DNA of 64,000 bases. It comes from a virus. The notes under the pieces are model-generated. The model searched no databases. It saw nothing but the letters and a program-made list of their open reading frames with translations, and was not told where the DNA came from. Within the stretch, counting starts at the first letter, position 1, and every line of letters begins with the position of its first letter. Of this stretch, positions 1 through 64,000 are shown piece by piece. The position numbers and the translations under genes are program-made. The stretch lies in the IMG/VR virus record IMGVR_UViG_3300045988_112906; one strand, written 5' to 3'.

Positions 1-5
1 TATAT

Positions 6-3000
6 ATGGCAGACAAAGTAACATCACTTTATAACGCATTAAAGGCGGATGGATTGTTCAAGCAGGCAAGAAGCCTGAATGACTTCAAGGCGAAAATGGC
101 TTACCAGGGCTATCGTTCGCAGATTTACAAACTGGCTAGGGATAAGGGCGCAAATGTCGGCACGTTTTCCCAGTTCACCAATGCGCTTGGTTACAGCAGC
201 GGTAGCCCGAAGCCCAGACAATCTTATGGTAGCTACCATACTCAGCAGCATAAGCCAGCAGAGAATAAAGCTATGACTACCGCACAGAGGGCAATGCAGG
301 TGGCGCAGGAATATCAGCAGACTCATCAGCCTACTGATTACCTTCACAGACCGCAGAACCAGATGGGCAGGGCACGGAGAAATGCGCCGGGCAAGGCTTC
401 TCCTTTCGTTCAGTCTCTCTATGAGATTGACAATGCACAGAAGGGACCTGATTATTCAGTTGACTATACATCACCAAAGGCTACACAGCAGGTGTATCAG
501 CAGAATCAGCAGTTAAGAAGACAGGCGGCTAAGACTGCAGGCGACCATATTGTAAATGATGAGTACCGCAGACAGAGTCAGCCGATGATTGACAACGGAA
601 CCGTCGGCGTGATGAAGCCTATGGGCGAGATAGAGCAGGAAATGAGCGATGCAGCTGATAGCCTCGTTGCAAGTAGCGGTGACTTCATCAAGAACAGTAT
701 CAACAATGAGTATAAGCAGGCAACTCTTAACGCAGAGAAGGAGATTCGCAGCAATGATGCTATGGGAAATCCTTTCATGGGGTCTAGTGCAGGTCTTATC
801 AGCACTCAGATTGCTAATAAATATGAGTCTCCAGACAAGATAATGGCAAGCTTGCAGAACAGTATCAAGAAAAATATTGCAAATATTTTGCCTCGGGCTA
901 GAGAACAGGCTATTCGGCTTGGTGTTTCAGAAGACTACTACATCAACAATATGGTCCTTCCGAAGATGGTAGAGAAAGCTGTCGGGGATTTCAGAGAGAC
1001 GGAAGTTGCAAGACGAATGCCTAAGAATGATCTGGACTATTTCGTTCAGGAGGCTACCAGTTCAAACTATCTTGCAAAACTCGGAATGATGCTCCTGAAA
1101 ACAAAGAGCCAAAGACAGTTTGACGAGGAGGCGTTGGCTCGCACCAACGAAGGAATGAATCCGAATTACAAGCCAAGCACGGCGTTGAGAGTTGGAGCAG
1201 ACGTAGTAGGTATGGTTTCAGATCCTATTTTCGGTGCATCGGCTAAAGCGGGCGGACTTGTTGCTGGTAAGCTGATTGGTAATAGTACCAAGCTAGCGGC
1301 ATTGATGGCTAACGGAAACCTTGCGCAGAGATTGATGGCAAAGGGAGCACAGGCTGTGACAAGCGGCGGTGTTACCGGTTTTGTATTCGACTCTACAGGC
1401 TCTGTGATTCAGAACTACTCTACCGGTGAAGACACTTCTCTGGGGAATACCTTAAAGGTTGCAGCAAAGGGCGGTGCGACAGGTGCGGTGAACTTTGCTA
1501 CTATGAGTCTGGCAGGCATTCCTCTAAGTGAAGTTGGAAGAAGCGTAGGACTGACAGGTATAAAGGGCGGTTCATTCTGGGGAAATGCAGGAAGAGCTAC
1601 TGCCAAGGTAGGCTTGGAATCAGGAAAGACCTATATGGAAGCTATGGGTATGTATCTTGGTGGATATGTATCAGGAAAACTTGAAGGAAGAACGGATGCC
1701 AACGGAAAACCTATCGAGTTTGATTTGTGGAATGGCACTATGGAGAGTCTTCCTACCGCCATCGGTTTCAGATTGCAGCATGCCGTGGAAGGATTGAGAG
1801 GCGGAAGAAAGAACGAGAAGGGTGAAGATATGGGCTGGTTTGGCTCTACCATTGCCAACTTCAAGGATTTCCTCACCTCAGACAAGGCTAAGGAATCAAG
1901 ATTCCTGATGACGGAGGATGAGAGAAACATGATATTTTCTTCTGGTGCCATGAACGGCTTGATGCCGGACGGCGAGAATATTGTCAGTTACGCAAAGAGA
2001 ACCAAGAACAAGAAGGTAAGCTATGATGATCCATATCTGGAAACAGATGCTTCCATGATCAAGAACACCTATGACCAAATCATGGCAGATTCTAAAGTTT
2101 CTTGGGATGCCAAGGCTAAGTTCTCAGCTATGGTTACAGGAATCATGCCATCGGCTCGCCCGATGATGGACTATATTACATTCTCTAATGAGGACTATGT
2201 AAAGGATGGGCTGCTGAGAGGAAAGCGCAAATACGTGAACGAGTATTCTGCTAACGGTGAGCTGTTATCAAAGATTCCTTATGACAACAAAGAGGATAGG
2301 GATAATGTAGTCTATACCCACAATATCAAGAGGGAGAATCTACGTCTGTATAACGCAATGGGCTTGCTCGCAAGACAGGATAGAAACAACTATGAGCTAC
2401 AGAATGACTTCTTTGTGGAAAACATGAAGAAGCCAGGCGCCGATGTCAATACCCTTGTAACAAATATGGGTAATGAAGGTTCTGATGTTTTCAGAGATTT
2501 TTCACTCTTTGCCTTGAACTCAGAAAAAGGAACTGTTCTGAAAACCATTGATTCTGTAGCCGTCCGTAACGGAATGAAGAGTGAGGATCTAATCAAAGCC
2601 ATGAGAAAGAATCCGATGAAACGAACAGATTTCGAGCAGAATGTATGTGTAGAGCTTCGCCGTGCATTGGAATCAAAAGCTTTTCCTTACGGTAAGGTTC
2701 ATGTGGAACAGAGCAATCTCAATGGTAAGGATGTTGCCGAGGACAATAACCTTGGAACCGAGCAGCCAAACGGCGATGCAGTAAAGCAGGAACTGAATGG
2801 TCTGAGGCAGGCAGAGGAAGAAGTGGAAGTGCTGATGCGTGACAATGATGTGTTCAGCCAGAACTTCAAGAAGCTACAGAGCCAAGGCTTAACGAATCCT
2901 CAGATTTATGACTGGATGGTCCAGCAGGGCGGCTTGACCGTAGAGCAACTTGAACCATTTGCCCATTATATTAATGCGAACGCTAGAGTGCAGGGTATGC

Positions 3001-6000
3001 AGGAAGCTACCAAGCAGAAGATTGAAGAAACTGTATCAGCCTTTGTTCAAGATTGGAGCTATCACGGCACATTTAACGGTCAGCCAATGAATGGCGAACA
3101 GGCTCTGTATGTACAGGATAGCAACGGAAGAACCCTTCTTGTGGGTTCGGGTGATGTCACATTCGACCAGACCAACGGCAGAGCTAAGGAAGGTGTCGGC
3201 GATATGCTCGTATGCTTCGACCCTAACACTAAGGAAATGGTCTATGTGAAAGCTGACGAGGTTACTTTCTTCCAGAATCAGCCTATCGACCAGTTTGCTG
3301 CTGAGTATCGCCAGAGATTGCAGATAAAGAACTCTGAGCCTTACAATCAGGCGGCACAGGAACAGGCGATGCAGGATGCAGCCAAGCCTCAGCAGGAGCA
3401 GGAAGCTCCGCAAGATAATACCACAAAATCGGAAGATAGTACCACAAAATCGGGTGAAAATGGCAAAGATGATACCACATCTGACACCACATCGGGCAAA
3501 AATAATACCACAAATGAGGACTTAGTACCACAAGAGCAGCCACAGCAGGAAAGCGAGGGTATGAAGCTCGAAGATGGCACTCCTGTTCCTTTTGATGCAA
3601 ACGGAGATCCTGATTTCATGAAAATGACTCCAGAGCAGGGGGCTGAGGTCTATAAGATGCTGTTTGAGGAAGATGCGCCAATGCAGATTGACAGCGACAT
3701 CAAGACCTTGGAGAAAGACTTGGAGAAGGTAAAGGCTTCCAAGTATGAAGGCGCTTCTGTTATGGAGAGAGCCGCAGCTCGTAAGAAGGTGAAGGAAGCT
3801 ATCGCACTGGCTGAGACTCAGGTGGAGAAAGCCAAGGCTATCAAGACTGCCATGGAAAAGAAGCCTGAGGCAGAGAATACCGGTGTAGGTACGGCTGAAA
3901 ACGCAGGACAATATGAAAAGGAACGTAAGCAGGGCTATCGTGAAGGTGAAGGCGGCGTTATCTATCATCGTCAGAAGCCAGAGGATGTTGGAGGTGTACG
4001 AGGCAAGGAAGTAACAGTAGCCTTCTCCCCTACCGAGAAAGTTGCAGGTCATGTTAAGCTGGTTGAGCTTGATTCTGTTCAGGCTAGCCACAACAACGGT
4101 CAGCTGAATCTTCTTCATTTCGGTCCAGACTGGCAGCCTAAGGACAGAAGCAGCCAGGCATCAAGAGTTGAGGCTGAGAAGATTGCAGGCAATATTGACC
4201 CAGAGCAGATTACTGGCAGCAACAATGCCTTCATAGGTTCGGCGCCGAGTGTGAACGAAAGACATGAAACCATCCAAGGCAACAACCGTGTGGATGCTTT
4301 GAAAGAAATGTATGCCTCTCACCCTGATCAGGCAGCCAAGTACAAGCAGTGGTTGATTGACCACGCAGCTGAGTTCGGCTTGAATGCTGAGGACATCAAG
4401 AAGATGAAGAAGCCTGTGATTGTAAACGAATTGCCTGTAGATGATGCTACTGCAAAGAAGCTGGGTCAGATGATGGCTAGCGGATTCGAGAGTGGCGGCA
4501 AGCGTATTCCTGAGGTTAGCGCTACCATCAACAAGCTTGGTGACAAGATGGAGAATCTGGCAAACGTTCTTCTTGCCGAGGGAACTCTTGGTGAGGATGC
4601 CAAGCTCAGCGACTTGATTAACCAGAACTCCAAGCGAGCTTTGGAATATCTCAACAAGAACGGATTCATAGACAATACCGAGTATGAGAATCTGGCTACC
4701 GATGTTGTTACCAGAAGACAATGGTTAGAGAATGTGTTGAAGGCTAGTCTGTTTGATGGAAACAGAAAGACAGAAGCCGCATTCAACCGATTGCCAGGCA
4801 ACGCTCAGAAGGCAGTATTGGCAACCTTCATGCGTGACAGAAACAGCAAGGCTGAGGATAGGATCAAGGAGAATATTCAGAAATCCTTTGAGGCTTACAA
4901 TGAATTGAACCAGATTGCAGGGTTCAAGAATGCCAAGAATATCGAGCAGGCAAGGGCTGCAATACAGGCGGAACTGTTAAATGGTTCTAATAATGTGTTT
5001 GGAGAGGCTTCAATTCGAGAAAAATACACTAACTTTGAACTCGAATTAGCAGCATTATACAAGGGTTTGAAAGACCAGAAGAGCCTGACAGGATTGTTTG
5101 GCGAGTTCTACAATGCCGTTCAAGGCAAGATTGGTAAGCAGCTGGATGCTTTCAGTCAGGAAAATGCTGAGCCTTTAGGTAAGGACGAGGCTATAGAAAA
5201 AGTCTTTGGAATCAATAACAAGCAAGATTATGACAGACGAAGAGAAACTGAATCTCCTTCTGAATCTGGAGGAGAAGATGGGGCTGAACCAGCAGGAGAC
5301 AGACCAGCAGAAGCAGGAGAAGGAAGAGTAAATTCTGAGGATGAAGACAAGCCAAATTCAGCAGGCTTTACTCCAAAGGAAATTAGAGATCATCAGGAAA
5401 AACTTGATAGAGCTAAGGAAAAATACGTAAAGGCTTTAAAAGAAGCCAAGAGTGAGAAGGAGATCAAAGCAGCGGAAGGTGAATTTGAGTTTGCGTATAA
5501 AGATCACCAGAATATGAACGGTGTTCTTGACGAGGCATCTGTGGCTGACATGTGGAATAAAGAACTTGAATCAGCAAAGGATTCCGTTAAGAAAGACTCA
5601 AAAGAACCGTCCGCAGATCCTATGGAAGGTTTGAAGCAGGCTGCTGACGCATTCCATGAAGAGCAGAAGCAGAAAGGTGAATTTGCCATGAACTTGAAGA
5701 TTGGCAAGGCTCGACAAGATTATGCTGCCGCCAAGGAAAGCGGTGATGCAGAGCGGACCACCACGGCTGCCAAGGAATTGAAGCATCTCTTAGACGACAG
5801 ATTGAAGCAAGAGGGTAAAGGTCTTGCTGAGAGACAGAAGATTATCGCCGAAGAGATAGGAAAGGCTGAGGCTGAGATAATCGACAAGCCTTGGGAACAG
5901 ATGGACTTGGAGGAACGAGAAGCTGTTTCTTCAAAGAACCCTCTCACGGAATCAGAGATTAACGAACTGACCTCTGAGGAAAATAAAGAATTGATACCTG

Positions 6001-7928
6001 CCGCACTCGCATATTTGCGTGGTGACAAGAGCAATATCATAAACGCAATATCTTACTTTAAAATTTGGAACGATGTTAGAAATAGACATGAGAATGTTTC
6101 CGACAATAGCGGAACAGAAAACGGAACACAGCTGGATGCTGCCGATACTACAGGCGGCGAAGGATTGGGACTGGGACGAGGACGAGAAAGCGGAAGACCT
6201 GATGGACCAGTGGATAGAGGAACAGGCAACGAAGCTGCACCCGGAGAGCGAAATGGCGGAGAGAGTAATCAGAACGACACTACTCTATCTGCTGGAGAAC
6301 AAGGCAATAAGCAAGGTGAAGGAAATTCATCCGGAGTGGGCGCAGTACCTGCCGGAGGTTCTGACACCAACGGAGGCGGTTCAGCTAGCGGAAATGGACA
6401 TGTATCTGGAGGAAGTGGACGTGAAAGCAGCAACAGACCTGCTGACACGAATGCAGGACGGAAGCCTACAGCCAAGCAAGGAACTACTTTCCCAGATAGC
6501 ACAGCAGAACGGCTAAAGCAGGAAAGAGCTGACTATGAGAAGAAGAAGAAAGACTTCTGGGCTAGATGGAAGAAGGCAGGGCAAGGCTATGCCAAGATTG
6601 CCCTGACTCCTTTCAAGAAGCTCAACCTTACACCAGAGCAAATAGAAATGCTGCCTGAGTTGGTAAAGATGCACCTTAACGGTGCTGTCTTGAAGATTAA
6701 GGAGGGTATCTACAAGTTCAACGAGTGGAAAGCTGCCATGCTTGCCGAGGAAGGCGAGGAGCTGAAAATGATAGGTCTTAGTGATGATGATATTGACAGA
6801 TTCATTGAAGACTATTGGAACACTCCTTACGAAATGGATGGTGAGACCCATACAATCAGGGAGTGGAGCAGCATCTATGGAAACCAGCATCTGAAAAAGA
6901 AGCTAAAAGAACCTCTTGAAGAGAAGTACAAGAGACAGATGGAAGCCGAACCTATCGAAGTGAAGGTGGGCGACATGAAGAACATCGAGGAGACTTTGCC
7001 TTATCTCTTGCCTCAGCAGCAGGAAGACGTATTGAAGGCTGAAACTCAGTTCTTCGGAAAGGAACATACAGACCGTGAACATGCTTACGGTAAGGGCTAT
7101 CTGTTTACCAATGGAACTGGTACTGGAAAAACATACACAGGTCTTGGCATTGCTAAGCGATTGGCTAAGCAGGGCAAAGGCAGAATACTCTTTATTACTC
7201 CTAGCCAGAAGAAGGTTTCCGACTGGATAAAGGACGGAAAGAATCTTGGTCTGGACATTAAGGATCTTGACTCCTGGGCAAAAATGCGTGGAACCACTGC
7301 TACTACAGAAAGTGGTGAAGGTATGGTAATTACTACATTTGCAAACTTTGGTCTGAATAAGAAACTTCTTGAAACAGAGTGGGATGCCGTTATCTATGAC
7401 GAGTGTCACCGTATCATGGAAAACAAGAAGGGTACTGAAACAGCCAGAAGTATGCAGCACTACATGGTTACCAATCGTGACGAGAATCATTGTTTCCAGA
7501 GATTGCAGAGCATCAACCCTGAGTATCAGAAAATGAATGGTGCTGCCGAAAAATTCGATGCGTTGCGACTAAAGGAAATCGAACGCATAAAGAAAGAGTA
7601 CAAGAATAGCCATCCAAGTGCTACAGACAGAGATGTGGATAATGCTACATTAAAGAGCCTTCCTAGAGATTTGAACAGCTTTGCCTCTGCCGACGGAATG
7701 ACTTTCCCTAAGCTTGGAAAAGCATATCAGGATTTCATCAAGGCAAGGGAAGCATATAATAAGGTAGAGCCTAAACTGAAAGAGCAGGCAAAGAGTTCGT
7801 GGAAACACACAAAAACCATATTCCTCTCCGCTACACCTTTCAATACTAGAGAGAATCTTGATTATGTTGAGGGCTATATCTTTAAGTATCCGGAAAAGGA
7901 CGAGAGAGGAATGGGTGGAAGAACCTAG
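6..7928 (+). CDS. Giant polyvalent (DarB-like) protein, part 1 (2640 aa): long unknown N-terminal region, S/T-rich and G-rich linkers, ParB/Srx-like segment, SNF2/DEAD helicase N-lobe. Ends at an in-frame TAG.
   Basis: Longest ORF, starting at ATG 6. Helicase motifs I GTGTGKT (7113), II DECH (7398) and III SAT (~7826). ParB-like IQGNNRVDAL (~4270). Same frame as 8040..14948. Confidence 0.85.
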   Translation: MADKVTSLYNALKADGLFKQARSLNDFKAKMAYQGYRSQIYKLARDKGANVGTFSQFTNALGYSSGSPKPRQSYGSYHTQQHKPAENKAMTTAQRAMQVAQEYQQTHQPTDYLHRPQNQMGRARRNAPGKASPFVQSLYEIDNAQKGPDYSVDYTSPKATQQVYQQNQQLRRQAAKTAGDHIVNDEYRRQSQPMIDNGTVGVMKPMGEIEQEMSDAADSLVASSGDFIKNSINNEYKQATLNAEKEIRSNDAMGNPFMGSSAGLISTQIANKYESPDKIMASLQNSIKKNIANILPRAREQAIRLGVSEDYYINNMVLPKMVEKAVGDFRETEVARRMPKNDLDYFVQEATSSNYLAKLGMMLLKTKSQRQFDEEALARTNEGMNPNYKPSTALRVGADVVGMVSDPIFGASAKAGGLVAGKLIGNSTKLAALMANGNLAQRLMAKGAQAVTSGGVTGFVFDSTGSVIQNYSTGEDTSLGNTLKVAAKGGATGAVNFATMSLAGIPLSEVGRSVGLTGIKGGSFWGNAGRATAKVGLESGKTYMEAMGMYLGGYVSGKLEGRTDANGKPIEFDLWNGTMESLPTAIGFRLQHAVEGLRGGRKNEKGEDMGWFGSTIANFKDFLTSDKAKESRFLMTEDERNMIFSSGAMNGLMPDGENIVSYAKRTKNKKVSYDDPYLETDASMIKNTYDQIMADSKVSWDAKAKFSAMVTGIMPSARPMMDYITFSNEDYVKDGLLRGKRKYVNEYSANGELLSKIPYDNKEDRDNVVYTHNIKRENLRLYNAMGLLARQDRNNYELQNDFFVENMKKPGADVNTLVTNMGNEGSDVFRDFSLFALNSEKGTVLKTIDSVAVRNGMKSEDLIKAMRKNPMKRTDFEQNVCVELRRALESKAFPYGKVHVEQSNLNGKDVAEDNNLGTEQPNGDAVKQELNGLRQAEEEVEVLMRDNDVFSQNFKKLQSQGLTNPQIYDWMVQQGGLTVEQLEPFAHYINANARVQGMQEATKQKIEETVSAFVQDWSYHGTFNGQPMNGEQALYVQDSNGRTLLVGSGDVTFDQTNGRAKEGVGDMLVCFDPNTKEMVYVKADEVTFFQNQPIDQFAAEYRQRLQIKNSEPYNQAAQEQAMQDAAKPQQEQEAPQDNTTKSEDSTTKSGENGKDDTTSDTTSGKNNTTNEDLVPQEQPQQESEGMKLEDGTPVPFDANGDPDFMKMTPEQGAEVYKMLFEEDAPMQIDSDIKTLEKDLEKVKASKYEGASVMERAAARKKVKEAIALAETQVEKAKAIKTAMEKKPEAENTGVGTAENAGQYEKERKQGYREGEGGVIYHRQKPEDVGGVRGKEVTVAFSPTEKVAGHVKLVELDSVQASHNNGQLNLLHFGPDWQPKDRSSQASRVEAEKIAGNIDPEQITGSNNAFIGSAPSVNERHETIQGNNRVDALKEMYASHPDQAAKYKQWLIDHAAEFGLNAEDIKKMKKPVIVNELPVDDATAKKLGQMMASGFESGGKRIPEVSATINKLGDKMENLANVLLAEGTLGEDAKLSDLINQNSKRALEYLNKNGFIDNTEYENLATDVVTRRQWLENVLKASLFDGNRKTEAAFNRLPGNAQKAVLATFMRDRNSKAEDRIKENIQKSFEAYNELNQIAGFKNAKNIEQARAAIQAELLNGSNNVFGEASIREKYTNFELELAALYKGLKDQKSLTGLFGEFYNAVQGKIGKQLDAFSQENAEPLGKDEAIEKVFGINNKQDYDRRRETESPSESGGEDGAEPAGDRPAEAGEGRVNSEDEDKPNSAGFTPKEIRDHQEKLDRAKEKYVKALKEAKSEKEIKAAEGEFEFAYKDHQNMNGVLDEASVADMWNKELESAKDSVKKDSKEPSADPMEGLKQAADAFHEEQKQKGEFAMNLKIGKARQDYAAAKESGDAERTTTAAKELKHLLDDRLKQEGKGLAERQKIIAEEIGKAEAEIIDKPWEQMDLEEREAVSSKNPLTESEINELTSEENKELIPAALAYLRGDKSNIINAISYFKIWNDVRNRHENVSDNSGTENGTQLDAADTTGGEGLGLGRGRESGRPDGPVDRGTGNEAAPGERNGGESNQNDTTLSAGEQGNKQGEGNSSGVGAVPAGGSDTNGGGSASGNGHVSGGSGRESSNRPADTNAGRKPTAKQGTTFPDSTAERLKQERADYEKKKKDFWARWKKAGQGYAKIALTPFKKLNLTPEQIEMLPELVKMHLNGAVLKIKEGIYKFNEWKAAMLAEEGEELKMIGLSDDDIDRFIEDYWNTPYEMDGETHTIREWSSIYGNQHLKKKLKEPLEEKYKRQMEAEPIEVKVGDMKNIEETLPYLLPQQQEDVLKAETQFFGKEHTDREHAYGKGYLFTNGTGTGKTYTGLGIAKRLAKQGKGRILFITPSQKKVSDWIKDGKNLGLDIKDLDSWAKMRGTTATTESGEGMVITTFANFGLNKKLLETEWDAVIYDECHRIMENKKGTETARSMQHYMVTNRDENHCFQRLQSINPEYQKMNGAAEKFDALRLKEIERIKKEYKNSHPSATDRDVDNATLKSLPRDLNSFASADGMTFPKLGKAYQDFIKAREAYNKVEPKLKEQAKSSWKHTKTIFLSATPFNTRENLDYVEGYIFKYPEKDERGMGGRT
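4040..4315 (+). other. ParB/sulfiredoxin-like domain segment inside the giant protein
   Basis: The sequence VELDSVQASHNNG...ETIQGNNRVDALKEMY resembles the ParB N-terminal pattern (I/V)xGxxRxxA. Judged by eye only. Confidence 0.4.
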
Positions 7929-8770
7929 TTCTACCTTAATCACTTTGGTGCAGCATACAAGTTCCGCTACCATCGTCTGGAGCAGAGTATCAGTAACCCG
8001 GATGCCGTAGCCAAGCAGGAGGTTGCCTTCTCTGATTACTTGCAGAACACACTTGGCACGATGAGCGGAAGAATTATTGATAGTCCTTACGACTATTCTA
8101 GAGACTTTCCTACCGTGGCTCCTGATCATGCCGAGAGTTTCAATAATGCGGTGCAGGACACATTGAAGACAAAGTATCTGCATGATGCGTACAGCAAGAC
8201 CATCGGTGATTACAACTATGGTAGTGCCCTTTTCGAGACTATGAAAGTGTCTGCTGCCATTGACAGAATCAAACAGCACTTGGATATGGGCAGAAAGGTT
8301 GTTATCTTCCATCGCCGTGTTGAGAGCAAGGAACCTTTGGAGGCTCCATTTGCTTACATGCTTAGAGTTGCCAACGAGCAGATCAAGATGATGAAACCAG
8401 GCAAGGAGCGTGACGAATACATCAAGGAATGCACCGAGTTCCGAAACAAGTATGCAGACCTTCTGGAATGGGAGAAGACTCTTGACTACAGTATGCCAAG
8501 AGAACAGATTGCCAAGGTGTTTGGCGAGAAGAATGTGTTGTTCTTCAGCGGAAAGGAAAGCAAGAAGGTGAAGGATAAGGCGGTTGATACATTTAATGAT
8601 GATGATAGCGGCAAGAATATCATCGTGATTCAGGAAGCTTCAGGAAAGGAAGGAATCTCACTTCATGATACCACAAGCAAGCACCAGCGTGTCTGCATCA
8701 CTCTCGCATTGCCTCAGAGTCCTATCACAGCCTTGCAGATTGAAGGTCGCATTTACCGTATCGGTAATAT
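7113..8770 (+). other. SNF2/DEAD-like helicase core (motifs I-VI) spanning the TAG at 7926
   Basis: Motifs I-III lie upstream of the TAG and motifs IV-VI lie downstream of it. Confidence 0.7.
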
Positions 8771-11700
8771 GAGCAATGCCATCTTTGAGTACCCTATCTT
8801 GGGTCTCAACTCTGAAATGATGCTTTTTGGAGAAAAGTTCAATAATCAGGTAAGTACTACCGAGAACCTTGCATTGGGCAGTCAGGCAAGAAACTTGCGT
8901 GACAGTTTCGCTAATGGTATCTTGGAACATAGCGGTATTGTACCGGTAGAGAACCAGGGTGTAGGCGGAAAGGAGTTTGACGCAGCAACACCAAGTGAGA
9001 ATGACCCATTCGATAATGCGGTGCTTGATTATTACAGCAATCAGAAACTTAATAAGAACAATCGTGAAGGTAGCGACTACTTCCCTACTCCTGAACCTCT
9101 TGGCTACAAGATGGTAGAATGGGCTGGCTTGGGTGAAGGTGACTCTGTATTGGAGCCTAGTGCCGGTCATGGAGCCATCGCAAGATACGTGCCTAAGACT
9201 AACGAAATGGTAAGCATCGAACCTAGTCAAAGTCTCTTCACGAAGTTGCAGTTGAAGGCTGGCGGTTTGGGTAGAAAGTTCTTAAACAATACGTTTGAGA
9301 ACTATGCGCTGAACAACAAGCACGATGTAATTGTAATGAATCCTCCTTTCGGCAAGGCTGGTGCATTGGCTATCCAGCATGTTGACAAGGCTTTCAAGCA
9401 CTTGGATGAAGGAGGTCGTATCGTAGCAATCATACCTAGAGGCTCAACAGACAAGAAGTTTGACAAGTGGTATAACGAGCAGAAGAACGTTGCCATGCGT
9501 GCTGAGGTAAATCTGCCTGATATCCTTTTCCAGCAGGCAGGAACCAGAGTTGCATGCCGAGTAGTTGTATTGGATAAGATTTCCGATGCTGCTTTGAGAA
9601 GCAAGGCAGGTTATCCTGAAAAGATTGATCTGAGCGGTCATTACGATAAGATTGAAGATTTCTTCAATGACCTCCGAGATATTGAAATGCCTGAGCGCAT
9701 CATTGATACGAATCTCAAAATGCAGAAGAAAGCCAAGGCTGCTGTCAAGGATATTATGGAAATCAAGGGCGTGAAAAACGTTTCTTATGGTAAGACTGGT
9801 ATTGATGTTTCTTTGACTGGTTCTTGGATGAACTACGGAATATCTTTCACTGGTAGTGACAAACCGAACTACTGGAGAGATAAGATGGCTAACTATTATA
9901 CCAAATATGATGAGCTTCAAAAGCTGGAGTATCAGGAAAACAAGCAGTCGGTGTTTGATGAGTTGAAGAAACTGTCTTGCAAGCTTGCCGGTATGACAGA
10001 GGATGAAATGCAGAGATATATCGCATCAAAGACCAACGGCAGCACCCACTTCCGTATGGAACTAGGCAAGACATTCTCAGACTCCAAGGAGAACTTTGAT
10101 GGAGTAAGAGACAGAGCAGTAGAGGAAAAAGGCATTGTCATGCCTAACCTGAATAAGGAAAGCGTTAATGTTGTGCCGGTGGAAAAACATAGCTTTGGAG
10201 TTACCGAGAATGAGATATTGACAAATGCAAAGGCATGGGCGAAAGATAATCTTGTAACTACAGGAAAATCGGAATTGCCTACAATGCGTGATGGAACGCC
10301 TTATACTATTAGTAAAAAGGCTGTTGAAAAATACTTGTCTGAGAGTGCTGTAAAGAAGAGCGATGGTCTTGATATTCATCTTTCCGTTCTTCCAAAGCTT
10401 ACAGATGTTATTCATGAAAGCATTGAAGCTGAGATTCATCCAGACTACAATAAGGACGAAGACGGAAATCGCAGCATCGAAAATGGGCACGGTGACAATA
10501 TTTTGGTCCATCGTTTGTATGGTGCTGTACAATTGGACGGTAAGACGTACCGAGTAAAAACAACCATGCAAGAGTTCAGAGGTGGTGAAGAAAACAAGCC
10601 TCATAGTTATGAGGTAACAAAAATAGAGTTGCTGGAAGGCTCCAAGACAGCGAACGAATCCGACAGTCTCCCTTTGAGCAGTGCAACCAACAACTCTGAA
10701 AATGAGTTACTTGGCTCCCCTGGAGAGCGAGAGAATCCCGACAAACCACATTCGGATGCACCAAGCAACTCTATTTCTGTTGCAAAGTTACTAAATGGAG
10801 TTGAGAAATCATACGATTCTGGGAAGAAATTGCTTGAAGAAAGCAAAAATTTAACAGATGAAGATACTTATTTTAGAAATGATAACGATTCACCCGTATC
10901 AATTTCTAAGGATGCTCCTGTTGTAGTAAAGCATGTGGCGAAGGTTGCAAAGGCTACTGGCGGCAAGGTGAAGATGTTGCAAAGTGTCGAAGAAGTTACC
11001 AATGCCGAGGCTAAGACAAGACTTGAAAAGGGTGAAAAGGTAGAAGGATGGTACGATGAACGCACAGGTGAAGTTGTGCTGTATATGCCAAACGTACATG
11101 ACAGCTACACAGCTGAGAAAACGGTATGGCATGAAATCGTAGGTCATAAAGGCATGCGTGAACTGTTCGGTAACGACAACTACGACAAATTCCTTGATGA
11201 TATTTACTTCAATCTTGATAAGCCGGAATACGCCGATCTTAAAAAGCTCGTCATGAAGGAACTACAGTACAATCCATTCGATTACAGAAATGCCATCGAA
11301 GAGGCTATTGCTAGAATGGCGGAAGAGGGACATGGCGAGCATGGTCTTTGGAATAACCTGAAAAACAAGGTAGCAAATATCTTTAGAGAAATCGGCTACC
11401 GTGTGGCGCCGAACACAAAGGACATTAAGTATCTCTTATGGCTCGCCAAGAATTACTCCAAGCATCCTGAGAGTGATGGTTACTTTGCTATCAGAAGAAA
11501 TGCCTTGCTGCATAAGTTAGAGAAAGATAATACGCCTAGCATCGTGGATAGAAACGGAATGTACTTTGATAATGATGGAAAGAACCATGATTATCTGCTA
11601 GACTTGAACCATAAGGACTTCGAGGAGGCTACCGATGGAAAAGTGCATTTCCGCACCTCCCCTATGACTGCATCTAAGATTGAGGAGTATAACCGCAGAC

Positions 11701-14700
11701 TCGGAACAAAACTCTATGCTTTCAAGGAAAGTTCCGTTGATAATATGCAGTCTTTGCAAGAGGCTATGGAAATAATCTCTGGTGAAAAGAATGCGTGGAC
11801 GGATATTCCTTCTGCCTTCAATCCATTGCAGGCGCAGAACCGCATTGATAGTATCGTACAGCAAAAGGCAGAAGAGTATGACGATAAATACACGAAGCCT
11901 CTTGATGATTCTTTCAAGAAAGTTGTATCTACCATGAGCGGTAGCGATAAGGATGAGCAGTTGAGAAACGCACAGATCTATATGATTACCAAGCATGGTT
12001 TGGAGCGTAACCGTGTATTCTTTGTTCGTGACGCAATTCGGGATATGATGAATGGCGATGTTACGAAAGCAAAGACATTGATGAAGGACTGGAACGACAA
12101 GCAGAAGGATTTGGCTGACGAACTAGAGAAAGGCAACATCAGATTTGATGAGTACCTGGAGCAAATGGACGAATGGATTCGTAGCAACGTGGACGTTAAC
12201 TTTGTTGCTGACGAACACGATTATTCTGGATTCCATGGTATGCAAAATATAGCCAAGACCTCTGATCCATACGACGACAAGCTTGCCATTGACAACGTGA
12301 TGAGTGCAGAAAGCCAGATGGGTAGCGATTTGGCAAAAGACTTCTGGATAAAGAAGAAGGCTGCAACAGATTACGTTATCGACCAAGAATACTACAACGG
12401 CTTTATTGATCAATCTGATAGAGATTATCTAAAGGGAATGTTCCAATGGTATGTGCCTCTTAGAAAGTTTGATGATACAACCGCAGAAGATGTGTATGGT
12501 TATATCGGAGAAAAGGGAGATCCTTCCAACTTTGTTGGTCCTGTATTGGCAAATGCAAAGGGAAGAAGCAGTCTGAGCGACATTAATGTTATGGCTCAAA
12601 TATCCGCCATGGCAAAGTCTTCGCTTATCAATGGTGGAAAGAATGTAGTAAAGCAGTACTTTGCCAGATTTGTTTCTGCCTATGAAACTGGTAATACAAA
12701 AGATAAAATCTTTGTTGAAGTGAATCCTTGGCTAGAGAAGCACGTGGTAGATGGTAAAGAAGTTTGGGAAGAGGTTACACCTCAAATTCCGGAGAACGCC
12801 ACACAGCAGCAAATAAGCGATATACTGCAAAACTTTGAGGACAGCATGCAGGCGAAGAAAGCAACTGGTGATGCAAAGCTTTCACACAGAAAGCCTAACA
12901 TTGGCTTTAAATTCCAGCGTGCCAAGGATAAGTCTGAACATATCATTGATGTGTATATCGCAGGAAGGAAAAGAAGCTTTGTCTGTCAGGGTAACCCAAG
13001 AGCAGCCCAAGCACTCAATGGTCTTTTGAAAGATTCAGGAACCAGAAATGCGGTAACGCAATTTGATGCGAAGGTTACGAGAAAAATTGCCCAATTCAAT
13101 ACATCGCTGAATCCAGACTTTATGATGTCTAATATGTTGCGTGACTTAACTTTTGCATCAGCCAATGTTACCAAGGAAGGATTTAGCTACACCAAGGACT
13201 TCTTGAAAGAATATGCAGGAAACATGATTTCTATCAAGAACGGAAAAGGTAGTGGAAACTATCTTACTATGTTCCGCAAGTATAGAGACGGTAAGCTTGA
13301 TACAAATAATGAACGAGAAAGAATGTTCAAAGAGTTTATGGACAATGGCGGTCAGACTGGTTTTGTTCAAATCAAGAAACTGGAAAGCCTGATTGAGGAA
13401 TATGATAACCTGATCAAGAAAGGAAGTAAGGATGCAGACGGATGGTTTGTCAAGAAAATCAAGGAAGGTGGAACCTTTATTGAGACTGCCAACGAGATTA
13501 TTGAAAACGTAGCTCGCTACTCTACTTACTGTACTTCACGAAAGCACGGAAGAAGCGTAGGACGAAGTATCTATGATGCCAAGGAGGTTTCAACAAACTT
13601 CAACCGGCACGGTTCTGGAGATGCCATCAAGACCTTGAAAACTTCAAATGATAGCAATATTGATAAGAAATTCCGTGGTACTCTCGGTTTCTTCAATAGC
13701 TGGATGAAGAATCATACGCAGTTCTATAACGCCGGCGTGCAAGGTGCAAATCTGTTTTTCAAGAACTATAAGAGTGCATGGAAGACTTCTGCCGTTTCAT
13801 TCGGTATGTTACCTTTAGGACTCGGTATTGCTCAGGCGTTAATCAATCAATACCTGATTAATAATGAGGACGAGAAGGACAGAAAGGGCGTGAAGGATCC
13901 ATACGCAGAGTTACCAGAATGGAAACGCAGAAATAATATCTGTATCTATACTGGGCACGGAAACTTTAAGACTATTCCTATTGCCATCGAGTTAAGAGCG
14001 TTCTTCGGGTTGGGCGATATTGCGGCTGGCTATGTTGTGAATGATAAGTTGAAGAGTAGTACGCCTATCGGTTATGATATTTTGGGACAGATGGCACAAT
14101 TAGTACCAGCCTCTGATTTCCTTGGACACCATTCGCCAAGCAACAACATTAAGGAACTTGGAGAGGATGCAATACTTGCAGTAACTCCAACAACCATATC
14201 TCCTGCTATGGAACTTGCCTTCAATCGAGACTGGACAGGCAGACCTTTCTATCGTGATTATGACTATCTTGATAAGGCTCCAAGATGGAAGAGGGCATAC
14301 GATAACACCAATAGTATTTATATGAGTATTAATAAATGGGCTAACCAAGGCACAAATGGTATTGATAGTTCTAATGCAGACATGAAGGGAAATGAAACTC
14401 TTGATTATCTTACTGCACCTTACGCTTGGCAACATTTGATAGATAGTTACACCGGTGGCATGGGTTCAACTATTGGCAGAACTTACAAAACGTTAGAAGC
14501 TGTTGGTAAGGGCGTTGTATCTGGAGCAAAGAACAAAGAAGGATTCAGCAAGGGCTTCTCTGATGAATTTGAAAAGTTTGATAAAAATCAAATCCCTCTT
14601 TACAGGGTGTTTAACTATACTCCTAAAGAGGGGCAAGACATGCAGCGAACTAGATCGAAATGGTATAACTATTCCGACGAGTTGAAGCAGACGGAATATA

Positions 14701-14948
14701 ATATTAAGCAGTTGAAGACTAACACGCCTGATGTTTTGAAGAACATGGAGAACAATGCCAAGAAGTTCAACTTTACTCATAGCAAAGAAGGAAAGGCGTA
14801 TAATATATGGAATGCAGCAGATAATTATATCCAGAAGAAGAAAAAAATCTTAAAAAGAGTATCTGATCCGGAAGTAATCAAGTCAATTAACGAAGACATC
14901 AATCGAAAGATGCAAGAAGCGGTGAATGATTTGGATAAGCTAAATTAA
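8040..14948 (+). CDS. Giant polyvalent protein, part 2 (2302 aa as tracked): helicase C-lobe, N6-adenine DNA methyltransferase, zincin-like motif, long C-terminal region.
   Basis: Same frame as 6..7928. The frame is open from 7929, and the first in-frame ATG is at 8061. Motifs: VVIFHRR, QEASGKEGISLHD, QIEGRIYRIGN (8736), VLEPSAGHGAI (9147), NPPF (9339), HEIVGH (11130). Confidence 0.85.
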   Translation: MQNTLGTMSGRIIDSPYDYSRDFPTVAPDHAESFNNAVQDTLKTKYLHDAYSKTIGDYNYGSALFETMKVSAAIDRIKQHLDMGRKVVIFHRRVESKEPLEAPFAYMLRVANEQIKMMKPGKERDEYIKECTEFRNKYADLLEWEKTLDYSMPREQIAKVFGEKNVLFFSGKESKKVKDKAVDTFNDDDSGKNIIVIQEASGKEGISLHDTTSKHQRVCITLALPQSPITALQIEGRIYRIGNMSNAIFEYPILGLNSEMMLFGEKFNNQVSTTENLALGSQARNLRDSFANGILEHSGIVPVENQGVGGKEFDAATPSENDPFDNAVLDYYSNQKLNKNNREGSDYFPTPEPLGYKMVEWAGLGEGDSVLEPSAGHGAIARYVPKTNEMVSIEPSQSLFTKLQLKAGGLGRKFLNNTFENYALNNKHDVIVMNPPFGKAGALAIQHVDKAFKHLDEGGRIVAIIPRGSTDKKFDKWYNEQKNVAMRAEVNLPDILFQQAGTRVACRVVVLDKISDAALRSKAGYPEKIDLSGHYDKIEDFFNDLRDIEMPERIIDTNLKMQKKAKAAVKDIMEIKGVKNVSYGKTGIDVSLTGSWMNYGISFTGSDKPNYWRDKMANYYTKYDELQKLEYQENKQSVFDELKKLSCKLAGMTEDEMQRYIASKTNGSTHFRMELGKTFSDSKENFDGVRDRAVEEKGIVMPNLNKESVNVVPVEKHSFGVTENEILTNAKAWAKDNLVTTGKSELPTMRDGTPYTISKKAVEKYLSESAVKKSDGLDIHLSVLPKLTDVIHESIEAEIHPDYNKDEDGNRSIENGHGDNILVHRLYGAVQLDGKTYRVKTTMQEFRGGEENKPHSYEVTKIELLEGSKTANESDSLPLSSATNNSENELLGSPGERENPDKPHSDAPSNSISVAKLLNGVEKSYDSGKKLLEESKNLTDEDTYFRNDNDSPVSISKDAPVVVKHVAKVAKATGGKVKMLQSVEEVTNAEAKTRLEKGEKVEGWYDERTGEVVLYMPNVHDSYTAEKTVWHEIVGHKGMRELFGNDNYDKFLDDIYFNLDKPEYADLKKLVMKELQYNPFDYRNAIEEAIARMAEEGHGEHGLWNNLKNKVANIFREIGYRVAPNTKDIKYLLWLAKNYSKHPESDGYFAIRRNALLHKLEKDNTPSIVDRNGMYFDNDGKNHDYLLDLNHKDFEEATDGKVHFRTSPMTASKIEEYNRRLGTKLYAFKESSVDNMQSLQEAMEIISGEKNAWTDIPSAFNPLQAQNRIDSIVQQKAEEYDDKYTKPLDDSFKKVVSTMSGSDKDEQLRNAQIYMITKHGLERNRVFFVRDAIRDMMNGDVTKAKTLMKDWNDKQKDLADELEKGNIRFDEYLEQMDEWIRSNVDVNFVADEHDYSGFHGMQNIAKTSDPYDDKLAIDNVMSAESQMGSDLAKDFWIKKKAATDYVIDQEYYNGFIDQSDRDYLKGMFQWYVPLRKFDDTTAEDVYGYIGEKGDPSNFVGPVLANAKGRSSLSDINVMAQISAMAKSSLINGGKNVVKQYFARFVSAYETGNTKDKIFVEVNPWLEKHVVDGKEVWEEVTPQIPENATQQQISDILQNFEDSMQAKKATGDAKLSHRKPNIGFKFQRAKDKSEHIIDVYIAGRKRSFVCQGNPRAAQALNGLLKDSGTRNAVTQFDAKVTRKIAQFNTSLNPDFMMSNMLRDLTFASANVTKEGFSYTKDFLKEYAGNMISIKNGKGSGNYLTMFRKYRDGKLDTNNERERMFKEFMDNGGQTGFVQIKKLESLIEEYDNLIKKGSKDADGWFVKKIKEGGTFIETANEIIENVARYSTYCTSRKHGRSVGRSIYDAKEVSTNFNRHGSGDAIKTLKTSNDSNIDKKFRGTLGFFNSWMKNHTQFYNAGVQGANLFFKNYKSAWKTSAVSFGMLPLGLGIAQALINQYLINNEDEKDRKGVKDPYAELPEWKRRNNICIYTGHGNFKTIPIAIELRAFFGLGDIAAGYVVNDKLKSSTPIGYDILGQMAQLVPASDFLGHHSPSNNIKELGEDAILAVTPTTISPAMELAFNRDWTGRPFYRDYDYLDKAPRWKRAYDNTNSIYMSINKWANQGTNGIDSSNADMKGNETLDYLTAPYAWQHLIDSYTGGMGSTIGRTYKTLEAVGKGVVSGAKNKEGFSKGFSDEFEKFDKNQIPLYRVFNYTPKEGQDMQRTRSKWYNYSDELKQTEYNIKQLKTNTPDVLKNMENNAKKFNFTHSKEGKAYNIWNAADNYIQKKKKILKRVSDPEVIKSINEDINRKMQEAVNDLDKLN
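9147..9353 (+). other. N6-adenine methyltransferase catalytic region (SAM-binding motif I and NPPF motif IV)
   Basis: LEPSAGHGAI together with VIVMNPPFGKAG. Confidence 0.75.
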
Positions 14949-14955
14949 AAGTAAA

Positions 14956-14978
14956 GGAGCGGGCATTAAGCTCGCTCC
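14956..14978 (+). terminator. Hairpin just after the giant gene's stop codon
   Basis: GGAGCGGGC-ATTAA-GCTCGCTCC forms a 9-bp stem (one G-U pair) 8 nt after the TAA. The T-tract is weak. Confidence 0.5.
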
Positions 14979-15019
14979 TATCATTATACTATAACGAAAC
15001 TTCCCATTGTAGTGATATA

Positions 15020-15454
15020 TTACTTTTTGACAGGAGCTTTGTTCTCTTCATTAATTGTATTGTTATCAAACAGAACATCCCATCCGCTTACACCATCTGA
15101 TTTTAAGAAAAATAGACAGGCAAACAAAATAGCTACTTGAAAAGCATTTACTGTCATCTGATGAAAGGCAATACGGTATTCGCCATCACAGAGAATGAAT
15201 GATGCAATGATGTTAACGACAACCATAGCCAAATATCCATACAAGCCTATCTTCTTGGCAGAGCAAAGCATGATCAGGAAATAAACCACAGCTGCTCTTG
15301 CTATAATTTCATACACTCCAGCAGCAAGCGACACCTCATCTTGACTGATATTCATTATGCTTAAGAATATACCTAAGCCACTGTTGAGAATACCGAGTAT
15401 AAGGATGCATTCTGTAAACCCATTTAAACGAGCTGTTTTCTTTTTCTGTTCCAT
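15020..15454 (-). CDS. Small integral membrane protein (about 4 TM helices)
   Basis: ORF with a hydrophobic helix pattern. It is the last gene of the leftward three-gene cassette. Confidence 0.7.
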   Translation of the reverse strand: MEQKKKTARLNGFTECILILGILNSGLGIFLSIMNISQDEVSLAAGVYEIIARAAVVYFLIMLCSAKKIGLYGYLAMVVVNIIASFILCDGEYRIAFHQMTVNAFQVAILFACLFFLKSDGVSGWDVLFDNNTINEENKAPVKK

Positions 15455-15465
15455 AATTCTATATT

Positions 15466-15903
15466 TTAAAAATTCAAATATGTTAAATAAAATGTTCCAA
15501 AAACTAATCCGTTAGCATCTATATAATTGTATTTAAATTTAAGACCTACTTGTTTCATAAACCATCTAAATTCGGAGCGCTTCATATTATAAGCACCAGA
15601 GTCTATCATCTTTCTCTGTTCTTCGTTCATGTCGTCCTTAACTTCGCTCAATATTTCATTTCTTTCTTGCAGTGAATAATCATTCCTGTCTAACGTCAGA
15701 TGGAAATTGTATGTCCAAACCCAATTTAGAAAGACCACCGATGTTAATGTCGTGTAATCATCTATGTACATTGGGAGCTGCTGGTTGAATTCCCTTGCAG
15801 TCTTTATAAATAAATTTTTTGCTCTTTGCTTTTCTTGTACTGTCTGTCCAAAAGAAAACAGGCTTGCAAAAAGCAAAGCGAGTGCTAATGCAAATTTCTT
15901 CAT
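15466..15903 (-). CDS. Secreted protein with an N-terminal signal peptide
   Basis: The N-terminus MKKFALALALLFASLFSFGQ looks like a signal peptide. A TATTTTTG box lies upstream. Confidence 0.7.
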   Translation of the reverse strand: MKKFALALALLFASLFSFGQTVQEKQRAKNLFIKTAREFNQQLPMYIDDYTTLTSVVFLNWVWTYNFHLTLDRNDYSLQERNEILSEVKDDMNEEQRKMIDSGAYNMKRSEFRWFMKQVGLKFKYNYIDANGLVFGTFYLTYLNF

Positions 15904-15934
15904 ACCGTTATTTTTTTATTCGTTAATCTTCGTG

Positions 15935-15942
15935 CAAAAATA
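15935..15942 (-). promoter_or_regulatory. Bacteroidota-type -7 box (TATTTTTG)
   Basis: Matches the TAnnTTTG consensus about 30 nt upstream of ATG 15903. Confidence 0.5.
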
Positions 15943-16035
15943 CTAAAAATATTAATAGGGTGTATCTTTAAAGTGCAACTTTCTTTATAGTTTAGACAAA
16001 AACAAAATAAGGTGAGCACCTGCCCACCTTATTTA

Positions 16036-16768
16036 TTATATAACCTTCAATAACTCTTCAAACTTATCATCATACCATCGTGGCTGCGTCTCACTCTGGT
16101 TCTTTGGAGATACCTGGTTCTCTCCATAAGACTTACCCTTCTCGGTAATCACCTTGAACTTGTGAATCCTTGTGGTTCCCTGTCGGGTCTCCTCTTTCAA
16201 GAAGCCAAGCTTAACCATCTGCTGGTTGAACTTCAATGCCGACATCTTGGATCCAAAGCGTTTCAACAGTTCTGATGCCGAGTGCATCACTCCCTTGCTA
16301 GCAACATAGTCTGGGGATGGCAAGCCAAGAGGTTCTGCTACCTTCTGCATCAATGCAAGCGTTGATGAATCGCTGAGGTTAAGGATTCGCTTGCAGCCTT
16401 CCACCCACATCATACCAGCCTCTACTCTATCCTTGATTACATTCGTGACAGAATAGCATCCTGTGCGGCGGATAGACTTCAAGATTTCCTTCACTCCCTT
16501 CTTGAACTGCTTAGCTTGCGGTTTACGACTCTGCATCAAAACTTCGTAAAGACCATCCTCGGTGAGGAACCAAGTCTCACCCTGACGCCCTAAGTTGAAC
16601 TTAGACCGTTCATCCTCATCAACTCTTGTGATCATGTCGGAAACATTCGAAAGTTCCAACCACTCTGCAACATCGTTTGCCTTAAACAATGGGTTCTCGG
16701 CGTTACCATACACATCAATCTCCTTACCAAGGAAAGTTGACTTGCTAATCAAACTGATTTCGTTCATA
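16036..16768 (-). CDS. Bro-N domain antirepressor-like protein
   Basis: The N-terminus (MNEISLI...FGKEIDVYGNAENPLFKANDVAEWLE...WFLTEDGLYEVLMQSRKPQAKQFKKGVKEILKSIRRTG) follows the Bro-N pattern. ATG 16768 is preferred over the tracked start at 16821. Confidence 0.75.
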
Positions 16769-16919
16769 ATAATATATTTTAAAATTCTACTTCCAATGAA
16801 AGGGCATAAGAAATGCCCCATCCGCTAGTGTGAGAGGTGCAGACAGGGCATTATATTTTATATGATGAAATCCATTGATTCTGTGTCTGTTTGTGCCTCT
16901 CACCTCACGAACTTACGAG

Positions 16920-16929
16920 TGCAAAGATA
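16920..16929 (-). promoter_or_regulatory. -7 box 10-mer TATCTTTGCA driving the leftward cassette
   Basis: The reverse complement of tgcaaagata is TATCTTTGCA. The same 10-mer occurs at 43509, 59485, 59548(-) and 63921. Confidence 0.55.
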
Positions 16930-17101
16930 GTACGATTTTTCGGGATAAGCGCAATTTTAAAAGTTAAGAAATCCATACGATATAAACCAGTCAATAACTG
17001 TTCGACGACAGTTCTATGTATTATCTCAAAAATCACCTTTATTTATCGGTACTTCACATCATTTAACAGTTTCAAAAATTCATATTTTAGTCGTATGGTG
17101 C

Positions 17102-17956
17102 TTGGCGGCTGGATTGACCTTCTCGCCTAACGTGAGCGGACAGAAGAATCCTTACTTAGATGCCGTGGGCTGTATGTCGCAGCTTGTGCCGGTGATGGAC
17201 TATCTCGGCAACTCTTCGGCTGGTAAGGAGCCATTGAACGAGACGATCAAGGCTTTCTCTCCTTCTGCCCTATCTCCTTTCGTGGAATGGGAGTTAAATA
17301 CCGACTGGAAGGGTGCGCCAATTGAAAGACGTGGTGACTGGAATGAAAATTCCCCTGCTTGGCAGAGAGCCTACAAGGGCACGCCTGACGGATATATGGC
17401 TGTGAATAAATGGGTGAATGCCCAGACCAACGATGTAGCCAAGGGCAACGAGGATATGCTGGGCAACAGTTTCCTGGATATGGCAACGAACCCTAGTATG
17501 CTGAATCACTACATCGGTGGTATCGGTGGCGGTGCTGCTACGTTTACAGAGCGACTTATCGGTGTTATCAAGCATGGAAACGATACGGAAACCAAGGATA
17601 TTCCTTTCCTTCGATCGCTGCTTTATACGCCTAACGAGCAGAGCAGTTTGCAGAGAACCAAGAGCAAGTGGTATAACTACAAGGATGAAATGGAGAAGAC
17701 GATGGCGAACGTGGACCGCCTGAAATCGAAGAACGTTCCGCTGGATAAGAGAATCACAAATATCGGTGAGTATTATCAATTCCAGAACTCCAAGGAGGCT
17801 GCCAAGGTTAGGGTGATAGAACTGGCTGAGAAGCAGATGAAGCGATGGAAGAAGATGAGGGATAAGGCGAGCGATACCGAAAGCATCAACTTCGCCAATC
17901 AGAATATTGATAGGATCATGATGGATGCGGTGGATGAGCTGGATAGGCTGGAATAA
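17102..17956 (+). CDS. Orphan, diverged copy of the C-terminal ~285 aa of the giant protein (possibly a remnant)
   Basis: Colinear similarity to residues encoded at ~14020-14948: QLVP, DWxGxP, AWQRAY/RWKRAY, NKWxN, YxGGxGG, QRT(K/R)SKWYNY, AVxELDxL. There is no ATG at the boundary (TTG instead). A terminator follows. Confidence 0.6.
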   Translation: MAAGLTFSPNVSGQKNPYLDAVGCMSQLVPVMDYLGNSSAGKEPLNETIKAFSPSALSPFVEWELNTDWKGAPIERRGDWNENSPAWQRAYKGTPDGYMAVNKWVNAQTNDVAKGNEDMLGNSFLDMATNPSMLNHYIGGIGGGAATFTERLIGVIKHGNDTETKDIPFLRSLLYTPNEQSSLQRTKSKWYNYKDEMEKTMANVDRLKSKNVPLDKRITNIGEYYQFQNSKEAAKVRVIELAEKQMKRWKKMRDKASDTESINFANQNIDRIMMDAVDELDRLE

Positions 17957-17966
17957 TATGAAATGA

Positions 17967-17999
17967 GGAGTGGGCGCTTGAGTGCTCACTCCTTCTTTT
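17967..17999 (+). terminator. Rho-independent-type terminator
   Basis: A GGAGTGGGC...GCTCACTCC hairpin followed by TTCTTTT. Confidence 0.6.
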
Positions 18000-18032
18000 G
18001 GGGACTCAGCATGGAATGCTGAGGAACGGGGG

Positions 18033-18419
18033 CTAGAGGGAGCTTTTCTTGCTGGCGGCGGCTTGGCAGAGGGAGCCTAAGAGATAGCAGGGTTCTTCGG
18101 TGTACATATTTATCAGGAACTGCTCGGATATGTGCTGAACTACATGGAGCATTTCGTGGGTAAGGCTATTCGTATACTCCCCTTTTGAGGTGGTCCAGCT
18201 TATTACTACTATCGTTTTTCTAGTGTCTATGTTGGAATAGGTGATGCCTTTGTTGGGTTCACCTTCGAGCACGAGATTACAGGCATCTTCGAGAGGAATG
18301 CCGCTGCATCCCAAATCCCGAAGATGCCTTCTTACCTTCATGGCATCCTTTGAGTGAACATCGTACATTACGTGTACGGTCCAGTCGTATCTATCTATGT
18401 AAATCTCCTGCTCTGTCAT
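18033..18419 (-). CDS. Small HExxH (HEMLH) metallopeptidase-like protein
   Basis: 128-aa ORF containing LTHEMLHVVQH. Confidence 0.6.
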   Translation of the reverse strand: MTEQEIYIDRYDWTVHVMYDVHSKDAMKVRRHLRDLGCSGIPLEDACNLVLEGEPNKGITYSNIDTRKTIVVISWTTSKGEYTNSLTHEMLHVVQHISEQFLINMYTEEPCYLLGSLCQAAASKKSSL

Positions 18420-18422
18420 ATT

Positions 18423-18848
18423 TTACAAAATGTCTTCCCAAGGAATGCCTATGCCATTGAATGACGTATCTGCATAGAAGCGGTTGAAGATGAATCCGTC
18501 CTGCTGGTCCTCATCATCCACGTAGTCTTTGATGAACTGTGCCATCTGTTTTTCCTCTGTGATGGATGATCCGTAGAAATCGGCGAGGCACATGTGTGCG
18601 ATGTAAACAGCATCGTAGCCCACATTATTCTCCAGCACGATATTATTCTTCTTCAGAATGTCCTCAATATCATCCTTACTCATGATGCGGATAGATTTTC
18701 CATTCTTCCGCATCTGCTTGATTGCCCACTCGCACATCTTCTTATTGAAGTGCCAACCATTGTAGCGAAGATAAGCCTTCATTTCCTCTGGCTGATAATC
18801 GTAGGCATTTAATGATTGTCTGTATTTTCTTCCCATAATCTCAATCAA
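18423..18848 (-). CDS. Hypothetical protein
   Basis: 141-aa ORF packed tightly against its neighbours. Confidence 0.65.
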   Translation of the reverse strand: MIEIMGRKYRQSLNAYDYQPEEMKAYLRYNGWHFNKKMCEWAIKQMRKNGKSIRIMSKDDIEDILKKNNIVLENNVGYDAVYIAHMCLADFYGSSITEEKQMAQFIKDYVDDEDQQDGFIFNRFYADTSFNGIGIPWEDIL

Positions 18849-18893
18849 TTTAAGAAAGGGGTATGCCCACTTTTGAGCACACCCCCAAACTAG

Positions 18894-19169
18894 TTAGTAA
18901 TCTTCTCCGTAATCACTTCTGTAATCACGTCCACGGTCTTCACGTTGGCGCATGTCTTCGTACTCCTCATGCTCTCGCATACCACTTCTGCCTCCACGAC
19001 CTCTGTAATCGGGCATGCGGTTGCGCTCGCCGTATCGGTCACGTCTGCCTTCACGCTTCATTTCGCCCAGGCAGTTCATTGCCTTATCCAAGTAGCGCAA
19101 GCCCTTCTCCACGTTCTCATACAAGCCATCAAACTTGTCTTCTGTAATCTCAACCATTATCATAATCAT
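18894..19169 (-). CDS. Low-complexity R/D/E/Y/G-rich protein
   Basis: ORF whose C-terminal half is RRDRYGERNRMPDYRGRGGRSGMREHEEYEDMRQREDRGRDYRSDYGEDY. Confidence 0.5.
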   Translation of the reverse strand: MIMIMVEITEDKFDGLYENVEKGLRYLDKAMNCLGEMKREGRRDRYGERNRMPDYRGRGGRSGMREHEEYEDMRQREDRGRDYRSDYGEDY

Positions 19170-19197
19170 AAGATTTTAAAAGTGAATAGATAGGAGA

Positions 19198-19698
19198 TTA
19201 CTTATTGATGCTCTGTTGGAGCCATCCCATCATTTTGTCAATCTTGCCCTCAATGCCGGAAACCTTGCCTTCCAGCTTGTTGATCTTCTCAGTCTGTTCC
19301 CTATCCTTGGCTATCTGGGGGTTGAGTTGCAGTAGCATTCCCTCACAAGATTTAACGACTCTCTCATGGTAATCTACGCTCTCCAGTATCGCCTTGGATT
19401 GTCTCAGCATTGCATCGACCTCTGCACTCATGGCTTCCTTGCTATCGCTTACCACAAGATTCTTGTCGTTCGCTATCTGTCCGTTAGCAGGTAGCTGCTT
19501 GAAATCCGCCTCTTCGTCACCCAGCTTCACCCTAACGTCCACCACAGTCTCCATAGGTTGAGGGGTGAAGCCATTGTTGAAGGATGGGTATCTCGTCTGA
19601 GGGTTGCTAACCGAAACAACCTGACCGATCCTCAAGCTAGGGTTTTCGCCCTTGTCGAGCACATAGAATAAAGAATTTGTTCGTAGTCCTTGAAACAT
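19198..19698 (-). CDS. Hypothetical protein with a C-terminal coiled coil
   Basis: 166-aa ORF. Heptad-like C-terminus KINKLEGKVSGIEGKIDKMMGWL. Confidence 0.65.
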   Translation of the reverse strand: MFQGLRTNSLFYVLDKGENPSLRIGQVVSVSNPQTRYPSFNNGFTPQPMETVVDVRVKLGDEEADFKQLPANGQIANDKNLVVSDSKEAMSAEVDAMLRQSKAILESVDYHERVVKSCEGMLLQLNPQIAKDREQTEKINKLEGKVSGIEGKIDKMMGWLQQSINK

Positions 19699-19728
19699 AA
19701 TGTAATCTCCTATTATCTATTCTGTTTG

Positions 19729-20073
19729 TTAAACAATACCCGTCATCAGCTGAAGGGTGTTAGTATCTCGCTCGAACCAGAGCTGAACCACTCCAGTTCC
19801 CGGCACATCTGCAACCGTCAATGGTTCGCCATTGAACTTGCTCACAGCTTGTGTCGCTCCGTTTGTCTCGAAAAGGATAGGCAGCGTACCAGTCGTTCCA
19901 GTCGGAATAGCCTGCATCAGGTTCACGAAAATCGTCCCCCTGTAGCTGGCATTCACGAAGGCGTGGTTTTTGAACGAGAAAATAACATTTTCGGTGTTCA
20001 CCGCCACGCCTGTAGAAGCGATAGCCGCCGAACCGTTACGATTCACCCATGTATAAGGTCTTAACCATAACAT
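19729..20073 (-). CDS. Hypothetical small protein, probably beta-rich
   Basis: 114-aa ORF in the same operon. Confidence 0.6.
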   Translation of the reverse strand: MLWLRPYTWVNRNGSAAIASTGVAVNTENVIFSFKNHAFVNASYRGTIFVNLMQAIPTGTTGTLPILFETNGATQAVSKFNGEPLTVADVPGTGVVQLWFERDTNTLQLMTGIV

Positions 20074-20088
20074 AGCAGCCTCCTTTCT

Positions 20089-21093
20089 TTAACCCCAGAA
20101 TCCTGCACCGTTGGCAGCATTCAGTCCGTACAAACCTGCCTGATAAGCCACGCAGTTAGGAACCGCAGTAAATGGGCTGTAAGGAGTGGTTACAGTCTCA
20201 GGCAACTTACACTTGATGCCAGCTACCTCGCTCTGAAGACCGGCAAGTACCGCATTGATAGGTGCTACTGCCTGACCCACAATCTGAGAGGTCATTGCCG
20301 AAGACTTGAAGGTGCTATTCTCCTCACGCAGAGAATCAATCTTGTTCTGCATCTCACGCATCTCTGCCTGCTTCTGACCGTCAACGATGGTCTGAGTGCT
20401 TTCCTTGATAGCGTTGTGCAAATCACAAGTCTGGTCCTTAGTAGCATAAGCAAGAGAAGAAGCTGCTCGCTCCTGACCTACTGCCACGTTGTTGATGGCA
20501 TTCTGCAAGGTTCCAGTCTGCTGACACATCGCCAACTTGATATTGCCGTCCATGGCGGTAATGTTGTTGTTGGTCTTGCAGCAGCATTCTGCCAACTGGG
20601 TAGCGATTGCGTTGTTACCCTGCATGATGGCAGTCAATACCTGATTAGCTGTCATGCCCATCTGGTTGCCGACACCACAAATCTCATTGCTTACACCATT
20701 GATGGCAGCGATAACGTTACCGGTAGTGGTGTTGAGAGCTGTAGCGAGAGACTGAACATCGTAGCCATTGCGCTGAACTGCCTGCATGATAACAGCCGTA
20801 TTGGCATCGTTGTTAATCATAGGAGCAACACCGCCCTGTCCGTTAGGCATGAAGCCACCACCGTTGGCACCGCCGAAGAAGTTGCCTCTACCCATGATAA
20901 TGAAGAGAAGCAGGATGGCAAACAAATCATTGCCCCATCCGCCACCATTGCCCTTGCCGTTACAGAGAGCAATCAAACTTGGATCTACACCCTGCTTCTG
21001 CATGAGTGCTGGGAGCATAGCGAGAATGCTATTCAAACCGCCGCCTTGGCTGGTTCCGTTCTCCCCGAATACGTAAGTTTTCGATTCTGACAT
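20089..21093 (-). CDS. Gly-rich protein with one TM segment and a long Asn/Ala/Gln-rich helical region
   Basis: GGGWGNDLFAILLLFIIMGRGNFFGGANGGGF. ATG 21093 is preferred, because the tracked start at 21123 is GTG. Confidence 0.65.
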   Translation of the reverse strand: MSESKTYVFGENGTSQGGGLNSILAMLPALMQKQGVDPSLIALCNGKGNGGGWGNDLFAILLLFIIMGRGNFFGGANGGGFMPNGQGGVAPMINNDANTAVIMQAVQRNGYDVQSLATALNTTTGNVIAAINGVSNEICGVGNQMGMTANQVLTAIMQGNNAIATQLAECCCKTNNNITAMDGNIKLAMCQQTGTLQNAINNVAVGQERAASSLAYATKDQTCDLHNAIKESTQTIVDGQKQAEMREMQNKIDSLREENSTFKSSAMTSQIVGQAVAPINAVLAGLQSEVAGIKCKLPETVTTPYSPFTAVPNCVAYQAGLYGLNAANGAGFWG

Positions 21094-21137
21094 AATAAAT
21101 GATAGATTAATCGTTTCGTTCACTATTGAACTTGGTG

Positions 21138-21145
21138 CAAAGTTA
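21138..21145 (-). promoter_or_regulatory. -7 box (TAACTTTG) for the leftward 21093-18033 operon
   Basis: The reverse complement of caaagtta fits TAnnTTTG. Confidence 0.4.
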
Positions 21146-21312
21146 CGAAGATGTTAGCGTCCTGCCTAACTATGCTCAAAATAAAGTTTTTGCTAGTTAG
21201 AATGCTGTTTTTCAATGATTTACGATGAGCAAGTTGATGCTCATTAATTTAGCATTTTTCTAAACTAGGAAGAAAACGAGCTTCTGTCGGTACAACCTAT
21301 CGTATTTTTTCG

Positions 21313-21320
21313 TACTTTTG
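21313..21320 (+). promoter_or_regulatory. -7 box (TACTTTTG) for the Zorya-like operon
   Basis: TAnnTTTG match 22 nt upstream of ATG 21342. Confidence 0.5.
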
Positions 21321-21341
21321 CAGGAAAAATCGCTTAAAATT

Positions 21342-22850
21342 ATGACTGAACAAGGAACGAATATCGCAACATTGATTTGCTGCATCATTATCGGTGGCGC
21401 ATTCTTAGTCTTCTTTTATATCACCAAGACAGCGAAAGAAGACTTTCTATTGAAACACAAGAGAACGGTTGATGCTTTCCCTTCAATCATTTCTACTCTT
21501 GGAGTTTTGGGAACATTCTTAGGAATCACAATAGGATTATCAGGTTTTGATGTGAACGACTTAACACGTAGTATTCCTATTCTTCTTGGTGGATTGAAGA
21601 CAGCATTCTACACTTCGCTTGGCGGTATGTTAGGTTCCCTTATTCTACGTCATTTCTGTACAGATATTAAGTTTGACAAAGAAGATGGAGGTGTCTCTTC
21701 TACTGATGCAGCAATCAGAGAGTTGGGAAAAGGTGTGCGAGAAATGAGTTCTACCCTAGTTACTACCTTAATCCAAAACAGAAACGAAATGAAGCAGATG
21801 GGTATGGCGCAGGCATCATTCTTTAATCAGATTTTAGAGATAAACAAATCGCTTGTTGGCTCTGCAACTAATATTGATACCAAGCTAGCTCGTATCTCTT
21901 TGGTTGAAGGAGAACAGACTGCCACACTTAACACGCTGGCTTCTCATGCTTCTAATTTTGAAGCCAGCAATAAGCGCCTTGAGGAATCCTTGGGAGAAAT
22001 TGTTGATGCACAATCGGCAAACACTTCTACATTTGACGAAATGAACGAGGAACTTAAGAAGTTCAGCCAGATTTTACGTTCAGAGGTAGATGAAATCGAA
22101 GATAAGATGGAAAGTACCAATAAACTTCTTACCAACAAGTTTGACGAGTTCAGCGAACTGCTTAAGAAGAGCAATACAGAAGCTTTGGTTAATGTCATGA
22201 AGAAGGTAACAGAAGAGTTCCAGAAGCAGATGAACGACCTTATCAGCAGATTGGTACAAGAGAACTTTGCTAAGCTGAATGAAAGTGTTGAGAAGCTGAA
22301 CACATGGCAGGAAGAAAATAAGACTATGATAGAAAGCTTGACTAAGCAGTATCACCAGATGGAGCAGGACTTTGAAGGTACATCTACTGTGATGCTTGAC
22401 GTTTCCAACTATGCAAACCAACTTGTTGGAAACGGTGGAAAGTTGGCTCAGTTGGTATCAGTTCTTAAAGAAGTAATGGTTGACGATCAGAAATTTATAG
22501 AAATTTCTAGAAACCTTTCCGAGTCTGCTTCGCTTGCTAAAGACGGAATGGAGAAACAGGATGCTATTACAAATAAGCTCAATGAATGGGTTCAAGGTGT
22601 TCAAGTTTTCAAGGATGATGTTCAGCGCCTTATCAATAAGCTCGAAGAGTTGGATAGAATAAGAAACTACAACGAACAGTTCTGGCAAGGCACAAAGAAG
22701 AGCTTGGAAGAAGGTGTCGGTATTATTCAGAGCGGAAGCGAAGAGCTGAATAAGCAAATTCTGAATATAGATAAGAGTTTCTACAATAGATTAAGTGCAA
22801 CATTGGCTAGTCTTGATAACTTGATTGCAACGATGTTAGATAGACACTAA
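21342..22850 (+). CDS. zorA: ZorA-like protein: MotA/ExbB/TolQ-like 3-TM channel domain plus a ~350-aa coiled-coil tail
   Basis: Three TM helices containing LGTFLGITIGL and LKTAFYTSLGGMLGSLIL, then a long heptad-rich region. Followed by a MotB-like gene. Confidence 0.7.
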   Translation: MTEQGTNIATLICCIIIGGAFLVFFYITKTAKEDFLLKHKRTVDAFPSIISTLGVLGTFLGITIGLSGFDVNDLTRSIPILLGGLKTAFYTSLGGMLGSLILRHFCTDIKFDKEDGGVSSTDAAIRELGKGVREMSSTLVTTLIQNRNEMKQMGMAQASFFNQILEINKSLVGSATNIDTKLARISLVEGEQTATLNTLASHASNFEASNKRLEESLGEIVDAQSANTSTFDEMNEELKKFSQILRSEVDEIEDKMESTNKLLTNKFDEFSELLKKSNTEALVNVMKKVTEEFQKQMNDLISRLVQENFAKLNESVEKLNTWQEENKTMIESLTKQYHQMEQDFEGTSTVMLDVSNYANQLVGNGGKLAQLVSVLKEVMVDDQKFIEISRNLSESASLAKDGMEKQDAITNKLNEWVQGVQVFKDDVQRLINKLEELDRIRNYNEQFWQGTKKSLEEGVGIIQSGSEELNKQILNIDKSFYNRLSATLASLDNLIATMLDRH

Positions 22851-22861
22851 ACAGAATCATT

Positions 22862-23560
22862 ATGGCAAAAAATAATATATGGATGTCTGTTTCTGACCTT
22901 ATGACAGGATTGATGGTGATATTTTTGTTTGTTGCCATTGCCTATATCAGTAAGGTTCAGGAACATTCGGTAACGCTGAAAGATTACGTGGAGGTGAAAG
23001 AAAATCTTCACGACAAACTGGTAAGCAAGTTTGAAGGAGATACTGCTAAATGGCAAATGACCATTGGTAGCGATTTGTCAATGAAGTTCAAGAATGCTTC
23101 TGTACTTTTTCAGCAGGGTTCAGATCAGCTTTCTCCTGAGTTCAAAAAGGTTCTTGCGGACTTCTTGCCAAGGTATTTTGATATACTTTTGAATGACAGT
23201 TTACGAAACCATATAACAGAAATTCGCATCGAGGGGCATACGGACGACTGGGGTTATCCACAGCTTGATAAAGACCCTTATATTGCAAATGTTATCCTCT
23301 CGCAGAAACGTGCACTGAATGTCCTTCGCTTCTTCCGTTCTCTGCCAGAGTTTCAGAAATACACTCCAAAAGAGAAGGCGTTGCTGGAATATTGGTTTAC
23401 GGCAAATGGTCTTTCATACGGCAAGGCTTTGGATTCAAAAGGTGAATACATTCATGACAGCCATAACAAAATCGACTTAGCTAAGTCTAGACGAGTAGAG
23501 TTCAGAATTATTACTGATAGCGAAAAGCTTCTGGAGAATTTTGTTGGCAAAAACAAATAA
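22862..23560 (+). CDS. zorB: ZorB-like protein: MotB-type TM helix plus an OmpA-like peptidoglycan-binding domain
   Basis: SVSDLMTGLMVIFLFVAI carries a TM-embedded Asp. EGHTDD...NVILSQKRALNV...RRVEFRI fits the OmpA-like motif. Confidence 0.75.
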   Translation: MAKNNIWMSVSDLMTGLMVIFLFVAIAYISKVQEHSVTLKDYVEVKENLHDKLVSKFEGDTAKWQMTIGSDLSMKFKNASVLFQQGSDQLSPEFKKVLADFLPRYFDILLNDSLRNHITEIRIEGHTDDWGYPQLDKDPYIANVILSQKRALNVLRFFRSLPEFQKYTPKEKALLEYWFTANGLSYGKALDSKGEYIHDSHNKIDLAKSRRVEFRIITDSEKLLENFVGKNK

Positions 23561-23573
23561 TTAAATAATTATT

Positions 23574-24416
23574 ATGGAAGAGGAACCATTGATTAATTTT
23601 AGTGCACTTAGAGATAAACTAATAGCATTGGGATTTCATATAAAGGAGCCAAAAGGAAAAGGCGGCTATAGCGAGGTTGAATCACAAGATGTTACTCTTG
23701 GAGATATACAAAATGGAACATTAAAGATTGATAAAACCGGTATCTTTAATATTGATCCTGACACAGGAGAAGAACAACGTATTTTTCTGTATAAAAGAAA
23801 ATACAATCTCAAAAGGTTTGGAAAGCCAAGATACCATATTTGCAAATGTCAAACCATAGAAGATTTTATGAATGCTGCTGGTGCCATCCCAGAATACAGG
23901 AAAGCAAATAAAATGCCCGTGTGGGTTATTGATACTAGTGACAATAACAAAGATAAACAGATAGATAATCTACCTCTTTGTAAAAATTGTGCAGCCATTT
24001 TAGGCAACATTAATAAAAACACTACTTCAAATGAATTTGTTGAAATTTTAAAAAAGGCATATAAAGCTCCTAGTAAACCGGGAGAAAAGATAGAAGTCGA
24101 TGTTAATGGCTATACTAGAGATTGGAGGGAGATCAGTAAAAAGTATCGAGAGAAGCATAACTACACATGTGAAAGATGTGGTGTAAAAGTTATGAATCCG
24201 TTCGAAAGTGAGTTTATGCAGACTCATCATCGAAATGGCAACAAGACTGACAATCGTGAAAACAACCTGGAGTGTCTTTGCATTAAGTGCCATTCCGAAG
24301 TTGATGATACCCATAGAAGAAATTTCAACACTCTAGCCCAGCAAGGTATCATCCAAGAGTTTCTGCTGAAATATGGTACGGAACGCTTTAAAGGAAAAAG
24401 TGGGGAGTTGTTTTAA
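23574..24416 (+). CDS. zorE: ZorE-like HNH endonuclease
   Basis: CERCG...THHRNGNKTDNRENNLECLCIKCH is an HNH motif with a Zn-binding CxxC pair. It is the third gene of the operon. Confidence 0.7.
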   Translation: MEEEPLINFSALRDKLIALGFHIKEPKGKGGYSEVESQDVTLGDIQNGTLKIDKTGIFNIDPDTGEEQRIFLYKRKYNLKRFGKPRYHICKCQTIEDFMNAAGAIPEYRKANKMPVWVIDTSDNNKDKQIDNLPLCKNCAAILGNINKNTTSNEFVEILKKAYKAPSKPGEKIEVDVNGYTRDWREISKKYREKHNYTCERCGVKVMNPFESEFMQTHHRNGNKTDNRENNLECLCIKCHSEVDDTHRRNFNTLAQQGIIQEFLLKYGTERFKGKSGELF

Positions 24417-24433
24417 CGCCCCCACTCTTTTAT
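24400..24433. terminator. Hairpin between convergent genes
   Basis: A GTGGGG...CCCCAC stem overlapping the zorE stop codon, followed by TCTTTTA. Confidence 0.45.
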
Positions 24434-24468
24434 TATAAAGTCAGCGACTTAGAGTTCTTTTTTCTCAA

Positions 24469-25455
24469 TTACTTATATTTATTCATTTCAATATTATTGA
24501 CAATGATATTAGTCAATCCTTTTTTGTAAAGTGTGCGGATGGCAGCTTGAGCATCAGTAGATGGAATGTAACCATTAGGGCATCTCACAACAATCTTCTT
24601 AACTTTATTGTCATGTTGAGAACTTAAAGAATCTGCATCCAGTGTACAAGTAGATTGGTCAATAAACATATTATCCACATCAGAATGTGAAGCAAATCCT
24701 AACTGGTCTAATGTGGTATCTATAGCAAGAAGATACGCATTGGTTCTTTTCCCCTTTGTCCAAGTTAGTTTTGGATAAGGAACTGTTACATAACGAACAG
24801 AGGATGGGACATCTGCTAGGTCACCTGATATTCCACTATTGCGAATAGTAAATGCCCAGTCTTTATTCTCTGTCAAATTTAACTTTGCTACATCTGCTAT
24901 TTTTCCAGTAATATTCTTGCAAGATGCAATCTGCATAGTTGTGGTAGAACTTGGAAGGTTGCTGATGTCAAGATATAAGTCTGGACATGAACCTATAATC
25001 AAATCTGTTACCTGCGAATGTTTTACCAAATCGTTAATATCTCCTTTGAAGTTAGACGAAATTCTTAATTTCTTTAGCCCTGTAAGCCATGTCAATTTTG
25101 ACAAATCCATCTTGTCTTTATCTGAGAAAAGGCAAGAACCGTCATTTTTAATATTTAAAACAGTCACTGATTCCTTTGGAATTATGCTTAGCGTAAATTT
25201 CTTATCAGACAGAATATTCTTAGTTTTTTCAGTCTTTACATCCAAGGTTGTACTTCCATCAATGAAAGTTACTCCATCTGTACTAATTATTTTTATAGTC
25301 GCATTGCTGTTTGTGTCAACAATCCCCCATTCACTACCACAAACTCTAAACTGCTCATCGCTTTTTCCATAGCAATGGAGCTTTATTTCATTGAACTTTA
25401 AAAGTTTGTCGTTGCCAACTAAATGTGTCAACGTTTTTTTAAGACATTTATTCAT
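24469..25455 (-). CDS. Leucine-rich-repeat-like protein in the tail-fibre module
   Basis: Repeated segments such as LxxLxL/IxxC...ITG (e.g. LKKLRISSNFKGDINDL, DLIIGSCPDLYLDISNL). Lies immediately downstream of the tail-fibre gene. Confidence 0.55.
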   Translation of the reverse strand: MNKCLKKTLTHLVGNDKLLKFNEIKLHCYGKSDEQFRVCGSEWGIVDTNSNATIKIISTDGVTFIDGSTTLDVKTEKTKNILSDKKFTLSIIPKESVTVLNIKNDGSCLFSDKDKMDLSKLTWLTGLKKLRISSNFKGDINDLVKHSQVTDLIIGSCPDLYLDISNLPSSTTTMQIASCKNITGKIADVAKLNLTENKDWAFTIRNSGISGDLADVPSSVRYVTVPYPKLTWTKGKRTNAYLLAIDTTLDQLGFASHSDVDNMFIDQSTCTLDADSLSSQHDNKVKKIVVRCPNGYIPSTDAQAAIRTLYKKGLTNIIVNNIEMNKYK

Positions 25456-25457
25456 AA

Positions 25458-27650
25458 TTATTTGATTTTTATTAATTCAAAATTTCTATGTTTACCTTCT
25501 GTTGACCATTGATTTCCAAGTCGATTGAGAATCAAGGAGTCTTTTCTAAATGTCACAACTGTTAGAGCATCAAATGCTAACGAGTTAACATCATCCACAT
25601 TAGGAATGTCTGCTGCATGTCTTTGTTGCTTGTTGTTTGATGCACACACAGGATTGATGGAATATTGTTTGCCATACGAGTTGTGCTTAAAGACCAAATC
25701 ACGATGGCTATGCCCACCTATATATGCAATGAAATTTGCTTTCACATTTGTAAAGTCATAGTCTAATGAGTAAGCGTATTTGTCCGAATCTCCATTGACA
25801 TTAAGATAGGAAGCATCCGCAGTATGCCATCCAGAATGGCACATCTTTACCTTAATATTTCCTGTTGTCTTATTGTTAAAACCATTAATCAGCTCAGAAA
25901 ACAAGTCTGTTTCCATTGCATACATGCCATCGTCTTTAGCATTTAAATCCGAGCTTACGGCAAACTTATAATCCTTCACATTTGAGCTGTTTATCATCGC
26001 AGGATTGTGAGTTGCAACAACAATCCCATAACCTTCCGGAGTAGAGTTTAAGGTATCAATAAACCATCTAGCTTGTTCCGCCATGATAACCCTTGTTGCT
26101 CTTCCGCATTTATAATATGGAAGTGTATGAAGCGTATAATCAGGGTTCTGAGTATTATCAATAGTCACGACATTTTTTTTGCAGACAAAAGAATGATCTT
26201 TATATCCACCGCAGTTAATCTTATCGCCAACTGAATATGATGCTCCAGGTTTTACCATAGCAGCAGTAGAATCGTATTCTACTACATTCCAATAATCATT
26301 GTCTGCAACATCTAGAGGATTATCATACTCATACGGAACTATAAGCCTGATTTTTCTTTCTTTGAAGTCGTGATAATAATAATTTTTTCCATAAGTATAT
26401 TCACCTTCTTTAAGGATGCCCGATTCTATCATTGGTAGTATGAAATCCATAAAGATTTCATCATGAGTTGCAGCTGTATTTAAATATAAGGTGTTACCAA
26501 CATCATGATTTCCGACAACAATAAACCACGGTTTTACACAAGATGACATAACCTTAATTGTAGATTGTACTTCACTACGGTCATAGATATAATTACAAAT
26601 ATCTCCACAATGAATAATCGCATCTATGGAAGCGAAATTACTTGTTAGCTTAACTGCATTTTCTACTGGTGTAGTTTCTCCATGTGAATCTGTCACTATA
26701 CATAATTGTAAATCTTTCCCCTGTGCTTCCAAAGTGTTATATCTGCAAGCACTAAACAAGGCATCAGTATTTTGTTTGTTTCGTAAAACGACATTGCTTC
26801 CCGTGATTATTTCTTTTTGCAACTTTTCAATTTTCTCACTGAGATACGATGATAGTTTATCTATCGTCTCAGACTTCATATTGTGAGCATAGTGACTTCC
26901 GTCTTCATACGTGCCGGCAAGAACCTTGCCATCTGCATCCGTCTCCACCTCTATAAACTCGGGGTTGTCAATTACCGAATGGGCTGCTGCAACTTCGGAA
27001 TCAATCAGGGATTTGCCTTCCTCCTTGTCAACCTTAGTATCGTTCAGTTCATCAATCGTCTCAGACTTCATATTGTGAGCATAGTGACTTCCGTCCGCAT
27101 ACGTACAAGCAAGCACATTATCGTCCGCATCGGTCTCAATATTCATGAACTCTGGGGTGTTGACATAAGAAAATGGATTTTTAATAATATTATTTTCCGT
27201 GTCTCTAATTTCTGTATTGTCTGCCAAGTTGCTGAGTTTATCACTCACCGCCTTCTGACTCATTACCTTATCTTCTGCTTCACCAGACTCCTGCAAGATT
27301 GATGTCTTGTCAATTTTAGCCCCTTGCAGTTCATCGACTGCACCTTGGATATTTGCCGAGGTAAGTTGGGAAGTGGTGTTGTCGTAAGTAACAGCACTTG
27401 CAACACTGGCACCACCAGTGGCGGCGATATTCTTCAAAGTCTCTGTAATCTGATCATCACGAGTGTTGAGCTTTTTCATATTATCATCCAGCGAGGCGTT
27501 CTTTGCGTCTTGGGCAGATTTGTTGGCGGTAATCTGCTGCTGCTTGTCATTAATCTGACCCTGCAAGGCGTCTGATACGGACTTTGTGTAGGATTTGATT
27601 TTACCCCAAAAGTGCATGAGACCAGAATCGTTTAAATATTTCTTTTCCAT
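25458..27650 (-). CDS. Tail-fibre-like protein with a C-terminal calcineurin-like metallophosphoesterase domain
   Basis: Metallophosphoesterase motifs VTDSHG, HCGDI, VGNHD, VATHNP and GGHSH. The N-terminus KYLNDSGLMHFWGKIKSY is shared with the 27661 gene. Confidence 0.75.
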   Translation of the reverse strand: MEKKYLNDSGLMHFWGKIKSYTKSVSDALQGQINDKQQQITANKSAQDAKNASLDDNMKKLNTRDDQITETLKNIAATGGASVASAVTYDNTTSQLTSANIQGAVDELQGAKIDKTSILQESGEAEDKVMSQKAVSDKLSNLADNTEIRDTENNIIKNPFSYVNTPEFMNIETDADDNVLACTYADGSHYAHNMKSETIDELNDTKVDKEEGKSLIDSEVAAAHSVIDNPEFIEVETDADGKVLAGTYEDGSHYAHNMKSETIDKLSSYLSEKIEKLQKEIITGSNVVLRNKQNTDALFSACRYNTLEAQGKDLQLCIVTDSHGETTPVENAVKLTSNFASIDAIIHCGDICNYIYDRSEVQSTIKVMSSCVKPWFIVVGNHDVGNTLYLNTAATHDEIFMDFILPMIESGILKEGEYTYGKNYYYHDFKERKIRLIVPYEYDNPLDVADNDYWNVVEYDSTAAMVKPGASYSVGDKINCGGYKDHSFVCKKNVVTIDNTQNPDYTLHTLPYYKCGRATRVIMAEQARWFIDTLNSTPEGYGIVVATHNPAMINSSNVKDYKFAVSSDLNAKDDGMYAMETDLFSELINGFNNKTTGNIKVKMCHSGWHTADASYLNVNGDSDKYAYSLDYDFTNVKANFIAYIGGHSHRDLVFKHNSYGKQYSINPVCASNNKQQRHAADIPNVDDVNSLAFDALTVVTFRKDSLILNRLGNQWSTEGKHRNFELIKIK
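26863..27165 (-). repeat. Tandem ~192-nt (64-aa) duplication inside the tail-fibre gene
   Basis: atcgtctcagacttcatattgtgagcatagtgacttccgtc occurs at ~26863 and ~27055. The protein repeat reads NPEF(M/I)..ETDAD..VLA.TY.DGSHYAHNMKSETID. Confidence 0.8.
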
Positions 27651-27660
27651 ATTATGTTTA

Positions 27661-28185
27661 TTATGTTAAACCATTAATATATTCGTCTGAAATTGCAGTG
27701 AAGTCTAGGTTTGCCAGCTTCTGTTTTTCAGCCGTAGTATAATCGTTTTCCGAAAGCCCTTTACCTTCCACCTTATCTACCTTTTTCGAGAGAGCAGCAT
27801 TTACTGTTTCAGTCTTAGCGTATGACGTAAGATCAACGTCCGACTTATATTCTCCGATTTTCTCCCATTTGGTTTCATCATAAGTTTTGCTTGTATCGCC
27901 AGTATAGAGATACTCGGCATAGATATTTTTGGATGAAGTGGAAGAAGCTTTAATGAGGTAGATTCTGTTTGAAAGGATATTGCTTGTAGGCAAATACTCA
28001 ACAACCTTGAACAACGACATATCAAGATTGCCAAGCTGTGTCAGCGGTATTTTTCCATTCGCATCGAGTGAAGCTAATCCGTTGGCTTTTCCTTTTTCTG
28101 AACTTGGTATAAAGTTTTTTTCGTTGATATACGATTTTACTTTGTTCCAAAGTGTAGATAGTCCGAGTTTATCAAGATATTCCAT
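27661..28185 (-). CDS. Tail-fibre-like small protein
   Basis: MEYLDKLGLSTLWNKVKSYI parallels the N-terminus of the 730-aa fibre. ATG 28185 is preceded by GCGT. Confidence 0.65.
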   Translation of the reverse strand: MEYLDKLGLSTLWNKVKSYINEKNFIPSSEKGKANGLASLDANGKIPLTQLGNLDMSLFKVVEYLPTSNILSNRIYLIKASSTSSKNIYAEYLYTGDTSKTYDETKWEKIGEYKSDVDLTSYAKTETVNAALSKKVDKVEGKGLSENDYTTAEKQKLANLDFTAISDEYINGLT

Positions 28186-28192
28186 ACGCAAA

Positions 28193-29056
28193 CTATATTA
28201 ATACTTCTTTTACCTCATTTGGTTTCATATTAGACTGCTTGATGTTGTCAATCTCGTCTTCTACATTTCTGACTCTTGACTCTAAGGAAGCAGACGGCTG
28301 AACTGGCACAGGAACATACGTTCCGTCAATAACCTTATCTATATCTGCATCAGAAATAGAAACAAACTCATTTACCTGATTTTGAATATTCTGAATAGAT
28401 TTATCAATGTTCTGAATCTTCTCTACAAGATCTTCCGGCAAGCCAATAGCTGCAAGGAGAAGCTTCCTTAATTCCTCGGCGAGCTTGTCTAGTGTAACGG
28501 AACATTCTGCAAGCTTATCTCTTGTAACACCTTCTGTAGCTATCTTGTCCGTTGTTACCGCATCGTTTGCGATGATGTCAGACGTTACGCTGCTGTCTCG
28601 AAGTACTCTTGTATCAACAGAAGAATCTCCCAACTTTCCATTGGTTACATTCTTATCGGCAATCTTCTCAGCGGTAACACTGCCATCCTTGATTTTCCGT
28701 GTTATGACAGCATCATCTTGAAGCTTATCATAGCTTACGGATGAAAAATCTAACTTTCCGTTAGTTACAGACCGATCATCAAGCTTTTCTTCTGTTACAG
28801 ATCCATTATCAAGCTTAGATGTAGAAACAGCACCTTCAGCTAACTTCTCGGTCGTGATATTCTCATCCGCTATCTTCGAAGCCTTGATTGCTCCGTCAGG
28901 TAGCTTATCCGTAGAAACTGCACCATCAGCGAGCTTCTCGGTCGTAACATTGCCGTCACGAATCTTTTCTTTCGTGATGGCTTGGTCGTTGATGTCGTCT
29001 GTTTTCATCATCGGCACCATGCAACCTAATTTTGGATCATCTCTAAATGTAGGCAT
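28193..29056 (-). CDS. Tail-fibre protein built from about 15 copies of an 11-aa repeat
   Basis: A period-11 repeat (...GxVTxxKLxD...) spans most of the ORF. Confidence 0.7.
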   Translation of the reverse strand: MPTFRDDPKLGCMVPMMKTDDINDQAITKEKIRDGNVTTEKLADGAVSTDKLPDGAIKASKIADENITTEKLAEGAVSTSKLDNGSVTEEKLDDRSVTNGKLDFSSVSYDKLQDDAVITRKIKDGSVTAEKIADKNVTNGKLGDSSVDTRVLRDSSVTSDIIANDAVTTDKIATEGVTRDKLAECSVTLDKLAEELRKLLLAAIGLPEDLVEKIQNIDKSIQNIQNQVNEFVSISDADIDKVIDGTYVPVPVQPSASLESRVRNVEDEIDNIKQSNMKPNEVKEVLI

Positions 29057-29321
29057 ATTTGATTTCTTTTGGTTCTGATGAAGTGAATATCTGAATCTTT
29101 ATGGTTTCTGGAATCACCCGAAGACGAAGTTTGAACTCACTGGTGTTCTTGTGGGCACGGATGGGAACTCTCGGTTTCTTGCCATCGCCCCTATCCTGTC
29201 TGATTACCAGTTTTCCTGGGCGCTTTAGCTTAATCATCAGGTAGATGTCACGCTGCAAGGTTATCTCTGGGGAGACCCATGCCAGTTCTTCTTCGCTATA
29301 ATTCGTAGATACATACTCCAT
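29043..29321 (-). CDS. Virion-module hypothetical protein
   Basis: 92-aa ORF whose stop overlaps the next gene's start. Confidence 0.6.
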   Translation of the reverse strand: MEYVSTNYSEEELAWVSPEITLQRDIYLMIKLKRPGKLVIRQDRGDGKKPRVPIRAHKNTSEFKLRLRVIPETIKIQIFTSSEPKEIKYAYI

Positions 29322-29328
29322 GATTTCA

Positions 29329-29985
29329 TTATTTTGATGTTTGACTAACGCCTAGCTGCTGCAAGGCTATCGTGTACATTTGCGTAGCCTTGGTATCATC
29401 GTAGGCTGAAAGCAATAAGAAGGCGAGATAGTAGATGAAGGCATTCTTCAAGCGGTCTGGGATAGCTACATCTGTAGAATCGGACGTGCTTACGTTCTTC
29501 GGAACACCCACATAGGAAATAACCGCTTCCGTAGGCTTGGGCTGCAAGAGGATTTTCAGAGGATTCTCACGCATGATAGCCGCTTGTGGTCGGTCGATGG
29601 TTCCCTTTGCCGTATCATCAAACATCATGACAGCCTCATCTTGGGTATCTTCTATAGGCACTACTGCCTTGAACCAGCCATTGCCCCGAATGCGAGAGAT
29701 ATTGATCACCTCGGTATTGGCATCCATCGTAATGATACCGATGCTTTTCTGAGCATCGTAGTCCTGCACTTGGAGGGTGGCGGAAGAAGTACCTATCTTC
29801 TTGGAATCAATCAATGCAGCAGAGGATGATGCGGTAACGGCAATCCAATGCAGGGCATCGTTGATTTTTGCCTTGATGATGTTGTCCATATACAAATCAT
29901 CCTTCTCATCTGTGATTGATGAGAAGTTGTTGGATTCCTCGTCTATGCACCAACGAACTGCCTTTATGATGTCTTCTACCTTCAT
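29329..29985 (-). CDS. Virion-module hypothetical protein (possibly head-tail joining)
   Basis: 218-aa ORF located between the capsid and fibre genes. Confidence 0.6.
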   Translation of the reverse strand: MKVEDIIKAVRWCIDEESNNFSSITDEKDDLYMDNIIKAKINDALHWIAVTASSSAALIDSKKIGTSSATLQVQDYDAQKSIGIITMDANTEVINISRIRGNGWFKAVVPIEDTQDEAVMMFDDTAKGTIDRPQAAIMRENPLKILLQPKPTEAVISYVGVPKNVSTSDSTDVAIPDRLKNAFIYYLAFLLLSAYDDTKATQMYTIALQQLGVSQTSK

Positions 29986-30003
29986 TTCACCTTATTATAT
30001 ATG

Positions 30004-30450
30004 TTACTCCTTCATGTAGTTCGGGAAGTCATAGTTGTGCTTCTTCGCCCATTCCATAGCACTTGATGCGGTCTTGAACATTCTTGAACCCTCACGATTG
30101 TCTTCCTCGTTGACGAAAGCAAGGAGATCTGATGCCGTGACTACAGAAGTTACCTCAATGACAGAACCCTTGGTCTTGGCTAAAGAAGCTTCCTTTTCCT
30201 TCTCCTCATTCTCCCTCAGTCTGTCTTCGATGGTCTTCTCAGAGCGAACGAGAGTAACAAGCCCCTTCTGGAACAATTCACTGTTTTCGAGCAGATTCTG
30301 AGCATACTCATTCTTCAAGATAAGCTCGGGTTTCTGCTTGGTGATTACATTACCTCGCTCGAAGTTATAGCGAACGGTTACGCCATTCTTACCCTGTAGG
30401 ATATGACTTACCGTGTTTCTATTTGCGTTATATCTATAAGTCTTAATCAT
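30004..30450 (-). CDS. Virion-module hypothetical protein
   Basis: 148-aa ORF downstream of the capsid gene. Confidence 0.6.
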   Translation of the reverse strand: MIKTYRYNANRNTVSHILQGKNGVTVRYNFERGNVITKQKPELILKNEYAQNLLENSELFQKGLVTLVRSEKTIEDRLRENEEKEKEASLAKTKGSVIEVTSVVTASDLLAFVNEEDNREGSRMFKTASSAMEWAKKHNYDFPNYMKE

Positions 30451-30473
30451 ATTGCTAAAAGTTTAGTTTGAAT

Positions 30474-30505
30474 AACAGGTGACCGGCATTAACCAGTCAC
30501 TTGTT
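30474..30505 (-). terminator. Strong hairpin just downstream of the capsid gene
   Basis: AACAAGTGAC-N12-GTCACCTGTT forms a 10-bp stem (one G-U pair) 13 nt after the TAG-TAA stops. Confidence 0.5.
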
Positions 30506-30518
30506 ATTCTGTGCATTA

Positions 30519-32240
30519 CTAGGCAGCTACCAGCTGACCCGAGAAGAGTTCCCATTTACCACCCTTGTAGATGTAAACATTCTCCTTCTCGTACTTGGTT
30601 GTACCTTCGCCACCAGCATTGGTAACCTCGTAATCGGCAGTCAAAGCGACGATCATACCCTCATGTGGAGTCTCAGGCAACCTGCTCATGGAGATAATGT
30701 TGTTGATAACGCCAGATGCGCCAAGAGCAGAAATCTTCGCCTCTGGACCGACAAGAATACTGTTGTAGCCACGGAGTGCTATGCAGTCTGCCTCCCAGTG
30801 CATGTAGCGCTTAGCCAGACGTGGGTCGTAAGCATCCTTAGACAAGTCGTTGGTGCGCTCTTTGCTCTTCTCCTTGACGTAGTGACGAGCACCCTTGAAG
30901 TCAGCACCAATCATGCAGTCTTCCAAATCCATGTAGTCGAGTGTGCTGTCCCAAACGAAGTTGAGTGTACCATAGCTGCACTTGAACTGGTTGAAGGTGA
31001 TATCGAACTCCTTGACGGTAGAGAACATAACATCACGACCCTTAGGAAGCTCAATCTTCATCAGGCGCTCGATAGCGTTCTTGCCGCAGAAGAGATACAT
31101 TTCATCAGACTCAGCAAAGTCTGTAAACATCAGTTTGGCGATAGCGATAAGGTCAGCGAATGTATAGGTGTCACCGATACCATAGGAGTTGGTCAACTGA
31201 TTGATGATACCCTCGGCAGAGTAAGCGTACTCCTGGGCGCCATCCTTGGTTTCCATCAGGAATTTGAGCTTAGTACCATAGAGGTAGCTTCGCTCCTGAC
31301 GGAGCAAGAACTTGGTGAGAGCATCTTCCTTCATGTCGGCAACAGTATGAGGAGCCTTCCTCTTGATCTTCTCGAACTCCTCGGTGAAGATGATAGAGAA
31401 TGCACGCTTCTGCAAGTAAACCTCCTCAGAACGAGGCTGGTAGTTCTCTGGCGGAACATTCATCTGGCTCTCAGAGAGGATGGTGGAAGCGCAGAGAATA
31501 CGACTATTGGCAGGGATAGCAGGGCAACCCATCGTATCGAGCGTTTCGCCAATAGTGCCCTCTGTCTCAGCTGGACCATTGAGCGCCTGCAAAGTAACCT
31601 CGTCCTTTGTCTTCTCAACAACCAGGAGATTCAAGCGACCATTAACCTTGGTCTTTGAACCACGCTCGTAACCAGGCACAGAAGGAACGATCACGGTGCT
31701 ACCCTTGTAGAGAGGAAGAAGCGAACCGGAGAAGTTTGCCTTGGTAAGCTTGATTGTGCCGCCAGCCGCAGCTGCCTCAATCGCCTTGGTAGTCATACCA
31801 TCAAGAGTATCACCACCAACACGAGCGTGCTTCTTCTCGTAGCTGTTACAAGGAACACTCTTGGTAACCTTGCGGATAATCTGCAACAAAGGAGTGCGGA
31901 AAGGGCGATACTTCTCTACCTCACTATCCCAATCCTCTTCGGCAAGACCACCCTTGCGAATCTGGGTAGCAGAAGCCTGTGTGCCGGTTAAGTCCTGACC
32001 TTCGGCTTTGCCGCCTGGCGCCAATCGGTCTGATACGTTTGGATCAACAGGCTCGGTTGCAGCATCAGCCTTAGATGAAGGCTCATGACCCTCGTCACCA
32101 ATCTGTGTAGTCGGTTCAGCCGTATCTGCCATAGCAAGAACGCCGCCGCCAGTTACCACGGCAAGAAGCATCAGAATCATCTTGAAGACGAACTGAGCAC
32201 TTGTGAAATTCTTAATACAATCTTTCTTCATTTTATACAT
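30519..32240 (-). CDS. Major capsid protein (HK97-fold type), with a hydrophobic signal-peptide-like N-terminus
   Basis: 573-aa ORF directly after the scaffold gene. Its overall sequence character and position match phage major capsid proteins. Assignment made by eye. Confidence 0.6.
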   Translation of the reverse strand: MYKMKKDCIKNFTSAQFVFKMILMLLAVVTGGGVLAMADTAEPTTQIGDEGHEPSSKADAATEPVDPNVSDRLAPGGKAEGQDLTGTQASATQIRKGGLAEEDWDSEVEKYRPFRTPLLQIIRKVTKSVPCNSYEKKHARVGGDTLDGMTTKAIEAAAAGGTIKLTKANFSGSLLPLYKGSTVIVPSVPGYERGSKTKVNGRLNLLVVEKTKDEVTLQALNGPAETEGTIGETLDTMGCPAIPANSRILCASTILSESQMNVPPENYQPRSEEVYLQKRAFSIIFTEEFEKIKRKAPHTVADMKEDALTKFLLRQERSYLYGTKLKFLMETKDGAQEYAYSAEGIINQLTNSYGIGDTYTFADLIAIAKLMFTDFAESDEMYLFCGKNAIERLMKIELPKGRDVMFSTVKEFDITFNQFKCSYGTLNFVWDSTLDYMDLEDCMIGADFKGARHYVKEKSKERTNDLSKDAYDPRLAKRYMHWEADCIALRGYNSILVGPEAKISALGASGVINNIISMSRLPETPHEGMIVALTADYEVTNAGGEGTTKYEKENVYIYKGGKWELFSGQLVAA

Positions 32241-32251
32241 ATATTTATGGA

Positions 32252-33055
32252 TTAATTATTGTAAGTGATACCTTCGAAGAAACCGCTCTTTGGAGCCTTC
32301 TTCTGCTTTACAGGCTTGTTGCCAGCGCCCGAAGTAGATAATGCAGGAGGAATACCCTCGTTTGCGGAAGAGCGGACCTTATTCTGAATCTTCTCGTTTC
32401 TAGCCTGCATAGCCGCCTCGTCTCGGGCAGAGGAAATATCAGAATCGTAGTTGTTGGCATTGTGAAGCATCTTCCAAACGTCATCTGGGATGTCACCGCT
32501 CTCCACCTTGTCGTGAATCTCGTAAATCTGCTTCCACATATCCTGAGCATCATCTGGGTAAAGCTTAACCAAGCGTTCGATAGACTTGCGCATATTTTCC
32601 GTAACCCTTTCGGTTGCTTCATTCTGCTCGGCAACTTCCTCATTGTGCTTTGCAAGAATCTCGGCGAGCTTCTTGCCGCCCTCTGGATCTTCGAGCAGAG
32701 CCTTGATGTCGATACCAAAGCGAGCCATCGCATCAAAAGGATTATCCTCTGGATTCTTCTCCATGTCCAATACCCATGCAGCGAGCCACTTATGCTTATC
32801 GAACACCTTAGACAACGCCTTTCCGCTCTCCTCGTATCGTCCGAGCGTATCAGCATCATCGTTCATAGCCGCATAACGAGCTTCCTTGTCCTCGAAATCA
32901 ATGTCGGTATGACGCTTCTTGAATCGGTCGGAGAAAGCCTTACGGTTAGGGCGCTCCTCTACCGGGGGAGTCTCTTCCGCAGCCTGTTCGGGTGAAGGAA
33001 CCTGCTGTTCAGATTCTCCACCTGCATTCATCTGTTCTAATTCTTCCTTTGTCAT
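32252..33055 (-). CDS. Scaffolding protein
   Basis: Acidic, helical 267-aa ORF immediately upstream of the capsid gene and divergent from the portal gene. Confidence 0.55.
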   Translation of the reverse strand: MTKEELEQMNAGGESEQQVPSPEQAAEETPPVEERPNRKAFSDRFKKRHTDIDFEDKEARYAAMNDDADTLGRYEESGKALSKVFDKHKWLAAWVLDMEKNPEDNPFDAMARFGIDIKALLEDPEGGKKLAEILAKHNEEVAEQNEATERVTENMRKSIERLVKLYPDDAQDMWKQIYEIHDKVESGDIPDDVWKMLHNANNYDSDISSARDEAAMQARNEKIQNKVRSSANEGIPPALSTSGAGNKPVKQKKAPKSGFFEGITYNN

Positions 33056-33081
33056 ATTTTAAACTGTTTGAAACGTTGCCG

Positions 33082-33123
33082 CAAAGATGCAAAGAAAATG
33101 CAATTATATTTCCGTGTTTCCGT
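33082..33123 (-). promoter_or_regulatory. Late promoter (leftward): ACGGAAACACGG-N22-CATCTTTG
   Basis: The element lies at 33112-33123 and the box at 33082-33089. The 22-nt spacing equals that of the other two copies. Confidence 0.6.
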
Positions 33124-33139
33124 GACAATAGGCAAACGC

Positions 33140-33181
33140 ACGGAAACACGGCAAAGAAAAAGGGATTTAAGACTATTTTTG
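33140..33181 (+). promoter_or_regulatory. Late promoter (rightward): ACGGAAACACGG-N22-TATTTTTG
   Basis: The element lies at 33140-33151 and the box at 33174-33181, 31 nt before portal ATG 33212. Confidence 0.6.
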
Positions 33182-33211
33182 CGCCTATAAATTAATAATG
33201 TGTAAACAAAT

Positions 33212-35236
33212 ATGGTTAAGGCGAAATTATTAACACTTAGCAAGGTGATGCCTCAGCGCAACAGATACGATTCCGTGAAGGCTCGAAAGAAGCGGCAGGA
33301 GCACGGAAAGGACTGGGAACTGCTGACCCGATGCAAGAATGCCTGGAATAATCTGAGCGGCGTGAGGGAGACCCGAGCAAGAACGATGAGATACTGCAAC
33401 GGAGACCAATGGAGCGACACCATCAGGGTGTATCATCATGGCTACTGGGAGGAAATGACGGAGCGCACCTATATGGAGCGGCGCAACCAGACCCCTATGA
33501 GCAACAACATCATGATCAGTATCTTGGAATCCATCGCAGGACTCTATGCCAAGCAGGGTACGGAGCCAGTATGCTTCGCTAGGGACAGCAATTCCCGGCA
33601 ACTGAGCGACATGATGAGCGCCACGATGCAGTGCAACTGGCAGAACACCTATATGCAGGACGTACTGAACCACGCTATCAAGGACTATCTGATAGGCGGT
33701 CAGATGTTCGTAAGAGAGTGCTGGGAAGACAGAGACCTTGAAATGCCCGATTCGTGGACAGATGCGATGGAAGCAGACCACATGTTCTTTGAATGCGGCA
33801 GCGACCCACGCCACAATGACGTGAGTCTGATCGGTGTGCTGCACGATGTAAGCAAGGAAGACCTTTATCAGAAATTCGCGCGACAAGAATACGGTTTGAC
33901 GGAAAACGACCTAGACACCATCTTCGATATTCAGGATATGGATGATAGCGGCTACGGCTACGAGTTCAACGAGGAGAAGGCTCTGGAGAACCTCAGCTTC
34001 GACTACAGCAACAAGGGCAAGCACTACGTGAGGGTGATTGAGGTGTGGACCACTGAAACCAAACACAGACTCCAATGCTACGACCCGATTGCTACCACAG
34101 GAACCAGCGCTTACTTCCGGGTGGATATGGAAGATACCGCCATGATAGAGAAGCTACGCAAGGACAATATCAAGCGAAAGCAGCAGTATGATGAAATGGG
34201 CGTGGCAGAAGAAGATAGAGCCTACATTACCAGCAAGGAAATCGCCGATAAGTACTGGTACTTTACCTATATGGCGCCAGACGGAACAATCCTCTGCCAG
34301 GGGGAAACTCCTTATGACTACAAGAGCCATCCATTTACGATGAAACTCTATCCGTACATCAACGGAGAGATTCATCCGTTTATGGCGAACGTAATAGATC
34401 AGCAGAGATACATCAACCGACTGATTGTAATGAACGACATGGCTATCAGAAGCAGCTTCAAGGGATTCAAGATGATTCCGACAACCGTACTGAACGGCAA
34501 GACCAAAGAACAGTTTATGGAAGATGCTATTGAATACGATGGATGGATATTCTATACACCAAAGCGCACGATGCCGCAGGTGAAGCCAGAGATTATCACA
34601 TCGAATGCGGTGAATATCGGAACCAACGAACTCTTGCAGATAGAGCTGAACCTGATACGAGAGGTTACCAACGTGAGCGGAGCTTTGCAGGGCAAGACCC
34701 CTTCGGCAGGAACATCGGCTGCAAGATATGCGCAGGAGAGCCAGAACGCCACCACTTCGCTCTATACCATTCTATCGGATATGGACGTGTTTACGGAGAA
34801 GCTGGCAACCAAGAAGTGTATGACTATCCAGCAGTACTACGAAGACGGAAGAAAGGTTTACGACCGAAACTTCACCCAAGTCTATATGTACGACCGCCTT
34901 TCTGCCCGAGACATCCATTTCAAGATCAGCATCAAGAATGCGGCAGCTACGGCAACCTACAACACGATGCAGAACGATACACTCGACAAGCTTCTTGACA
35001 AGGGCGCTATCAACGTAGTACAGTACTTGCAGAACCTGAATGCACCATTTGCCGACAAGCTTCTTGCCAGCGTGCAGGAACAGCAGGCACAGCTTGAACA
35101 GATGTACCAGCAGCAACAGGCGATGGCTCAGCAGCAGGGCGGCGGACAGGTAGAGAACGGCATCGTACAGGGTGCAGACCAGAACGCAGTGGCTCAGGCT
35201 ATGAGCATGAACAATCAGTATTATCAAACAGCATAA
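33212..35236 (+). CDS. Portal protein
   Basis: 674-aa ORF that is the first gene of the rightward head operon. It has a Q-rich C-terminus. Assigned by size and position. Confidence 0.6.
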   Translation: MVKAKLLTLSKVMPQRNRYDSVKARKKRQEHGKDWELLTRCKNAWNNLSGVRETRARTMRYCNGDQWSDTIRVYHHGYWEEMTERTYMERRNQTPMSNNIMISILESIAGLYAKQGTEPVCFARDSNSRQLSDMMSATMQCNWQNTYMQDVLNHAIKDYLIGGQMFVRECWEDRDLEMPDSWTDAMEADHMFFECGSDPRHNDVSLIGVLHDVSKEDLYQKFARQEYGLTENDLDTIFDIQDMDDSGYGYEFNEEKALENLSFDYSNKGKHYVRVIEVWTTETKHRLQCYDPIATTGTSAYFRVDMEDTAMIEKLRKDNIKRKQQYDEMGVAEEDRAYITSKEIADKYWYFTYMAPDGTILCQGETPYDYKSHPFTMKLYPYINGEIHPFMANVIDQQRYINRLIVMNDMAIRSSFKGFKMIPTTVLNGKTKEQFMEDAIEYDGWIFYTPKRTMPQVKPEIITSNAVNIGTNELLQIELNLIREVTNVSGALQGKTPSAGTSAARYAQESQNATTSLYTILSDMDVFTEKLATKKCMTIQQYYEDGRKVYDRNFTQVYMYDRLSARDIHFKISIKNAAATATYNTMQNDTLDKLLDKGAINVVQYLQNLNAPFADKLLASVQEQQAQLEQMYQQQQAMAQQQGGGQVENGIVQGADQNAVAQAMSMNNQYYQTA

Positions 35237-35239
35237 GGT

Positions 35240-35734
35240 ATGGCAGTAACAGAACAGACAATAACAATAGGGTATGCCGACATCAAGAGCAAGGTGAAGA
35301 AGCATTTCTCCATCATCGGAAAAAGACTTTCCGACAAGCAGGGAAACATTCTCTTTACTGGCGTTACCCTATCCTCGACCGAGGAAGACATCTTGAAGCA
35401 GTATGTGAAGGATGCAGCAGAGACATTCGTGGGTAACTTCGCTCCACTGATAGCCGGCTACACGGACAACACCGATGATGTAATATTCACCTACCAGCAG
35501 AACAGAGTGAGCGAGAGCAAGGCAAACGCATTCTGTAGTCTCTTCAAAAGCTATGTGGTAGATTACGTAGCCTATTCTGTGCTATCCATGACCTATGCTG
35601 ATTCTGCAAGGAAGTATGCAGACGATATGACGAATCATGTGAACTCTGCATTGAAGCTGATCTTCCAGAAGGATGCGCCGGCATCTGTAATCGGAAACCT
35701 GACTGATATGACAGGAGAAGTAATTTTGAACTAA
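35240..35734 (+). CDS. Head-module hypothetical protein
   Basis: 164-aa ORF, tightly packed. Confidence 0.65.
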   Translation: MAVTEQTITIGYADIKSKVKKHFSIIGKRLSDKQGNILFTGVTLSSTEEDILKQYVKDAAETFVGNFAPLIAGYTDNTDDVIFTYQQNRVSESKANAFCSLFKSYVVDYVAYSVLSMTYADSARKYADDMTNHVNSALKLIFQKDAPASVIGNLTDMTGEVILN

Positions 35735-35746
35735 AAAGATAAAACT

Positions 35747-36538
35747 ATGATTATAAAATTTCAAATTGTAAAGTCGGTGGTGATTGGAGCTGTGAAGAGA
35801 GCCACCTACCTGAAGGCAAAGGTGGATAGTGCGGCTGACGAGAAGGCTATCAAGTTGGGATTCAATGAGGCTGCTGGTGATGATGAGGTTCACGAAGCAA
35901 CGCTCACCCATGATTTTGATACGGCACTGGAGATTGTGAAGACACTTCTTGCCGAGTATCTGGTACCGAATGCGCAGACCATCGGTGACAACATTATCTA
36001 CTACGACTCCAAGACGGATGATGTGGTAGAGTTTATCATCAATGCCTCCAGAAGATGCAACGGAACCTTGACCGATACACTTGCCCGACTGGTGTCAAAG
36101 TATGTGGAAGATTATGTAATTTTCCAGTGGTGGTTAAAGACTACCAATCTGAAACAGGCAGAACCTTATCAGGCTTCGCTCAGCATAGATGAACAGAGCA
36201 TCCGCAGATGTTTCGTACTGAGTGGTCCAGTAGTTCCAACCGTTCCTTATACCCAGCATCTTACTGCCAAGGTGGATGGAAGCTGTGGTGATGGAGCTAT
36301 CACGATTGCCCTGGAGGAAGAGGACGTGAATATCTCCTACTCCATTGATGATGGCGCCATTGATGATATTGAGGCGAGAAGCAGCGACCCTAGCATCGTT
36401 GAGATCCAGCGCAGCCCAGACCCTTATACCTTCGCCCTGAAGCCAAGGAATACCGGTGTGGCAACCGTTATCCTCTTCTCCCGACACAGCGACAACTTGA
36501 AGACAGAGGTAGAAGTAACCGTAGCAAAGGAGGTGTAA
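35747..36538 (+). CDS. Head-module protein with a C-terminal Ig-like (Big_2-like) domain
   Basis: C-terminal sequence DPSIVEIQRSPDPYTFALKPRNTGVATVILFS. Confidence 0.55.
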   Translation: MIIKFQIVKSVVIGAVKRATYLKAKVDSAADEKAIKLGFNEAAGDDEVHEATLTHDFDTALEIVKTLLAEYLVPNAQTIGDNIIYYDSKTDDVVEFIINASRRCNGTLTDTLARLVSKYVEDYVIFQWWLKTTNLKQAEPYQASLSIDEQSIRRCFVLSGPVVPTVPYTQHLTAKVDGSCGDGAITIALEEEDVNISYSIDDGAIDDIEARSSDPSIVEIQRSPDPYTFALKPRNTGVATVILFSRHSDNLKTEVEVTVAKEV

Positions 36539-36539
36539 A

Positions 36540-37148
36540 ATGGAGTTCAACGCATTACACCCAACACATTTTATTCGTGAGAGAGGATGGAAGCCCGAGC
36601 CGAATCCTTTTCTTCCGAAGCCTCCACGCCCGGCACACAAGTATTACAGCAAGCACATCTTCATCTATGCCAACCAACTCTGGTATGACATTGATGCAGC
36701 TACGAACATGGTGGGCAGGGCAAGACGAGGCAACCAGACGAATCAGGAAGACATCATCCCAACCAGTGAGAACGATAAGGAAAGACCCCTCTTCTACCGC
36801 TGGTTTGACAAGTACCTGAAAAAGGCAGAAGGAATCCTCTCTGCCTACGTGATGAAGCCGCAGGGAGTGGTAAGAGACAATGCCCTGAAGGAGTGGGATG
36901 AGAAGGAAATCTGGCTTAACATGCCCGACTACTGGGATGATACACGGTATGACGAGCTGGTGAAGCACATCCACAGCTACATCGTGGCTGGTGCTCTCTA
37001 CGAATATTTCCTGCTTATACTTACCAGCAAGGACCCGCTTACCGTCTCAAAGCAGGAGGAAATGAACGATGAAGAACTGGAGATACTGGATGCAGCGAGT
37101 GCCAGCAAAGCAGGAATGCTGGTTCATACACTAAAGCCATTTGGATAA
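36540..37148 (+). CDS. Head-module hypothetical protein
   Basis: 202-aa ORF. Confidence 0.65.
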   Translation: MEFNALHPTHFIRERGWKPEPNPFLPKPPRPAHKYYSKHIFIYANQLWYDIDAATNMVGRARRGNQTNQEDIIPTSENDKERPLFYRWFDKYLKKAEGILSAYVMKPQGVVRDNALKEWDEKEIWLNMPDYWDDTRYDELVKHIHSYIVAGALYEYFLLILTSKDPLTVSKQEEMNDEELEILDAASASKAGMLVHTLKPFG

Positions 37149-37590
37149 AAAAGAGAAGGAGAAGCTTATGGGAGAGTTTGATGATCTTAAGTCGGTAAGA
37201 GAAATCATGCAGGAGAAGCGAGAGAAGGCGAAGAAGATTCTGCCAGTGAGCAAGAGCGCACAGAAAGAATTTATCCGTGACTTCCTAGCCCGACATCAGG
37301 ATAAGTTTGAGGATTGTATGAACCAGTTGGCGGAATACGATCCAAAAACATACGTTACCATCTATGCCCAGCTTACCAAGCACATGATACCTAAGCAGAG
37401 CGAGATGAGCGTGACCCACGGACTTGACGATGACTTTAAACAGCTCATGGCATTGGGCATGACAACCGTAGAGGACGAAGATGAAGTAAATGTACTAGAT
37501 ATAAGAAAAGCACCCGAGATACAGGATGCGGAATTTGAAGAACTAGACGACTGGGTAGATGGCACAAGTGACAGAAAAGGAAATAGATAA
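37141..37590 (+). CDS. Small acidic protein upstream of and overlapping terL (possible small terminase subunit)
   Basis: Called from position only. The likely start is ATG 37168. Confidence 0.4.
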   Translation: MDKKEKEKLMGEFDDLKSVREIMQEKREKAKKILPVSKSAQKEFIRDFLARHQDKFEDCMNQLAEYDPKTYVTIYAQLTKHMIPKQSEMSVTHGLDDDFKQLMALGMTTVEDEDEVNVLDIRKAPEIQDAEFEELDDWVDGTSDRKGNR

Positions 37591-39673
37591 TCTCGTAACT
37601 GAGAATCAGAAGCGTTACGATGAAATTTATGGCACCTATGACCCTATTACTGGCGAAGGGTGTTATAACTTCGAAAATCGTGTTCTGATAGAGTTGGACG
37701 ATTTCTTCATTCCCAAGATGTGGGTTCCCAAGAAGACAGCCAAGTCTGTTCTGTACAGGGGACTGAGAAAGATGGGTAGTTTGAAGGATTACAATAAATA
37801 TGTTCTACACAAGAAGGATGATGCCCAACATTTCAAGACATTAACCTTTGCCATCTGTAGAACCAGATTTATGGAAGACCCAGAATTTGCACTGTACATG
37901 ACCGACAAGATTGAGGATAAGGTGACGGGTGACATGATTCCGTTTAAGCTGAACTATCCACAAAGATTGCTTCTGAAGATATTTGAGGATTTGCGAACCA
38001 ACAGGAAGGCTATCCGAGTAGTTATCTTGAAAGCCCGTCAGTGGGGAGGCTCTACTTTAACTCAGCTCTATATAAAATGGCTACAGGATTTCCGCAGAGA
38101 TGGCTGGAATGCCATTGTGCTTGCCCAACAGAAGAATACGGCTAAGAAGATTAAGGCGATGTACCGAAAAGCCTTGGAGCATCAGCCGGGCTGGACCATC
38201 GGAAGACCAGGAGTCAAGTTACAATTCTCTCCTTACGAGAACTCGCCTGATGATTTCCAGGTGACAGACGGAATAAGGGCTATAAGAAGAAGTACGCTGA
38301 CCGTGGCATCCTTCGAGAACTTCGATTCCGTGCGTGGTAGCAACTTCCACTGTGCCCACTATTCTGAGGTTGCCTATTGGAAGAAGACCCCAGAGCATGA
38401 TCCTGAGGGTGTGATTTCCTCTATTTCGGGTGGTATCAGAAACCAAGAGGATAACTTGGAGGTATTCGAGAGTACCGGCAAGGGTAACTCTGGCTTCTTC
38501 TATGAGAAATGCCAGTTGGCTATGGACCCAAAGAACAATGATGCCTATTCCTTCCTATTTATCCCTTGCTTCTTCATCGAGCACGATATGGAGGAAGTGA
38601 AGAGTGAACGAGCCTTTGCCAAATGGCTTTTGGAAAACAAGGATAAGAGTACCAACCCGAAGGGCTACCGAGAGACCGGAAAGTTCTTCTGGCGTATGTG
38701 GGAGAAGGGAGCCTGCTTCCAAGCTATCGAGTGGTACAGAAACTTCCGCAACAAGTTTACCACCCATTCCTTCTGTGCTACCGAGGCACCAGTGGATGAG
38801 GAAGATGCTTTCCGTAACTCTGGTAATCTGGTCTTCAACCCCTACTCTATTGATGATTTACAGAAGAAGTACAAGCGTGAGCCAATCTATACCGCCGACA
38901 TCATCATTGACGGCAACAAGAATGAGTCTTCCATCGAAAAGTCGAAGATAAGTATCCGAACAGATGGTGATGGAGACTTGAAGATCTGGGCAGTACCGAA
39001 CTGTCTAAAAGTGGAGAACAGATACTTGGTGAGTGTGGATATTGGCGGTAAATCCTCGACTTCCGACTATACCGTGATGACGGTGATAGACAGATTCGAC
39101 ATTATGCCTACCATCAAGGGAAAGCCGAAGGTGGTGGCAAGATGGAGAGGACACGTAAGACACGACAAGCTGGCGTGGATGGCGGCAGCATTGGCGCATT
39201 ACTACGATGATGCACTGCTGGTAATCGAGAGCAACACGGCAGATAGAGAGAAGAACAACAATACGGAAGGCGACCACTTCGGAAGTATCTTGAACGAGAT
39301 TGCCGACTATTACGACAATCTGTATCAGCGCACCACAAGCCCTGAGGACGTGAGCGATGATGTGCTTGCCAAGTATGGATTCCAGACCAATAAGTTGACG
39401 AAGGGTTGGGTGATTGATAATCTAGAGCAGTTCGTGGATGATATGCTCTGGGATGAGCCAGACCGGGAGATGTATCATGAGCTGAGAATCTACGAGCGGC
39501 ATGATGATGGAAGTCTTGGCAATATCGTGGGCAACGGAAACCATGATGATGTACTGATGAGTACTGCCATCGGGTTGTGGGTAAGCGCCAACGATATGGA
39601 GAAGCCGAAATGGAAACAAAAGGAAAGAACAAGCAGCGGTGGCGACGGCGTTCACTCTGCTGCGAAAATTTAA
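37559..39673 (+). CDS. terL: Terminase large subunit
   Basis: Walker A-like ILKARQWGGST, Walker B/catalytic HYSEVAYW, and the RNaseH-like nuclease motif YLVSVDIGG. Confidence 0.75.
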   Translation: MAQVTEKEIDNLVTENQKRYDEIYGTYDPITGEGCYNFENRVLIELDDFFIPKMWVPKKTAKSVLYRGLRKMGSLKDYNKYVLHKKDDAQHFKTLTFAICRTRFMEDPEFALYMTDKIEDKVTGDMIPFKLNYPQRLLLKIFEDLRTNRKAIRVVILKARQWGGSTLTQLYIKWLQDFRRDGWNAIVLAQQKNTAKKIKAMYRKALEHQPGWTIGRPGVKLQFSPYENSPDDFQVTDGIRAIRRSTLTVASFENFDSVRGSNFHCAHYSEVAYWKKTPEHDPEGVISSISGGIRNQEDNLEVFESTGKGNSGFFYEKCQLAMDPKNNDAYSFLFIPCFFIEHDMEEVKSERAFAKWLLENKDKSTNPKGYRETGKFFWRMWEKGACFQAIEWYRNFRNKFTTHSFCATEAPVDEEDAFRNSGNLVFNPYSIDDLQKKYKREPIYTADIIIDGNKNESSIEKSKISIRTDGDGDLKIWAVPNCLKVENRYLVSVDIGGKSSTSDYTVMTVIDRFDIMPTIKGKPKVVARWRGHVRHDKLAWMAAALAHYYDDALLVIESNTADREKNNNTEGDHFGSILNEIADYYDNLYQRTTSPEDVSDDVLAKYGFQTNKLTKGWVIDNLEQFVDDMLWDEPDREMYHELRIYERHDDGSLGNIVGNGNHDDVLMSTAIGLWVSANDMEKPKWKQKERTSSGGDGVHSAAKI

Positions 39674-39685
39674 AGATATTGAGTT

Positions 39686-42436
39686 ATGGAGAGAAACTTG
39701 GATAGAAAGACTTTGAGTTTCAGCAAGGGTATGACGAACGTACCGAGTGACTTGCTGAGTGAAGATAGCGAGCTTGCCTATTCGCAAAACATCATATATA
39801 GGAATGGTGAAATGGTCCCGATTCAGAAGATGAAGCCTTTCGGAACGGTGGGCGGCACGATTCTGTTTGTCCATAAAATGGCAGACTTCGAGAATATCAT
39901 TACCTATGACAAGTATGTTGGGGATAGTGGCGAGAACAAATATACCATCAGATGCTACAAGAAGAGCGACCTAAGCGCTCCGATTGGAGAATTTGAGGGA
40001 GAAGGAGAAGTGAAGGATGCACAGGCGGTGGGGAATACTCTGGTACTGGCTACAGATAATGGACTGAGATACATCCTTTATAAATCAGATACCTACAAGG
40101 ATTTGGGAATGAATATCCCTAACCTGAAATGCAACTTCACCTTCGAGAAGCCAACCAACAACTACATACCAGAAGAGAGCGAAAGAACTCTGATGAATAT
40201 TTCCAACGATGTTGATGGACCTGATGCCTGGAAATGTTATTATGATGCGAATGGAAAATTCCTACATGCTGCTGGAGATGAACCTAGCGGAATATTCCAA
40301 CAAGGTACGTATCACCATTTCTCCATCAAAGTATCTACAGACGGCTCACACGAAAAAGGCTTTCAGGAAACAGTTCAAGGGCATGTTGCCCAAGCTATCA
40401 ACTGGGTAAAAAGCAAGAATATGTTTGCGTTCCCTTTCTTTATCAGGTGCGCATTCAGACTCTTCGATGGCTCTTATGCCAAGATTACTACCCCATATAT
40501 CTGCTATCCTACCATTAACAGAAACTGCCGTTTCAGCTCTGCGACTTTCGACCGTACCCATAACACATATATGGATCTTAGGCAAATGACAGGAAAAGAA
40601 AGTATCTTTTACTTCATCGAGTATAGCGAACTGAAATTCAAGTTTGAACCGATAAGCAATGATTGGAGAGGCATTATCAAGGAAATTGTAGTCTTTGCCT
40701 CTGATCAGGTCCTGCCATTCCGTTTAGATAGCGGTTGGAAATTAGTTTCCCCAAACGATACCTACATGAAGCCTTCCGCTAATTTCGGCTACGACAAGTA
40801 TAGAGAGCTTCCGTTTGACTACGACAAGCAAGCGATGGCTTCCCATACCATCACGGTACACAGCGAAATTCAGCCGGAATATAAAACGGACCAGGAAATC
40901 ATAGATGAACTGCTGACAAAATCACAGTTCTACAAACTGTTTTCTGTAAAGGCATCGGATAAGGTTATGGATGGAAACTGGCATTACTCGGTTAACGGAA
41001 TAAAGGACGGAGATAGAACGTTCATTGCGAAAGGAGTTGTTGAGAATCTTACGACACAAACCCAACTGAATGTTGATGATTATTACGGATGGGCAAAGGC
41101 TACAGCAGAAAGACTGTACACCTATAACGGCAGACTTCAAGCTATCGGATTGTTGCGCTATCCATTTGGTGGTTTCTCGAATTTTACAGGAAGAGACTTG
41201 ACTGGCGATGATTATTACTATATGTACACCCATATCGTGACGAACACTTCTGATACTTGGGCGATGAATATCGCTTCGGTGAATAAGTCGTTCCTGCGTG
41301 GATGGATTTATTATCCAGACCCAAACGCTACGGAAATCATTCTTTATTCGGGCGAGAAATATCTTAGAATTCCATTAACCATACACCCAATGTTGAACGG
41401 CTCCTATTCGTTCACCAATCTTCCGTCAGCTGAAGGTGATGCGGAATTTGAAAGTATCACCGAAGATGAAATGATAGAACTGGTCAAGAACCTTAACCAG
41501 CCCGAATATCTTGATTCCCAGATTTTCACTTCTGTAGTGAACAATCCGTTTGTATTTGAGGCATCGGGCGATAACACCGTGGGTACTGGTAAGATTCTTG
41601 GTATCGTGGCTAATACGGAGGCGGTAAGTCAGGGACAGTTCGGTCAATATCCTCTGCTCGTCTTTACCGATGAAGGCATCTATGCCATGAGCGTGAATGC
41701 AGAGGGTCTTTACTCCAGCATACACCCTATATCCAGAGAGGTTTGCAATAATGCCGATTCCATCACCCCTACCGACAAGGTGGTTTACTTCACTTCCGAG
41801 AAGGGATTGATGGCTACATCGGGCGGCGAGGCGATTTGCGTATCGGGGCAGTTGAGCGGTGGAAAGAACAAAGGATTGCCAAGCGACTTCCTGCCTTTCA
41901 AGACTTTCTTGGAGAACTGCCTGATAGCCTATGACTACAAGGCTTCGCTGCTGAGAATATTCAACAAGAAGACCAGCTATCACTATGTATATAATATGGT
42001 GGATAAGATTTTCTCTATCTCCCACAACTATACAAGCAGCAAGATTTTCTGTAGAACGGTAGCCAACAACTATCCCGACAATCTTGTGCAGTTTGATGAT
42101 AGTACCGTTTATTCCCTTGCCAACATTCCATTGGCAGAGGATGATGCCAACGACTATTACTGCGTAATAACTACCCGACCCCTGAAACTGGGCGGCTCTA
42201 CCATTCTGAAATCATTGAGGGGCTTGAAGCATCTTTTCGATTCTGATGCCGGCACGGTAAGTGTAACGGTCTATGGCTCCAACAACGGCAAGGACTGGGT
42301 TGCGCTGCAGAGCCTCTTCGGCAAACCGTGGAAATACTTCAAGCTGGAGTATTCTTTCAAGAACTTCAAGGCAAGCGATTCCTTTGCCGGGTCCATCATA
42401 GAGACCCAGAGCAGAAGAGAAGACAAGATAAGATAA
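39686..42436 (+). CDS. Large virion structural protein (916 aa; function unassigned, possibly tail or adaptor)
   Basis: Long ORF that ends the rightward structural operon. Confidence 0.6.
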   Translation: MERNLDRKTLSFSKGMTNVPSDLLSEDSELAYSQNIIYRNGEMVPIQKMKPFGTVGGTILFVHKMADFENIITYDKYVGDSGENKYTIRCYKKSDLSAPIGEFEGEGEVKDAQAVGNTLVLATDNGLRYILYKSDTYKDLGMNIPNLKCNFTFEKPTNNYIPEESERTLMNISNDVDGPDAWKCYYDANGKFLHAAGDEPSGIFQQGTYHHFSIKVSTDGSHEKGFQETVQGHVAQAINWVKSKNMFAFPFFIRCAFRLFDGSYAKITTPYICYPTINRNCRFSSATFDRTHNTYMDLRQMTGKESIFYFIEYSELKFKFEPISNDWRGIIKEIVVFASDQVLPFRLDSGWKLVSPNDTYMKPSANFGYDKYRELPFDYDKQAMASHTITVHSEIQPEYKTDQEIIDELLTKSQFYKLFSVKASDKVMDGNWHYSVNGIKDGDRTFIAKGVVENLTTQTQLNVDDYYGWAKATAERLYTYNGRLQAIGLLRYPFGGFSNFTGRDLTGDDYYYMYTHIVTNTSDTWAMNIASVNKSFLRGWIYYPDPNATEIILYSGEKYLRIPLTIHPMLNGSYSFTNLPSAEGDAEFESITEDEMIELVKNLNQPEYLDSQIFTSVVNNPFVFEASGDNTVGTGKILGIVANTEAVSQGQFGQYPLLVFTDEGIYAMSVNAEGLYSSIHPISREVCNNADSITPTDKVVYFTSEKGLMATSGGEAICVSGQLSGGKNKGLPSDFLPFKTFLENCLIAYDYKASLLRIFNKKTSYHYVYNMVDKIFSISHNYTSSKIFCRTVANNYPDNLVQFDDSTVYSLANIPLAEDDANDYYCVITTRPLKLGGSTILKSLRGLKHLFDSDAGTVSVTVYGSNNGKDWVALQSLFGKPWKYFKLEYSFKNFKASDSFAGSIIETQSRREDKIR

Positions 42437-42463
42437 GTCCTTCCATAAGTTTGATAACATCAA

Positions 42464-42496
42464 GAAGGCGGCTACTCGTGATGAGCAGTCGCCTTC
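42464..42496. terminator. Hairpin between convergent genes
   Basis: GAAGGCGGCTACTC-GTGAT-GAGCAGTCGCCTTC forms a 14-bp stem with one mismatch and one G-U pair. Confidence 0.55.
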
Positions 42497-42517
42497 GACA
42501 TTAAAACACTAACAAAC

Positions 42518-43003
42518 TTATGCTGAACGTCTCCGTTCTATGTAGATTATAAACCATTCCATCAAATAACCTATGACGAAGCAATAAAGGTGGAGGCATC
42601 CGTTCACGTTATTCAACAGCATCGTGAAGAGGATGAAGGGTCCAGCCTTTCTGATTGCATCTTTCCATCGTCCTGTCCTGCCCCACATCACACCGAAGAC
42701 GGCGAAGAGGAACCCAGACAAACCCATCGTTGGCTCGGTGACGAACATCGGCAGATAACTGGCTGCTACGGCTACCGCAAAAGCCTTGACAGGCGAAATC
42801 CTGCCCTTGATCTGCCAGAGTACCAGCAGATTGATGGCAAGATGAAAGCCATTGACGTGGAAGAAGCTGTACAGTAGATGATTCTCCCAGGGGCATCCGT
42901 GATAGAAGCCTATGTGCCAAGTGCAAAGAATGATGCAGATGAGCGACAGAAACGCCTTCAATCTGAAACTATTCGTGCTTACCATCCCTGTAACCTTTCC
43001 CAT
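42518..43003 (-). CDS. Compact rhomboid-family intramembrane serine protease-like protein (161 aa, about 6 TM helices)
   Basis: FFHVNGFHLAINLLVLW fits HxxxN, TMGLSGFLFAVFG fits GxSG, and GCLHLYCFVIGYL supplies a TM6 His with GxxxG. Confidence 0.6.
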   Translation of the reverse strand: MGKVTGMVSTNSFRLKAFLSLICIILCTWHIGFYHGCPWENHLLYSFFHVNGFHLAINLLVLWQIKGRISPVKAFAVAVAASYLPMFVTEPTMGLSGFLFAVFGVMWGRTGRWKDAIRKAGPFILFTMLLNNVNGCLHLYCFVIGYLMEWFIIYIERRRSA

Positions 43004-43394
43004 ATCGCTTGCAATTATAGAAAATATCCTCTGCAGAACGAGGAGACAGGAAGAATTCGGGGGCTGGCTCTCCTACCAGAAACTGGCAGATGAAATGGAG
43101 CGACTGCCCGATAAACTCCTTCTTCTGAGATACTGCGTTCAATCTATCGAACAGAGAATAGTACATTCTCCTTCTCGGTTCCGTCATGGCATCCACCTCA
43201 GAGAAATCGCCTACCACCATTTTTCTGAGCTTCTCGAATGCCTGCTTCGGATTCACATAATATCTCGGTGCGGGATGAGATACTATCTTCGCCCACGCCT
43301 CCTTTGCGGTGTGGCAGGTGGGTGCTACCTCACGATAAGTCTTCATCAGGTCTTCCCGTTGCTTTTCCGTCAAGCTATAATTGGTTTTCGTCAT
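42969..43394 (-). CDS. Hypothetical protein
   Basis: 141-aa ORF. Its start sits in AAGCGTATG. Confidence 0.6.
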   Translation of the reverse strand: MTKTNYSLTEKQREDLMKTYREVAPTCHTAKEAWAKIVSHPAPRYYVNPKQAFEKLRKMVVGDFSEVDAMTEPRRRMYYSLFDRLNAVSQKKEFIGQSLHFICQFLVGEPAPEFFLSPRSAEDIFYNCKRYGKGYRDGKHE

Positions 43395-43508
43395 ACGCTT
43401 TACTCGTTAAATCGTACTGCAAAGGTACGAATAATCTAGAATACGTCCAAATAAATAATATATTTTAATATTTTGCTCATTTTTTATGGTTTTGTGCAGG
43501 AATATTTT

Positions 43509-43518
43509 TATCTTTGCA
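43509..43518 (+). promoter_or_regulatory. -7 box 10-mer TATCTTTGCA
   Basis: About 80 nt upstream of ATG 43596. Confidence 0.55.
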
Positions 43519-43595
43519 CCGACTAAAACATTTAGCTACCGTTTTCTAATAAACAGCAACTAGATCAACGATATCAACATAAAATTGAAACAAAA

Positions 43596-44159
43596 ATGAA
43601 AAAGAGTATTAACAACGCTCTTTCAGAAGAAGAGCAAGAGCTGGTTCTGCAAGGTTTGCTGAGCCGCAAAATTTGGAGATTCTATGAACTCCTGGCAAAA
43701 TGGGCACCCATACCGCTGATGCTAGGGCACTGGTATGGAGTTTGGGACTATGGGCGTTACCCAAGACCTACCGTACTTGATACGGCTGATAACGGAAATT
43801 GTATCATCTGGATTTACTTTCTGGCATACGTGTATATGCCAATCTGCATGATACCAGTGAGCTTCTTCTTCAGATACTGCTGGATTTTCCGCATCCCATT
43901 CTTCTACTTCATTGGCATCAATGCCATCAGACTGTATTATCGGCACTGGCTCATCACGCCAGACCAACTGGAGACGCACCATGTATTTATCATTTTTACA
44001 TTAATATTATATGCCTATGGATTTATCAAGATCGCTATCACACGTAGCAAATGCCGCATTTCAGATGTTTCAGAACGGAGAATGCGGTTTTTCGGAAGAA
44101 GAAGAGAGAATCGTACAGAGAAACCTTCTGTACTGGATGGAAAGAAGACATCACTTTGA
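43596..44159 (+). CDS. Multi-pass membrane protein
   Basis: Several hydrophobic helices. It is the first gene after the promoter box. Confidence 0.6.
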   Translation: MKKSINNALSEEEQELVLQGLLSRKIWRFYELLAKWAPIPLMLGHWYGVWDYGRYPRPTVLDTADNGNCIIWIYFLAYVYMPICMIPVSFFFRYCWIFRIPFFYFIGINAIRLYYRHWLITPDQLETHHVFIIFTLILYAYGFIKIAITRSKCRISDVSERRMRFFGRRRENRTEKPSVLDGKKTSL

Positions 44160-44478
44160 TGAGAAGCTGGGAAGAGCCTGCATCGCCAACATCTACTATT
44201 TCAAGGATGATGTGACCAAGGAGTATGCTCCATTCTTCGGTTACGAGGAAATGAAGGAGGAGTACGACAAGCAGGCTTGGATGATTCCCGACTACACGAT
44301 GTGGGATTTTGCCGTGACCATGAACAAGATGTTTGCAGAAAACATTGATGTGATTGGCAAATGGTCGAGAAGCAAGGAGACCCTGAAGAAGAGAATCTCC
44401 GAACTATCAGTGAGTTTCCTCTGCGACGAGTCAACCAATCACCCCACCGATAAAATTTGGTGGTACATGAACAGTTAG
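44011..44478 (+). CDS. Hypothetical protein
   Basis: The ORF overlaps the previous gene. The likely real start is ATG 44065 (MFQNGE...). Confidence 0.55.
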   Translation: MPMDLSRSLSHVANAAFQMFQNGECGFSEEEERIVQRNLLYWMERRHHFDEKLGRACIANIYYFKDDVTKEYAPFFGYEEMKEEYDKQAWMIPDYTMWDFAVTMNKMFAENIDVIGKWSRSKETLKKRISELSVSFLCDESTNHPTDKIWWYMNS

Positions 44479-44520
44479 ACGGAAACACGGAAAAAGCTAT
44501 CTGAAAACCCCTTATCTTTG
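44479..44520 (+). promoter_or_regulatory. Late promoter: ACGGAAACACGG-N22-TATCTTTG, ahead of the lysis cassette
   Basis: The element lies at 44479-44490 and the box at 44513-44520. The architecture is identical to the 33.1-kb pair. Confidence 0.6.
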
Positions 44521-44538
44521 CGCCATTAATCAATATTA

Positions 44539-44997
44539 ATGGTATATATGGCAGAGATTATTCATACATTTTTGCAAGAGCACCTGTACAGATCGGCATT
44601 GGTTATTGCCATCTGCATGGGTGCTCTTATCATTTCTATGGGCGTGGACCTGTTCTTTGGCATCAAGAAAGCGAAGGAGAACGGACTGGCTACGACAAGT
44701 ACAGGATTCAAGAAGACTTGCGACAAGGCGAGGAAATACTTCTCTCCCTTCATGGTGACGGTCTGCATAGACCTGATAGCCTGTACGGTTCTCCCCTTCC
44801 CTGTCTTCTCTATGATATGGGCAGGCTATTGCGTGTTCTGTGAATTTGTAAGCGTAAGAGAGAAGAGCTGGCAGAAGGCTGAGATACGGAAGCAGGAGAA
44901 AACGGTAAGCATTCTTCTGGAGAACAAAGAAGACTTGGCTAGGGCTTTTGCCGAGATTATGAAGGAACTGGAAAAGGAGAAGGAGGGCAAGGTATGA
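44539..44997 (+). CDS. Holin-like membrane protein
   Basis: Two or three TM helices and a charged C-terminal tail. Lies immediately upstream of, and overlaps, the amidase gene. Confidence 0.55.
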   Translation: MVYMAEIIHTFLQEHLYRSALVIAICMGALIISMGVDLFFGIKKAKENGLATTSTGFKKTCDKARKYFSPFMVTVCIDLIACTVLPFPVFSMIWAGYCVFCEFVSVREKSWQKAEIRKQEKTVSILLENKEDLARAFAEIMKELEKEKEGKV

Positions 44998-45416
44998 GAC
45001 TGATTGAGAGAATTTTCGTTCACTGTACTGCCTCTTCTCAGAAATGGGGCGTAAAGGAGCTTTGGGATGAGTTTAAGCGCAAGGGCTGGAAGAACCCCGG
45101 CTATCACTATGTAATTACCAAGGATGGTGGCATACACCAGATGCTGCCGGTAGAAATGGTTAGCAACGGTGTGAAGGGATATAATTCTACTGCCATCAAT
45201 ATTGCCTATGTGGGCGGTATCGACTCGAAGGGAAAGGCTGTAGATAACAGAACCAAGGAGCAGAAGGATGCTCTGGTTACCCTGCTTAGACAGCTGAAAA
45301 AGAAATATCCGAATGCGGCGATTATGGGGCATCGTGACATTTGGGGGGCAGACAAGTCGAAGTGGAAGAAGATGTGCCCTTGTTTTAATGCGAAAGAGGA
45401 ATATAAAAATCTATAG
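44994..45416 (+). CDS. N-acetylmuramoyl-L-alanine amidase endolysin (PGRP / amidase_2 type)
   Basis: IFVHCTAS...GYHYVITKDG...GYNSTAINIAYVGG...MGHRD...CPCF. Confidence 0.8.
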   Translation: MRLIERIFVHCTASSQKWGVKELWDEFKRKGWKNPGYHYVITKDGGIHQMLPVEMVSNGVKGYNSTAINIAYVGGIDSKGKAVDNRTKEQKDALVTLLRQLKKKYPNAAIMGHRDIWGADKSKWKKMCPCFNAKEEYKNL

Positions 45417-45419
45417 CGT

Positions 45420-45860
45420 ATGAAGTGGTATGACATAAAATTTTGGAAATGGACTTGCATCGGTTTAGTGGTTGGAGTTATCCTACTGGCATTTACTAGC
45501 TGCAAGACCAAGGAGTATGTGAAGGTTCCCGAGTATCATACTGAGTATATTGTGAGAAGTGATACTATCGCCAAAATGGATAGTGTGTATGTGAAGGATT
45601 CGGTTTATGTGTATCAGAAGGGTGATACCGTGGTTATAAGCAAGATTGCCTATCGGGACCGATACCGCAATATATATAAGGTGAAGCTTGATACCATCTT
45701 CAAGCATGATTCAGTTTCCGTGCCAGTACCAGTTGAGCGGCAACTTACCAAAAGTGAGCAGAGATTAATGACACTGGGAAGATGCTATATCGGATTTCTT
45801 TTCCTGTTGGCTGTATGCGCCATCGGCTTTGCCTTCTGGTATCACAATAAAAAGTGCTAG
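45420..45860 (+). CDS. Unimolecular spanin-like protein (N-terminal lipobox plus C-terminal TM helix)
   Basis: LLAFTSC lipobox and the C-terminal helix IGFLFLLAVCAIGFAFW. Follows the endolysin gene. Confidence 0.6.
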   Translation: MKWYDIKFWKWTCIGLVVGVILLAFTSCKTKEYVKVPEYHTEYIVRSDTIAKMDSVYVKDSVYVYQKGDTVVISKIAYRDRYRNIYKVKLDTIFKHDSVSVPVPVERQLTKSEQRLMTLGRCYIGFLFLLAVCAIGFAFWYHNKKC

Positions 45861-45863
45861 CTT

Positions 45864-46175
45864 ATGGGAAAGATTAGCGAAGAACTCCAAATGATAGACT
45901 CGCTCCTGATGGAATTTCATGAGCGGATTCAGTCGGGGCGATGCCTTACCAATAAGCTTCAGAACAAAATGATGCTGAATTTCCTGCATCAGATTGCCAA
46001 CAAGGATGAGCCGATCAGTAAAGCTGAGGCTTGCGGTTATGTCAAAGTTTCCAGGGCTACCTTTGACCGGCTGGTGAAAGAAGGAAGGCTTCCTAAGGGA
46101 CGGAAGCGCAAGGGCTGGACCGAACTTGTTTGGTATGAAAAGGATTTGGATAAGTACATAGATAAGTTGATTTAG
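45864..46175 (+). CDS. Small HTH DNA-binding protein (excisionase / MerR-like)
   Basis: ISKAEACGYVKVSRATFDRLVKEGRLPKGRK. Confidence 0.55.
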   Translation: MGKISEELQMIDSLLMEFHERIQSGRCLTNKLQNKMMLNFLHQIANKDEPISKAEACGYVKVSRATFDRLVKEGRLPKGRKRKGWTELVWYEKDLDKYIDKLI

Positions 46176-46232
46176 GTATAATTTTAGGTTTTTGTTTTTA
46201 TAGGTTAGACGTTTGTTTATTTAGCTAAAAAT

Positions 46233-46260
46233 CCCCACCCGGCTGTGAAGCTAGGTGGGA
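46233..46260. terminator. Hairpin between convergent genes
   Basis: A TCCCCACC...GGTGGGA stem. Confidence 0.45.
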
Positions 46261-46268
46261 ATTGTAGT

Positions 46269-46610
46269 TTACTCTCCAAGAATATCCTTGATTTTCTTTT
46301 CGATGAACTCATTAGAAGTGAGTTTCTTAATAAGTTCATCTATATCAGGTAACTCTGCATCAACTCCGACTTCCTGATTTTTGGAGGAAACATATTCCTT
46401 TAGTGCTTTCATCCAAGAACTATTAGCCATGTCTGCCAACGAATCTTTTTTGCTCTCGTAGGCTTTCTTCACCTCTCCGTTATCTCGGAAATATCTGAGC
46501 ACTTCCGTTAATGCAACAATGAAGTTCTTGTCTATCATCGGGTTGCTCTTTGCCTCTTCCAGTTTAAGCATCAGGAAGAGCAATGATGAATGTAAATCTG
46601 TTTTGTTCAT
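46269..46610 (-). CDS. Early-region hypothetical protein
   Basis: 113-aa ORF. Confidence 0.6.
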   Translation of the reverse strand: MNKTDLHSSLLFLMLKLEEAKSNPMIDKNFIVALTEVLRYFRDNGEVKKAYESKKDSLADMANSSWMKALKEYVSSKNQEVGVDAELPDIDELIKKLTSNEFIEKKIKDILGE

Positions 46611-46613
46611 AAT

Positions 46614-46697
46614 TTAATCCTTTCTTCTACGATTTTTGATATGTAATGCTAAAGCGCAAAACGACAACAATAGCACTAATAATTGTCCTGCTTCCAT
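46614..46697 (-). CDS. 27-aa single-TM micro-protein (not in the ORF track)
   Basis: MEAGQLLVLLLSFCALALHIKNRRRKD. Its stop lies 3 nt before the next ATG. Confidence 0.35.
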   Translation of the reverse strand: MEAGQLLVLLLSFCALALHIKNRRRKD

Positions 46698-46743
46698 ATT
46701 ACTTTTCCTCCATTATTTTCTTTGCCAATCTAATCTTCATACG

Positions 46744-46920
46744 CTAATTAATTCCCTCCTCAATCGTTTTGAGATAGTAAAGTGTATTACCGATACATGT
46801 AAGTTCCTTGCAAGGACTTTTATAAGTCTCATAGATTTGTTCCAAATCCTTGATAAATTGTTGTAGCTTAATTTTATCCTCCCAATCGAGAACTACTACT
46901 TTTCTTGTTTCTTTTTTCAT
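46744..46920 (-). CDS. 58-aa hypothetical protein (not in the ORF track)
   Basis: Both its start and its stop sit in TAGCGTATG junctions. Confidence 0.5.
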   Translation of the reverse strand: MKKETRKVVVLDWEDKIKLQQFIKDLEQIYETYKSPCKELTCIGNTLYYLKTIEEGIN

Positions 46921-46923
46921 ACG

Positions 46924-47064
46924 CTAAAAGATTAATTGTTTGTTTCTACTGAGAACATGGAGATATTTTCTTCTCCAAGCTAAATTGTTTTCTACTTTAA
47001 TATGCCCGTCTGGGAATTGATGTACTCTATCCCAATAAGCAAACATAGAGAATATACTTTTCAT
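46924..47064 (-). CDS. 46-aa hypothetical protein (not in the ORF track)
   Basis: Both its start and its stop sit in TAGCGTATG junctions. Confidence 0.45.
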   Translation of the reverse strand: MKSIFSMFAYWDRVHQFPDGHIKVENNLAWRRKYLHVLSRNKQLIF

Positions 47065-47067
47065 ACG

Positions 47068-47439
47068 CTACTTCTCCTTATCGAATTTATTACCTACAAT
47101 CGTTACTGATAGTCCACTTTTCACCAAATTACAAAGCAGACATTCTGTATATTTTCCAAACTTAGCATAGAAAGCTCCGTCTTTAAATACAACTTCACCT
47201 TCGCCATCAAAGCCAATAATGTCACCTTCAAAAATAGGCACATCGTTGGTGTCTTTCAGTCCTGTGAATTGGCAGACTGTAGAAGGGTCAACTTCATAAG
47301 TGATATTTCTGTTGAACATACTTTCTTTCTGACAATTTTCGATGATGTAGGCATTACCACATTCGGAATAAAAGTAACCTTCTACCCAAGTGTTGTCATC
47401 AATACGTTTAGCCTTGAACTTGATATTTTCTACTTTCAT
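47068..47439 (-). CDS. YopX-like protein
   Basis: The N-terminal pattern KFKAKRIDDNTWVEGYFY and the DIIGFDGEG segment are typical of the YopX family. Judged by eye. Confidence 0.6.
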   Translation of the reverse strand: MKVENIKFKAKRIDDNTWVEGYFYSECGNAYIIENCQKESMFNRNITYEVDPSTVCQFTGLKDTNDVPIFEGDIIGFDGEGEVVFKDGAFYAKFGKYTECLLCNLVKSGLSVTIVGNKFDKEK

Positions 47440-47451
47440 AAGCTATAATTC

Positions 47452-47742
47452 TTATTTTTCCATTTCAACACGCATCAGAAAATTGTCAGCAAAGTTTTCA
47501 AAATCAAACTTGCCACCTATTGTTCCATGAAAGCGATACTTAGTGAAGCACTTTTTGCACTCACAGACCATCATATAGCCATGAGGAGTATCACACCACC
47601 CAATAATATTTCTAGCGTGATAACTACAACTTTTATTATCACACTCCTCATTAGGACAATTAAGTCCCTCACTATACTCTATAGACTCCCAATTACTAAT
47701 CTTCATCGGGAGCATTTCTTCCATTAAGCTTTTGTCTGCCAT
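47452..47742 (-). CDS. Cys-rich (zinc-ribbon-like) small protein
   Basis: CPNEEC...CSYH...CECKKC. Confidence 0.6.
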   Translation of the reverse strand: MADKSLMEEMLPMKISNWESIEYSEGLNCPNEECDNKSCSYHARNIIGWCDTPHGYMMVCECKKCFTKYRFHGTIGGKFDFENFADNFLMRVEMEK

Positions 47743-47944
47743 ATTCTCTTCTTTTTACCCTCCCCATGATGTTATCAAAATAATAACGGATTGGAGTCTT
47801 TATGAGCCTTTCACTCATTAACGTTCTTCGATGTGTACTAAATGCTTGATACCTTTTCCACATAAGAGTGCTCTGAGGTGAATTGTCAAGCGGTAATTGA
47901 TATTTTACGGCTACACCTAATGCCAACCAATCTAATTCGAGCAC
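47696..47944 (-). CDS. Hypothetical protein
   Basis: 82-aa ORF overlapping the next gene by 47 nt. Confidence 0.35.
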   Translation of the reverse strand: MLELDWLALGVAVKYQLPLDNSPQSTLMWKRYQAFSTHRRTLMSERLIKTPIRYYFDNIMGRVKRREYGRQKLNGRNAPDED

Positions 47945-47990
47945 GGCTTTTTCATTATTATCTTAATTTCACCAAGGTGAGGGTGGTTAG

Positions 47991-48140
47991 TTACTCTGTT
48001 ATCACTACATCAAAATCTTCAAATTCACAATTCTGTTCTACAATATCTTCTTTAATAGCATTTTTGATACTATAAAGATATTCTTCCGCCTTGTCTAATT
48101 CTTTACCTCTCAGAATTACTTTAAAAGAAATTTCTTCCAT
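47991..48140 (-). CDS. 49-aa acidic hypothetical protein (not in the ORF track)
   Basis: MEEISFKVILRGKELDKAEEYLYSIKNAIKEDIVEQNCEFEDFDVVITE. Preceded by a conserved 16-mer. Confidence 0.4.
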   Translation of the reverse strand: MEEISFKVILRGKELDKAEEYLYSIKNAIKEDIVEQNCEFEDFDVVITE

Positions 48141-48175
48141 ATTACTTCTATTTATATCCTTTACAGGATGGTTAG

Positions 48176-49027
48176 TTACTCATTAACTTCAACAAACTTT
48201 CCGTTTTTAAGTTGATACCAAGTATCAGCCTTGATATTCTCTCCATCAACGTACTCTGTCTTAACACATACTGGAACATTACGTTTCTTTTTATCGCTCC
48301 ATTTCCATTCTGCCAGCGTTATCCATGAGCCAACCTTTGCTTTCGCTATTGAACTGTTGCCAGCACACATAATAACGGAATCTTCTCCAGTGCTACCAAT
48401 CTTAGCAGAGTAGCCCGATGAACCAATCTTAGCATAGTCGCCCGATGAACCAATCTGAGCATAGTAGCCCGATGAACCAATCTGAGCAGAGTAGCCCGAT
48501 GAACCAATCTGAGCAGAGTTGCCCGATGAACCAATCTGAGCAGAGTCGCCCGATGAACCAATCTGAGCAGAGTCGCCCGATGAGCCAATCTGAGCAGAGT
48601 AGCCCGATGAACCAATCTTAGCATAGTCGCCCGATGAACCAATCTGTTTTCTTCGGTCTCCGTTGTCGTTCAACTCACCATCTGTCTTAACTTTAGATGT
48701 TGATGTAATATCTTTCAGCCACTCGACACCGATATTAATGATGTCAGCAAGCTTCAACTCAGCCTTAATCTTGATACGAGAAGAGCATACCTTTGTTGAA
48801 TTTTCTTCTTTATCAATCTTACCAGACTGTTCTACCTCTGCATAGCGAGAGCTAAGCATATCGTAGTAGTCCCACACTTCCATTGGAGACTTGCAAGCGT
48901 GGAAACCTTGTTTGCAACACTTGATTTCTCCGTCCATTTCATACTCTTTTCCTACTTCGTACTGAAATCCATGGCATTTCATATTCTTGTCGAATCCCTT
49001 GTACGATGTGATTACATTTTCACTCAT
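48176..49027 (-). CDS. Repeat protein with about 9 copies of a 9-aa unit (IGSSGxxAQ)
   Basis: A globular Cys/His-containing N-terminal domain followed by nonapeptide repeats. Confidence 0.7.
   Translation of the reverse strand: MSENVITSYKGFDKNMKCHGFQYEVGKEYEMDGEIKCCKQGFHACKSPMEVWDYYDMLSSRYAEVEQSGKIDKEENSTKVCSSRIKIKAELKLADIINIGVEWLKDITSTSKVKTDGELNDNGDRRKQIGSSGDYAKIGSSGYSAQIGSSGDSAQIGSSGDSAQIGSSGNSAQIGSSGYSAQIGSSGYYAQIGSSGDYAKIGSSGYSAKIGSTGEDSVIMCAGNSSIAKAKVGSWITLAEWKWSDKKKRNVPVCVKTEYVDGENIKADTWYQLKNGKFVEVNE
48396..48645 (-). repeat. 27-bp tandem repeat, about 9.3 copies, in-frame and coding
   Basis: The unit is ccaatct(g/t)agca(g/t)ag(t)(a/c/t)gcccgatgaa. Confidence 0.9.
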
Positions 49028-49058
49028 ATTCTATCTATTTATATCCTTTGTAGAATGA

Positions 49059-49364
49059 TTAATCAATCTTCTTGATGCTACCAATTTCCATACTCAATAG
49101 AACAAACTCTCTATTGGAGCGAGTTCCATCTTTCTTAGTAGGATTGATTCTTACATCAATCTCGCCAGTATAACCTTTATAACCACGCTTTGGAACAATG
49201 CTTGCAATCCAACAAACATCACATCTGGAGCAGCTAACTTTGTCTCCAACTTTGTATGGAAGACTTTCTATGTAATCATTTACGTAAGAACAAATCTCAT
49301 TGTTAGCATCATTGATAATGCTTAGTTGCTTGGCAACCTTTACTTTTAATTCTTCCTTTGTCAT
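49059..49364 (-). CDS. Early-region hypothetical protein
   Basis: ATG 49364 (MTKEELK...) is preferred over the tracked start. Confidence 0.55.
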   Translation of the reverse strand: MTKEELKVKVAKQLSIINDANNEICSYVNDYIESLPYKVGDKVSCSRCDVCWIASIVPKRGYKGYTGEIDVRINPTKKDGTRSNREFVLLSMEIGSIKKID

Positions 49365-49390
49365 ATCTTTAAAATTTATGCCCGAAAGCG

Positions 49391-49522
49391 TTAAACATCT
49401 ATTTGATTTGCACACTCTTCTGTTTCATCAGGAACAGATAACTGATCCCACATATCACATTTATCTTTGTCATTATAGATACAAGGTCTGTGACAGATTC
49501 CTCTAATATCTTCTCTTAACAT
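49391..49522 (-). CDS. 43-aa Cys-containing micro-protein (not in the ORF track)
   Basis: MLREDIRGICHRPCIYNDKDKCDMWDQLSVPDETEECANQIDV. Its start lies in TAGGTATG. Confidence 0.4.
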   Translation of the reverse strand: MLREDIRGICHRPCIYNDKDKCDMWDQLSVPDETEECANQIDV

Positions 49523-49524
49523 AC

Positions 49525-50025
49525 CTACACCTCCATTTCGTGATTAATACCAAGACCGAAGAGAAGATGTTGGAGTTCATGGACATAATGAACTTCAAAT
49601 TTTAATGTCTCTCCACGCATATCTATAACCCAACCATCCTTCTTATTTTGATAATAAAGCTGAAAACATGTATAATTGACTTCATCATTTTCATCACCTC
49701 CCATAAATGCTTCTGATAAAGAAAATACACTTCCGTCTTTTTCTTCTTTATCCCATACATTCTTCTCTAGAATCTCTGGAGTAATAGGGATAGGAACAAT
49801 ATCCTTAACCCAAGCACAGCAATCTCCGAAGAGATAACCTTTGTCTCCAAATTCAACACCTTCAAGATTCTCTAAGCGAACAACACCTTTCATAACCGTT
49901 CCATCGTCCAACTTCAAAGTCTTTGATGGGTCTGATGATGTTACTCGGTAAACGACATCCTGTTCTGTACCTAGTGGTGCTCCGTTTGTCATTACCAAAT
50001 CTCCTGGAATATATAACTTATCCAT
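49525..50025 (-). CDS. Early-region hypothetical protein
   Basis: 166-aa ORF. Its start lies in TAAAGCGTATG. Confidence 0.65.
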   Translation of the reverse strand: MDKLYIPGDLVMTNGAPLGTEQDVVYRVTSSDPSKTLKLDDGTVMKGVVRLENLEGVEFGDKGYLFGDCCAWVKDIVPIPITPEILEKNVWDKEEKDGSVFSLSEAFMGGDENDEVNYTCFQLYYQNKKDGWVIDMRGETLKFEVHYVHELQHLLFGLGINHEMEV

Positions 50026-50030
50026 ACGCT

Positions 50031-50309
50031 TTACTTTTCAAGTTTCTTAATCAATGCCTTAATCTTATCGCAAATCAAAGAATCGTCACATATGGTTCTA
50101 ATATACTTCAAATCCTTGATTATCTCATGGTTGGTAGGTACACCATGCTTCTTTCTTACCCATTCAATGAACTCTGGAATTACGACATTATAACTTTCCA
50201 AATATCTACTTTCTCTGCCATTGTAAGACAGAAGATAGTGGTTCTTTCTTGTTAAGAGCCACCACAAAGCGATTAACTTGTTCTTGATATTTAATAATTT
50301 CTGTTTCAT
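50031..50309 (-). CDS. Early-region hypothetical protein
   Basis: 92-aa ORF. Confidence 0.6.
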   Translation of the reverse strand: MKQKLLNIKNKLIALWWLLTRKNHYLLSYNGRESRYLESYNVVIPEFIEWVRKKHGVPTNHEIIKDLKYIRTICDDSLICDKIKALIKKLEK

Positions 50310-50314
50310 GTTCT

Positions 50315-50485
50315 TTACTCCTTAATACTATCTAGTTCTGACATAAAAGTTACTATAAAACCCAAAAGGGTGATGAATACAAACAGACCTATGACGTCTG
50401 TCTTGAACAGAAAGTAGCCGTACAATTCCAATACTCCGATCAATAAGTATGTAATACTTACAAGAAGTAGCTTAAATACTTTCAT
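50315..50485 (-). CDS. Two-TM micro-protein (56 aa)
   Basis: MKVFKLLLVSITYLLIGVLELYGYFLF...LFVFITLLGFIVTF. Confidence 0.5.
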   Translation of the reverse strand: MKVFKLLLVSITYLLIGVLELYGYFLFKTDVIGLFVFITLLGFIVTFMSELDSIKE

Positions 50486-50497
50486 ATTATTATTCAA

Positions 50498-50659
50498 TTA
50501 AAATGCAATTCTAAAATCCTTACCTTTCAAAGTAGGTCTCTTTTTGAGGACGAACTTCTCTAAATCTTCAAAATCAATCGGGAAGAGCGCACAATATTTA
50601 TACTTTAATGTGCAGACGAATCTTCCGTTGAGCATAACATCAAATACAAATGTTTTCAT
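50498..50659 (-). CDS. 53-aa hypothetical protein (not in the ORF track)
   Basis: Shares an ATGA start/stop overlap with the upstream gene. Confidence 0.4.
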   Translation of the reverse strand: MKTFVFDVMLNGRFVCTLKYKYCALFPIDFEDLEKFVLKKRPTLKGKDFRIAF

Positions 50660-50880
50660 TGATTATCTCCTTTCCTTGAAACTTCTTCAATTAAAATCTC
50701 AGCTTCTTCTGCCGACTCTCTTGCGAGATTTCGTATATGTGCTTTACGTTCAGCATTGGAGCATGCGCCTCTATGGTCGTAATCTTCACCACATCTTCTT
50801 ACTTTATTAATAAACAACTCTGATGCTGTATTAAATAAAGTTTTTGTTTTGAATCCTTCTACATTAATCTTCACTCCCAT
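50656..50880 (-). CDS. Early-region hypothetical protein
   Basis: Likely start at ATG 50880 (MGVKINVEG...). Confidence 0.5.
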   Translation of the reverse strand: MGVKINVEGFKTKTLFNTASELFINKVRRCGEDYDHRGACSNAERKAHIRNLARESAEEAEILIEEVSRKGDNQ

Positions 50881-51247
50881 ATTCTTCCTGCATTTTTTTG
50901 ATTTCACTTACGAAAAGATTGACGTTGATGTCGCAATCTATCACTTCCTGGTGGTGCTTGACGGCATCTTCTATCAGATGTGTGCATGACTCGGTGAAGC
51001 CACAAATGTGATCGCCCTCTATGCTATAGAGATAGCGGTTCGTGTTGTAATAGGCACACTGGCAAAGCTTGATGCCATTTTGTGATAACACCTCTCTGAC
51101 TGCGGCGTTGTTGATGCGAAGCACTACCAGCTTGCTTTTTGAGGCGTAGTACTTGTGGTATTTGATGCGGTCGTAGGCTACGACTGCGATAGCCATCAAC
51201 CATAAGATAGCTGTTACGATAGCTATGTCTGTCTGTAATGTATTCAT
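50864..51247 (-). CDS. N-terminally membrane-anchored hypothetical protein
   Basis: TM helix IAIVTAILWLMAIAVVAY. Confidence 0.6.
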   Translation of the reverse strand: MNTLQTDIAIVTAILWLMAIAVVAYDRIKYHKYYASKSKLVVLRINNAAVREVLSQNGIKLCQCAYYNTNRYLYSIEGDHICGFTESCTHLIEDAVKHHQEVIDCDINVNLFVSEIKKMQEEYGSED

Positions 51248-51265
51248 AAGTTTGTTACGTTTTAA

Positions 51266-52003
51266 TTATTTCTGTTCTTTACGTCTGTCTTGGCGATAGA
51301 ACTTCCGTTCTGCCATCTTCCGCTCTTCTTCGGTCTTGTAAAGCACCTGATTAACATCATGCTTGCTCATATCTACGGTATGAATGCGATGGGTGGCAGG
51401 ATCCAGACCGTTCTTCTCGCAATAAATCTTCCAAGCTTCCACGCCATGTGGGTTCTTGGCTTCTTCGGCTGCTTTTCTGATTTCCTCTGCCCTTCTGCGC
51501 TCATCGTCCTGTCTTCCACGCTCTGCCAGCATATCCTGCTCGTATTTGTTGAGCGCTTCGATAATATCCTGCGGATTGATGGTCGTGTTGTTATCATCGT
51601 GCTTGTGCTGGAACAGCTTGCCGTACTTTCCATCCATGATGGTGACAAAGGCATAGTCCAGTTCGGTGGTGGTCCAATAATGATACTTGGCACAGATTCT
51701 TGCGGCAAGCATCTGAACCTGATACTCCGTAACGATGTCGAAGACTCCGAGATAGGTGAAAAGTTCTATCAGTTTGCCCTTGACCCAGCCAACAAGACTA
51801 GGCAATCCTCTCTGCATGCGGACGGAAAGCAAAGTGGTGCTGCTCTTGGTGCAGGCATCAGCGAAGGAAGTAGGACGAATATAGTCCGGCTTATCCTTGA
51901 TAATCGGAACCAAGGATTCTTGCTGCCTTTGCTGCAAGATTGTTTGCTCTCTGTTGTTCATTGCTCTGTACTGGATAAATTTCATCCTCCCATCTTGCTC
52001 CAT
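51266..52003 (-). CDS. Hypothetical protein (possibly replication-associated)
   Basis: 245-aa ORF with a basic/acidic C-terminal tail. Its 5' end overlaps the upstream ORF, so the start is uncertain. Confidence 0.55.
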   Translation of the reverse strand: MEQDGRMKFIQYRAMNNREQTILQQRQQESLVPIIKDKPDYIRPTSFADACTKSSTTLLSVRMQRGLPSLVGWVKGKLIELFTYLGVFDIVTEYQVQMLAARICAKYHYWTTTELDYAFVTIMDGKYGKLFQHKHDDNNTTINPQDIIEALNKYEQDMLAERGRQDDERRRAEEIRKAAEEAKNPHGVEAWKIYCEKNGLDPATHRIHTVDMSKHDVNQVLYKTEEERKMAERKFYRQDRRKEQK

Positions 52004-52388
52004 TCAGATAAGTGAGAGGGTGCATTCTATATTGTTTTCTGGAACCATCTGATACGGAACCTGGAATAACCGTGTTCGCCACATAAGCAGGAACGGCTCT
52101 CATGCAGGCTGTCTTTTCGAAAGGTTTCAATCTATTCCACTTCTCTTCTGCTTTCTTGCGTCCCTTCTTGTACGCATAGGCATCCCAAAAGTCTTGGAAG
52201 GTTGGTATTGGAAACGTTACCTGCAAGTCCACGGTCTCCACCTCGTTCTCTTCCGGGAACATCGGCTTCTCCTTGTAATACTTGCCGGTTGCCATGAATC
52301 TTGCGCCATTCACAAATGCGTCACGCATGGCTTCGTTGTCGGGGGCATAGTTGTTAGCCTCGGCAATGACTTCCTTTAATGTTTTCAT
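51891..52388 (-). CDS. Hypothetical protein with an FW..Y..K.GRKKAEEKW motif (possibly replication initiation)
   Basis: The start lies in AGCTTATG. The functional suggestion is a guess. Confidence 0.5.
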   Translation of the reverse strand: MKTLKEVIAEANNYAPDNEAMRDAFVNGARFMATGKYYKEKPMFPEENEVETVDLQVTFPIPTFQDFWDAYAYKKGRKKAEEKWNRLKPFEKTACMRAVPAYVANTVIPGSVSDGSRKQYRMHPLTYLNGARWEDEIYPVQSNEQQRANNLAAKAARILGSDYQG

Positions 52389-52408
52389 AAGCTTGTAGTT
52401 TTTATGAG

Positions 52409-52840
52409 TTATACCCACCCCTTGTTGGAGTCTATATCCATCTGACAATACTTCTTCGCCAGCTCATCATCCTGCTCGGGAAGCGGAATACCTATGCTGT
52501 TGGCATAGTCGGCAACGTTTCTGATTACTGATGAGGCTTCTGCGGTATCAAGGAAACCAAGGGGCTTGAATCTTGGAAAGCCCTTGGAATCATATTCGCC
52601 AGTCATGAAGATGTGAGGGGCTACATTCTTCTGAATCTCACTGAGAGTCTGATAGAACGTCTGCCCTATCTGTCCGGATAGATACGTGATGATGAAGTTG
52701 AGATAAGCCTTCTGCTGGTCGGTGGCTATAGGATGAAACTTCTTGATTTCCAAACTATAGCCTGCTGACTTAGCCTTCACTATCTCCTTCAATGCAGCCA
52801 TATAGCTGCGAGGATCGTTTAAATTCTTGAATACTGCCAT
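52409..52840 (-). CDS. Early-region hypothetical protein
   Basis: ATG 52840 is preferred; it lies 1 nt after the MBL gene's stop codon. Confidence 0.55.
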   Translation of the reverse strand: MAVFKNLNDPRSYMAALKEIVKAKSAGYSLEIKKFHPIATDQQKAYLNFIITYLSGQIGQTFYQTLSEIQKNVAPHIFMTGEYDSKGFPRFKPLGFLDTAEASSVIRNVADYANSIGIPLPEQDDELAKKYCQMDIDSNKGWV

Positions 52841-52841
52841 A

Positions 52842-53567
52842 TCAAATAAGATTGATGATTTTTCCACTCTTGGCATAGTACGTTGGTACGCCTATTACCT
52901 GTTGGAACTTGTTTACTGCCAGGACTGGATTGAGGTGTCGGGAGGAACCGTGAATGAGGATGATTTGGTGGGCAGACTGCTCTGCCTTGCAATCCTGCAA
53001 CCACGAAACGGCATGTTCGAGACTCATGTGGGATAAGCGAACACGATCAGCCTGACTTCGTGGAGTCTTGCCTTCTGCTACTGCCTTGTCTAGGAGTTCA
53101 TCCGAATAGTTACACTCTGTAAGATAGGTATTGCAACCTTGGATAACGAAATGCAGATTGTAGCAATCCGTGGCAAAGAAGATGGTTCCGATTTCCTTAT
53201 GATGAATCAGATAGCCGTAATTTGGTGCATCCTCATCATGCTTTACAAAAAAAGGTGTGGCACTAAATTCACCAAAACAATGAGTACACTCGCAACCCAA
53301 AGTCCTTACGCAATTAGGGAAATGTTGCGATACGTTGGCGTTGGAATAAACTACAATTCCAGCCTTATCATATTCCTTGATATACTTGGCATGGTCTGAA
53401 TGCCGATGAGAACACAAGCATGCCTCTACCTTACTCGTCTTGTAACCGATAGCTCTCTTCACTTCTTTCAAGGGTATGCCTGCTTCAATCAGCAGGATTT
53501 CTCCCGAATCTGATTGAAGGGCATACGAATTGCCTTTTGATGATGAACCTATAATGATTAGCTTCAT
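52842..53567 (-). CDS. Metallo-beta-lactamase-fold nuclease/hydrolase
   Basis: HRHSDH (the HxHxDH motif). Adjacent to recT. Confidence 0.7.
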   Translation of the reverse strand: MKLIIIGSSSKGNSYALQSDSGEILLIEAGIPLKEVKRAIGYKTSKVEACLCSHRHSDHAKYIKEYDKAGIVVYSNANVSQHFPNCVRTLGCECTHCFGEFSATPFFVKHDEDAPNYGYLIHHKEIGTIFFATDCYNLHFVIQGCNTYLTECNYSDELLDKAVAEGKTPRSQADRVRLSHMSLEHAVSWLQDCKAEQSAHQIILIHGSSRHLNPVLAVNKFQQVIGVPTYYAKSGKIINLI

Positions 53568-53568
53568 A

Positions 53569-54471
53569 CTAGCTCAACTTAAACTTCTTGGTTTCGGTCT
53601 GAGCCTCTGGATCCTCGCCAGCTGGCTGCTTGATTTCACCAGTCTCAGCATCAACCACGATTACTTTCTTTGCTTCGGCAAATTCCTCGTCTCGCTGAAC
53701 GATGGCAGAAGGAGCCTCATCAAGGTTTGTGATGTCATTTGATTCGATAGAGAGTTCTCCCCACTTCGACAGGAGTCTTCTGAGGACAGTCTTGATAGCC
53801 ATACTTTCGAAGTTGGAATACCATCCTACTCCTTCGCCACTTCCGTTGGCAGCCTGCTTGAGAGCCATTTCCTTCAGCTTCTCAGCATCAACCTTTTCGC
53901 TGAACTTAACGGTAGGACTATACTGCTTTGCATAGCGGCATACCTCATCAAGAGTCATATAGAGAAGTTTGGTGAGACCATCCTTCTTCTTGAAGTAGGC
54001 GAAGTAACCGATTGGAGTATTTGAAATCTGAGCACCCGAAAGGTCAAGCTTTCCTGTAACCTTGTCGTAATGGTTGAACTCGCCTTCATATACGACGTCA
54101 GCGTTGATTGTCTCGTACTTGCCAGTACGCATAGCCAACTGGAGATAACCCTTCGTACCGATAACGAGCGTAGGAGTCATTACTCCTTTGTTCTTGAACG
54201 GAAGGAGATACGCCTGTCCTAACTGCTTATTGAGAGGCAAGCGAAGGGAGGCTGCTTTCAGAGCCTCAGCCATCAAATCATTCGGTTTGCACTGGAGCAA
54301 CTTTTCATCGGAAGAAAAGATTTCCATAAGTGAGGTGCAAAAGGCACCTTTGTTCTCTTTAAGTGAACTCTGCAAAAGGGTCTGGTAATAACTATTGTTC
54401 ATTACCGCCTGAAAGTTCTTTACTGCTAAAGCCTTCTGTGAAGGCTGATTTGCTACTGCTGTTTCTGCCAT
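53569..54471 (-). CDS. recT: RecT-family single-strand annealing protein
   Basis: GTKGYLQLAMRTGKY and overall RecT-like sequence character. Judged by eye. Confidence 0.65.
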   Translation of the reverse strand: MAETAVANQPSQKALAVKNFQAVMNNSYYQTLLQSSLKENKGAFCTSLMEIFSSDEKLLQCKPNDLMAEALKAASLRLPLNKQLGQAYLLPFKNKGVMTPTLVIGTKGYLQLAMRTGKYETINADVVYEGEFNHYDKVTGKLDLSGAQISNTPIGYFAYFKKKDGLTKLLYMTLDEVCRYAKQYSPTVKFSEKVDAEKLKEMALKQAANGSGEGVGWYSNFESMAIKTVLRRLLSKWGELSIESNDITNLDEAPSAIVQRDEEFAEAKKVIVVDAETGEIKQPAGEDPEAQTETKKFKLS

Positions 54472-54473
54472 GA

Positions 54474-54716
54474 TTACTTCTCCTTATCTAATTTAAGTTC
54501 CTTTGAAATCCCAAGAAGGACAAGCGTTGCCATTGCCGCTCCCATTTCAGGGGTATCGCAAATTACGCTAGCAGGAAGCTCAACGCTATCATGCTCGTTA
54601 ATCCACGTTTTTACAATGCTTGATGGTGTGTTGTCTTTCATACCTCCACCTATTGCAAGCATACCCTTCACTAGGTCTTTATCGACCTCTACAGTCAACT
54701 TAATATTTTCTGCCAT
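54474..54716 (-). CDS. Hypothetical small protein
   Basis: 80-aa ORF. Confidence 0.55.
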   Translation of the reverse strand: MAENIKLTVEVDKDLVKGMLAIGGGMKDNTPSSIVKTWINEHDSVELPASVICDTPEMGAAMATLVLLGISKELKLDKEK

Positions 54717-54746
54717 GATTTATATTTTTAACAAATTCTACTTCAT

Positions 54747-56750
54747 TTACTCCATAACCGCAAGGGATGGATATTCAAACTTCAACTTATCATCGGTTGT
54801 TACCTTCAACCGAATCTGCTGCTGGTCGCCCGAATAGATTGGGTCGTTCACACTCTCGCATTCATCGAGCACCATCGGTGCAGATACCTCATAGAATCTA
54901 GAGAAGGTATTGGCGATGTCGATTCCAGCATTCACCTTGGCGGCTCCATTGAGTCGGCTATAAGGCACGCCATCGTGATAGCACTCACAATATGGCTTCA
55001 TATTGCCGTCAAGATCCTGAGTAAACATTGACCACTTGACGTATGAGAAGTGTCCATTCACATTCTCTTCGAGCAGCTGGCACGACTTCTTGTTGTACTC
55101 ATTTGCCAGGTCGAGCTTCTCATCAAGTTCATCCAGCTGATTCTGATATGATTCCTTGTCCTGCTTTGCCTTTTCGATAAGTTCGGAAATGCGGTCATAG
55201 GCTTCCTTGGTGAAAAGAAGTTTCAGCACCTCGTTGTATCTTGTGCCGATAGGTTCACGCTCCTTCTCCAATTCTGCGAGCATCTTTGCGTTCTCTTCCG
55301 AGCTGGCGGATGGTTCATTAAGCTCAGCCTGCAAGTCGGCAATCTCCTTCACTACCTGCTGATACTCTTCCTTCTCTGCAAGAATCTGCTCGTAGGTCTT
55401 CGGCTTCTCGGCATCCACCTCCAGCTTCTTGAACTCAGCTTCCTTGAGGGTCTTGTTAGCCTTCACCAGCTGGTTGGTTGTAACCATTCGGTCGTTGTCA
55501 AGTTTCTCAAGGATATTCTTTGCATCGGTATATTCCTGCTGAATGCCGTTGAACTCATCTTGAATCTTCTTCGATGCGTTAGACTTGCGTTCGTTGAAGC
55601 GGTCCTTGGATTCCTTCTTGATACGCTCAACATCTTCTGCAGGAAGCGGCTGACCGCAATGAGGACAGATGCCATCCTCTGCATTCCAGCTCCATCGGGA
55701 TTTGGAGAGTTCATCAAGCCGGTTATTGATGTCCACCACCTTTCGCTCGCACTCTTCCTTCTTATCCTTGGCGTGAATCTCCGATTCTGTATAGCCCCTC
55801 ATCGTTGCTTTCAGGTCATCAACCAGACTCTGCGCCTTCTTTACTGCGATATTGGCAGTAATCACATCGCTCTGATGCTTGGTAGCCTGCTCGGTAGCGA
55901 GATTCATGGCTCCCTGCTCCATATTGTGCTTGCGCTTCTCGGCAAATTCAATCTTCTTTAGGATTCCATCGTATCTTACCTTGTCGGCACCGCCAATACG
56001 GATAGTCCGTGTTTTTTGGTCGATTTCCCCAAGCTTTTCTTGGAGATTCTCTATTTCGGCAGACAAGGCATCCCAATCCTGCGCTTCAGGCAGAGACTTG
56101 TTGAGTTCAGCCAAGCGGACTGGAACGGCATCCAACTGCTTCTGTACCTCCTTGCGCTTGTACTTGATGTGGTGGATAAGGTCGGCAATCGACTTCTTTT
56201 TGAGTTCCTCTACCACGAAATCGAATCGCTCATCGCCCTGCGTAATATCCTGCGTAGTATATTGGTCAGCAAGTGATTCCAACAGTTCACGCTGCTTCTG
56301 CCAAGGGAGACTACAGAAATTTGTTGCCGAAGTTATGCGGCGGAAAACGGATTCCGGGCAAATATCTTCTACTATCTTCTTGAAATCTCCTGCCGTGGTA
56401 ACATCGCCATCCACATAGTACTTGTAGGTGTTCATGCACTTGCTGCCCTTCCAAGAATCGGTGAGGGTTCGCTTCAATACAATCTGATCGTAATCCACCA
56501 GCAGGGTGAGTTCTGCTTCGTGAGGAATCTCCTTGATAATCTCGTGATTCTCGTTGAAGGTCTTGATGTCGAGCGAATTTCCTGCCATATCCGTACCGAA
56601 GAGAACATACATGATTGCGTTGGCAATCGTGCTCTTTCCTCGTCCGTTGCCGCCCGACACGATGGTAAGCTTCTCGCTAAACTCATACTCGGCATCACGG
56701 ATGCCACAGAAGTTGAGCAGTCTCAAATTCTTAATTATTATCTTCTTCAT
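54747..56750 (-). CDS. SbcC/Rad50-like AAA ATPase with a long coiled coil
   Basis: N-terminal Walker A GGNGRGKST, a central coiled coil containing CPHCGQ, and C-terminal Walker B MVLDECE. Confidence 0.75.
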   Translation of the reverse strand: MKKIIIKNLRLLNFCGIRDAEYEFSEKLTIVSGGNGRGKSTIANAIMYVLFGTDMAGNSLDIKTFNENHEIIKEIPHEAELTLLVDYDQIVLKRTLTDSWKGSKCMNTYKYYVDGDVTTAGDFKKIVEDICPESVFRRITSATNFCSLPWQKQRELLESLADQYTTQDITQGDERFDFVVEELKKKSIADLIHHIKYKRKEVQKQLDAVPVRLAELNKSLPEAQDWDALSAEIENLQEKLGEIDQKTRTIRIGGADKVRYDGILKKIEFAEKRKHNMEQGAMNLATEQATKHQSDVITANIAVKKAQSLVDDLKATMRGYTESEIHAKDKKEECERKVVDINNRLDELSKSRWSWNAEDGICPHCGQPLPAEDVERIKKESKDRFNERKSNASKKIQDEFNGIQQEYTDAKNILEKLDNDRMVTTNQLVKANKTLKEAEFKKLEVDAEKPKTYEQILAEKEEYQQVVKEIADLQAELNEPSASSEENAKMLAELEKEREPIGTRYNEVLKLLFTKEAYDRISELIEKAKQDKESYQNQLDELDEKLDLANEYNKKSCQLLEENVNGHFSYVKWSMFTQDLDGNMKPYCECYHDGVPYSRLNGAAKVNAGIDIANTFSRFYEVSAPMVLDECESVNDPIYSGDQQQIRLKVTTDDKLKFEYPSLAVME

Positions 56751-57039
56751 TTTCCTTATCTTTATTCTGTTCTTGTTTCTCTCTCAGCTCCTTTTCGTAA
56801 GCTTCGAATGCGCAAGCGGCTGCATAGGCGAATGCATTGCTATTGCGCATAGCTTGAAGAAGGAGTTGCTGTAAATCTCCATCTGAGGCGTGGAGAAAGG
56901 AGAAGCCCTGCTTGGTGCTGGCATCGCCCATAAGGATGATGCAGCGGAAATGCTTGCCGTGTTCTCCTGCCTTGTCAACCTCCTCGGTAACCTTTCTGAT
57001 TTGGTTGAAGTAATTTTGTCTGATATTCTTTCTACTCAT
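56731..57039 (-). CDS. Hypothetical protein
   Basis: 102-aa ORF. Confidence 0.55.
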   Translation of the reverse strand: MSRKNIRQNYFNQIRKVTEEVDKAGEHGKHFRCIILMGDASTKQGFSFLHASDGDLQQLLLQAMRNSNAFAYAAACAFEAYEKELREKQEQNKDKENEEDNN

Positions 57040-57122
57040 GATTCCTTTCTTTCTAAAAACCTGCCCACGCCCGGTTGCTACCCGAGAAATGGGCAGGAAA
57101 GTGCATATATGAAAACTACTAA

Positions 57123-57641
57123 CTAACTATCTGTTGAACCTTGCCCCTTTCGTGTGCCGGTTACCTTGCCAAGTTCCAAGTTTACATCTGGAACATAGGT
57201 GAAGGCACCCTGACAAATGCGCCAGCTATAAGGGAGAACGAACTTGAAACCGAGGAGTCGCAAAATGCGATTCTTCCATTTCCACCTGCCCGACTTCACA
57301 ATGGCGTGGACCTCATCGCCATAACCGCAATCTATCAAGCCGAGAACCACATCAAGGTTCTCTCTTACCTTGCCCAAGCGACCGCCCTTCATCCAAGAAG
57401 GGAAATACACGTCAAGCTGCATGCCTTTGCTCGACATACCGCTGCGTGGCTGGATCAGCATCTTCACATTGGATGGAAGCTGAATCTTGAACCCGAGCGG
57501 AACGTAATAGCGAGCGTAAGGAGCCACCTCCATATCCTTTGCTACATGAAGGTCGTAAGCGGCATCCGTCTCATACGCCTTTGTCGGGAAACAACCATGC
57601 GTCACTAACTCTACTTTAATTTTTGTACCGAATTTACTCAT
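57123..57641 (-). CDS. dut: dUTPase-like protein
   Basis: DAAYDLHV, IQPRSGMSSKG and GLIDCGYGDEV match dUTPase motifs. Confidence 0.7.
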   Translation of the reverse strand: MSKFGTKIKVELVTHGCFPTKAYETDAAYDLHVAKDMEVAPYARYYVPLGFKIQLPSNVKMLIQPRSGMSSKGMQLDVYFPSWMKGGRLGKVRENLDVVLGLIDCGYGDEVHAIVKSGRWKWKNRILRLLGFKFVLPYSWRICQGAFTYVPDVNLELGKVTGTRKGQGSTDS

Positions 57642-57648
57642 ATATAAT

Positions 57649-58158
57649 CTATTCTGTTAAATGTTTCTCATCAAGAAGCTTATCCACTTCCTTCTGATAG
57701 AAGTCTATCATAGCCTTATACTCAAACAAAGACCAGTTCTTGGATTCCTGCTTTGCCCGGACCTCTATCAAGTCAACTCTCTGTTCCCCAATCTGCTTGA
57801 TAAGCGCTCGGCGGTACATCTGAATATTACCTTGATTGAAGATATTGCAGGCTACACATTGCGGTCGGCAGTTGTCTTCGCTGAATCGGGTGGACATATA
57901 TCGTCTTGACATATAATGCCCATTCTGAATATCCTTCCAATAGAACACCTTGCCACAACTGATGCAGCGGCAATTACCTCTATCGTCTGAGAATTTCAGC
58001 CGGATATATTTAGAGAAGACGGAATCAAGCTTATCTCTCAGCTTGCTCTTGCTGAGACCAGCTTTAGCCTTCTTCTTTTCCTGCTCCTTCTTGGGCTTAT
58101 CCCAAGGAGTTTTCTTTATCGGAGTCCTTTTCAGGGGCTTGTATCTTCTTAATACCAT
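57649..58158 (-). CDS. ninG: NinG/Rap-like recombination protein
   Basis: FSKYIRL...CISCG...GHYMSRR...CVACN follows the NinG pattern. Confidence 0.65.
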   Translation of the reverse strand: MVLRRYKPLKRTPIKKTPWDKPKKEQEKKKAKAGLSKSKLRDKLDSVFSKYIRLKFSDDRGNCRCISCGKVFYWKDIQNGHYMSRRYMSTRFSEDNCRPQCVACNIFNQGNIQMYRRALIKQIGEQRVDLIEVRAKQESKNWSLFEYKAMIDFYQKEVDKLLDEKHLTE

Positions 58159-58173
58159 ACCTTATTATATATA

Positions 58174-58365
58174 TTATAGTGTATTGTACTTACCCTCTTC
58201 ACGTCCCATGTCTGCTGCGAGATTCTTGATACGTGAGTTGAGCATATTAATCTTTCTGACTTTCAGCTCAAAAATCTCCAGCGGACACCACGGATTCCTT
58301 TCGAGCTGTTTGTATATATCGTCCACTCGCTCTTGATAGGACCGAGTCGTGAATAATTGAAGCAT
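58174..58365 (-). CDS. Hypothetical small protein
   Basis: 63-aa ORF. Its start lies in ATAGCGTATG. Confidence 0.5.
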   Translation of the reverse strand: MLQLFTTRSYQERVDDIYKQLERNPWCPLEIFELKVRKINMLNSRIKNLAADMGREEGKYNTL

Positions 58366-58514
58366 ACGCTATTGTTTTTAAGTTTGAAAATCCTGCCTAT
58401 CCTCACGGACTGGCAGGGATCATTATATGATAAAATCTCAAATTCCGCCCAATATGTTGCCGCTGCAACAGGGGGCATTGCTTTTTAATTCAGATAAATA
58501 TGAAAAATTAAAAG

Positions 58515-58624
58515 TTGCAGAAGTGGGACTCGAACCCACGACCAGGTCGCACGGTTGATAAGAATATGTTAAGGGTTTACTCATTATGTTACGTGCCTGC
58601 TCTAACCAACTGAGCTATTCTGCA
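58515..58624 (-). tRNA. tRNA-like gene with canonical acceptor, D and T arms but a 38-40-nt AU-rich sequence in place of the 7-nt anticodon loop. Isotype not assignable.
   Basis: Sense strand: TGCAGAA-TA-GCTC-AGTTGGTTA-GAGC-A-GGCAC-[40 nt]-GTGCG-ACCTGGTC-GTGGG-TTCGAGT-CCCAC-TTCTGCA-A. Confidence 0.75.
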
Positions 58625-59003
58625 ATATAGCGGCATCGTGCGCTACCACGAATTTAAGAGCCATGCTCACCGCTCGGGCTTGCGAAGGATTTTTGTAATA
58701 CTAACAAGCAATCAGTTATTATTTTGCTTTCATCCTCGCTTACCCTATATAAAGACTTAATATCCTTCAGCTTAATTTTTCCAATAAGTCAATGATCGTA
58801 TGCCCACCGAAGGGGCAATGGGATAGCTTTGCGATTGCCATTAAAATGAAAGGTGTTGGTAGAATAGCCGCCAAAGCTATTTCCTTCTGGTTCGTGGCAT
58901 CTTGTTTCGACCCGCAAATAATGAAATATCCGCCACTTGACATATACCGCTCTTTTGTCACCTTACATCACATTTTTATAATAACAAAACACAAAAACTT
59001 GTG

Positions 59004-59103
59004 TGGGCTTGGGGCGAGTTGAACACCCTTGCTAGAAAACCTGCTAAATTGCTGACTGGCGCCTAAGGTCTCCCTCTACTACCGAGCAGACTGGCTCAAA
59101 CCC
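59004..59103 (-). ncRNA. Second tRNA-like element (acceptor stem and T arm; aberrant D region; 25-nt anticodon loop)
   Basis: Sense strand: GGGTTTG...GCTC-GGTAGTA-GAGG-G-AGACC-[25 nt]-GGTTT-TCTAGCAA-GGGTG-TTCAACT-CGCCC-CAAGCCC-A. Confidence 0.35.
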
Positions 59104-59240
59104 GGTTGATACTCCTATTATCACGAACGAGAGTACCTTGATGTTATTTATTTTAGTTATACACATTCGATTAAGATTTTCTTCAAGCAACCTCCACCCT
59201 GCTCACGCAGGATGGGGGCTTGGTTTTAAATCACAACTTT

Positions 59241-59258
59241 TATCTAAAAGCCGAACGG
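59241..59258 (-). terminator. Terminator of the cro-like gene
   Basis: Leftward sense: AAGCC-GTTC-GGCTT followed by TTTAG. Confidence 0.5.
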
Positions 59259-59264
59259 CTTCCT

Positions 59265-59474
59265 TTAATCTTCCACAAGTTCGGGGTACTTCTTGACGAG
59301 GATACCACCGAACCTATTGCAAGTAACATTTCGAATATCGACTGCTAACTTGCTGTTTGTCTTATATGCTATTGCAGCGTAAACTGCCGCATTGCAGCAG
59401 CCGACTGACTTAGCTATTTTGCCGATTTTTGATTTTCTAACCAAAATTTTCTGTTTATATACCACTTTATCCAT
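59265..59474 (-). CDS. Small HTH protein (Cro-like position)
   Basis: IGKIAKSVGCCNAAVYAAI looks like an HTH. The gene is divergent from the XRE-type repressor gene. Confidence 0.55.
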   Translation of the reverse strand: MDKVVYKQKILVRKSKIGKIAKSVGCCNAAVYAAIAYKTNSKLAVDIRNVTCNRFGGILVKKYPELVED

Positions 59475-59484
59475 ACTTTTTTAT

Positions 59485-59494
59485 TATCTTTGCA
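59485..59494 (+). promoter_or_regulatory. -7 box 10-mer TATCTTTGCA (rightward)
   Basis: TAnnTTTG match in the switch region. Confidence 0.5.
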
Positions 59495-59547
59495 CACGTA
59501 AAACATTAAATGATAAAGAAACGATGAATCGTTGTCTGAATCACGGA

Positions 59548-59557
59548 TGCAAAGATA
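59548..59557 (-). promoter_or_regulatory. -7 box 10-mer TATCTTTGCA (leftward)
   Basis: The reverse complement of tgcaaagata. It faces the 59485 box. Confidence 0.5.
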
Positions 59558-59639
59558 TATAATTATAGGCAATTAGCCAAGCGTATAGGCATTATTTTAT
59601 ATTTAATTTATCTATTTACACATTTATAAACATATAGCT

Positions 59640-60014
59640 ATGGAAGGATTAAGAGACAGAATCAATGTGATAAGAGACCATTACAGACTGTCTAACAGAG
59701 GGTTTGCAGAAGCAATCGGTGCAAAACCAGCTGCTACGAACAACTATTTGAATGGTACAAAGGAGCCGTCATTAGAGTTTGTGGATAGGATTCTGTCCAC
59801 ATACATAGACGTGTCGGCAGATTGGCTTCTACGAGGCAAGGGAACCATGTTCTATGAGGAAGATAAGCCAACCGATGAAGCGCTCTTGAAGGAACTTGCA
59901 GAAGCAAAGGTCAAGCTGCTCGTACAAGAGGGCATCACCAAGGAGCTTCGTGATATGCTCCTTGAGAAGAATAACGGAAAGATAGCCGAAGACCGCAAGA
60001 GTCTTGTAGGCTGA
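59640..60014 (+). CDS. XRE-family HTH repressor (CI-like)
   Basis: LSNRGFAEAIGAKPAATNNYLNGTKEPSLEFVDRIL...ADWLLRGKG. Confidence 0.7.
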   Translation: MEGLRDRINVIRDHYRLSNRGFAEAIGAKPAATNNYLNGTKEPSLEFVDRILSTYIDVSADWLLRGKGTMFYEEDKPTDEALLKELAEAKVKLLVQEGITKELRDMLLEKNNGKIAEDRKSLVG

Positions 60015-60126
60015 TACCTATATATACGAAAAAAGCAGGGCACTAGGCTCTGCTTTTTCTGTTACCACATTATCATTCTGTTGCATTCTTGCTGCCACAT
60101 ATAGGCAAGTTGTCTCTTATATTCTT

Positions 60127-60396
60127 TTATAAGTTAAAACATGCCTTTACTTTCCATTTGGTACGCCTGCCTAATATTACATACTTAAAATTCTCGGTAT
60201 AGATGTATGCATGACCAACGGCTGTGTTCTTCTCTTCAGTCTTTGGGCTTACACGTCTTTCTATAATAACAAACTTCGCAGCCTTCTTTAGCTTGCGAGG
60301 AATGCGAGCCTTAAATCTTTCAAAAAATCTTCTTCTCATGCCCACCTCACTTTTTGACAAAAAACGCTCCTGCGCACCAATCGTTGCTTTCGGCAT
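60127..60396 (-). CDS. Basic hypothetical protein
   Basis: 89-aa ORF that overlaps the upstream ORF by 50 nt. Confidence 0.45.
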   Translation of the reverse strand: MPKATIGAQERFLSKSEVGMRRRFFERFKARIPRKLKKAAKFVIIERRVSPKTEEKNTAVGHAYIYTENFKYVILGRRTKWKVKACFNL

Positions 60397-60673
60397 TAGT
60401 ATTCAACTTGACACATCTTCCGACAAACTCATTACCTTTATAATGCTTACAACGACTGCATTCCTTTGATTTTCTCAAAATTGCACGAAACAAACTGACG
60501 TTAGCACTAGGGGCATTTGCCTTATTCCATCTGACTACAGCTTTTTTGTACAGATATACAAATCTAGGTAAGAACCTACTATCTTCTTTGATTCCATCCT
60601 CTGAATCGAAGTAACGTTCATCCGTTCCTCTCTTCATAATATTCAGAATCTTCTTGGCACTTCTGATTTTCAT
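60347..60673 (-). CDS. Hypothetical protein with a Cys cluster
   Basis: CSRCKHY...RC...WC. Its start lies in TAGCGTATG. Confidence 0.6.
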   Translation of the reverse strand: MKIRSAKKILNIMKRGTDERYFDSEDGIKEDSRFLPRFVYLYKKAVVRWNKANAPSANVSLFRAILRKSKECSRCKHYKGNEFVGRCVKLNTNAESNDWCAGAFFVKK

Positions 60674-60676
60674 ACG

Positions 60677-61051
60677 CTATTTGAACTTGATGATGAAAAA
60701 TTCATGATTCAACCATTTGTCGGGGCACAAGCCCTTCTTTGGTTTGCCAATGCTGATGCTCTCAATATCCTTTCCGATACGTGAACTATCCTTGCGGTAG
60801 CCGTTGATGAAGAGGACGTGGGTATATTGTTTTAACACAATTCTCTGTGCGTCAATATATTTTTTAAGTAAATCCGTTCGCCCTGCCAAAGCCAAGGCAA
60901 GATGTCGCACATCAACGATATTGCTATTGTTTTGAAGTAATCGTGCTACCCAATACGGCTTTATCTCCCGATACTCTTCATCCTTTTTTCCGTCAGCAAT
61001 CATTTCAAACCATCGCTTGCTGACGGTGAGGGTCAATACTTTCTTTTTCAT
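60677..61051 (-). CDS. ASCH-domain-like protein
   Basis: KRWFEMIADGKKDEEYREIKPYW. Confidence 0.55.
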   Translation of the reverse strand: MKKKVLTLTVSKRWFEMIADGKKDEEYREIKPYWVARLLQNNSNIVDVRHLALALAGRTDLLKKYIDAQRIVLKQYTHVLFINGYRKDSSRIGKDIESISIGKPKKGLCPDKWLNHEFFIIKFK

Positions 61052-61054
61052 ACG

Positions 61055-61351
61055 CTATTTCTTTCTAGTATATTCAATATCCTTGTAAGATACTCGCTCC
61101 TTGCTCCAAGTCACCTCATCCAACTCATCGAAGTCGGCACTATCGGGTGTGTCTTCTCCTATGACCAAAAAGACACGATCAGGAACGTTGGTCATTTCGT
61201 TCTCACCCTCAAACTCTCGGATGGTGGTATCTAGAAGGTCGTAGAGGTCTTGTGATTGCCCCTCGAAAAGCATCTTCTTAGTATCACCCTTCCGATTTTT
61301 GAGTTTCTTTCTAGCATCCTTCAATGCTTCGTAAGTCTCTTGTGTAATCAT
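61055..61351 (-). CDS. Acidic hypothetical protein
   Basis: 98-aa ORF. Confidence 0.6.
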   Translation of the reverse strand: MITQETYEALKDARKKLKNRKGDTKKMLFEGQSQDLYDLLDTTIREFEGENEMTNVPDRVFLVIGEDTPDSADFDELDEVTWSKERVSYKDIEYTRKK

Positions 61352-61373
61352 AACTTTATAATTTTTGATTTTA

Positions 61374-61517
61374 CTAACTAAGCCTTCTGCCTTTCAGAAT
61401 CACCACTCTTTTGTGGTGTTCAGCCGCATATTGCAATTTACGGAGAAGTTCTTTCTGTGCCCAACTCAGTTTTGCATCAGTCAAATACTTATCCATTACC
61501 TTTATCAGTCTGTCCAT
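61374..61517 (-). CDS. 47-aa hypothetical protein (not in the ORF track)
   Basis: MDRLIKVMDKYLTDAKLSWAQKELLRKLQYAAEHHKRVVILKGRRLS. Confidence 0.4.
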   Translation of the reverse strand: MDRLIKVMDKYLTDAKLSWAQKELLRKLQYAAEHHKRVVILKGRRLS

Positions 61518-61687
61518 ATTTTAAATGTATATCCCCACTGTCTAGCTTTCAGGTACGCCAATCTTTTGCGCTTTTGAAGTTTAGTCGTATCTTTAATATT
61601 ACGAACCAATTTTAGAGCTATCAATTGCGGTTCTGATAGAGTTATACGCTTACCGTACTCACTCAAATCTACGTTTACTATTGCCAT
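61505..61687 (-). CDS. Hypothetical small protein
   Basis: 60-aa ORF. Confidence 0.5.
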   Translation of the reverse strand: MAIVNVDLSEYGKRITLSEPQLIALKLVRNIKDTTKLQKRKRLAYLKARQWGYTFKIWTD

Positions 61688-61694
61688 AACACTA

Positions 61695-61826
61695 TTATTT
61701 TAATTGTTCACACGCTTTCTTTTCCCACTCGGCAAAGGAAAGAATATCCTTCCCCTTGCCAAACACTCTCATGTGTCGCTTGTAGCTATTGTAAGCCGCA
61801 AGCTTTATTTCATCCATTTCTGTCAT
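61695..61826 (-). CDS. 43-aa hypothetical protein (not in the ORF track)
   Basis: MTEMDEIKLAAYNSYKRHMRVFGKGKDILSFAEWEKKACEQLK. Its start lies in TAGCGTATG. Confidence 0.45.
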   Translation of the reverse strand: MTEMDEIKLAAYNSYKRHMRVFGKGKDILSFAEWEKKACEQLK

Positions 61827-61829
61827 ACG

Positions 61830-62081
61830 CTACAACTTTTCTATTTGCGACTCCAAGTTACGAATTTTGTCCTTGATGATGGCGATAACTTTCCCTTTAA
61901 TTTCTTTAATACCTTCATCGCCAAGAACACGGTTCGCAATGAACATATCTCCGTTTCTTTCTCGACTACAAAGAATCACGTTTAACTCTACAGAAGGGTT
62001 CAGCGCAAATTTCAGAAGATTTCTATCGTAATCGAGATCCTTCTTGAGCTTGATAGCTTTCTCTAAATCCTGCTCTGTCAT
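61830..62081 (-). CDS. Hypothetical small protein
   Basis: 83-aa ORF flanked by TAGCGTATG on both sides. Confidence 0.6.
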   Translation of the reverse strand: MTEQDLEKAIKLKKDLDYDRNLLKFALNPSVELNVILCSRERNGDMFIANRVLGDEGIKEIKGKVIAIIKDKIRNLESQIEKL

Positions 62082-62084
62082 ACG

Positions 62085-62369
62085 CTAGTCCTCCTTCTTA
62101 ACATTGTCAACATTAAAACCTCTTCTATACAACTCTTCAAGCATAGTTTGAGAGTCGGCATAGTTGATGTTCTCGTTCACAAACTTATCCATGTCGCTGA
62201 ATGATTTGCCCGAAGCAGGGTCCGTGATGGCGAACTTGTTTAGCTCATCTTTCATGTCCACAAGGGATAATATAATCTCCTCATAAGTCTGCTTTTGGAT
62301 TTTACCCTCCATGCACAAGACTTTTACGATGGTAACAATCTTGTCTATCTGTTTAAATACCTTTTCCAT
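62085..62369 (-). CDS. Hypothetical small protein
   Basis: 94-aa ORF. Confidence 0.6.
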   Translation of the reverse strand: MEKVFKQIDKIVTIVKVLCMEGKIQKQTYEEIILSLVDMKDELNKFAITDPASGKSFSDMDKFVNENINYADSQTMLEELYRRGFNVDNVKKED

Positions 62370-62383
62370 AATTTGTTATTTGT

Positions 62384-62629
62384 TTAAAAGTTCAAATTTT
62401 CTCTTTTCTTCCAGGCATCAAGCGTGGTTGGGAACTCCGGCTTTGTCTTGTGATAATGTCTGGATCGGCTTATCTTCCAATACACGTTGATATAGTTCCG
62501 GCATGGATTGCCAGTCTTAACACAACTGAAATCGCATAGTTTCTCACGCTTCTTGCCATACATGCATATAAACACTTCGCAGGATTCATGGCAAGCACCT
62601 TTCTTGCGAACATCTCTTCTTCTGCCCAT
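62384..62629 (-). CDS. Cys-rich basic small protein
   Basis: 81-aa ORF containing 8 Cys residues. Confidence 0.5.
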   Translation of the reverse strand: MGRRRDVRKKGACHESCEVFICMYGKKREKLCDFSCVKTGNPCRNYINVYWKISRSRHYHKTKPEFPTTLDAWKKRENLNF

Positions 62630-62711
62630 AAGCCTACAATTTATCTTTTATCTCGCTCAGCTGCGATATGATAACGCAAAGGGAGAGCATAATGAATACC
62701 TTGAACATAAC

Positions 62712-63272
62712 CTAGAACAATTTAGCTATACGTCTGAAATCCTCACCTTCGGGTACCGGACAATCCTTTATCCACTCCATTTCCTTCACCTTCCATAGTG
62801 AAAGGTCGATGTCCTTAGGCAGAAGAGCCTTCATGTCTGCGAAGAGGTTGAGACGGAGGGAGCAGTCAGGGTTGAAACCATTGTCGTTCCATCTGTATTT
62901 CTTATGTCTGAGCATAACATCGTTCATTTCAACGAACTTTACCACATCGAGCTTGCTGTGGAGCGTGAGACAGATTCCGTCGAAGTCATAGCTGCGATTG
63001 CGGAGTGTTCTGTAATCAACCCATGCCGTATAGAGGAAAAGTCTTGGTGCAGGGATTCCGAGCGTACGGAATACGTTTCTGATTCCGTGAGCAAGCCACA
63101 TTGTCTTTCCGTTGCAATCAAGCAGCAGCGGTTCTCCACCCGTGATACTAATCTCATCATAGTCCAATCTGTCAACTACCGGAATCTTCTCGAAGTCGAA
63201 CTGATTATTGCAGCACATTGGGCACTTGTTGTGACACTTTGCAGTCACCAGCAATCTAAGTTTCTTGTTCAT
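62712..63272 (-). CDS. Small radical SAM protein (similar in size to NrdG/QueE-type activases)
   Basis: CHNKCPMCCNN carries the CX3CX2C motif. ITGGEPLL is also present. Confidence 0.65.
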   Translation of the reverse strand: MNKKLRLLVTAKCHNKCPMCCNNQFDFEKIPVVDRLDYDEISITGGEPLLLDCNGKTMWLAHGIRNVFRTLGIPAPRLFLYTAWVDYRTLRNRSYDFDGICLTLHSKLDVVKFVEMNDVMLRHKKYRWNDNGFNPDCSLRLNLFADMKALLPKDIDLSLWKVKEMEWIKDCPVPEGEDFRRIAKLF

Positions 63273-63743
63273 AATCTATAATTTTAGTTCAATGTTCATT
63301 ATAGGGTACACCCCAGTCTTTTCCGCACTCCACTAGGAATTGAGGATTGACCGACTTGAAATTTGGTTTTATATAATTATATATTTACCTGCCTAAATGG
63401 CACCAAATATCAAAAGTCTTACCTAGATACAGAAAAGCCATTCCGCAAGCCTTCTTCATCCCAGTGTAAACCTTTCGGTCGTGCGTTGCCTGTTGAGACT
63501 GGTTGCTCAGAGCAGGGCTAGAGGGATATATCGTTCTAAGTTAGGGTCGTTTTATATATCGGCAGGTAAACCGAAGAGGACGATACTGATGAAACCTCGT
63601 ATGTCTTGCCAAAAAAACTCGGGGAAAATAAAAATCCCCAAGTCGTGTGACGCCGACCTAGGGATTTCGTGATTTATATATTGAACCTATTGAATCAGGT
63701 CTATATATCGAAGTTCTTGCATCAATCGTCACATTGACGAGTG

Positions 63744-63751
63744 CAAAAGTA
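63744..63751 (-). promoter_or_regulatory. -7 box (TACTTTTG) facing the early operon, overlapped by a palindrome
   Basis: The reverse complement of caaaagta. The palindrome TTGCA-N5-TCGTCA-CAT-TGACGA-N2-TGCAA spans 63716-63746. Confidence 0.4.
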
Positions 63752-63920
63752 CACAATCATAGACAAATATCCAAGCTTTTATACACTCTTTAACTGAGAA
63801 GGAATGTAAAAAGCTTGTATCTTGTTGGTTTTTAGCTACTTATAGCATTTTTCTTATTTTTAAAGCGTATAAATATCAAAGAAAACTACCTAAAAATTTG
63901 TGTTATAAAAAAGTTATCAT

Positions 63921-63930
63921 TATCTTTGCA
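63921..63930 (+). promoter_or_regulatory. -7 box 10-mer TATCTTTGCA (rightward, reading out of the window)
   Basis: TAnnTTTG match. Confidence 0.45.
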
Positions 63931-64000
63931 TTGGAAAAGGAAGTGTCTGAAACAGACTATGTTAGAAATTTTGTTGTATGACCCCTAAGGGTGTACCAAA

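Follow-up and report, generated by a model that had tools for sequence, protein, structure and literature searches.

The stretch of viral DNA analysed here (IMG/VR record IMGVR_UViG_3300045988_112906), called the window below, is 64,000 nucleotides long. Two operons of virion genes diverge from a common intergenic region in it. The leftward operon opens with a scaffold-like gene, which is followed by genes for a major capsid protein and an adaptor of the SU10 type, and the rightward operon opens with a P22-type portal gene and includes the large terminase gene. An original prediction, made from the sequence alone, had labelled the flanking genes as a leftward scaffold/capsid operon and a rightward portal operon, and these labels fitted the Pfam and PHROG matches. 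The features discussed in the text are collected in Table 1.

Table 1. Positions of promoter elements, boxes and genes in the window. Promoters are predicted.
Feature	Position	Strand	Remarks
Upstream element, capsid-side late promoter	33112..33124	-	CCGTGTTTCCGTG; core 10-mer GGAAACACGG at 33121-33112
Upstream element, portal-side late promoter	33139..33151	+	CACGGAAACACGG; core 10-mer at 33142-33151, then CAAAG
-7-type box, scaffold/capsid promoter	33082..33089	-	CATCTTTG; 22 nt 3' of element; 27 nt ahead of ATG at 33055
-7 box, portal promoter	33174..33181	+	TATTTTTG; 22 nt 3' of element; 30 nt ahead of ATG at 33212
Scaffold-like gene	32252..33055	-	First gene of leftward late operon; phrog_22323
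SU10-type major capsid protein	30519..32240	-	After scaffold-like gene; SU10-type adaptor next
P22-type portal	33212..35236	+	First gene of rightward late operon
Large terminase	37559..39673		Rightward operon, five genes beyond portal
Third, solitary copy of the element	44478..44490	+	GACGGAAACACGG; 10-mer exact at 44481-44490; overlaps p153 stop codon
-7 box, lysis-operon late promoter	44513..44520	+	TATCTTTG; 22 nt 3' of element
Holin-like membrane protein	44539..44997	+	Lysis cassette
Amidase_2 endolysin	44994..45416	+	Lysis cassette
p153, acidic DUF7841-like protein	44017..44478	+	Ends at lysis-promoter element
p141, 141-aa basic protein	42969..43394	-	Candidate reader of the element; covariation with element
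Rhomboid-like membrane protein	42518..43003	-	Co-transcribed with p141

The intergenic region holds two copies of a short element and two boxes of the -7 type, one of each for either direction. The copies had been described as perfect reverse complements, each at a fixed distance from its box. Direct reading of the sequence gave the same result: positions 33112-33124 and 33139-33151 are perfect reverse complements, and both boxes start exactly 22 nt past their copy of the element. In a repeat search, the arms reached 16 nt at 94% complementarity (one mismatch), with 14 nt between them. The energy of the inverted repeat as a DNA hairpin was strong (z = -5.1) because the sequence is a palindrome, and this palindrome lies upstream of both predicted start sites. 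The further claim, that each box is followed by GCG, held in part. It was right for the window, where both boxes continue with CG(G/C), but not for the relatives, in which TTTGTAGCC, TTTGCCGA and TTTGCCC were found as well.

A third composite site, which was new relative to the original prediction, was found at 44481-44520, ahead of the lysis operon. The cassette downstream of it encodes the holin-like protein, the endolysin and two more genes. Counted on both strands of the 64-kb window, the core 10-mer GGAAACACGG occurred three times against an expectation of 0.03, and the composite GGAAACACGG-N22-YANNTTTG also occurred three times, against 0.00 expected from 100 shuffles. Coincidence of element and box by chance is excluded. 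Each of the three composite sites in the window is placed 20-30 nt ahead of the gene that opens a virion or lysis operon. The copy at the lysis operon has no inverted partner, and therefore the functional unit is one asymmetric element with one box.

The nearest relative with the same giant polyvalent gene (G020) carried the three sites of the window letter for letter, and a fourth copy was located 4.2 kb upstream of its giant gene (position 4236). From this layout, the fourth promoter of the window phage is therefore expected just left of the window, where it would head the operon containing the giant polyvalent gene. Since two of the four copies of the element stand alone, the inverted repeat between the capsid and portal operons is a by-product of two promoters placed back to back, and has no separate meaning.

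Some additional features were observed around the solitary sites. The fourth promoter (8377 in G5, 63712 in G7 and 4236 in G020) carried extra conserved sequence that the capsid, portal and lysis promoters lacked, namely AAATATTA directly ahead of TATATTTG, followed by CCC, with ATAATTGCAATTATGA at the start codon. At the lysis promoter, a perfect palindrome, CCATTAAT-CAAT-ATTAATGG, was found at 44523-44542 between the -7 box and the start codon of the holin-like gene, and it was largely retained in relatives, for example as CCATTAATCAAAACATTAATGG in G15. This palindrome could be a 5'-UTR hairpin or an operator gating holin expression. No terminator-like site was found on the plus strand between an ordinary promoter at 43509 and the lysis genes, nor after the lysis promoter, and read-through from the upstream operon with p153 into the holin and endolysin genes seems possible.

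Promoters of the primary sigma factor of Bacteroidota combine a TTTG at -33 with a TAnnTTTG box at -7. The late promoters share the -7 box: TATTTTTG (33174) and TATCTTTG (44513) are exact matches to the consensus, and CATCTTTG (33089, minus strand) matches it at 7 of 8 positions. The -33 TTTG is replaced by the phage element. The region 17-22 nt ahead of each of the three boxes contains no TTTG, and CACGG and an A-rich pentamer are found there instead, in agreement with the earlier suggestion that the element occupies the place of the -33 motif. In the Bacteroidota convention, with the box centred at -7, the element would span about -34 to -46. Ordinary promoters are also present in the window, at 43427 (minus), 43509, 59485, 59557 (minus) and 63921. 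In these, TAnnTTTG is followed by CA, not CG, the surroundings are AT-rich, and the element is missing.

With the portal protein as query, 80 viral contigs (L001-L080) were obtained at 82-100% identity. Their portal-upstream regions comprised 58 different sequences, and the divergent layout was common to all of them. A near-identical phage record was searched for with megablast in the phage collection, and no match was obtained. The portal box TATTTTTG was invariant across the 58 sequences. The first base of the capsid box was mostly a non-consensus C (CATYTTTG, CACCTTTG), and GATATTTG was found once. A search for the motif in related phage genomes, which had been proposed as a check, found the 22-nt spacing and the -7 box kept in about 20. 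The 10-mer varied by lineage, and GGAAACACGG, TGGAACACGG, TGGAACACCG, TGGAATACGR, TAAATAACCG, GTGGTATCGG, TCGTGYWATGGG and others were observed. Upstream of the portal gene, the element took forms such as ACGGAAACACGG, GTTGGARCACGG, WTTGGAACACCG, RTTGGAATACGR, TCGTGYWATGGG, GTTAAATAACMG and TATAKGTAMGRG, with both arms changing together. Different elements were carried even by relatives with near-identical structural genes (portal 83-90% identical).

We then compared all late promoters within single genomes, using 13 larger contigs (G3, G5, G7-G11, G13, G15 and G17-G20). The 10-mer of each lineage recurred 22 nt before YAnnTTTG at the capsid, portal and lysis operons, and also at a fourth operon, in which the giant polyvalent gene comes a few genes after the start. 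Three contigs rated 100% complete (G17, G18 and G19) were scanned for their own 10-mer and contained exactly four copies of it, and four copies were also present in G7 and G15, likewise rated complete. Within one genome, the 10-mer was identical or 1-2 bases off at its three or four promoters.

The exception was G13, in which the capsid and lysis promoters had TACTAAsrG and those of the portal and fourth operons had ACAATGGr. The element sites in this genome (L322-L324) are at 18517, 7144, 50006 and 18492. Its two variants may reflect a recent recombinant or degenerate recognition, and G13 fits a model with one factor only if recognition is degenerate (shared AC-A core).

The geometry of the divergent pair was conserved in every lineage, with the two -7 boxes 85-86 bp apart and a gap of 20-21 bp between the two 10-mers. 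The sequence of the central spacer was unrelated between lineages despite the constant distance of the boxes. The constant 85-86-bp distance suggests a constraint on geometry, possibly through contact between the bound factors or polymerases.

The original prediction had regarded the element as a possible recognition site of a phage late activator or an alternative sigma factor. In the comparison of genomes, its place at the head of late operons, its invariant spacing and its concerted, lineage-specific change all support a phage-specific recognition site. The 10-mer is specific to a lineage and uniform within a genome, and this implies that its reader is encoded by the phage. Considered together, the fixed register to the -7 box, the lack of a -33 TTTG, the confinement to late operons and the concerted change suggest a diffusible, phage-encoded specificity factor working with RNA polymerase.

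It had been stated that this factor could not be identified in the window, but a candidate, p141, does lie there. No known late regulator or sigma factor was found among about 35 window ORFs with Pfam and PHROG. The candidate emerged from a covariation test with 12 genomes, five with GGAAACACGG (including the divergent G17) and seven with other 10-mers. The test covered 69 gene families of the window, each present in at least 7 of the 12 genomes. When protein distance was compared with the Hamming distance of the element, p141 ranked first of the 69 families (Spearman rho 0.91, calculated over pairs that are not independent, as the genomes are related). It was also the only one of the 69 that grouped the GGAAACACGG genomes, a motif class named after the data had been seen, with a minimum identity of 0.71 within the class and a maximum of 0.67 between classes. 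In the maximum-likelihood tree of p141, the GGAAACACGG class formed a clade (SH-aLRT 86.7), the similar elements TGGAAYACSG clustered together, and so did TRAATWACSR. By parsimony, the element label changed 8 times on the tree of p141 and 8 times on that of its neighbour p153.

Several other proteins were considered as readers and rejected. For p153, the AU test rejected a GGAAACACGG clade (delta lnL 129, p 2e-79); the protein is acidic and gave no fold match. An HTH_17 protein (45864-46175) has a recognition helix, SRATFDRLV, that is identical across element classes (rho 0.66). Correlation was low for a membrane protein (43596-44159) and for the Cro- and CI-like genes (59265-59474 and 59640-60014). 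A phage sigma factor was rejected because Pfam gave no match to sigma-70 region 2 or 4 among about 30 window ORFs (not all of the small ones). A search for an operator common to the immunity region and the p141 promoter recovered nothing beyond the usual promoter box. Of the Rfam families, just a tRNA matched the window (58515-58624, minus strand, 47 bits).

p141 has a pI of 9.2. Its AlphaFold2 model, built with 66 homologues, was confident, with a pLDDT of 90 and a pTM of 0.81. The predicted structure is all-helical with two tandem repeats, each built in order from two helices, a PAP(R/E)(Y/F)(Y/F) strand and a third helix, and a beta-bridge joins the two strands. The tandem repeat is visible in the sequence too. 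Residues that were constant in the GGAAACACGG class and different elsewhere were found in helix 49-60 (F54) and at 73-76 (PRRR). Foldseek gave no usable match to the model (best E 2.1 in PDB and 1.1 in BFVD), and a profile search against PDB sequences returned nothing. p141 belongs to no Pfam family, and HTH_18 did not match even at E<=10. Its PHROG match was phrog_27246, a family whose function is not assigned. Because there was no recognisable DNA-binding family or structural match, the link between p141 and the element rests on covariation.

Clustering of the p141 family gave 286 clusters at a threshold of 90% identity and 950 at one of 50%. Almost all of its members stand alone and are 130-180 aa long, and no informative fused domain was found in the longer ones. 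The p141 gene has its own promoter of the ordinary host type (TACCTTTG, 43427-43420, minus strand). It is always followed by the rhomboid-like gene, as in the window (42518-43394), in L344 (11953-12866) and in L331 (10001-10940). This gene pair was kept as far as Bacteroides phage BS-TP4; it stands directly after the giant gene in some contigs and beside the terminase in BS-TP4. The layout is reminiscent of a regulator paired with a membrane protein. p141 was kept beside late operons throughout the relatives, BS-TP4 among them.

BS-TP4 (PQ571277) infects B. salyersiae and was isolated in a study that does not mention promoters (PMC12694917). Its homologue of p141 is 27% identical. At its portal, capsid and lysis operons, a AAAAGATAAAC-like box was found 22-23 nt before TAnnTTTG; the boxes of these three promoters are at 17715, 23415 and 37516. 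Therefore, the design reaches well beyond close relatives, with a different box. The p141 homologue of BS-TP4 has a divergent promoter of its own, and the capsid-promoter box overlaps this promoter in its -25 to -38 zone (L345 23340-23460), so that negative autoregulation would be possible.

Prophage copies of p141 were found in Segatella copri, Candidatus Segatella violae, Leyella stercorea and Prevotella MAGs, and matches in bins from outside the Bacteroidota probably reflect faulty binning. The relatives and the window contained an integrase and a CI/Cro-like pair, and the phage is therefore temperate. It is a temperate podophage of Prevotellaceae (Segatella/Prevotella type), with an indirect host assignment.

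Our main reading, to which we give a probability of roughly 60%, is that these are activator-dependent late promoters, read most likely by p141 together with the host polymerase carrying its primary sigma factor. The promoter would consist of a host primary-sigma -7 box, YAnnTTTG, without a usable -33, and a phage-specific element of 10-13 nt followed by an A-rich pentamer. p141 is predicted to bind DNA as a monomer, one asymmetric element per promoter, through its two repeats. Placed at about -40, it would recruit or remodel host RNA polymerase with the primary sigma factor and so replace the missing -33 contact. It would act as an activator and not as a repressor, with transcription starting downstream of the -7 boxes. 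The four operons, namely scaffold/capsid, portal/terminase, lysis and that of the giant polyvalent gene, would be switched on together. Of the two options named in the original prediction, the host-type -7 box makes an activator that works with the primary sigma of the host more likely than a new sigma factor.

A wider version of this reading is more tentative, and we place it somewhat short of even odds. According to it, p141 would define a new, unannotated family of late activators in Bacteroidota phages (950 clusters at 50% identity) with a novel pseudo-dimeric helical DNA-binding fold, and would itself make the upstream-element contact that otherwise belongs to the host primary sigma. The lineages would then represent at least 10 natural orthogonal pairs of protein and box that differ by few residues and bases.

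The promoter logic would be the same if the element were read by another phage protein, which could be encoded at 52409-52876, in a non-orthologous early gene or outside the window. The 52409-52876 protein ranked second of the families (rho 0.88, n=9), and p141 has no known DNA-binding signature. We nevertheless consider this unlikely: the 52409-52876 protein is neutral (pI 6.7), is encoded in a replication/recombination block, and does not group the motif class (minimum 0.54 within the class against a maximum of 0.55 between classes), whereas p141 alone groups the class across the 12 genomes and adjoins the late operons in all relatives up to BS-TP4. A little less probable still is a reader that is sigma-like or replaces sigma domain 4, so that the element would be the true -35-type element of a phage-modified polymerase. 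The spacing is rigid to the single base, CAAAG-N17-TAnnTTTG recalls the spacing of -35 and -10 motifs, and the site is asymmetric, unlike a dimer site, and sits at the -33 place. However, the Pfam scan that found no sigma-70 region 2 or 4 included p141 among its approximately 30 window ORFs, and a protein of 141 aa with a pseudo-symmetric repeat does not look like known sigma factors. The downstream box also has the consensus of the host primary sigma, and this speaks for continued use of host sigma domain 2.

The inverted repeat might instead be a single operator, from which a dimeric or cooperative regulator (repressor or activator) controls both promoters, with its likeness to the solitary copies being secondary. 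The box distance of 85-86 bp and the gap of 20-21 bp, kept in every lineage around a free spacer sequence, agree with such an operator, as do the separation of the two sites by about three helical turns and the overlap in BS-TP4 between the capsid-promoter box and the -35 zone upstream of the p141 homologue. We regard it as improbable, because in every complete genome the lysis and fourth operons are each headed by one non-palindromic copy at the 22-nt spacing, and one copy is therefore the functional unit; the fixed register to the -7 box also points to contact with polymerase, not to occlusion. Least probable of all, and in our opinion very much so, is that a host activator or alternative sigma factor reads the element and that the differences between lineages reflect different hosts. 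In its favour, the host assignment is indirect and prophage copies occur in several Prevotellaceae species. Against it, the class of the element tracks a single protein of the phage but not the remainder of its genome, phages whose portals are 83-90% identical carry different elements, and the 10-mer is confined to late promoters.

A literature search found no publications on late promoters of this type in temperate gut Bacteroidales/Prevotellaceae phages, and late-gene control in these phages is essentially undescribed. If the p141 reading is true, p141 would be the switch that commits abundant gut phages to particle production and lysis, and a simple sequence rule would be available for annotating late operons. 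Matched pairs of activator and promoter could also provide orthogonal expression parts for Bacteroidota, where genetic tools are few. The residues and bases that covary offer a route to a recognition code for a fold without a solved relative. BS-TP4 shares this design and is in culture, which makes bench tests of the idea feasible.

The proposed arrangement can be compared with several known systems. In the middle promoters of T4, a MotA box at -30 is combined with the -10 element of sigma-70, and MotA and AsiA bring about sigma appropriation. The promoters described here are similar in that a host -10-type element is kept and a phage box at a fixed distance replaces the upstream element, at all three sites and in all relatives; this box, like that of MotA, would be read by a phage protein together with the host primary sigma. 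They differ in that neither MotA nor AsiA has a homologue by Pfam and PHROG, and p153, the acidic neighbour, is not congruent with the element. MarA, SoxS and Rob at class II promoters of E. coli bind as monomers through two tandem helical DNA-reading units to an asymmetric box, whose orientation and register over the -35 zone are fixed. The asymmetric site and the tandem repeat of p141 are reminiscent of this class, but p141 is not of the AraC family (no HTH_18), is encoded by a phage and is not stress-regulated. Lambda Q acts at a single late promoter, with its element between -35 and -10 and a terminator downstream, whereas here there are four promoters, the element is upstream of the -35 zone, and no terminator-like site follows the lysis promoter.

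Phage Mu has four late promoters (Plys, PI, PP and Pmom) controlled by the activator C of the Mor/C family (PMC4461284). In both cases, four late promoters would be served by one small phage protein, whose site overlaps the -35 region of promoters that are poor for the host sigma. Mu C is, however, a dimer on a dyad-symmetric site, whereas here a single asymmetric site is present, as seen at 44478-44490 and at the fourth copy. p141 and the other scanned ORFs also have no Mor/C match in Pfam, and the promoters are of the Bacteroidota -7 type. Activator-dependent late promoters of phages are a kind already known; those proposed here have a Bacteroidota format and a candidate activator from an unannotated family.

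Follow-up and report, generated by a model that had tools for sequence, protein, structure and literature searches.

What is the short sequence that sits fused to the start codons of so many genes in this viral DNA, and what might read it? In the 64,000-nucleotide stretch that we analysed (the window), AGCKTATG, counting both its variants, occurs 16 times as against 3.8 expected; the null was built from 100 dinucleotide shuffles (3.79 ± 1.78), none of which reached 16. A probable start codon lies under 15 of the 16 copies. Fourteen of these had been listed in the initial annotation, and all are present, each ATG opening an ORF; the coordinates it gave for the two plus-strand sites, however, mark the T of TAG, and the 8-mers themselves begin at 45415 and 45859. 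A fifteenth exact start copy, at 37163(+), had been missed. The GCGTATG variant reported at the start at 28185 was confirmed, and the sole non-start copy, 27817(+), is antisense to gene 27661-28185. ATG comes next in 10 of the 20 occurrences of TAGCGT in the window. The register between motif and ATG is fixed, and the direction of the motif matches that of the gene on both strands. The copies, with a promoter box that precedes one of them, are these:

62079..62087, minus strand: TAGCGTATG; ATG opens gene 61830-62081 (83 aa); TAG is the stop of gene 62085-62369
61824..61832, minus strand: TAGCGTATG; ATG opens gene 61695-61826 (43 aa); TAG is the stop of gene 61830-62081
61049..61057, minus strand: TAGCGTATG; ATG opens gene 60677-61051 (124 aa); TAG is the stop of gene 61055-61351
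60671..60679, minus strand: TAGCGTATG; ATG opens gene 60347-60673 (108 aa); TAG is the stop of gene 60677-61051
58363..58371, minus strand: TAGCGTATG; ATG opens gene 58174-58365 (63 aa); TAG closes no ORF
52386..52394, minus strand: AAGCTTATG; ATG opens replication-initiator-like gene 51891-52388; the upstream gene ends 20 nt away
50023..50031, minus strand: AAGCGTATG; ATG opens gene 49525-50025 (166 aa); first A is the last base of the TAA of gene 50031-50309
47437..47445, minus strand: TAGCTTATG; ATG opens YopX-like gene 47068-47439; the upstream gene's own stop is TAA 47452-47454
47062..47070, minus strand: TAGCGTATG; ATG opens gene 46924-47064 (46 aa); TAG is the stop of gene 47068-47439
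46918..46926, minus strand: TAGCGTATG; ATG opens gene 46744-46920 (58 aa); TAG is the stop of gene 46924-47064
46738..46746, minus strand: TAGCGTATG; ATG opens the 13-codon ORF 46699-46740; TAG is the stop of gene 46744-46920
45414..45422, plus strand: TAGCGTATG; ATG opens membrane-protein gene 45420-45860; TAG is the stop of the amidase (endolysin) gene 44994-45416
45858..45866, plus strand: TAGCTTATG; ATG opens HTH-protein gene 45864-46175; TAG is the stop of gene 45420-45860
43392..43400, minus strand: AAGCGTATG; ATG opens gene 42969-43394 (141 aa), the first gene after a promoter box, with no translated gene upstream
43419..43427, minus strand: TACCTTTGC; Bacteroidota-type -7 promoter box upstream of ATG 43394
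37162..37170, plus strand: AAGCTTATG; 8-mer at 37163-37170; ATG 37168 opens gene 37168-37590 in the packaging/structural operon; GGAG upstream
28183..28191, minus strand: TTGCGTATG; degenerate copy at the start of tail-fibre-like gene 27661-28185

The promoter box at 43419..43427 lies about 20-24 nt from ATG 43394 when measured from its last base, and about 28-33 nt from its first. A tRNA-like gene is situated ~150 nt upstream of the site at 58363..58371.

A scan of window and relatives found the motif enriched at starts, and elsewhere only at about chance level. Over the window and 72 related loci combined, the motif has 496 ATGs, of which 426 begin an ORF that runs for at least 40 codons; among all other ATGs the share is 29%. 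In 411 of these 426 ORFs the motif ATG is the first in frame. The ~70 leftover copies are close to the chance number for ~1.4 Mb, extrapolated from the window shuffles, and many of them turn out to be missed starts. The association with start codons is real, and stronger than first reported.

Conservation, gene set and host

The motif is kept across at least 72 related human-gut phage contigs of ~75 kb, in which the two pentamers found most often ahead of start codons are AGCGT and AGCTT; the consensus is 5'-(A/G-rich tract at -14..-9)-W-R-G-C-K-U-AUG-R. At orthologous junctions RGCKT is retained, with non-coding flanks down to 40-70% column identity. The 52386 junction has AGCTT in 65 of 66 loci despite a diverging upstream flank, orthologues of the 58363 site have AGCGT or GGCTT, and the start equivalent to 46738 opens ORFs of 66-86 codons in relatives. 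Sixty-six non-redundant, unrelated genes are preceded by the motif, and all that they have in common is the motif itself and an A/purine-rich tract, which rules out paralogy as its source. An extended 16-mer also occurs in IMG/VR contigs of 18-190 kb.

In the phage and its relatives, about one gene in six (15-20%) begins with (T/A)AGC(G/T)T-ATG; most are small accessory, early and lysis genes in packed operons. In the window, 13 of the 15 exact copies lie at 43-62 kb, among accessory, replication and lysis genes; outside that interval, one copy belongs to the packaging operon, and the tail-fibre-like gene has a degenerate one. The motif is nearly absent from the structural genes of the same phage, from the cultured Bacteroides phages B40-8 and BKO1-TP3, and from the sister lineage L051/L052, whose promoters are of the same type. 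The motif is thus the mark of a set of genes and not a general optimum.

The host is a member of the Bacteroidota, judged from TAnnTTTG promoter boxes and from distant relatives among Bacteroides phages. TAnnTTTGC boxes are found 22 times, versus 11.3 expected, and are placed at operon heads; sigma-70 promoters are not enriched; and the start context of ordinary genes is A-rich, like that of cultured Bacteroides phages. The earlier proposal of an organism that lacks Shine-Dalgarno initiation agrees with all three features: Bacteroidota are an SD-blind phylum (PMC6847099), so Shine-Dalgarno pairing would not be expected. In Bacteroidetes, adenine at -3 is a positive determinant of a Kozak-like start context (Baez et al. 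2019, PMC6847099). That description matches the phage in host phylum and in its A-rich context before starts, and the phage's ordinary genes follow it. The motif, in contrast, departs from it at two positions that favour adenine, with C at -3 and G at -4, and so is not the generic host optimum.

A candidate start-site operator

We hypothesize, with a probability of about 0.4, that the motif is a strand-specific, start-codon-embedded RNA element: a start-site operator or translation-initiation module for co-regulated genes. Its action would be on mRNA, at the site where translation begins. Its core, an invariant G-C-K, does not follow the A-rich optimum of the host, and we propose that a sequence-specific trans-acting factor from either phage or host would recognize this core and control ribosome access to the AUG, by the logic of the T4 RegA operator. 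We infer the RNA-level action, the existence of the factor and the direction of regulation. The first bases of the motif (UAG, or A after UAA) would allow an upstream stop to overlap the element in any of three frames, so that upstream termination and downstream initiation could occur 3-5 nt apart on mRNAs unable to use Shine-Dalgarno pairing. Structure prediction gives no conserved RNA hairpin at the motif and leaves the motif region unstructured, as would suit recognition of a single strand.

In T4, RegA has cis sites at or around the AUG, and RegB has GGAG cleavage sites in the ribosome-binding region; these sites mark a set of early phage mRNAs, and one phage protein shuts off many genes. 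The motif is similar in its cis position and in belonging to a set of early phage mRNAs, and a RegA/RegB-like role is plausible. However, RegA sites are A/U-rich and poorly conserved, whereas the motif is sharp and contains G and C. Among the ~75 proteins of the window (64 of ~75 kb), Pfam and PHROGs identified no candidate RNA-binding protein or nuclease, RegA and RegB homologues included. Given the range of contigs that contain the extended 16-mer, a phage-encoded factor would need to be widely shared too. Two further observations count against an operator: 8 or 9 bases are short for a specific site, and the strong association with upstream stops could mean that the ribosome itself is the reader.

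Alternative explanations

A ribosomal reader would make the motif an intrinsic termination-reinitiation signal that replaces Shine-Dalgarno pairing: a ribosome ending at UAG or UAA would restart 3-5 nt further on, with the pentamer optimising this step and no trans-acting factor. We consider this unlikely, even though the spacing of the motif argues for it. Among the 66 non-redundant copies, 74% lie within 15 nt of the stop of an upstream ORF (30% of other starts do so), and 55% lie 0-5 nt away (19% of other starts). Three-nucleotide junctions are nearly all TAGCGTATG or TAGCTTATG, and the modal intergenic distance in the window is +3, whereas -4 and -1 dominate across prokaryotes, in which coupling needs overlaps or very short distances (PMC10666635). 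An upstream stop overlaps or adjoins the start at 10 of the 14 listed sites; one of these stops is the TAA at 50031, so that TAG serves as upstream stop not at ten sites, as had been counted, but at nine (45414, 45858, 46738, 46918, 47062, 60671, 61049, 61824 and 62079). An SD-blind host (PMC6847099) also favours such a signal.

On the other hand, tight junctions of other kinds in the same genomes (TAAGTATG, TAGTTATG, TAATCATG and ATGA) lack the core, and structural genes, other Bacteroides phages and lineage L051/L052 manage without the motif; a pure reinitiation role leaves the invariant G-C-K core unexplained, and AGCKU would seem to have no partner to pair with in rRNA or tRNA. Stop-start overlaps such as ATGA and TAATG, at which coupling works (Huber et al., PMC6728339, PMC10666635), likewise bring stop and start within a few nucleotides, but they overlap by 4 or 1 nt with nothing in between; the motif has a conserved, fixed 3-5-nt spacer and is also present without any upstream ORF. 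One copy (43392) belongs to the first gene after a promoter, and for ~15% of the 66 the nearest upstream ORF ends over 15 nt away, so the motif is not only a restart site. These copies, and the retention of RGCKT while flanks diverge, bear out the original description of a start-associated unit as opposed to a mere stop-start overlap. Its details hold as well: the TAG at 58363 and 47437 ends no ORF, and xAAG stands in place of TAG at 43392, 50023 and 52386.

We give only a small chance to cleavage by a sequence-specific endoribonuclease that, like RegB in T4, would process early mRNAs of several cistrons where each cistron starts, either inactivating them or yielding short-leader mRNAs. The strand-specific, fixed-register, intercistronic placement in early-type operons is in keeping with this idea, as are the restriction to a gene set and the predicted lack of structure. 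However, the protein searches described above yielded no nuclease candidate, and non-start copies at about chance level give no sign of avoidance inside other genes; nothing in the sequence separates this model from factor binding.

Little likelihood attaches, too, to a role in recombination, in which the shared 9-20 bp stop-spacer-start junction would provide micro-homology for cassette exchange, possibly RecT-aided, with each exchange leaving both ORFs intact. Copies are concentrated where mosaicism is greatest (46.5-50.5 kb and 60-64 kb), the same downstream gene can follow different upstream genes with homology stopping at the motif, motif-led small-gene arrays are common to contigs of very different size, and RecT and an SbcC-like nuclease are encoded nearby. 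But breakpoints are not concentrated at the junction: in a low-power test, the HSP end-points of BLAST matches within ±12 nt numbered 0-19 for motif starts and 0-25 for the remaining gene starts, and so were no more frequent at the former, and the earlier suggestion of cassette shuffling by short homology gains no support. Nine bp is far below the homology that single-strand annealing proteins usually need, and homology requires neither the strict ATG register nor the G/T alternation. Furthermore, direct selection is indicated by the persistence of the motif, in 43-66 loci, at stable syntenic core junctions such as 52388 and 45864.

Very improbable is a role at the DNA level, in which a phage repressor or roadblock protein would bind the motif and silence prophage operons. 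The model here is the stoperator of cluster A mycobacteriophages such as L5, an asymmetric, repressor-bound 13-bp DNA site that is not in register with start codons. Like stoperators, motif copies are numerous and asymmetric, lie at gene boundaries and are co-oriented with transcription; moreover, there is a CI-like repressor gene with a divergent promoter region at 59474-59640, and an integrase in one motif-rich relative. Yet the position relative to starts is fixed here and variable for stoperators, such a site leaves the invariant ATG register unexplained, no copy lies at a promoter, and HTH repressors usually bind longer, often palindromic sites. Hardly credible is that the motif has no function of its own and was inherited with an accessory-gene pool descended from one ancestral array: most motif-led genes of other contigs do have homologues in the gene pool of this phage family, but the motif precedes 66 unrelated genes, is kept while neighbouring non-coding bases diverge, swaps G and T among orthologues at a single position, and appears at orthologous junctions to evolve as slowly as first and second codon positions.

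An analogue in mycobacteriophages

The closest known analogue of the motif is found in cluster K mycobacteriophages (Pope et al. 2011, PMC3203893): the start-associated sequence (SAS), a 13-bp element, GGGATAGGAGCCC, that has an AGGAG Shine-Dalgarno core, lies 3-7 bp before the start with variable spacing, and is suspected of acting in translation initiation. Motif and SAS alike are short asymmetric repeats with many copies per genome (for the motif, 15 in the window and 66 contexts overall), have one orientation relative to genes, and lie directly at start codons that are mostly ATG. Like the SAS, the motif keeps to the non-structural part of the genome, sometimes includes the stop codon of the preceding gene, stands before genes of unrelated families and is conserved across sub-lineages; translation initiation is the suspected role in each case. 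In contrast to the SAS, the motif is 8-9 nt long and belongs to an SD-blind host phylum; its WRGCKT is fused to ATG in fixed register without an SD core, which makes it an analogue and not a member. We saw nothing around motif copies that corresponds to the extended inverted repeats of the SAS. The motif is a conserved start-site signal that marks a subset of genes in human-gut Bacteroidota phages.

A motif fused to start codons

The sequence AGCKTATG, the core of a fuller (T/A)AGC(G/T)T-ATG, occurs 16 times in the 64-kb window, against 3.79 ± 1.78 times in 100 dinucleotide-preserving shuffles of it, none of which reaches 16. The initial annotation had placed this motif at 14 gene starts between 43392 and 62087; every one of these sites was found in the window, and at each an ORF begins with the motif's ATG, no other in-frame ATG lying between it and the preceding stop. 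The degenerate GCGTATG reported at 28185 is also present, and what had been said of TAG and its xAAG replacements is correct, except that TAG is the stop codon of the upstream gene at 9 sites rather than 10. The extra exact copy and the sole off-start copy are these:

37163-37170, plus strand: exact motif copy on the probable start (ATG at 37168) of gene 37168-37590
27817, plus strand: the only off-start motif copy, antisense to gene 27661-28185

Of the 20 copies of TAGCGT in the window, 10 run directly into ATG, and no other triplet comes next more than once; the motif therefore includes the ATG, in a fixed register. The motif at 46738 opens an ORF of 13 codons in the window, and in relatives that start (ATGAAGATTAGATTRGCA) heads ORFs of 66-86 codons, so that we regard 46738 as a genuine gene start that is truncated in the window. 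The locus (46636-46740, minus strand) consists of this 13-codon remnant (MKIRLAKKIMEEK), a TAATATG junction and then a 26-codon hydrophobic ORF; in relatives the full gene (66-86 aa), of which the remnant is a truncated copy, follows at least four different upstream genes.

Thirteen of 15 exact copies in the window fall at 43-62 kb. There the motif is found in the lysis cassette, on one gene directly behind a promoter and in early operons, which run leftward from promoters near 59.5 kb and 63.7 kb; it is almost never on structural genes. We also noted, among the accessory genes, a 283-aa protein (48176-49027, minus strand) with about ten tandem GSSG(D/Y)(S/Y)A(Q/K)I repeats and weak tail-fibre/collagen-like PHROG matches.

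We collected 72 related IMG/VR loci around RecT, most on contigs of ~65-78 kb and almost all from human-gut samples. With the window included, and as counted with a crude longest-ATG ORF caller on related genomes, of 496 motif ATGs, 426 begin an ORF of 40 codons or more (29% for other ATGs), and the motif ATG is the first in-frame ATG in 411 of these 426. In the same set, no pentamer is commoner before predicted starts than AGCGT and AGCTT. The ~70 off-start copies are roughly what chance predicts for ~1.4 Mb, and many of them are small or mis-called starts. A safer figure is the 66 distinct motif-led starts left once related contexts were removed; the genes behind them are unrelated, which rules out paralogy or duplication of a single gene. 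Outside the motif, these 66 contexts have nothing in common except a tract rich in A/purine at -14 to -9 (52-74% A), a W at -6 (65% T, 33% A) and codons rich in A past the ATG.

Host and ordinary start context

Genes for a portal, a terminase, an SU10-type capsid protein, RecT, an SbcC-like nuclease, NinG, a dUTPase and an amidase endolysin are present in the window; a CI-like repressor stands opposite a divergent early operon, and there is a giant DarB-like polyvalent protein. This phage's host is a member of the Bacteroidota, a conclusion that draws on the following observations. Bacteroidota-type -7 boxes (TAnnTTTGC) number 22 in the window where 11.3 are expected, and about a dozen lie, correctly oriented, in the few intergenic gaps at operon heads; matches to sigma-70 promoters in the window are at chance level only; the portal's nearest cultured relatives are Bacteroides phages (30-36% identity); and ordinary starts have an A-rich stretch at -14 to -11 and, in 73% of cases, T at -1, a context common to the cultured Bacteroides phages B40-8 and BKO1-TP3. 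A RecT 92% identical to that of the window on a contig of a Segatella copri MAG is weak host evidence, because MAG binning can misplace phage contigs.

Ribosomes of the Bacteroidota do not use Shine-Dalgarno (SD) pairing, and initiation on them is favoured by an adenine at -3 (PMC6847099). We did observe a sharp GGAG peak at -12/-13 in ~10-17% of gene starts (window plus 72 loci, positions -13 to -11), which is proper SD spacing, though the promoters point to a Bacteroidota host thought to be SD-blind.

The motif is not a promoter element of either the Bacteroidota or the sigma-70 type: it has no TAnnTTTG match and no upstream conservation, and sigma-70 matches are at chance. Neither is it a generic start context of Bacteroides phages, since B40-8 (no copies in 45 kb) and BKO1-TP3 (three copies in the 50 kb examined, one of them on a start, out of 53 starts) are nearly without it. 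The motif is absent as well from a sister lineage within the family (L051/L052), which resembles the rest in promoter type and in its low SD usage; an SD-using host does not account for this, because the lineage's SD-like fraction and TAnnTTTGC counts match those of the family. On the other hand, the 16-mer AAGTAAAGCGTATGRA was found in at least 119 IMG/VR stretches, contigs of 80-190 kb among them. Many of these loci hold arrays of small genes, each led by the motif, with extra copies at 0.2-1.4 per kb against ~0.06 expected; in a ten-locus subset of the other loci with this 16-mer, most motif-led genes have homologues in the family's accessory gene pool. Some of the contigs encode RtcB or an integrase. 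We found no cultured relative carrying motif cassettes in the phage collection searched.

Two other features of the window deserve mention. In the region 59265-60014, divergent Bacteroidota-type promoter boxes (59485-59493, plus strand; 59549-59557, minus strand) are flanked by the CI-like repressor (59640-60014, plus strand) and by a small gene in the Cro position (59265-59474, minus strand) that comes first in a long early operon running leftward; the arrangement resembles a lysis-lysogeny switch. The DarB-like protein (6-14948; ParB, helicase, methyltransferase and LPD domains) is interrupted by a single in-frame TAG (7926-7928, plus strand) at a position that is a sense codon in 29 of 29 relatives examined, mostly CAG (Gln), with Arg in a minority; one relative, L095, has a separate CAG-to-TAG change at a different Thr-Gln-Phe site. 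Either this is a sporadic anti-restriction knockout or it hints at amber (Gln) suppression; the window contains no suppressor tRNA for it.

Upstream junctions and candidate mechanisms

Several kinds of stop-start junction are formed by the motif: TAAAGCGTATG is a common 5-nt junction, TAAGCGTATG (4 nt) occurs too, and junctions with exactly 3 nt from stop to start are almost all TAGCGTATG (75) or TAGCTTATG (68) in the window and 72 loci. A stop codon can thus overlap the beginning of the motif in any of three frames. Amber recoding behind the in-frame TAG-CGT-ATG is of low probability, given that the window holds no suppressor tRNA and that the out-of-frame TAAAGCGTATG and TAAGCGTATG are common. 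Neighbouring co-directional genes in the window are most often +3 nt apart (8 pairs), with a single ATGA 4-nt overlap, and in the wider family +2 and +3 outnumber -4. Across 1,695 prokaryotes, -4 and -1 dominate (PMC10666635), which makes the modal +3 unusual.

We consider that the sharp consensus, the fixed AUG register, the restriction to a subset of genes and the bases C at -3 and G at -4, which go against the host's A-rich optimum, indicate a sequence-specific signal that is read on mRNA at the initiation site and marks a co-regulated gene set. The most likely mechanism, to which we give a probability of about 0.4, is that a putative trans-acting factor binds the motif on mRNA and would control access of the ribosome, much as T4 RegA does; the overlap with upstream stops may then provide tight spacing of termination and initiation in an SD-blind host. 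A search of the ~75 window proteins found no known RNA-binding regulator or endoribonuclease (~11 kb of the genome lies beyond the window), and a comparison of gene content between motif-rich and motif-poor loci within 10 kb either side of RecT gave no credible candidate for the factor. The window holds no complementary sRNA partner, its only antisense-oriented copy being inside a tail-fibre gene.

A purely ribosomal signal, serving restart or substituting for SD, is a less likely reading. Among the 66 contexts, an upstream ORF of 40 codons or more ends 0-5 nt away from 55% of copies (19% of other starts) and within 15 nt of 74% (30% of other starts); for ~15%, any ORF end is further off than 15 nt. 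At 43392 the copy begins 19 nt past a promoter box (TACCTTTGC) whose first base is 33 nt upstream of the ATG.

That the motif is a site of RNA cleavage we judge improbable. A conserved RNA hairpin at the motif is not predicted, base-pairing probability profiles being alike at motif and non-motif starts. To an equal degree we doubt a recombination linker used to shuffle cassettes: the motif does cluster within the most mosaic segments, and one gene may be found behind different neighbours with homology stopping at the motif, but in a test of low power homology end-points are in no excess there (0-19 at motif starts, 0-25 at other starts), and the motif is conserved equally at stable, syntenic core junctions. 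A DNA-level binding site for a repressor is very improbable, as a fixed register with the ATG is not needed for such a site; in this the motif differs from the stoperators of phage L5. At orthologous junctions in 41-66 loci the pentamer stays AGCGT, AGCTT or GGCTT, and the upstream non-coding columns go down to 40-70% identity; neutral inheritance is scarcely credible.

Related systems and significance

The closest known phenomenon is the start-associated sequences (SAS) of cluster K mycobacteriophages, which are like the motif in anatomy, in their restriction to non-structural genes, in occasionally including the upstream stop and in their equally unknown function (PMC3203893). SAS are 13 bp long, have an SD core and stand at a variable distance from the start (PMC3203893), whereas the motif comprises 8-9 nt without an SD core, is fused to the ATG and occurs in phages whose host makes no use of SD; it is not a member of the SAS family. 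No description of the motif turned up in the literature searched, where looking for the sequence itself gave unrelated primer hits only.

We also observed a tRNA-like gene of 110 nt (58515-58624, minus strand; Rfam 47 bits, missed by ARAGORN) with normal acceptor, D and T arms, in which a 38-nt insert replaces the anticodon loop. Copies occur in related loci (L027:5041-5150, L034:5232-5341 and L046:5381-5490), and gene and insert are 100% identical in relatives whose RecT is just 66-84% identical. Syntenic 75-nt genes in L038 (4737-4812), L049 (4162-4236) and other relatives have abnormal anticodon loops of 6-8 nt, one of them AAGGAGGU (SD-like) and others AAGGAUGCUU; some relatives have AAGGAGG in the loop, and in some an RtcB RNA ligase is encoded in the same arrays. 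The 110-nt gene is possibly a decoy, an intron-bearing tRNA or an attachment site. A tRNA-like loop as pairing partner of the motif is rejected, as the loops are not complementary to it.

As a long shot, the motif could be a private translation-initiation code, in which a phage-encoded factor (protein or RNA) acting on WRGCKU-AUG would steer SD-blind ribosomes onto or off mobile accessory genes; the GGAG peak and the invariant tRNA-like RNA might be further parts of one translation-hijacking toolkit.

The choice of start codons in the Bacteroidota is only partly understood, and the control of expression in their phages is almost unknown. A sharp, conserved, start-fused motif on a defined gene set in very common human-gut phages is a concrete handle: it can be mutated in reporters, used as bait for a binding factor and applied to better start calling of small phage genes, and in the engineering of Bacteroides or Segatella it could become an expression part. 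The unexplained start-associated sequences of mycobacteriophages also gain in it a second, independent example.

What the first reader, a model, noticed from the sequence alone, without database searches (positions are those of the whole stretch)
58515..58624. tRNA gene with perfect acceptor, D and T arms but a 38-40-nt AU-rich insert where the anticodon loop should be
Read on the minus strand, the sequence is TGCAGAA / TA / GCTC-AGTTGGTTA-GAGC / A / GGCAC - GTAACATAATGAGTAAACCCTTAACATATTCTTATCAACC - GTGCG / ACCTGGTC / GTGGG-TTCGAGT-CCCAC / TTCTGCA / A. Every arm except the anticodon loop is textbook, including a U1-A72 pair. The insert has no convincing internal pairing and contains a 7-nt direct repeat (TAACATA twice). 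It is far too short for a bacterial group I intron. By hand I find no 5-7-5 anticodon arm and no loop with U33 plus CTA, TTA or TCA, so I cannot call it a suppressor. Four possibilities remain: an unusual short intron needing an unknown splicing activity; a decoy or sponge for anticodon nucleases or tRNA-modifying enzymes; a tRNA-like processing or priming element; or a decayed tRNA.
Basis: seen in the sequence. Interest (0 to 1): 0.65.

Follow-up and report, generated by a model that had tools for sequence, protein, structure and literature searches.

The report
tRNA-shaped phage RNA carrying a conserved insert
A gut Bacteroidales phage encodes an RNA folded like a tRNA whose anticodon loop is replaced by a 38-base module that is better conserved than the tRNA body, so it is most likely an undescribed non-decoding tRNA-like RNA, not an intron-bearing or decayed tRNA.

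Summary
Window 58515-58624 (minus strand) matches the Rfam tRNA model end to end (47 bits against a cut-off of 29), with 51 nt where 15 are expected. ARAGORN finds it only with its intron option, and the anticodon it then reports depends on the option used.

The same gene sits at the same syntenic position in about 66 IMG/VR contigs and about 50 distinct gut-metagenome sequence contexts from related phages. Their nearest isolates are Bacteroides phages.

At least seven scaffold types have different acceptor, anticodon-position and T stems. These stems covary: 12 of 24 pairs show changes on both sides, reached by 0 of 500 shuffles.

The 28-nt insert core is 86-100% identical between types, against 32-90% for the scaffold. 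It comprises a small hairpin presenting GUAAANCCUUA and a single-stranded tail with invariant CUUAUCAA.

No single excision restores a canonical 7-nt anticodon loop across the family. No bulge-helix-bulge motif is conserved, and no splicing or RNA-repair gene was found. The commonest scaffold type has lost tRNA invariants.

Best reading: a tRNA-scaffolded, non-decoding early RNA whose insert is the functional surface. Its partner is unknown.

The parts
58515..58624 (-). Whole tRNA-shaped RNA gene (110 nt, no encoded CCA, discriminator A at 58515)
   Evidence: Rfam tRNA 47 bits over the full model. Family model R1 gives 79.7 bits.
58618..58624 (-). Acceptor stem, 5' strand UGCAGAA
   Evidence: Pairs perfectly with 58516-58522. 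All 7 acceptor pairs show changes on both sides across the family.
58516..58522 (-). Acceptor stem, 3' strand UUCUGCA
   Evidence: Other scaffold types have CCUCGCA/UGCGAGG, CGCAACA/UGUUGCG, UCCCGAG/CUCGGGA, UCUCGCU/AGCGAGA and CUUUGCA/UGCAAAG.
58599..58615 (-). D arm GCUC-AGUUGGUUA-GAGC
   Evidence: The X type has GUGU/GCAC instead.
58592..58596 (-). Stem at the anticodon position, 5' strand GCACG
   Evidence: Pairs with 58549-58553. Replaced by CCCGA/UCGGG, UUCGUG/CACGAA, UCCGUG/CACGGA or GUACAU/AUGUAC in other types.
58583..58591 (-). 5' linker of the insert, UAACAUAAU. Sequence varies; length is 8-11 nt.
   Evidence: Segment table of 37 distinct family members.
58566..58582 (-). Insert hairpin GAGU-AAACCCUUA-ACAU. 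The loop AAANCCUUA is conserved.
   Evidence: 96% of cells paired across 51 sequences, varying only GC<->GU and UA<->UG. Also predicted by RNAalifold alone.
58554..58565 (-). Single-stranded 3' tail AUUCUUAUCAAC. CUUAUCAA is invariant in every family member seen.
   Evidence: The number of bases between CAA and the stem varies from 1 to 4.
58549..58553 (-). Stem at the anticodon position, 3' strand CGUGC
58540..58548 (-). Junction GACCUGGUC. It holds a likely extra pair G27:C43, which is A:U in the V, L098, L154 and L171 types, after a 3-nt bulge (GAC/AAC), followed by a variable loop.
   Evidence: Direct reading. Not tested statistically.
58523..58539 (-). T arm GUGGG-UUCGAGU-CCCAC
   Evidence: Other types have GUUGG/CCAAC or GUAGG/CCUAC. 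The X type mostly has a UCCGAAU loop.
58632..58671 (-). Context: a 40-nt block conserved in all scaffold types, ending 7 nt upstream of the gene. Sequence GGUGAGCAUGGCUCUUAAAUUCGUGGUAGCGCACGAUGCC, with two mini-hairpins (GAGC/GCUC and CRUG/CAYG) that covary.
   Evidence: Whether it is a promoter, a nut-like site or a leader is not resolved.
58392..58417 (-). Context: a hairpin CCUGCC-AGUCCGUGAGGAUA-GGCAGG about 100 nt downstream. It is one copy of a repeated hairpin with a conserved 14-nt loop.
   Evidence: A second copy lies at 59108-59137 (-).

Best explanation
The locus encodes a non-decoding, tRNA-shaped small RNA. It lies in the leftward early operon of a Bacteroidales phage, downstream of a divergent cI-like HTH gene and upstream of genes for a 63-aa protein, NinG, dUTPase, an SbcC-like protein and RecT.

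**Shown**
- It folds as a cloverleaf. The acceptor, T and anticodon-position stems are kept by compensatory substitutions. The D stem was checked only by inspection, because the window-type rows stayed misaligned in A3.
- The anticodon loop is replaced by a 37-42-nt module (38 nt here). The module has a variable 8-11-nt linker, a 4-bp hairpin presenting GUAAANCCUUA, and an unpaired tail with invariant CUUAUCAA.
- The module is far more conserved than the scaffold.

**Inferred**
- The tRNA body serves as a folding, processing and stability scaffold. Host RNase P and 3'-end enzymes would excise it from the early transcript, much as engineered tRNA scaffolds and viral tRNA-like RNAs are handled.
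- The invariant loop and tail, held at the tip where the anticodon would be, form a sequence-specific binding surface for a trans-acting partner. That partner could be a host or phage protein, or a conserved RNA.
- The RNA is not expected to be charged or to read codons.

The identity of the partner is not established.
For: - **tRNA shape.** Rfam tRNA 47 bits.
- **Distribution.** The family occurs in 66 IMG/VR loci, about 50 distinct gut-metagenome contexts and 4 MAG contigs. It is always at the same syntenic position, while flanking proteins are only 50-88% identical.
- **Covariation on 51 distinct sequences.** 89.2% of cells are paired against 79.9% in shuffles. 12 of 24 pairs have changes on both sides (0 of 500 shuffles reach this; slid controls give 1-8). 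All 7 acceptor pairs covary. RNAalifold alone recovers the acceptor, anticodon-position stem, insert hairpin and T stem.
- **Insert versus scaffold.** Mean core identity is 0.90 (0.86-1.00), against 0.62 (0.32-0.90) for the scaffold.
- **No consistent anticodon loop.** ARAGORN -i gives UCA with A33, or ACA if the intron is forced to 37/38. The spacer between CUUAUCAA and the stem varies from 1 to 4 nt.
- **Scaffold drift.** The commonest type (X) has C55 in the T loop and mismatches at the base of the acceptor. Rfam does not call it a tRNA even at E <= 1.
- **No conserved charging identity.** Acceptor sequences differ completely between types.
- **No recoding.** The standard genetic code fits the genome.
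Against: - No expression, processing or binding data exist, so the partner and the benefit to the phage are unknown.
- No conserved complementary target was found in the phage genome.
- The scaffold in this window is a textbook tRNA body. One relative (L154) even encodes ACCA, and A73 is kept in nearly all types. That is more constraint than a mere stability scaffold obviously needs.
- Phages of Bacteroidota are known to carry unexplained tRNA introns (PMC6784885), so an unknown splicing route cannot be excluded.
Confidence: 0.58

Rival explanations
1. It is a real tRNA gene with a short intron of about 31 nt. An unknown host or phage activity removes the intron to give a decoding tRNA, as proposed for the enigmatic introns of Lak megaphage tRNAs.
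For: - The scaffold in the window is a perfect tRNA body.
- ARAGORN -i accepts a 31-nt intron.
- Insert length is tightly kept at 37-38 nt.
- Lak megaphages of Prevotella carry unexplained tRNA introns (PMC6784885).
- Other phage contigs hold tRNA-Ile(UAU)-like genes with an insert of about 39 nt after CUUAUA (L009, L015, L017).
Against: - No single excision gives a loop with U33 and a purine at 37 that holds in all types. The calls change between UCA with A33, CAA and ACA as the CAA-to-stem spacer varies.
- The insert is more conserved than the supposed exons.
- No BHB motif lies at a homologous position.
- The insert is far too short for a group I intron, and Rfam gives no intron hit.
- The X-type scaffold has lost tRNA invariants.
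- No endonuclease, ligase or kinase-phosphatase was found among about 47 ORFs scanned.
Confidence: 0.12
2. It acts in cis as part of the early leader RNA. One possibility is a tRNA-like RNase P cleavage signal that separates or times the early transcript. Another is a component of a processive-antitermination (nut-like) region. In either case it would not be a free trans-acting RNA.
For: - A 40-nt block conserved in all types ends 7 nt upstream. It contains GGCUCUUAAAUU followed by a covarying hairpin. From memory this resembles lambda nutL boxA plus boxB.
- A GUUCUUUGACA motif about 150 nt upstream in relatives resembles rrn boxA (memory).
- A repeated hairpin with a conserved loop flanks the region.
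- The gene lies in a roughly 700-nt stretch of the early operon in which the only candidate ORFs are short and doubtful: a 64-aa GTG ORF (58767-58961) and a 71-aa ORF (58263-58478).
Against: - The boxA and boxB resemblances were not tested against any model.
- A pure cleavage signal would not need an invariant 28-nt insert.
- The upstream boxA-like motif is degenerate in this window (GAUCAUUGACUUA).
Confidence: 0.15
3. It is a decoy or sponge for a host factor that handles tRNA, such as an anticodon nuclease of a defence system, a tRNA-modifying enzyme or a synthetase. The tRNA body would provide recognition and the insert would block or trap the enzyme. This is a special case of the best explanation.
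For: - The tRNA shape is kept by selection.
- The tail contains anticodon-loop-like strings (UUCUUAU, CUUAUCA), and its complement equals U33-G39 of a typical tRNA-Ile(GAU) arm. That arm sequence is recalled from memory and was not checked against the host.
- Related phages carry further tRNA-like genes with non-canonical loops (AGGAGGU, ACAAAGGU).
Against: - No defence system or target has been identified.
- The anticodon-like strings are not closed by a stem.
- UUCUUAU is not invariant: L224, L225 and L226 have AUCUUAU, UACUUAU and GUCUUAU.
- X-type scaffolds deviate from tRNA features that such enzymes usually read.
Confidence: 0.1
4. It is a decaying tRNA pseudogene, or a chance tRNA-like sequence.
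For: Standard ARAGORN does not call it, and there is no canonical anticodon loop.
Against: Purifying selection is clear. Seven or more scaffold types have compensated stems, and the insert core is nearly invariant across phages whose proteins are 50-60% identical.
Confidence: 0.02
5. It is an amber suppressor that reads the in-frame TAG at 7926-7928, which interrupts the giant polyvalent protein gene.
For: A single TAG splits a Sno-type helicase between ORF 6-7928 (ResIII) and ORF 8040-14948 (Helicase_C).
Against: - The insert contains no CUA.
- Close relatives that carry the same RNA family have CAG at that codon.
- The TAG allele was not found in IMG/VR.
- There is no genome-wide recoding.
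Confidence: 0.02

Closest known systems
Canonical bacterial and phage tRNA (Rfam RF00005)
   Same: Acceptor stem, D arm, T arm, a 5-bp stem at the anticodon position, discriminator A73, overall cloverleaf, and location among early phage genes.
   Different: - A 38-nt structured module replaces the 7-nt anticodon loop.
- No U33/anticodon/R37 register is conserved.
- Acceptor identity is not conserved.
- The commonest relative has C55 and mismatches in the acceptor/T stack, and fails the Rfam model.
Intron-containing tRNAs: archaeal/eukaryal BHB introns, bacterial group I introns in anticodon loops, and the 'enigmatic introns' of Lak megaphage tRNAs (PMC6784885)
   Same: Extra sequence between the two strands of the anticodon stem. 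The Lak case is also in phages of Bacteroidota.
   Different: - Lak introns, and the L009-type inserts, follow a recognisable anticodon at position 37/38. This insert does not.
- There is no BHB motif.
- The insert is ten times too short for a group I intron.
- The insert is more conserved than the flanking 'exons'.
tRNA-scaffolded or tRNA-like processed RNAs: engineered tRNA scaffolds (Ponchon and Dardel), gammaherpesvirus-68 tRNA-miRNA chimeras, mascRNA, and the RNase P-processed immunity RNAs C4 of P1/P7 and CI of P4 (all from memory)
   Same: A tRNA-like fold is used as a processing and stability module for a functional RNA segment. The engineered scaffolds place the cargo exactly where the anticodon loop would be. 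C4 and CI are early or immunity-region phage RNAs.
   Different: - No sequence or model relationship was found (no Rfam hit other than tRNA).
- Processing by RNase P or RNase Z was not tested.
- C4 and CI have complementary targets in cis. None was found here.
tmRNA
   Same: A tRNA-like domain joined to a non-tRNA functional segment inserted where the anticodon arm would be.
   Different: - ARAGORN finds no tmRNA.
- There is no G3:U70 pair and no tag reading frame.
- It is 110 nt long, against more than 250 nt for tmRNA.
- A full D arm is present.

Membership tests
Canonical decoding tRNA | Cloverleaf with a 7-bp acceptor stem, D arm and T arm | tested here: met
   Rfam RF00005 at 47 bits over model positions 1-71. 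Stems covary.
Canonical decoding tRNA | 7-nt anticodon loop (U33, anticodon 34-36, purine 37) closed by the 5-bp anticodon stem | tested here: not met
   38 nt lie between GCACG and CGUGC. Standard ARAGORN gives no call.
Canonical decoding tRNA | T-loop U54-U55-C56 and D-loop GG kept across orthologues | tested here: inconclusive
   Met in the window (UUCGAGU; GG in the D loop). The commonest orthologue type has UCCGAAU and is not detected by Rfam at E <= 1.
Canonical decoding tRNA | Aminoacylation by a defined synthetase | not testable with these tools
   The only indirect evidence is that acceptor sequences differ completely between scaffold types, while A73 is mostly kept.
tRNA with archaeal/eukaryal-type intron | Bulge-helix-bulge motif at the exon-intron boundaries | tested here: not met
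   A relaxed BHB scan of six scaffold types gives only scattered hits. They lie at non-homologous positions and clash with the cloverleaf. The MFE fold shows a 4x4 internal loop, not a BHB.
tRNA with archaeal/eukaryal-type intron | Excision restores a canonical anticodon loop | tested here: not met
   ARAGORN -i gives UCA with A33, or ACA. The implied anticodon changes between relatives because the spacer after CUUAUCAA varies.
tRNA with archaeal/eukaryal-type intron | Splicing endonuclease and ligase available | tested here: inconclusive
   None found among about 47 window ORFs scanned with Pfam or PHROGs. Small ORFs and host genes were not covered.
tRNA with bacterial group I intron | Intron of about 200 nt or more with a P1-P9 catalytic core in the anticodon loop | tested here: not met
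   The insert is 38 nt. Rfam gives no group I intron hit at gathering or at E <= 10.
Suppressor tRNA / recoding phage | Anticodon CUA, UUA or UCA in a canonical loop, together with in-frame stops across genes | tested here: not met
   - No canonical loop exists.
- The standard code covers 58 of 64 kb with ORFs of at least 100 aa.
- The one in-frame TAG is CAG in relatives.
tmRNA | tRNA-Ala-like domain with G3:U70, a tag reading frame and pseudoknots | tested here: not met
   ARAGORN finds no tmRNA. Position 3:70 is C-G. No conserved reading frame exists, because one relative differs by a single-base insertion.
Lak-megaphage-type intron tRNA (PMC6784885) | Insert directly after a recognisable anticodon, at 37/38 | tested here: not met
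   The Lak tRNA-Tyr reads CUGUAU followed by the intron. Here the bases after the stem are UAACAU, AACUGU or GUUCAG, depending on type.
tRNA-scaffolded / RNase P-processed viral small RNA (functional class) | Excision from a longer transcript by RNase P and 3' tRNA-processing enzymes, followed by stable accumulation | not testable with these tools
   Inferred only, from the conserved acceptor/T minihelix and the position inside an operon.

The most novel reading that the evidence does not exclude
A natural tRNA-scaffold display RNA. A family of gut Bacteroidales phages would use a drifting tRNA body to have the host tRNA machinery produce and stabilise a 38-nt invariant module. That module would capture a conserved host component early in infection. 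Candidates are a transcription-elongation (Nus-type) factor, a tRNA anticodon loop, or a defence nuclease. This would be a new class of phage regulatory or anti-host RNA.
Probability: 0.35. Interest if true: 0.8.

Novelty: new variant of a known kind. Interest (0 to 1): 0.66.

Why it matters
If confirmed, this would be a widespread and abundant RNA family of human-gut phages that is currently annotated as nothing, or mis-annotated as a pseudo-tRNA or intron-tRNA.

It would show that phages have evolved the same trick that RNA engineers use: putting a cargo in the anticodon position of a tRNA. It would also give a handle on an unknown host-phage interaction in Bacteroidales.

There is a practical point too. 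tRNA finders run with intron options will assign such genes arbitrary anticodons (here 'SeC-UCA'). That could mislead analyses of phage recoding.

Tried and rejected
1. **Close relatives in deposited phages.** Searched INPHARED with megablast and blastn: none found.
2. **Splicing or RNA-repair genes.** The 730-aa metallophosphoesterase has no Pnkp-like match. The Lactamase_B_2 protein next to RecT is probably a DNA nuclease, and nothing else was relevant.
3. **Antisense targets.** Searched the window for the complement of the tail, a tail-plus-loop pattern, and RNAduplex hits in flanks of six relatives. Nothing was conserved. An AGGAUUUA site downstream in two types does not covary.
4. **Alternative genetic codes.** No gain.
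5. **Amber suppression of the TAG at 7926.** Rejected, because relatives have CAG.
6. **A short peptide ORF starting at AUG in the insert.** Not conserved: a 1-nt indel occurs in L011 and L016, and the X type has no AUG.
7. **Mini-tmRNA reading of GUA-AAY-CCU-UAR.** No Ala identity, and the codons are not kept (L076, L079).
8. **Opposite-strand reading.** UUGAUAA would be an Ile-GAU loop, but it has the same variable-spacer problem and no Rfam hit on that strand.
9. **Synteny in the Bacteroides phage BS-TP2 NinG region.** Not syntenic and has no tRNA.
10. **Literature searches.** Found only the Lak megaphage report of unexplained tRNA introns.

Full report
**What is there.** Read on the minus strand, window 58624-58515 is:

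UGCAGAA UA GCUC AGUUGGUUA GAGC AG GCACG [UAACAUAAU GAGU AAACCCUUA ACAU AUUCUUAUCAAC] CGUGC GACCUGGUC GUGGG UUCGAGU CCCAC UUCUGCA A.

- Rfam's tRNA model matches it end to end at 47 bits (gathering score 29; E = 6.8e-07 over the 64-kb window). It is the only Rfam hit in the window. Infernal places 51 nt where the model has 15.
- Standard ARAGORN reports no tRNA.
- With its intron option ARAGORN accepts a 31-nt intron, but the anticodon depends on the setting. It gives UCA with A at position 33 (labelled SeC), or ACA when the intron is forced to 37/38.

**Genome context.** The window is a tailed phage.
- It has an SU10-like capsid protein and adaptor, a P22-like portal, RecT, an SbcC-like ATPase, dUTPase, NinG/Rap, a replication-initiation-like protein, Bro-N and a giant polyvalent protein.
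- The nearest isolates by portal are Bacteroides phages, at 30-36% amino-acid identity. One related contig is binned with Segatella copri.
- There is no nucleotide match in GenBank phages.
- The RNA gene lies in a leftward operon. In transcription order this runs: a divergent 124-aa HTH gene (59640-60014, +), a 69-aa ORF, a roughly 700-nt stretch holding only short, doubtful ORFs that contains the RNA gene, a 63-aa ORF, NinG, dUTPase, SbcC-like and RecT.

**A family, not a one-off.** Pattern scans recovered the same element in three collections:
- 66 IMG/VR loci;
- about 50 distinct contexts in human-gut metagenome contigs;
- 4 MAG contigs.

Three more divergent members were found through a conserved upstream block. 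In every locus that is long enough, the element occupies the same syntenic position. The flanking proteins are only about 50-88% identical to those of the window.

The scaffold comes in at least seven types.

| Type | Acceptor stem | Other features |
|---|---|---|
| Window, V | UGCAGAA/UUCUGCA | Perfect tRNA body |
| L098 | CCUCGCA/UGCGAGG | T stem GUUGG/CCAAC |
| L154 | CGCAACA/UGUUGCG | Encoded ACCA |
| L171 | UCCCGAG/CUCGGGA | T stem GUAGG/CCUAC |
| L076 | UCUCGCU/AGCGAGA | Anticodon-position stem UUCGUG/CACGAA; reduced D arm |
| L226 | CUUUGCA/UGCAAAG | Anticodon-position stem UCCGUG/CACGGA |
| X (commonest) | CCACC../..GGUGG | Stem CCCGA/UCGGG; D stem GUGU/GCAC; T loop mostly UCCGAAU |

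Sources.

**Structure is under selection.** A covariance model built from 25 members aligned 51 distinct members.
- On that alignment 89.2% of cells form standard pairs, against 79.9% in shuffles.
- 12 of 24 pairs show changes on both sides. None of 500 shuffles reaches this, and alignments with the 3' partner slid by 1-3 columns give 1-8.
- All seven acceptor pairs covary. This alignment was fitted to the model, which favours the structure.
- RNAalifold on its own still recovers the acceptor, the anticodon-position stem, the insert hairpin and the T stem.
- The D-stem counts for the window-type sequences are depressed by a residual 2-column misalignment. By inspection GCUC/GAGC is perfect.

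**The insert is the most conserved part.** Segmenting 37 distinct sequences gives four pieces in order:
1. a 5' linker of 8-11 nt with variable sequence;
2. a 4-bp hairpin (GNGU/ANNY) that varies only between GC/GU and UA/UG and is 96% paired;
3. a 9-nt loop, AAANCCUUA;
4. a tail (A/G)UUCUUAUCAA followed by 1-4 variable bases.

The loop total is 37-38 nt (42 in one member). Between representatives of seven scaffold types, the 28-nt core is 86-100% identical (mean 0.90). The rest of the molecule is 32-90% identical (mean 0.62). The three most divergent members narrow the invariant tail to CUUAUCAA.

**Why not an intron.**
- Because the spacer between CUUAUCAA and the 3' strand of the stem varies in length, no single excision produces a 7-nt loop with U33 and a purine at 37 in all types.
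- Strings that look like anticodon loops (UUCUUAU, CUUAUCA) are not flanked by pairing partners. UUCUUAU is not invariant.
- A relaxed bulge-helix-bulge scan finds nothing at a homologous position.
- The insert is an order of magnitude too short for a group I intron.
- No endonuclease, RNA ligase or kinase-phosphatase appeared among about 47 ORFs scanned.
- In the X type the 'exons' have drifted away from tRNA invariants. Rfam no longer recognises them even at E <= 1, yet the insert is untouched.
- Real, unexplained tRNA introns have been reported in Prevotella megaphages (PMC6784885). Those follow a recognisable anticodon at 37/38, unlike this case.

**Why not a suppressor or a pseudogene.**
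- The standard code fits the genome.
- A single in-frame TAG (7926-7928) does split a Sno-type helicase between the two giant ORFs. Relatives that carry the same RNA family have CAG there.
- The TAG allele was not found elsewhere, and the insert has no CUA.
- Decay is excluded by the covariation and by the conservation of the insert.

**Most likely mechanism.**

*Shown:* a cloverleaf-shaped RNA gene with a conserved module at the anticodon position, kept by selection in an early operon.

*Inferred:*
- The tRNA body lets host tRNA-processing enzymes cut the RNA out of the early transcript and makes it stable.
- The invariant hairpin loop and single-stranded tail are the working surface for a trans-acting partner.
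- The RNA is neither charged nor used in decoding, because acceptor identity is not conserved and there is no anticodon loop.

A ten-base invariant single strand is more typical of RNA-RNA recognition than of protein binding. No complementary site is conserved in the phage, so a host RNA or a protein remains equally possible.

**Leads recalled from memory, not tested.**
- The tail's complement, UGAUAAG, equals positions 33-39 of a typical tRNA-Ile(GAU).
- The block 7 nt upstream (58632-58671, conserved in all types, with two covarying mini-hairpins) contains GGCUCUUAAAUU plus a hairpin. This is reminiscent of lambda nutL boxA-boxB.
- Relatives have GUUCUUUGACA about 150 nt upstream, reminiscent of rrn boxA.

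These leads keep alive a cis-acting role in antitermination or processing of the early transcript.

**Comparison with the known.**
- *What it works like:* engineered tRNA scaffolds and viral tRNA-like processed RNAs, namely the herpesvirus tRNA-miRNA chimeras and the RNase P-processed C4 and CI immunity RNAs of P1/P7 and P4.
- *What it is a member of:* only the broad tRNA fold. It fails the defining feature of a decoding tRNA (the anticodon loop), of BHB and group I intron tRNAs, of tmRNA and of suppressor tRNAs.
- No Rfam family other than tRNA matches. No paper found in the library describes it.

**Verdict.** The finding is a real, selected and undescribed tRNA-shaped phage RNA family. I rate it a new variant of a known kind (tRNA-like non-coding RNAs) and moderately to highly interesting. 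Its molecular partner and its benefit to the phage remain unknown.

Noticed in passing
window 58392-58417 (-) and 59108-59137 (-); also L001 5465-5493, and L076 upstream of 10631 with two copies downstream of 10076: A repeated hairpin with covarying stems and a conserved 14-nt loop (N-GUYCGUGA-G/U-RAUA). In relatives it sits 5 nt upstream of other tRNA-like genes. In the window it lies about 25 nt before the 63-aa ORF. It may be a promoter, a terminator or an antiterminator-binding element.
   Followed up: partly
window 58632-58671 (-): A 40-nt block, nearly invariant in all scaffold types, ends 7 nt upstream of the RNA gene. GGCUCUUAAAUU is followed by a covarying CRUG-GUAGCG-CAYG hairpin, and a covarying GAGC-AUG-GCUC mini-hairpin lies before it. 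From memory this resembles a lambda nutL boxA-boxB site.
   Followed up: partly
window about 58775-58800 (-); relatives such as L036 and L001 about 150 nt upstream of the gene: A conserved GUUCUUUGACAUAUUGGAAAA motif, degenerate in the window. It resembles the 5' end of the Rfam DUF2693 RNA (weak hit, 15.6 bits) and, from memory, a Gram-positive-type rrn boxA.
   Followed up: partly
window 7926-7928 (+): A single in-frame TAG splits a roughly 4,981-aa polyvalent protein inside its Sno-type helicase. ResIII/DEAD is in ORF 6-7928 and Helicase_C in ORF 8040-14948. Six relatives, 92-97% identical over the 261-aa query around the junction, have CAG (Gln) at this codon. The TAG is either a nonsense polymorphism, an error or a read-through site.
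   Followed up: yes
L001 5498-5572, L002 1236-1311, L060 8656-8731, L072 131-206: V-type relatives carry a second 75-76-nt tRNA-like gene with encoded CCA. Its anticodon loop is non-canonical: AGGAGGU (Shine-Dalgarno-like, no U33) or the 8-nt ACAAAGGU.
   Followed up: partly
L076 10476-10631 (-): Another tRNA-shaped gene (Rfam 40.6 bits) with a 95-nt insertion between the D and T arms. The insertion contains an anticodon-arm-like hairpin (loop GUCUUCA) and strings similar to the module (GUUCUUAAUUAU, AAAUCC).
   Followed up: partly
L004, L007, L008, L012, L020, L021 (jumbo-phage contigs of 37-420 kb): tRNA-Ile(UAU) genes (loop CUUAUAC) with a long extra arm whose loop reads CUGAUAA. That is a second, Ile-GAU-like anticodon loop in the variable-arm position.
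   Followed up: no
L009, L015, L017; L005: Other phage tRNA genes with inserts of about 39-45 nt in the anticodon region. The L009 type has CUUAUA followed by the insert, which looks like a 37/38 intron in tRNA-Ile(UAU). The L005 insert contains a hairpin with loop UUCUAA.
   Followed up: no
L032 241-316, L037 14439-14514, L049 12963-13038 and others: Some X-type relatives also encode a fully canonical tRNA-Arg(UCU) about 2.8 kb from the tRNA-like gene. These phages therefore do carry ordinary tRNAs alongside it.
   Followed up: no
window 52842-53567 (-): A metallo-beta-lactamase-fold protein (Lactamase_B_2, phrog_392) lies directly after RecT. It is probably the recombination exonuclease, but the fold is shared with RNase Z.
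   Followed up: no
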